Of a stretch of 13,990 nt of DNA, positions 1 to 13,990 are shown piece by piece (positions within the stretch are counted from its first letter, which is position 1; every line of letters begins with the position of its first letter). Where the stretch lies: contig CAXTTL010000128.1 in the NCBI GenBank assembly GCA_964247135.1, positions 1-13,990 of the forward strand, written 5' to 3'. The notes under the pieces were generated by a model that was not told where the DNA came from, did not search any database, and saw only the letters and a list, made by a program, of their open reading frames with translations. Both the position numbers and the translations under genes were made by a program. Source of the DNA: an uncultured Deinococcales bacterium (lineage in GTDB: Bacteria; Deinococcota; Deinococci; Deinococcales; JAAFIG01).

Positions 1-487
1 CCAAGCGCAACACCTCGAGTTCACGTTCGGTCAAGAGGTTCTCGAGCGGCGCGGTCTGAGGTTGCGTGAGTTCGCGCACCAGTTTGGCGGCGATGGCTGG
101 ATGCAACCACGATTCGCCGCGATGCACCGCACGAATGCCGCGCAGCAGATCATCGGGGCTGGATTCTTTTAACAGATACCCGAGCGCCCCAGCTTTGAGC
201 GCCGCAAAGACCTTGTCGTCTTCGACATAACTGGTCAAGACCAAGACTCGCGCTCGAGGATTCTGCTGACGAATCGCGCTGATCGCCCCGATGCCGTCAA
301 GTTTTGGCATCGAAAGGTCCATCAAAATCACGTCCGGCTGGCAGCCTCGCACCCGCTCGAGCGCCTCGAGTCCATCGCCCGCTTGACCCACAACCTGAAG
401 TCCGTCCTCACTGGAAATCAAGGCGATCAGACCCGCTCGGACCACGGTGTGATCTTCAGCGACAAACACCCGAATGGTTTCACTCAT
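1..487 (-). CDS. NarL/LuxR-family two-component response regulator (3' end beyond window)
   Basis: Not in the ORF track; translated by hand from ATG at 487: MSETIRVFVAEDHTVVRAGL...PDVILMDLSMPKLDG...VLVLTSY...AGALGYLLKE...LLTERELEVLRL. This is a receiver domain (ED, phospho-Asp in MDL, T, K) plus the start of a LuxR HTH. GGAGG RBS at 496-500. Confidence 0.95.
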   Translation of the reverse strand, partial: MSETIRVFVAEDHTVVRAGLIALISSEDGLQVVGQAGDGLEALERVRGCQPDVILMDLSMPKLDGIGAISAIRQQNPRARVLVLTSYVEDDKVFAALKAGALGYLLKESSPDDLLRGIRAVHRGESWLHPAIAAKLVRELTQPQTAPLENLLTERELEVLRL

Positions 488-576
488 GCCCGACCCCTCC
501 AGGTTGGTCTGTTGGTGGTGAAAGCATACCAGAACGGGTCACTGCCCCAAGTCATTGACGAAATAGGAATTAAACT

Positions 577-653
577 CCCTTCTCTCCTCGGAGAGAAGCG
601 CCCCAAGCCCGAAGTTGCTGCGGTAAGGGGCAAGACGGGTTGGGGATGAGAGG
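577..653 (-). repeat. REP-like palindromic repeat carrying mini-element copy A
   Basis: Minus strand reads CCTCTCATCCCCAACCCG[insert]TTCTCTCC-GA-GGAGAGAAG. It is an inverted match to 2940-3008. Confidence 0.8.
598..635 (-). mobile_element. Putative very small mobile element, copy A (divergent)
   Basis: TCTT-GCCCC-TTACCGCA-GCAACTTCGGGC-TT-GGGGC-GC on the minus strand. Confidence 0.55.
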
Positions 654-748
654 AGATAAGACGATTGCTGATTTTTGTGTCTGAAGCGCAAAAATAACGA
701 TGCCGGAGTCAATGATTTTGTGCTCATTTTGGCATCAAAAGCTCGAGT

Positions 749-2791
749 TCACCATTGGCGCGGCAGATACGGAACACGCACCCGTACCCTCGTCCCCTGA
801 CCAGCTTGGGATTCAATTTCAAAACTGCCGCCCAGTTTTTCGGCGCGTTGCCGCATGGCTTGCAGACCGATGCCATTGGACAATAAGCCCGTGTCAAAAC
901 CGCGACCATCGTCTTCAATCTCGAGTTGAAGTTCGGGTTTTAAAGCATTTTGGTGTAACTCGAGCTTGACTTTAACGGTTTGCGCTTGTGCGTGGCGCAG
1001 AGCGTTGTTCAGTGCGCCTTGAGCGATCAAGAACAACTGGTCTTCAGTTGTTTGATCGAGCAAGCTTTCGAGGTTGGTCTCGAGGCTTGTCCTAACCCCA
1101 GCGCGTTCTTCGACGGCATCCAGGCGGCGGCGCAGCGCCGTGACCAAACCAACACTTTCAAGGGCGGCTGGGCGCAACTCGTGGAGCATCAAACGCATTT
1201 CCTTGAGGGTTTGCTGGGCGGTGTCGCGCAGCATCTCGAGGTGGTCTTGGGCGGATTTGACGTTGCCTTTTTCGGCTTGGCGACGACCCGTTTCGGCAAA
1301 CAAGGTCAGGCTGTAGAGGGCTTGGGTCACGGAATCGTGCAATTCGCGCGAGAGCCGTTCGCGTTCCTCGAGCACCGCCATCTGTCCAGAGCGTTCTCGG
1401 AGGCGGTCATTCTCGAGTGCCAGTGCGCCGTGTTCTGCAAAGTTTTTGACCACTGCAAGCTCCTCCTCAAAAAAATCTCGTGACTCGAACGAGAACAGCA
1501 CCAAGCAGCCATGCACTTCGTTCATGATGATGATTGGTGCGACCAGAACGGCATGAAACGGGCTGACTTGACCGAACGTACCCGTCACATCGGACACCGA
1601 AACGGCTTCGCGTGAACGGGTGGCTTCCGCCAGCAAAAATTCAAACCAGGCGGCTTGAGCCACCAGCGCTTTGTGATCCTCGAGTCCCTGAGCGCCTTGG
1701 ATGCTCGGCAAGCCATCGATTTTGGACAAGCCACATACTGCCCCAGCGTCCAGTCCCAACAAGCGTCCAGCCTGTTCGACAATAAATGCCAAAATTTGCT
1801 CGAGGTCACGGCTGGAATTCAGGATCGAGAGCGTGCCTTGCAATGATTCTGCCACCTGCCGACGGCGTTCAATTTCTCTGGTGCGGGTTTTGACGCGACT
1901 CTCGAGCAGCGTCATGGTTTGAGTGCGTTCGATCTCGATTTTGCGGCGTTCGGTGACATCGCTGACCAGCATCACCCTGGCGGGTTGTCCACCCAGTTCG
2001 AGCGCATAACTCGAGGTTTCGACCTCGATCAGGCGTCCATCGCGGACACGATGCCGCTCTGCCTCGAGTGGCTTGCCGTTTGGGGCTTCGGTCAAGTCGG
2101 AGAGGTTCATGCGACACAGTTCAGCCTCGGTATAACCATACAGTTGCACGGCTGCGGGGTTGACCCCGCGAATCTCGAGGGTTTGAACATCGCAAACAAA
2201 TATTGGCAATGGGTTTGACTCGAACAAACCACGATACCGCGCTTCGGACTCGCGCAGCGCCCGCATGGTGCGTTGACGCTCGAGTTCAGAAGCCGCCCGC
2301 GCCGCGAAAATACGCAGCACGTTGGCGGCAGGGGTGTCCTCCGGCATGGGTTTTCGGTCAACCACCACCAGATGCCCAATCACCTGAAATATCGAATCGA
2401 GCAGCGGTAAACCGATATAACTTTCGGCAAGGCGGTCCGGTTCGGCGGGGAACAGTTGCGCCAGTTCGCGCGGCACAAAATATTCACGACCCTCAAGCAC
2501 CAACTCGCAAGGCAAACCCGCCACCGCGTATTCGGTGGTGGCAATCAACATCCCCGCCTCGAGGCTGGCAAGCTCACGGACGCTCTGAGGGGTTGCCATC
2601 AAACATTCGGTGACAAACACCACATGGACATTCAAGGCTGCCGCCACGTGTTGCACCAGCATATCGAAGAAGGCTTGACCCGTGACCCCTGCCGTGCCTT
2701 GCGCGATGACCCGCAGCAAAATCACAGCATCGTCCGACCAACCAAGTTGGGCTTCAGGCTCGAGATTGCTGGTTGACGGGGCATCATTCAT
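749..2791 (-). CDS. Cytoplasmic sensor histidine kinase, GAF-PAS-GAF-HisKA_3-HATPase_c
   Basis: H-box ERERLSRELHDSVTQ, N-box ALNNALRHA, G1 IEDDGRGF, G2 GIGL...SQAGQGT. PAS entry ESEARYRGLFESNP. GAF-like segments (YIGLPLL..IGHLVVVD; LVAPII..HGCLVL). No obvious TM helix. AGGTG upstream. Confidence 0.95.
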   Translation of the reverse strand: MNDAPSTSNLEPEAQLGWSDDAVILLRVIAQGTAGVTGQAFFDMLVQHVAAALNVHVVFVTECLMATPQSVRELASLEAGMLIATTEYAVAGLPCELVLEGREYFVPRELAQLFPAEPDRLAESYIGLPLLDSIFQVIGHLVVVDRKPMPEDTPAANVLRIFAARAASELERQRTMRALRESEARYRGLFESNPLPIFVCDVQTLEIRGVNPAAVQLYGYTEAELCRMNLSDLTEAPNGKPLEAERHRVRDGRLIEVETSSYALELGGQPARVMLVSDVTERRKIEIERTQTMTLLESRVKTRTREIERRRQVAESLQGTLSILNSSRDLEQILAFIVEQAGRLLGLDAGAVCGLSKIDGLPSIQGAQGLEDHKALVAQAAWFEFLLAEATRSREAVSVSDVTGTFGQVSPFHAVLVAPIIIMNEVHGCLVLFSFESRDFFEEELAVVKNFAEHGALALENDRLRERSGQMAVLEERERLSRELHDSVTQALYSLTLFAETGRRQAEKGNVKSAQDHLEMLRDTAQQTLKEMRLMLHELRPAALESVGLVTALRRRLDAVEERAGVRTSLETNLESLLDQTTEDQLFLIAQGALNNALRHAQAQTVKVKLELHQNALKPELQLEIEDDGRGFDTGLLSNGIGLQAMRQRAEKLGGSFEIESQAGQGTRVRVRVPYLPRQW

Positions 2792-2821
2792 GGAAGTTCA
2801 CCTTTTTGCGAGTGTCAAGAG

Positions 2822-2851
2822 ATTCTAATCCTCGATCCTCTTGAGCGGCAA
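2822..2851 (-). promoter_or_regulatory. Putative sigma70-type promoter for the kinase/regulator pair
   Basis: TTGCCG-18 nt-TAGAAT on the minus strand, with the -10 ending 30 nt before the kinase ATG. Confidence 0.45.
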
Positions 2852-2867
2852 AATCTTTTTCCCTCTC

Positions 2868-2940
2868 TCTTGACCATAAAACGCACCTTCTTGGTTTCAA
2901 GACGCACCTCACGGGCGAAACCGCTTGCGGGCATGGTCGC
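2868..2940 (+). mobile_element. Putative very small mobile element, copy B (interrupted by copy C)
   Basis: TCTT-GACCAT-AAAAC-GCACCT[copy C]TTGCGGGC-ATGGTC-GC. Confidence 0.65.
2889..2924 (+). mobile_element. Putative very small mobile element, copy C (nested in B)
   Basis: TCTT-GGTTTC-AAGAC-GCACCTCACGGGC-GAAACC-GC. Confidence 0.65.
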
Positions 2941-2954
2941 TCATCCCCAACCCG

Positions 2955-2989
2955 TCTTGACCATAAAACGCACCTTCGGGCATGGTCGC
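2955..2989 (+). mobile_element. Putative very small mobile element, copy D
   Basis: TCTT-GACCAT-AAAAC-GCACCTTCGGGC-ATGGTC-GC. Confidence 0.65.
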
Positions 2990-3135
2990 TTCTCTCCTCG
3001 GAGAGAAGCGAGTTTTGGTTTATTACACGTGTAGCTCGAGATTTCACCTCCTCCCTGCGGGAGAAGGTGGCGCGTAGCGCCGGATGAGGGCTTTGGGCGA
3101 GTGCTGATTCGTTTTTCGTGTCAGGCATAGGTCTC

Positions 3136-3459
3136 TTAGGTTTTGTTCGCGTCATCCTCGAGTTGCAACCCTCTAGAGATGTACCAATCCAATCCCGTTC
3201 TGATGCCCGCCACCGCCGCCAGCCGCGCAATTTCGGACCAATTCGGCGCTCGCAGGGTTGCCAGAATGTCCGCCGCCAGCAGAAACTCGAGCGCCAAAAG
3301 CAAAGACCGTGCGAACTCGAGTTGCACGGCTCGAATGCCGTGTGTGATGACGCGCAGGCTCGAGATGAAACCCAGCAAAATTGTGATTGCCGAGAGCGTC
3401 TGAAAGCCAATGCCGAGAATTTCGGCGAGGGCGTTGGCGCTGGTGTGCAAAATGTCCAT
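3136..3459 (-). CDS. DUF1622-family membrane protein (107 aa)
   Basis: Motif RSLLLALEFLLAADILAT..P....ARLAAVAGIRT. Start placed at ATG 3459 (MDILH), which overlaps the upstream SDR stop as TGATG. Confidence 0.85.
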   Translation of the reverse strand: MDILHTSANALAEILGIGFQTLSAITILLGFISSLRVITHGIRAVQLEFARSLLLALEFLLAADILATLRAPNWSEIARLAAVAGIRTGLDWYISRGLQLEDDANKT

Positions 3460-4214
3460 CAGGTTTCGCCGCCCACCAGACCCTCGCCGCCATCCACGCG
3501 CATGATCGTGCCGGTGGCAAAATCGTTGCTCGAGAGAAACACGCACGCCCTGGCGATATCTTCGGGCGTGCCAATCCGGCGCAACGGCAAACCTCGAGCG
3601 ATGGTTTCAAGTGCGCCTTCTGGTTCGCCGGCGGGTCGCAGGACTGGACCTGGCACGACGCAATTGACGCGAATGTTGTGCGCTGCTAGCGCCAGTGCCG
3701 CCACCTGGGTCAGTTGAATCACGCCCGCTTTTGCCACGCTGTGATGCGGTCTGGCAGCCCAAGGTTTTAAACCGCTGTTGTCGCTGAGATTGATGATCGA
3801 ACCACCTCGAGCACCTTTCAGCATCAATTTTGCCGCGTGCTGGGTGCAGAGAAACACGCCTGAAAGATTCGTGCCGATGACCGATTGCCATTCCTCAAAA
3901 TCGATCTCGAGAAAATTGGCTTTCTTAAAACTTGCCGCGCTGTTGACCAGCACATCCAAACGTCCGTAATGGGCTTGGGTGGCAGCGAACATTCGCTCGA
4001 CTTCGGCTGGTTTGGATTGATCCGCCTGCACAATGATCGCCTCCACCCCGAGCGCTCGAGCTTCCTGGGCAGCACTTTCGGCATCGCCTGCCGAGTTGCT
4101 GTGATGAATCACCAGGTTTGCACCCTGGCGTGCAAACTCGAGCGCGATGGCACGACCCACCCGTCGCGCCGAACCTGTGACCAAGACCACCGCATCCTTC
4201 AAACTGGTTTGCAT
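3459..4214 (-). CDS. SDR oxidoreductase, pteridine reductase/FolM-like (251 aa)
   Basis: TGSARRVGRAIA Rossmann variant, VNSA, INLSD, IRVNCVVPG, VDGG. Start placed at ATG 4214 (MQTSLKD), coupled to the GMC stop as TGATG. Confidence 0.9.
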   Translation of the reverse strand: MQTSLKDAVVLVTGSARRVGRAIALEFARQGANLVIHHSNSAGDAESAAQEARALGVEAIIVQADQSKPAEVERMFAATQAHYGRLDVLVNSAASFKKANFLEIDFEEWQSVIGTNLSGVFLCTQHAAKLMLKGARGGSIINLSDNSGLKPWAARPHHSVAKAGVIQLTQVAALALAAHNIRVNCVVPGPVLRPAGEPEGALETIARGLPLRRIGTPEDIARACVFLSSNDFATGTIMRVDGGEGLVGGET

Positions 4215-5761
4215 CAGCTTGACCTCACATTCAGTCGCTCGAGCAAATGGTCTGCCACCCGCAAACTGTTGGCAATCACGGTCAAGGACGGGTTGACCGC
4301 GCCGCAAGACGGAAAGAAACTCGCATCGACCACGTAGAGGTTCTCGAGTTCGTGGGCTTTGCAATTCAAATCCAGCACGCTCGAGTTTGGGTCTGTTCCA
4401 AAACGCATCGTGCCGTTTTGATGTGCCAGATTGAAAGCAAATTTGCTTCCCAGGTAGGCATCAATTGGGATCATGTGCTCATGGCAACCAATGTAGGACA
4501 GCAATTCGCGCAATTTGGCGATCAGGCGTTCGTGTGCCTCGAGGTTGTTTTTGACGTAATGCAGTTCGATCTCGCCCTGAGCATTGACCGTGACCCGATT
4601 TTCTGGGTCGGGCAGGTCTTCGGATTGCAACCAGAAATCGAGCGAGTGCGCCGCCATGTCTGCATAACTCATGCCCTCGAACGGCATCGGGGTTTCAAAC
4701 GCCATCAGCACCTCATCGACCTTGCCGAGCATCTGAATCAAACCCATTGGGTACTGCCAGTCGCTCGAGGCTTGATAAAAATCACTGATTGCCAAAGTCT
4801 TTTGGAAGCGGCTGTCATTTGGTTCTTTGGAGATGGCAAGAAAGGTCGAATTTTGATGGCACATGTAATTTCGCCCCACCAGATCAGAGCCGTTCGCCAA
4901 ACCACGCGGATGCTGATCGTTTTTGGATCGCAGCATGACCGCCGCCGAGTTTGCCGCCCCCGCCGCCAGCACCACCAGATCAGCCGTGAAGGTCTCGAGT
5001 TTGCCCTCATGAAGCGCAATCACTGTTCTGACCTCACGCCCCGAAGCGTCCGTCTCGAGACGCTCAACCTTGCGACCCGTCAGCAAGGTCACGTTTTCAA
5101 ACCCGAGCGCGGGCTTGAGCGCCACCACATGCGCATCGGCTTTGGCTTCGGTCGGGTCTGGATAGCCGTCAAAATGCCCCAGAACGGTGGGCGCAGCAGG
5201 CAGTGGCGCATCTTGCCCAAGCCTCACCCCGAGGGGCAAAGGAAAGGGTTTCAGCCCCAATTTTTGCAAATCAAGCTCGAGTTGCGCCACCCGAGGATCG
5301 TGCGGAATCGGCGCGAACGGATACGCTGCATTCGTGGCGGGTTCGGTTGGGTCGCGCCCACGCTCGCCATGAACGCTGTACAAACGCTCCGCACGGCTGT
5401 AATACGGCTCGAGGTCCTTGTACGAAATACCCCAAGCTGGAGAAACCCCGCCCACATGTTCGACCCGTTCAAAATCGGATTCGCGCAAACGAAACATTGC
5501 CGCGCCAAACATTTTGGTGTTGCCGCCAACCCAGTAATGAATCTCAGGACGGAAGGCTTTGTCGTTGTGATACCAGGTTTCATCGGTCTGATAACGCCTG
5601 TCCACAAAGACCGCTTTGGTGTCCCAATTCTCGCGTTCGCGCGGCAAGAATTCACCCCGCTCGAGCACCAAAATACGTTTGCCCGAAGGTGCAAGGGCTT
5701 GCAGCATCGTGCCGCCCCCCGCCCCCGTGCCAATGACAATCACATCAAAATGTTGGTTCAT
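4214..5761 (-). CDS. GMC-family FAD oxidoreductase
   Basis: GTGAGG FAD motif, ILVLERG, VGGNT, SDLVGRNYMCH, C-terminal HQNGTMRFG and NLYVVDASFFPS..AVNPSLT. GAGGAG RBS. Confidence 0.95.
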   Translation of the reverse strand: MNQHFDVIVIGTGAGGGTMLQALAPSGKRILVLERGEFLPRERENWDTKAVFVDRRYQTDETWYHNDKAFRPEIHYWVGGNTKMFGAAMFRLRESDFERVEHVGGVSPAWGISYKDLEPYYSRAERLYSVHGERGRDPTEPATNAAYPFAPIPHDPRVAQLELDLQKLGLKPFPLPLGVRLGQDAPLPAAPTVLGHFDGYPDPTEAKADAHVVALKPALGFENVTLLTGRKVERLETDASGREVRTVIALHEGKLETFTADLVVLAAGAANSAAVMLRSKNDQHPRGLANGSDLVGRNYMCHQNSTFLAISKEPNDSRFQKTLAISDFYQASSDWQYPMGLIQMLGKVDEVLMAFETPMPFEGMSYADMAAHSLDFWLQSEDLPDPENRVTVNAQGEIELHYVKNNLEAHERLIAKLRELLSYIGCHEHMIPIDAYLGSKFAFNLAHQNGTMRFGTDPNSSVLDLNCKAHELENLYVVDASFFPSCGAVNPSLTVIANSLRVADHLLERLNVRSS

Positions 5762-5780
5762 GATTTACTCCTCTCGAGTC

Positions 5781-6083
5781 TTAGAGCAAAAACATCTGCT
5801 CGAGTCGCCGCGCCGTAAATTCCGCCCAGGACAAGCCGTGTCCCTCGCGCACATGGTCTTGGTTGATGTCAAACAACAATTTGCCAAACGAAGCTGCATC
5901 AAATTGTTCTGCCTCAAAACGCGTTCCCAGCAATTCTGGCAAGCCGTTTTTCAGCGCCCAATCCGCGTACCAAACTGCCCAGTCTTGATCGTAAACACCC
6001 TTCAAAACGCTGGTTTCATACACCCCATGCGCAGAACCCGCGCGGCGCAGCAAGGTCGTGATTTGAGTCTCGAGATTGTTCAT
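5781..6083 (-). CDS. Hypothetical protein (100 aa, Trp-rich)
   Basis: GGAGG RBS, co-oriented, stop 19 bp before the GMC start. Protein-like sequence (AHGVYE...DQDWAVWYADW...SWAEFTARRL). Confidence 0.8.
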   Translation of the reverse strand: MNNLETQITTLLRRAGSAHGVYETSVLKGVYDQDWAVWYADWALKNGLPELLGTRFEAEQFDAASFGKLLFDINQDHVREGHGLSWAEFTARRLEQMFLL

Positions 6084-6153
6084 GAATTCCCCTCCAAAGT
6101 TTGTTTTTTGTCAGTCTCTCGAGCGTGAGAAAACGTTTCAGACTCTTAAAAGT

Positions 6154-6370
6154 CACCCCCTGCGAAAGTAGGGGTCGCCGCTTGTAACAGAATTCTCAGC
6201 ATATTTTGTGACTCGAGCGTGACCAGTCATTGCGGCGGGGGGTCGTGCAAGATTCAGTCGATTTACCAATTCCGCACGACCCCTCCGTCTCTCGCTGCGC
6301 TCTCTTGACCCTAAAGATGCACCTGACGGGCTGAGTCGCTCGAGCCACCTCCCCTACTGCGCAGGGGAGA
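6154..6370. repeat. Inverted pair of REP-like units (REPIN-like) with internal insertions
   Basis: Left CCCCCT..AGGGG-TCGCCGC..GCGGC-GGGGGGTCGTGC; right GCACGACCCC-TCCG..CCACCTCCCCT..AGGGGAG. Perfect 10-bp central IR GGGGTCGTGC/GCACGACCCC. Confidence 0.8.
6303..6339 (+). mobile_element. Putative very small mobile element, copy E
   Basis: TCTT-GACCCT-AAAGAT-GCACCTGACGGGC-TGAGTC-GC, flanked by GCTC on the left and TCGAG on the right. Confidence 0.6.
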
Positions 6371-6434
6371 ACTAACGGCACTGGATTTCTGTTGTGGTCG
6401 ATCTTCCTGCAACATCACCTCGAGCCATCACGGT

Positions 6435-7370
6435 TTAACGAATCGCCAGTGGCGCAACCCACGCCCCCGTCGCCCCGCGCACTTTGGCGTGAGAAACAAC
6501 GAACATAAATTCATAAACAACATCTCGAGCCAGTTCCTCGAGTTTTAGATTCTCGAGGATGAACACCCCGTGTTTGACGTTCAGGGTTTGCGGGACTTCA
6601 AACGGGCGATCTGGATTCTCAAATGGCACAGCGCCGTAACTCCAAGTGTCGCAACCACTGAGGGCGATGCGTTGCTCGACCAACCATTGTGCCAGCGCCA
6701 AACCAGGACCAGGTTCAGCAGCCAGGTACGCGGCGTTGTCCAGCATCCAATACGCGCCCCAGCCCGTGTGAAACAAGACCGCATCGCCAGCGCGAAGCTC
6801 GAGGTGTTGACGCTCGAGGGCTTGTTGGGCGTCTTGAACGGTAATGGCATAACCGCCCTCGAGTCGTGTCACGCCTTTGAGCGCCGCAATGTCGAGCAAA
6901 ACCCCTCGAGTCACAATTTGCGGGACGGTTTCGATGCCGAGTTTGTTCGTGCCGTAAGGTTCGATGATCTCAGGCAGGGCGAAACCGTTGTAACAATGCC
7001 CTCCAATTTGAAGGTGGTTCAAGCCGTCCAAATGCGTGCCAAGTTGCGAGGTGCTCGAGGTGATTTCAACAATCCAATTCACATCGTTTTCGCCCCAACC
7101 GCCCATTGCGCCGTGATCGGGTCGTCGCGCATTTTCTTGGTGTGCGGTGGCGGTCAGGTGCTGGCGGAAACTGCGCCCTGGAAAGGCGGGAACGTGTTCG
7201 TCCAAAACATGCGCCAGGTCATAGACTTGCCCTTGATGCACCAACTGGGCAGCCCTGACCACCTGCTCGAGTCCAATTTCGTTCAACGCCCCGATTTGAT
7301 CGTCCGTGCCGTACCGCCCTGGAAACCAGCTTTCTCGAGCTTGGGTTGTGGCTGACCGCGAGTTGTTCAT
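6435..7370 (-). CDS. Cyclase-family (kynurenine formamidase-like) metal-dependent hydrolase
   Basis: QLGTHLDGLNH metal motif, TRGVLLDI, GDAVLFHTGW, EPG, GCDT, GVFILENL, GATGAWVAPLAI. Confidence 0.92.
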   Translation of the reverse strand: MNNSRSATTQARESWFPGRYGTDDQIGALNEIGLEQVVRAAQLVHQGQVYDLAHVLDEHVPAFPGRSFRQHLTATAHQENARRPDHGAMGGWGENDVNWIVEITSSTSQLGTHLDGLNHLQIGGHCYNGFALPEIIEPYGTNKLGIETVPQIVTRGVLLDIAALKGVTRLEGGYAITVQDAQQALERQHLELRAGDAVLFHTGWGAYWMLDNAAYLAAEPGPGLALAQWLVEQRIALSGCDTWSYGAVPFENPDRPFEVPQTLNVKHGVFILENLKLEELARDVVYEFMFVVSHAKVRGATGAWVAPLAIR

Positions 7371-7372
7371 GG

Positions 7373-8182
7373 TTATTCCGAAGACCAGGAGGTGCGAAAA
7401 TCTGGGTAGAGCGTCAAACCGCCGTCCACAAAAATCGTCTGCCCCGTAATGTAGCCGCCCAGATCGCTTGCCAGAAACGCCACGGTTTCCGCCATCTCGT
7501 CGCTTGTGCCAGCGCGACCCATCGGAATGTGCGATTCGACCATCGCCCGCTTGTCGGGATCATCAATCCAGGAACGGTTGATCGGTGTGACCGTCGCGCC
7601 AGGACCCACGCCATTGACCCGAATGCCGCGCCCTGCGTACTCGAGCGCCAAAGTGTGCGTTAGGTTTTGCATTCCGCCTTTGCTGACGCTGTAACCCAAA
7701 AAACGCGGCTTGGGAATGACCTGGTGAACGCTCGAGATGTTGATGATGCTGCCAGGTTTTTTTGCCTCGAGAAGATGCTGAACGGTTCGCTGGGCGCACA
7801 TGAACGCGCCGCGCAGGTTGGTGTTCAAAACGCGATCAAATTGTTGCACGGTCATCTCGTGCGAATCTGCTGGAATTTGAATGCCGGCGTTGTTGATCAA
7901 AATATCCAAAGTCCCCCAGTCGTTCAAAACCGTGTTGAACATCTGCGCCACGTCTTCTTCTTTGGAGACATCCGCCTGCACCAAAATGTCTTTGACCCCG
8001 TGTTGACGCACAGAATTTCGGCAGAACTGAATCGCGTCTTCGGTTTTTTGGGCTTCATCGCGGTTGCTGTAATAATTGATTGCCACGTCCGCACCGTACT
8101 CTGCGAACTTCACCGCGATTGCCTGCCCGATGCCGCTCGAGCCACCCGTGACCAAGACCTTCTTGCCTTTTAAACCTTTCAT
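7373..8182 (-). CDS. SDR oxidoreductase, glucose 1-dehydrogenase-like
   Basis: TGGSSGIG, INNAG, NISSVHQVIP, catalytic YSVSK, LALEYA..GIRVN..GPG..TPIN, as in Gdh-type SDRs. AAGGAG RBS. Substrate unverified. Confidence 0.9.
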   Translation of the reverse strand: MKGLKGKKVLVTGGSSGIGQAIAVKFAEYGADVAINYYSNRDEAQKTEDAIQFCRNSVRQHGVKDILVQADVSKEEDVAQMFNTVLNDWGTLDILINNAGIQIPADSHEMTVQQFDRVLNTNLRGAFMCAQRTVQHLLEAKKPGSIINISSVHQVIPKPRFLGYSVSKGGMQNLTHTLALEYAGRGIRVNGVGPGATVTPINRSWIDDPDKRAMVESHIPMGRAGTSDEMAETVAFLASDLGGYITGQTIFVDGGLTLYPDFRTSWSSE

Positions 8183-8208
8183 GATTGCTCCTTTGTGTTC
8201 TTGTTTCT

Positions 8209-8234
8209 GTAGGGGCGAACCTTGTGTTCGCCCT
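8209..8234 (+). repeat. GTAG-type REP hairpin
   Basis: GTAG-GGGCGAAC-CTTGT-GTTCGCCC-T: a GTAG tetramer next to a perfect 8-bp stem, between DUF5996 and the Gdh-like gene. Confidence 0.75.
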
Positions 8235-8307
8235 CAGCGAAGGTAAATTCTCGAGGAAGGTCAATTTAGAGCCTGTTGGAAAAGTAACCGAGCCATTGAG
8301 GAAAAAA

Positions 8308-9174
8308 TTACGGTTTCAAGCTTGGCGCAAGACTATGAAACACAACCTCGAGCGCGTTTTCGATCAACGCTTCTGGATCATCGGAAGCCTCGAGCACGCC
8401 ATACGGCATGACCATGCCCTTCCAACCCTGCGTGTGCCACTGTGCGCCCGTCGCAAGCGGCAATTGCTCGAAGCCTTCTGGCATTGGGTAGGCGTAAGCG
8501 TAAAGGTAGGGTTGGTCAAATTCGGCATCGAACGGCGCGAAACCAAAATTCATGTGCGGCGCATTCTCATCGTGTTTTTCGCCTGCAAACCAGAGGGTTG
8601 AAAGGTCAAAATGCTCGGACCAGACCACGGCTGGCGTGACAAAACCCGTCAGCCTCGAGCGCCAACGTGAGATCGCGCCGAATGTCCGCCAGAGTGCCAT
8701 GCCATACGTCGCGCTGAGTTTGGTGTCGATCTGCATTGGATCGGTGTTGCTGACCTGAAGCGAGCCGTCGAGCTTGTGGTGCTTGGCTTTTAAAGCCGCC
8801 AGAAAAGCGCTTTCAAATGAGCCATCTATCGCTTCGACCAAAGGCTGCCCTTGGCGGTGCAACGTCTCGAGCAGCACCTCGAGCAAACCAGCTTGGGTGC
8901 GTCCCGAGATGGTCATGCTTTCAACCTGACCACTGGGCGAGATCACCAGCATTGTGCCTTCTTGAAAATCGAGTTTGAGGCTGCCACCCGAAGGCAGGTT
9001 CTCGCTCGAGACTCCTATTTTTTCAACCCTCAATGCCAGTTCCAAATAGTTCTCGACGGGTTCGCGGGTCAGCAACCTGATCGCGCCGAGAATCTGTGCG
9101 GCTTGGTGAAGACCACGGGCGGTTTGCGTCCAACCCTCGAGTGATCCAAACTTCAATGGTGCTGCTGGGTTCAT
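8308..9174 (-). CDS. DUF5996-like protein
   Basis: W..T...LH...QILG, WSEHFDLS and GFAP......PYLYAYAYP motifs. ATGA overlap with the upstream gene; GGAGG RBS. Confidence 0.78.
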   Translation of the reverse strand: MNPAAPLKFGSLEGWTQTARGLHQAAQILGAIRLLTREPVENYLELALRVEKIGVSSENLPSGGSLKLDFQEGTMLVISPSGQVESMTISGRTQAGLLEVLLETLHRQGQPLVEAIDGSFESAFLAALKAKHHKLDGSLQVSNTDPMQIDTKLSATYGMALWRTFGAISRWRSRLTGFVTPAVVWSEHFDLSTLWFAGEKHDENAPHMNFGFAPFDAEFDQPYLYAYAYPMPEGFEQLPLATGAQWHTQGWKGMVMPYGVLEASDDPEALIENALEVVFHSLAPSLKP

Positions 9175-9698
9175 CCTTGACCTCCTGGTGAAACTGAAAC
9201 CGTTAATGGTGGTGTTGCCAAACCCGAGACGCGCGACACCTCAAACTCGACCGCACCGTGCGAGCGACGAATCTCAAAACTCACCACCAGCAAACCGATC
9301 AAGACCGAAGCCGTGCCAAGCAAAAACACCAGCAATGCTGCGACCGAAACCCATTGGCTTTCAAGGGCGTTTGCCAGGGCAATCAACAACATGCTAAGCA
9401 CACAACAAACCGCCCCCAAATAAACAAAAACCAGCGCATTTCGCATCAGCTTGTGGCGCTGTAAAAGTTCAGGAAGCTGGGTGTCGATCTCGCTCAGACG
9501 CTCCAAGGTCAGCGCAGTGTCAAAACCCGAAGCCGCATTTCGCAGGCACTCGAGCCGTTCACGGTTGAGGTCACGAAGCCGCCCGTTGATTGCCCCGTAA
9601 TGCGCCAGCAAACCAGTCAACAAGACCGCGCAAGCATTGACCATGACGGTTGGGGCAAGAATAAACTGCATGGTTTTGGCAATCATCTCGAGGTTCAT
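9171..9698 (-). CDS. DUF2721-family membrane protein
   Basis: ILAPTVMVNACAVLL..L...Y..I..RLR pattern with three hydrophobic segments. AGGAG RBS. Confidence 0.85.
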   Translation of the reverse strand: MNLEMIAKTMQFILAPTVMVNACAVLLTGLLAHYGAINGRLRDLNRERLECLRNAASGFDTALTLERLSEIDTQLPELLQRHKLMRNALVFVYLGAVCCVLSMLLIALANALESQWVSVAALLVFLLGTASVLIGLLVVSFEIRRSHGAVEFEVSRVSGLATPPLTVSVSPGGQG

Positions 9699-9729
9699 CG
9701 CAGACTCCTGAACATTTTTATTTTCATGG

Positions 9730-9870
9730 TCATTCTGATTCGGTTTTTTGGTTTTCTTCAGGCGGCTGCTCGAGTTTGCTCTCGAGCACTGGTCGGGCGG
9801 GCGCGTAATCGGCTTCCCAAAACATGCGGGCGATGTCTTGCGCCGAAAGTTCGATGTGCTCGGTTTTCAT
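9730..9870 (-). CDS. Small hypothetical protein (46 aa)
   Basis: Hand translation: MKTEHIELSAQDIARMFWEADYAPARPVLESKLEQPPEENQKTESE*. GGAGG RBS 6 nt before the ATG; stop 31 bp upstream of DUF2721. Confidence 0.65.
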   Translation of the reverse strand: MKTEHIELSAQDIARMFWEADYAPARPVLESKLEQPPEENQKTESE

Positions 9871-10187
9871 GGTTAACCTCCAACGCCGTCGCACCCTCGA
9901 GAAACAACTCGGGCTTGGCGATCAAACGTTTTGTGTGTTTGAGGAATGACGTTCCCCTCGGGTCATATGATGCGGTTTCAAAGCGAAATTGAAATCGGCG
10001 CAACGACTCGGAATTTGAAAGGGATTGATACGTCAAATGTCGTGGGAGCACTGAGGGTTGACGCGGAGTGGACCGCAACTTAGAACCGGCTTCGCCAAGC
10101 TCGATTGGTGGGCGTAAACGAATTGAATGGCTCGAGGTTTTGATTCGAGCCGAACGATTGGGAATCATGGCGATCACAAAATCTGGG

Positions 10188-10193
10188 TATGCT
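10188..10193 (+). promoter_or_regulatory. -10 element of a putative leaderless AraC transcript
   Basis: TATGCT followed by 7 nt then ATG 10201; no convincing Shine-Dalgarno. Confidence 0.55.
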
Positions 10194-10200
10194 GAGATCA

Positions 10201-11037
10201 ATGAACCATTGGCAGTATCAAGCACACGCGGTCTTGAAACCATTTTTAGAATGCCTATGGGTCTCAACCGAAGATTTCACACCGCCAGACAAGGTCATTG
10301 AAATCCTACCGGATGCCGAGATTGAATTGATTTTTGCTTTCGGTTCGCCGATCTGGGTTGAGCACTCGAGCATCAGGCGTCAAGTGGCGAAGTGTTTTGC
10401 CGTTGGCTTGTTGACCAAACCGATTCGCTTTGGCGCGAGTGGTCCGGTCACCGTTGTTGCGGCGCGTTTCAACGCCAGCGGATTCTATGCCCTGGTGGGA
10501 TCGTTTTTGAACCCCGAGCAACAACCCGTCGGTCACCTCGGCGATGAATGGGTCAGCCTCGGCGCTCAACTCGAAGATGCACTTCTTACGCACGGGCGAA
10601 ATGCTGCCGTTCAAGTACTCCATGAGTTCCTGATCGAACGGGCGTTGAAGCTCACCTTGGACGCTCGAGTGATCGACGCTGCCATCGCCGAACTGATGCT
10701 GGAACAAGGACAGATCACAATCGGCGAACTTGCCGACCGCTATCAGGTTTCAACGCGGCAACTCGAGCGCGAATTTCGCTCGAAGGCGGGGACATCACCG
10801 AAGTTGCTCAGTCAATTGATGCGCTTTCAACACGTGCGAGATGCCCTGTGGCGCGATCCATCGTTGAACCTCGCGGAGCTTGCCTTGAGCGCGGGTTATG
10901 CCGACCAGGCGCACTTCAGCCGAGAGTTTCGCCGTCTGGCAGAGCGCACCCCTCGAGCATTCGCAACAAACATGAAAGCCACCCGAGCATTTTTGAACGC
11001 CAGCGGTGTCGCTTTTCTTCAAGACCAAAGCCCGTAA
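10201..11037 (+). CDS. AraC-family transcriptional regulator (DUF6597-like N-terminal domain)
   Basis: L.PFLECLW and ILPDA..ELIF at the N-terminus; HTH region STRQLEREF...GTSPK...RF and LALSAGYADQAHFSREFRRLA..TP. Start 10201 preferred because a TATGCT -10 lies 7 nt upstream. Confidence 0.92.
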   Translation: MNHWQYQAHAVLKPFLECLWVSTEDFTPPDKVIEILPDAEIELIFAFGSPIWVEHSSIRRQVAKCFAVGLLTKPIRFGASGPVTVVAARFNASGFYALVGSFLNPEQQPVGHLGDEWVSLGAQLEDALLTHGRNAAVQVLHEFLIERALKLTLDARVIDAAIAELMLEQGQITIGELADRYQVSTRQLEREFRSKAGTSPKLLSQLMRFQHVRDALWRDPSLNLAELALSAGYADQAHFSREFRRLAERTPRAFATNMKATRAFLNASGVAFLQDQSP

Positions 11038-11056
11038 ACAGGGCATGATGAAATTC

Positions 11057-11440
11057 ATGACAAACTTACACACGATTGGAATCGTTGCCGCCGACCTGAA
11101 AAAAACGCTCGGGTTTTACCGTGTTTTGGGGCTTGAGATTCCAGAAGCTCTGGAGGGTGAAGACAATATCGATGTCAAAATATCGGACGCCATCACGCTC
11201 GGGTTTTTAAGTGAAACCCTGGCACGGCGTGCCGACCCAAAGTTTCAGACCCCAGTCGGGCAGAGCATGAACCTTCAGTTTGAATGCTCGAGCGCCAGCG
11301 AGGTGGACGCGACCTTTCAACGCTTGATCGACCACAGTTACGAGGCTTACGCCGAACCTTGGGACGCCTTCTGGGGACAACGTTTCGCGCGGATCAAAGA
11401 CCCAGACGGTCGTGTGGTCAACCTTTTTGCTCAACTGTAG
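11057..11440 (+). CDS. VOC/glyoxalase-bleomycin-resistance superfamily protein
   Basis: IGIVAADL..TLGFY..LGL, LQFEC....EVDA and PWDAFWGQRFARIKDPDG. Start uncertain (11045, 11048 or 11057). Confidence 0.9.
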   Translation: MTNLHTIGIVAADLKKTLGFYRVLGLEIPEALEGEDNIDVKISDAITLGFLSETLARRADPKFQTPVGQSMNLQFECSSASEVDATFQRLIDHSYEAYAEPWDAFWGQRFARIKDPDGRVVNLFAQL

Positions 11441-11449
11441 CGTCTCGAG

Positions 11450-12091
11450 CTATTTGAGTTTTATTTTGAAAGTCGCGCCCGTTTTCGCCTGTACCTCTTC
11501 CAAGCCCACCCCAGGTGCGAGTTCGACAAGCTCAAGTCCAGCTTTGGTGACGTCCAAAACGCACAAGTCCGTGATGATTCTATTGACCACCGCTTGACCT
11601 GTTAAGGGCAAATCGCAATGCTCGAGAATCTTGTGAACCTCGTTTTTCGCCACATGTTCCATCAAGACCATCACGCGTTGCACGCCCGCGACCAAATCCA
11701 TCGCGCCGCCCATGCCTTTGACCATTTTGCCTGGAATCATCCAGTTTGCCAGATCGCCGTGTTGTGAGACTTGCATTGCGCCCAAGATCGCAAGGTTGAT
11801 GTGCCCGCCGCGAATCATGGCGAAACTATCGCTGCTCGAGAAAAAACTTGCACCAGGCAGCGCGGTCACGGTTTGCTTGCCGGCGTTGATTAGGTCGGCG
11901 TCCACGTCTTGCTCGAGCGGGAACGGTCCAATGCCCAGAAGTCCATTTTCGGATTGCAAAATCACATCCCTGCCTTCGGGAATAAAATTGGCGACCAAGG
12001 TCGGCAGTCCAATGCCCAGGTTGACATAAAAACCATCTTGCAATTCTTGTGCGGCTCGAGCCGCCATTTGATCGTGCGTCCAAGCCATCAT
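11450..12091 (-). CDS. scoB: 3-oxoacid CoA-transferase subunit B
   Basis: VNLGIGLPT, catalytic Glu in [39 protein letters not shown] overlap with subunit A. Confidence 0.93.
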
Positions 12092-12795
12092 GCCACCTCG
12101 AGATTGCGGGTGGTGCGTTTTTCGATGCGTTTTTCTGGATTTGAATTGAGCACCAGGCGCTGCACAAAAACCCCTGGGGTGTGAACATCATCAGGCTCGA
12201 GTTCGCCGACCTCAACAATTTCTTCGACTTCGGCGACCGTGATTTTGCCGCACATGGCGATCATCGGGTTAAAGTTTCGCGCGGTTTTGCGGTAAATCAA
12301 ATTGCCCAGACGGTCTGCCTTCCAGGCTTTCACCAGCGACACATCGGCTTTGATGCCACGCTCGAGGATAAAGGTTTCGCCGTCAAAATCTTGGTGTTGT
12401 TTGCCGGTGGCGACCACCGTGCCGACACCCGTTTTGGTGTAAAACCCCGGAATGCCCGCACCGCCCGCCCGCAATCTTTCGGCGAGCGTGCCTTGAGGCA
12501 CAAACTCGAGTTCGAGTTCACCGCCCAAAAATTGGCGTTCAAATTCTTTGTTCTCGCCCACGTAACTCGAGATCATTTTTTTGACTTGTCTCGACTCGAG
12601 CAGCAATCCCAAGCCCCAACCGTCGACGCCGGCGTTGTTGCTGGCAACGGTCAGGTTTTGCACGCCAGAATCGCGCAGCGCACGAATCAGGCTCTCTGGA
12701 ATACCGCACAGTCCGAAACCGCCAACCGCAAGCAGTTGAGAATCTTGAACGATACCGGCTAAAGCAGCGTTGGCGTCTTGATAGAGCTTATTCAT
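12088..12795 (-). CDS. scoA: 3-oxoacid CoA-transferase subunit A (235 aa)
   Basis: [46 protein letters not shown]. Start placed at ATG 12795 (MNKLY), downstream of AAGGAG. Confidence 0.93.
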
Positions 12796-12820
12796 GTTGG
12801 GTTTGAACTCCTTGAAGATC

Positions 12821-12826
12821 ATTTTA
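12821..12826 (-). promoter_or_regulatory. Putative -10 element for scoAB
   Basis: TAAAAT 7 nt upstream of the AAGGAG RBS in an AT-rich stretch; no clear -35. Confidence 0.35.
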
Positions 12827-13012
12827 CTTCTTGAAGTCCAAGAAATTGAAAACAAAAATGAAGACGCCATCTCGAAAAGGCTCGATCAAAAGATTCAAAT
12901 CACGCTTCATCTGCCCCAACCTCAAACGCACCGCAATGGCGTGTTCAGCCATGCCCTGTTACGAGACCAGGGCTATCGCCGGCTCGAGCTTGCAGGTTTG
13001 CCATTGCAAAGT

Positions 13013-13990
13013 TCAGTCCGCACCGACGAGCGCCTCAGAAAAACTTGGGATGTTGACAAAGCCGTCAGAATACACAGCATGACCTTGACGGAATGTGGCG
13101 CGAACCCGAGGGTGTTCGGTTTCTTCGACCAGGGCAAGGTCGGCTCGTAACCCAGGCTCGAGTCGTCCTCGGTCCGAGAGGTTTGCGGAACGTGCGGCGT
13201 TCTTGGTAATCAGGGACACGGCGTGCTCGAGGGACAAAATGTGTTCTCGAGCAATTTTGTAAACGCTTTGCAACAGCGCCGCAGGGTAATAATCGGCTGC
13301 CAGCACGTCCACCACGCCCGCCCGAATCCCCTCGAGCGCCGAGAGGTTGCCCGAGTGCGAAGCCCCGCGCAGCGCGTTCGGTGCGCCCATCGCCACGAAC
13401 ATGTTTTTGCTTTTTGCCGCCCGCGCCGCCTCGAGCGTGACCGGAAATTCGCTGATGGTCGCGCCAAAACCCTCCATCATGCCCACTTTGGCGCTGGTGT
13501 CATCGTCGTGGCTTGCCAGCGCCACACCGCGCTCGAGACAGAGTTTTGAAATCTCATGCCCAACATTCCAAGCCACGGGCGCACGCTGAGACTCTTCCAA
13601 CCTCGCCTTGACGGTGTTCTCGGCTTGCTCGCGGTCGGTGCCGAGCCACTTGACCATGTAATTGACGTAAGTCTCCAGGTCACGAAACTGTCCCTGCCCT
13701 GGCGTGTGATCCATCAAGGAAACCATCTGCACCAAATCCCGCTCGAGCAGTCTTCTCAGGAACGGCGCCGAGATGGCGGTGCTGACCTCAAACCTGGCAT
13801 GAACCAGCATGTCGATGCCGAGCTGCGGGCGAAGTTCGTGGATGGTTTGGATCAGTTCATTGGCTCGAGCCTCCGAACGCAAGCCTGGACCATCGGACAG
13901 CGCAACGGCGGCAAACGCCGTGGTGATGCCAGATGCCGCGAGGCGTTTGTCGAGTTCCAAGACCGCCAGTTTTGCTGCAAACATCGTACC
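13013..13990 (-). CDS. phnM: Alpha-D-ribose 1-methylphosphonate 5-triphosphate diphosphatase (5' end beyond window)
   Basis: D..LAASGITT, HARFE, SLMDHTPGQGQF, ASHDD, SEFP.T, MGAPN..RG.SHSGN, DYYP, DRG.L.PG.RADL. The frame stays open to the window edge. Confidence 0.93.
   Translation of the reverse strand, partial: GTMFAAKLAVLELDKRLAASGITTAFAAVALSDGPGLRSEARANELIQTIHELRPQLGIDMLVHARFEVSTAISAPFLRRLLERDLVQMVSLMDHTPGQGQFRDLETYVNYMVKWLGTDREQAENTVKARLEESQRAPVAWNVGHEISKLCLERGVALASHDDDTSAKVGMMEGFGATISEFPVTLEAARAAKSKNMFVAMGAPNALRGASHSGNLSALEGIRAGVVDVLAADYYPAALLQSVYKIAREHILSLEHAVSLITKNAARSANLSDRGRLEPGLRADLALVEETEHPRVRATFRQGHAVYSDGFVNIPSFSEALVGAD

Follow-up and report, generated by a model that had tools for sequence, protein, structure and literature searches.

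Abundance of CTCGAG in the window and the genome

The question raised by this locus is why one palindromic hexamer, CTCGAG, recurs so often throughout it. In the window, i.e. the whole stretch of 13,990 nucleotides from an uncultured Deinococcales bacterium that was analysed, exact matching found 102 copies (the first at 14-19, the last at 13864-13869), while 200 dinucleotide-preserving shuffles contained 3.57 on average (sd 1.87, maximum 9), an excess of about 29-fold. The original prediction of about 102 copies against about 4 expected, or roughly 25-fold enrichment, was thus borne out, apart from its GC content of about 57%, which was measured as 55.4%.

The enrichment extended beyond the window. 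The genome (5.09 Mb; an 84%-complete MAG with contigs of 69 kb at most) contained 33,925 copies, i.e. 6.7 per kb or about one per 150 bp, with observed/expected ratios of 24.8 (25-fold over composition), 35.2, 14.4 and 3.5 under Markov models of orders 0, 1, 2 and 3, respectively; the runner-up palindrome had 3,272 copies. All 297 contigs longer than 5 kb were enriched (2.6-10.5 per kb), and each of the 3,143 windows of 6 kb held at least 10 sites, a very even cover; a mobile-element-like contig and AT-rich islands carried only about 2.5-3 per kb. Placement was nearly independent and close to random (spacing CV 0.96; g(r) about 1 beyond 60 bp). The survey was extended to related taxa as suggested at the outset, and all 19 genomes of the uncultured family carried 4.3-6.8 sites per kb, across loci of 41-62% GC. 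No paper describing hyper-abundance of CTCGAG in these bacteria was found in the literature.

The enriched unit was the bare 6-bp word rather than part of a longer repeat: its flanks were nearly random, with no extended palindrome and only a mild symmetric preference for A at -3 and T at +3, and exact repeats (at least 3 copies, at least 24 bp) held just 26 of the 33,925 sites. TCGA outside CTCGAG was near its expected count, and the reversed word GAGCTC had 0 copies in the genome. Each 5-of-6 context, such as NTCGAG or CTNGAG (36,189 copies for the latter), was enriched about 7-fold, while the one-off transition neighbours showed only a modest halo (observed/expected 1.2-1.8).

Location of the sites and the contribution of coding

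It had been claimed that sites occur in every gene, in all three frames and between genes. All 14 called genes in the window indeed held 1-15 sites each, amounting to 83 genic sites (61 in the CTC-GAG reading, with 9 and 13 in frames +1 and +2, respectively) and 19 outside genes. Two peptides named as examples were both found at CTCGAG sites: DPNSSVL (4373-4393, minus strand) in the GMC oxidoreductase gene, where the site at 4380-4385 is read AAC-TCG-AGC (Asn-Ser-Ser), and KGARGG (3801-3818, minus strand) in a short-chain dehydrogenase gene, where the site at 3806-3811 is read GCT-CGA-GGT (Ala-Arg-Gly). All eight sites named as intergenic lay outside called genes. They were located between the response-regulator gene (2-487, minus) and the histidine-kinase gene (749-2791, minus) (742-747); directly upstream of the GMC oxidoreductase start at 5761 (5773-5778); beside a dispersed repeat at 6132-6398 (6118-6123); between the SDR gene (7373-8182) and the DUF5996 gene (8308-9174) (8250-8255); between the CoA-transferase A and amidohydrolase genes (12983-12988); and between the convergent stops of a glyoxalase-family gene (plus) and the CoA-transferase B gene (minus), where the site takes up most of the 9-bp spacer (11444-11449). 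The remaining two need qualification: the site at 10131-10136, upstream of the AraC-type regulator gene (10189-11037, plus), falls within an unsupported 169-aa ORF, and that at 3035-3040 falls within an unsupported 208-aa ORF and is not independent evidence of intergenic enrichment because it lies inside a dispersed REP/MITE-like repeat (2858-3109).

As had been supposed, the excess was not accounted for by protein coding. When synonymous codons were shuffled within each gene of the window, keeping amino acids and codon usage, 12.8 +/- 3.1 sites were expected (maximum 22, n = 500) against 83 observed; genome-wide the same shuffle gave 3,913 +/- 68 against 28,243 genic sites, so that a 7-fold excess remained. 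A strictly dicodon-preserving null is uninformative for the CTC-GAG frame, because CTC-GAG is itself a dicodon. Leu-Glu pairs were written CTCGAG in 17,719 of 22,823 cases (77.6%, 4.9% expected), while outside Leu-Glu both CTC (15%) and GAG (33%) are minority codons. The proteome itself has been bent by the word: Leu-Glu is the most over-used of all dipeptides (observed/expected 2.36). Furthermore, spacers of 20-250 bp were denser (9.75 per kb) than genes (6.66 per kb) despite a spacer GC of only 46%; convergent spacers were the densest class genome-wide (11.9 per kb), and density peaked directly after stop codons (10.8 per kb).

Conservation, loss and gain of sites

Between the congeneric genomes G000 and G005 (286 kb), 1,493 of 1,935 sites were kept (77%), whereas other hexamers in matching frames were kept in 46% of cases; outside coding DNA, 67.6% of sites and 39.1% of other hexamers were kept. 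The effect extended to synonymous positions: CTC retained its third base in 92.2% of cases when GAG followed and in 63.8% when it did not, and GAG retained its own in 93.7% within CTCGAG and 69.2% elsewhere. When G000, G004 and G005 were compared over 127 kb, 270 of 2,034 sites were lost (13.3%, versus 34.2% for other hexamers). Site gain, which the original prediction had proposed to follow in alignments, was raised as well: 491 one-off ancestors gave rise to 26 new sites where 8.6 were expected (Poisson P 1e-6), in a three-taxon parsimony on a nearly star-like tree (distances 0.13-0.16) whose control rates pool codon positions. A separate, underpowered test with six genomes, covering 60 kb only, gave 6 gains against 3.5 expected (P 0.14). 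Relative to matched control changes, sites were lost 4-6 times more slowly and gained about 3 times faster. No single C-to-T product dominated the losses, so there was no sign of a hypermutable 5-methylcytosine.

These quantities were brought together in a simple model. The site-to-variant ratio of 15-24 corresponds to a scaled advantage S of 2.6-3.1 per site, from which gain is predicted to rise 2.8- to 3.2-fold (observed 3.0) and loss to fall to 0.15-0.20 of the control (observed 0.17-0.24). A single parameter, S of about 3 per site, therefore jointly reproduces abundance, loss rate and gain rate, and places CTCGAG in the regime of weak selection or gene-conversion-like drive; selection on a cis function and conversion-like drive predict the same S-shaped signature and are inseparable in these data. 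CTCGAG is a highly iterated palindrome of the HIP type, actively kept and newly created. The 'HIP-like' reading first given to it is supported: the palindrome is bare, spans the whole genome and family, is conserved in position and cannot be put down to coding.

Explanations for the enrichment

The pattern is best explained by a weak directional force that acts on each site separately, recognises the whole hexamer in duplex DNA and overrides many synonymous and some amino-acid choices. The word is probably read by a symmetric, sequence-specific protein. The reading that we tentatively prefer is that CTCGAG marks own or kin DNA in uptake or recombination. DNA bearing CTCGAG would have an edge in being taken up, spared or recombined, and alleles with the site would in this way replace alleles without it, a drive by molecular preference that may be combined with methylation, along the lines of a current proposal for HIP1. 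The low density in the mobile-element-like contig and AT-rich islands and the maximum just past stop codons are consistent with such a mark. ComEC and DprA were present in all five family genomes tested; their presence is not discriminating, because both also match in the control genomes of Deinococcus radiodurans and Thermus thermophilus. Several points count against an exchange mark. Known uptake sequences are asymmetric words of 9-12 nt that recur roughly once every kb; Thermus and Deinococcus are regarded as taking up DNA irrespective of its sequence; and a 6-bp palindrome is what a dimeric methylase or nuclease, more than an uptake receptor, would typically target. In addition, no reader protein was found, and the searches gave no family-wide methyltransferase, XhoI-type nuclease or Vsr. 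There is a precedent in the accessible part of recent reports on HIP1, where methylated HIP1 raised the natural transformation of a cyanobacterium more than 100-fold and was proposed to be an uptake sequence (bioRxiv 10.1101/2024.09.10.611283; PMC13756078).

A possible, though doubtful, alternative is an orphan CTCGAG (or TCGA) methyltransferase without its nuclease, whose methylated sites would serve a selected epigenetic, replication or repair function. CTCGAG is a classical type II target, and the mild symmetric flanks fit a dimeric enzyme. An XhoI-family nuclease paired with a methylase (a 340-aa PF01555 protein) turned up in 6 of 121 genomes from the order, in sister families, and 11 of 16 genus g9 genomes have an orthologue of this partner methylase but lack the nuclease; therefore, CTCGAG-type enzymes circulate in the lineage. 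HIP1, where the orphan methylases DmtA and DmtC are proposed to have such a role, offers a precedent according to the accessible text of two reports (PMC4390886; PMC13756078). However, no candidate was found in the family itself. The search that detected the XhoI-family endonuclease elsewhere in the order found it in 0 of 19 family genomes, and the partner methyltransferase had no orthologue there, only generic C-terminal matches of 33-47% in 7 of 18 genomes. Six Pfam models revealed no methyltransferase orthologue common to the whole family, most of whose genomes are incomplete: the TaqI-type specificity domain (TaqI_C) was seen in only 6 of 19 genomes, the single-contig genome G011 had no PF01555 or TaqI_C match, and G008 had no C5 methylase match. 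Missing genes prove little in an 84%-complete MAG. Each methyltransferase with an examined locus belonged to, or resembled part of, a restriction pair aimed at an avoided word. In G000, five lie next to the gene of a nuclease (SacI-, PvuII-, NgoPII-, Eco29kI- and MvaI/BcnI-like) whose target is a different word, itself avoided; the remaining complete ones are MmeI-like or type I enzymes, along with a 1502-aa ORF that carries a methylase domain and lies in a low-density island; three PF01555 matches are partial or weak (C207, C4); and the widespread D12 methylase of about 285 aa resembles M.CbeI (E 1.7e-91), not a CTCGAG enzyme. The near-expected count of TCGA outside CTCGAG also argues against this explanation.

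It is unlikely that the sites are kept by selection for an abundant nucleoid protein that binds CTCGAG to compact or organise the chromosome. Whole-word recognition, symmetric flanks and the even cover of the genome would suit such a protein, and the same inference was drawn for HIP1 in the accessible part of Xu et al. 2018 (PMC5861425). On the other hand, 10-11 bp phasing was absent (power/variance 0.5-0.8; the best of 144 periods scored 3.8), spacing was near random rather than regular, and no candidate protein was found.

Mismatch repair biased from near-CTCGAG contexts towards CTCGAG, like the Vsr/CCWGG system of E. coli, would make the word neutral and functionless, and is very unlikely. 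Reduced loss and raised gain are also expected from such a bias, and the modest halo of transition neighbours would agree with it; however, none of the 19 family genomes yielded Vsr in a search whose control worked, and the losses lack a dominant C-to-T product. Vsr-type activity corrects one position, whereas here all six are driven, each 5-of-6 context being itself enriched, a pattern that repair confined to a single position cannot produce. We know of no repair enzyme that would turn every possible mismatch across six positions into the same word. With neither a candidate methylase nor Vsr, and with all six positions driven, the cause put forward in the original prediction, an orphan CTCGAG/TCGA methyltransferase plus biased repair, found no support; the alternative given there, a protein-binding signal across the genome, may hold. 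Finally, the view that the excess simply follows from a bias in codons, dipeptides or composition, or from dispersed repeats, which might be suspected since 60% of genic sites are CTC-GAG and since high-GC relatives and phage contigs reach 1-7 per kb through codon usage alone (the reversed word likewise), is refuted here by the synonymous shuffle, the minority status of CTC and GAG outside Leu-Glu, the dense spacers, the low repeat count, the lack of GAGCTC and the 4-6 times better conservation of synonymous positions within CTCGAG than in the same codons elsewhere.

Comparison with known systems

The uptake sequences DUS (Neisseriaceae) and USS (Pasteurellaceae) are over-represented in genes and spacers, enriched after genes, shared within families, and able both to shape proteins and to accumulate by drive alone. 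CTCGAG resembles them in its presence in genes and spacers, higher density after genes, family-wide spread and effect on protein sequence; unlike these longer, asymmetric and sparser words, whose uptake bias has been shown experimentally, it is a 6-bp palindrome at about 7 per kb, known from sequence alone. Chi sites (recombination hotspots of RecBCD/AddAB) are likewise self-marking, over-represented words, each of small benefit, that DNA-processing machinery recognises; they are asymmetric and oriented with replication. They are also far rarer, whereas CTCGAG is palindromic and dense, with no RecBCD/AddAB-type machinery linked to it. A Chi-like role was suggested for HIP1 in the available part of a preprint (bioRxiv 10.1101/2024.09.10.611283). 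The target of XhoI and PaeR7I is the identical word, and XhoI-family pairs exist in sister families; unlike such restriction targets, which are avoided, CTCGAG is over-abundant in a family whose genomes yielded no XhoI-family nuclease. The targets of the genome's own restriction systems are avoided (GAGCTC 0, GGCC 380, CCGCGG 11 and CAGCTG 15 copies).

The closest known cases are HIP1 (GCGATCGC) and the alternate cyanobacterial palindromes (Elhai 2015, PMC4390886; Xu, Lawrence & Durand 2018, PMC5861425). Like HIP1, CTCGAG is a short palindrome that is hyper-abundant genome-wide, in all frames of genes and between genes, clade-wide, and positionally conserved above background; its 25-fold enrichment falls within the 15- to 300-fold given for HIP1 in the accessible part of one study (PMC5861425). 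It differs in belonging to the phylum Deinococcota rather than the cyanobacteria, in its length (6 versus 8 bp) and very high density of 6.7 per kb, and in that no cognate methylase was found in the family searches, whereas HIP1 has two cognate orphan methylases as far as the accessible text of PMC13756078 goes. A periodicity of 10-90 kb is a feature of HIP1, whose core CGATCG is avoided in the CTCGAG genome (47 copies). The CTCGAG family thus represents a second, denser case of a HIP1-type palindrome.

Abundance and form of the word

CTCGAG had been estimated at about 102 copies in the window, and exactly 102 matches were counted, whereas 200 dinucleotide-preserving shuffles averaged 3.57 and never exceeded 9; the accompanying GC estimate of about 57% was too high, the computed value being 55.4%. 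As the original prediction had it, sites occurred in every gene and in all three frames: each of the 14 called genes held 1-15 of them, split 61/9/13 among the frames, and the example peptides quoted were real when checked in the window. The eight sites listed as intergenic all lay outside the gene calls, but the one at 3035 fell within a dispersed repeat. Protein constraint had been rejected as an explanation, and rightly so in the window, where 83 sites were observed against 12.8 +/- 3.1 after within-gene synonymous codon shuffling (maximum 22, n=500). The gene content was unremarkable, with a two-component pair, dehydrogenases, a GMC oxidoreductase, a cyclase, CoA-transferase A and B and an amidohydrolase. 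A 523-aa open frame without Pfam match (4247-5818, plus strand) overlaps the GMC oxidoreductase gene (4214-5761, minus strand) in antisense and is most likely a shadow ORF. Three dispersed intergenic repeats resembling REP/MITE elements (559-695, 2858-3109 and 6132-6398) gave 350 matches at 72-97% identity across five congeneric genomes.

The enrichment was not confined to the window. The genome assembly (5.09 Mb, 386 contigs of up to 69 kb, 84% complete) contained 33,925 copies, or 6.66 per kb, a 25-fold enrichment, and the runner-up palindromic hexamer reached 3,272 copies. All 297 contigs longer than 5 kb carried 2.6-10.5 copies per kb, and each of 3,143 six-kb windows carried 10-71. Observed/expected ratios under Markov models of orders 0-3 were 24.8, 35.2, 14.4 and 3.5; the value of 1.24 at order 4 is trivial, since its sub-words are dominated by CTCGAG itself.

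The flanks of CTCGAG were near random, with base frequencies of 0.13-0.39 at every position and a mild symmetric preference for A and T at -3 and +3 and for G and C at -1 and +1, respectively. Extension into longer palindromes centred on the word was at or below chance, and only 26 sites lay within exact repeats of 24 nucleotides, a length chosen because masking with 16-mers was biased (a 16-mer that includes a word this frequent will recur by chance). What is repeated is therefore the hexamer alone. An origin from REP/MITE-type repeats was rejected, given the lack of shared extended flanks and the 26 sites in exact repeats, and so was a role in hairpins or terminator stems, because the sites, for all their enrichment just 3' of stop codons, do not lie at the centre of longer palindromes.

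Coding and non-coding DNA

In our own gene calls for this genome (4,266 genes), 28,243 genic sites were observed against 3,913 +/- 68 after synonymous shuffling, a null already inflated by the codons of CTCGAG itself. The three frames held 17,719, 4,058 and 6,466 sites. Thus 77.6% of the Leu-Glu pairs (17,719 of 22,823) were spelled CTCGAG, where codon use elsewhere would predict 4.9%; Leu-Glu was the most over-represented dipeptide (observed/expected 2.36), and Ser-Ser was also raised (1.62).

An apparent equality of coding and non-coding density (6.66 against 6.65 per kb) was discarded, since the crude gene caller had missed at least one real gene of the window (an SDR gene, 3459-4364), and short spacers between called genes were taken as the cleaner non-coding measure. 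Spacers of 20-250 bp held 9.75 sites per kb at a GC content of 46%, against 6.66 per kb in genes; convergent spacers held 11.9 per kb and the initial 50 bp past stop codons 10.8 per kb. The highest densities of CTCGAG thus coincide with the weakest constraint.

Conservation, gain and loss

In 286 kb aligned at about 85% identity with a congener (G005), CTCGAG was identical in both genomes at 1,493 of 1,935 positions (77%), compared with 46% for other hexamers of equal frame class, and in the aligned non-coding DNA 67.6% (n=213) were kept against 39.1%. The third base of CTC was unchanged in 92.2% of cases before GAG (n=1,017) and in 63.8% otherwise (n=1,030); the corresponding values within and outside the word were 93.7% and 69.2% for GAG, 92.7% and 72.9% for TCG, and 87.4% and 59.5% for CGA.

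Six congeners proved nearly equidistant (divergence 13-16%), and in the 60 kb common to them 36, 18, 22, 23, 52 and 98 positions carried the site in one to six genomes, respectively. Sites spread over all occupancy classes in this way indicate that gains and losses are both ongoing. A gain test on these 60 kb lacked power, with 6 gains where 3.5 were expected (P 0.14), and was superseded by a 127-kb alignment of three genomes (G000, that of the window, with its congeners G004 and G005), in which two agreeing genomes polarise the third. Here 270 of 2,034 sites (13.3%) were lost, against 34.2% change for other hexamers, and 26 of 491 one-off variants had become CTCGAG where 8.6 were expected from control substitution rates, a 3.0-fold excess (Poisson P 1.3e-6).

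The ratio of sites to each of their transition neighbours, 15-24, corresponds to a scaled advantage per site (S) of 2.6-3.1, at which fixation theory predicts gain at 2.8-3.2 times and loss at 0.15-0.20 times the neutral rate. The observed values were 3.0 for gain and, after correction for multiple hits, 0.17-0.24 for loss. Since prediction and observation agree, abundance, conservation and creation are all consistent with a single weak force that pushes each site in one direction, as under weak selection or a drive resembling gene conversion. Each five-of-six context of CTCGAG was itself about 7-fold enriched, so the force acts on the whole word and not on a single position. These data show a whole-word, per-site fixation bias for CTCGAG.

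Distribution in the order

Whole-genome counts were made for 121 genomes of the order. All 19 genomes of the window's uncultured family, one of them a single contig, were rich in the word, with 12,028-35,442 copies or 4.3-6.8 per kb. The GC content of sampled family loci ranged from 41% to 62%, and two loci of one member (L451 and L453 of G009) at about 41% GC still held 4.6-4.9 sites per kb; the signal thus does not depend on base composition. In the order's remaining families the density was 0.01-3.1 per kb, or 0.3-3.1 with the low genus g7 set apart, and 80 loci from unrelated phyla, used as an outside control, 0-2.3 per kb. Some genomes of the order with 1-3 copies per kb are near-complete (mostly about 99%), some in 1-6 contigs, and may therefore belong to cultured organisms.

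In genus g7 (26 genomes, 63-73% GC), 40-942 copies of CTCGAG and 10-1,024 of the reversed word GAGCTC were counted, both strongly under-represented. CTCGAG is avoided in this genus, and the XhoI-family nuclease was found in 0 of its 26 genomes; for one g7 locus the best match in a plasmid database was Deinococcus (79.7% identity), a single check in favour of a Deinococcota placement. In 16 of the 19 family genomes GAGCTC did not exceed 25 copies.

Among the matches listed in a viral scan for three close CTCGAG sites, most were contigs of 64-70% GC, in which GAGCTC was often about as common. A mobile-element-like contig of the window's genome (C42, 5001-25000), with genes for an HNH nuclease, ParA, SSB and helicases, held 17-19 sites per 6 kb, about half the usual density, and a search for viral relatives of one of these helicases found none.

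Candidate mechanisms

The reading we prefer, though tentatively, is that CTCGAG marks kin DNA in DNA uptake, processing or recombination. A protein would read the word, and a preference in uptake or recombination would itself be a drive on whole words, for which a spacing rule would be unnecessary. Such a mark would fit the lower density in the mobile-like contig and in AT-rich islands, as well as the peak of CTCGAG 3' of genes. Experiments on HIP1, the highly iterated palindrome of cyanobacteria, now point the same way, towards a role in uptake or recombination (bioRxiv 10.1101/2024.09.10.611283; PMC13756078). ComEC and DprA were each present in 5 of 5 family genomes tested; both also occur in named Deinococcus and Thermus control genomes, so their presence does not discriminate. 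Against a kin-DNA mark stands the form of the word, short and palindromic, unlike known uptake signals. It is a bolder and doubtful proposition that CTCGAG is the shortest and densest kin-DNA signal known, a 6-bp palindromic uptake or recombination word that a whole uncultured family related to Deinococcus built up by molecular drive (S ~3), with some 13,000 Leu-Glu positions rewritten in its proteins, and that it arose independently of HIP1 and works with no orphan methylase of its own.

That an orphan methylase acts epigenetically at CTCGAG seems rather unlikely. An orphan CTCGAG or TCGA methyltransferase had been proposed, and no family-wide orthologue emerged from matches to six Pfam methylase families in the 19 genomes, most of them incomplete. 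TaqI_C was sporadic (6 of 19 genomes); PF01555 occurred in 17, with none in the single-contig G011, and C5 methylases in 18, with none in G008. N6_Mtase (19 of 19, mostly HsdM-like), D12 (18) and Eco57I (18) were heterogeneous.

A search for the XhoI-family nuclease (PF04555) matched 0 of 19 family genomes and 6 of the 121 genomes of the order, where its partner is a 340-aa PF01555 methylase; at two such sister-family loci (L386, at C1:73699-77256 of genome G021, and L387) the two genes are convergent, and sister-family genomes with the nuclease still held 0.7-1.9 CTCGAG per kb. This methylase has orthologues of 62-79% identity in two sister families; of the 16 genomes in genus g9, 11 have an orthologue (62-66% identity) and lack the nuclease. 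In the window's family only generic partial matches, and no orthologue, were found.

The window's genome itself carries five nuclease-methylase pairs, whose predicted targets are words that it lacks. With targets inferred from Pfam family names, these are a SacI-like pair (GAGCTC, 0 copies), a PvuII-like pair (CAGCTG, 15), an NgoPII-like pair (GGCC, 380), an Eco29kI-like pair (CCGCGG, 11) and an MvaI/BcnI-like pair. Several of its near-absent palindromes thus match restriction-modification pairs that it encodes (loci L145, L146, L150, L151 and L153); also nearly missing were GGGCCC (1 copy), CGGCCG (3), AGGCCT (4), CGTACG (5) and GGATCC (7). Further enzymes were two MmeI-like proteins, a type I HsdM and, in an island of low density, a 1502-aa ORF that includes a methylase domain.

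A recurrent D12 enzyme of about 285 aa matched M.CbeI (PDB 7M6B, E 1.7e-91), for which alpha-class N4-cytosine activity is reported. It adjoins no recognised nuclease gene in G011 and a 397-aa partner in G005. Two congeners differ in what lies between a nucleoside hydrolase gene and Sua5, with an NgoPII-like nuclease and a C5 methylase in G000 (contig C14, L150) and the M.CbeI-like alpha-class methylase and the 397-aa ORF in G005 (contig C6, L454); the position seems to be one at which restriction systems are exchanged. CbeI we take to be a GGCC enzyme, and both systems possibly share this specificity.

A nucleoid protein reading CTCGAG is improbable in view of the placement of the sites. The gap between them averaged 148 bp with a CV of 0.96, and their pair correlation, 0.32 at 7-12 bp, was about 0.8 at 19-36 bp and close to 1.0 past 60 bp; depletion in non-coding DNA was limited to the 7-12 bp bin. 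A 6-bp gap was never seen, since it would create GAGCTC, and no helical phasing at 10-11 bp was found. With near-random spacing and no phasing the sites are almost independent, and this speaks against any rule of spacing or phased arrays of protein.

Biased repair towards CTCGAG, the second half of the proposed cause, is very unlikely, at least as very-short-patch repair of the Vsr type: Vsr matched 0 of 19 family genomes (a control matched in 3 named genomes), and all six positions of the word are driven, not one. Among the queries used on these mostly incomplete genomes, no candidate CTCGAG methylase, nuclease or patch-repair enzyme was found. A by-product of composition is refuted by the synonymous shuffle (3,913 against 28,243) and by spacers denser than genes.

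Comparison with known systems

HIP1 has been an unexplained feature of a single phylum for three decades, and an independent case with another word, in another phylum and at higher density makes it possible to tell general explanations from cyanobacterial particulars. It illustrates that a genome can be saturated with one word, and its proteome reshaped, by a force that is weak at each site (S ~3). The order also offers graded natural material, from g7, which avoids CTCGAG, through others at 1-3 per kb to the uncultured family at 4-7 per kb, and this gradient could help to identify the reader protein. In practice, XhoI would cut DNA of the window's genome to fragments of about 150 bp, and the abundance of the word will bias composition-based binning and gene finders.

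Unlike an XhoI-type restriction target, CTCGAG is enriched 25-fold and not avoided, in a family without PF04555 matches, and unlike REP/MITE-type repeats its copies share no extended flanks. DNA uptake sequences (DUS/USS) are asymmetric, 9-12 nt long and present at about 1 per kb, whereas CTCGAG is palindromic, only 6 bp long, flanked by near-random sequence and present at 6.7 per kb. No earlier report of its hyper-abundance was found in the literature searched (supplements and subscription journals lay outside its scope) or by a term search within Elhai 2015. HIP1, described as quasi-periodic at 10-90 kb (Xu et al. 2018, PMC5861425), is a different word, GCGATCGC, and its core CGATCG occurs only 47 times in the window's genome. 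The suggested likeness to HIP1 nevertheless stood: CTCGAG is in genome-wide excess, in all frames and in non-coding DNA, is conserved beyond its surroundings and is shared by 19 of 19 family genomes. It is thus a new case of HIP-like palindromes, a phenomenon already known.
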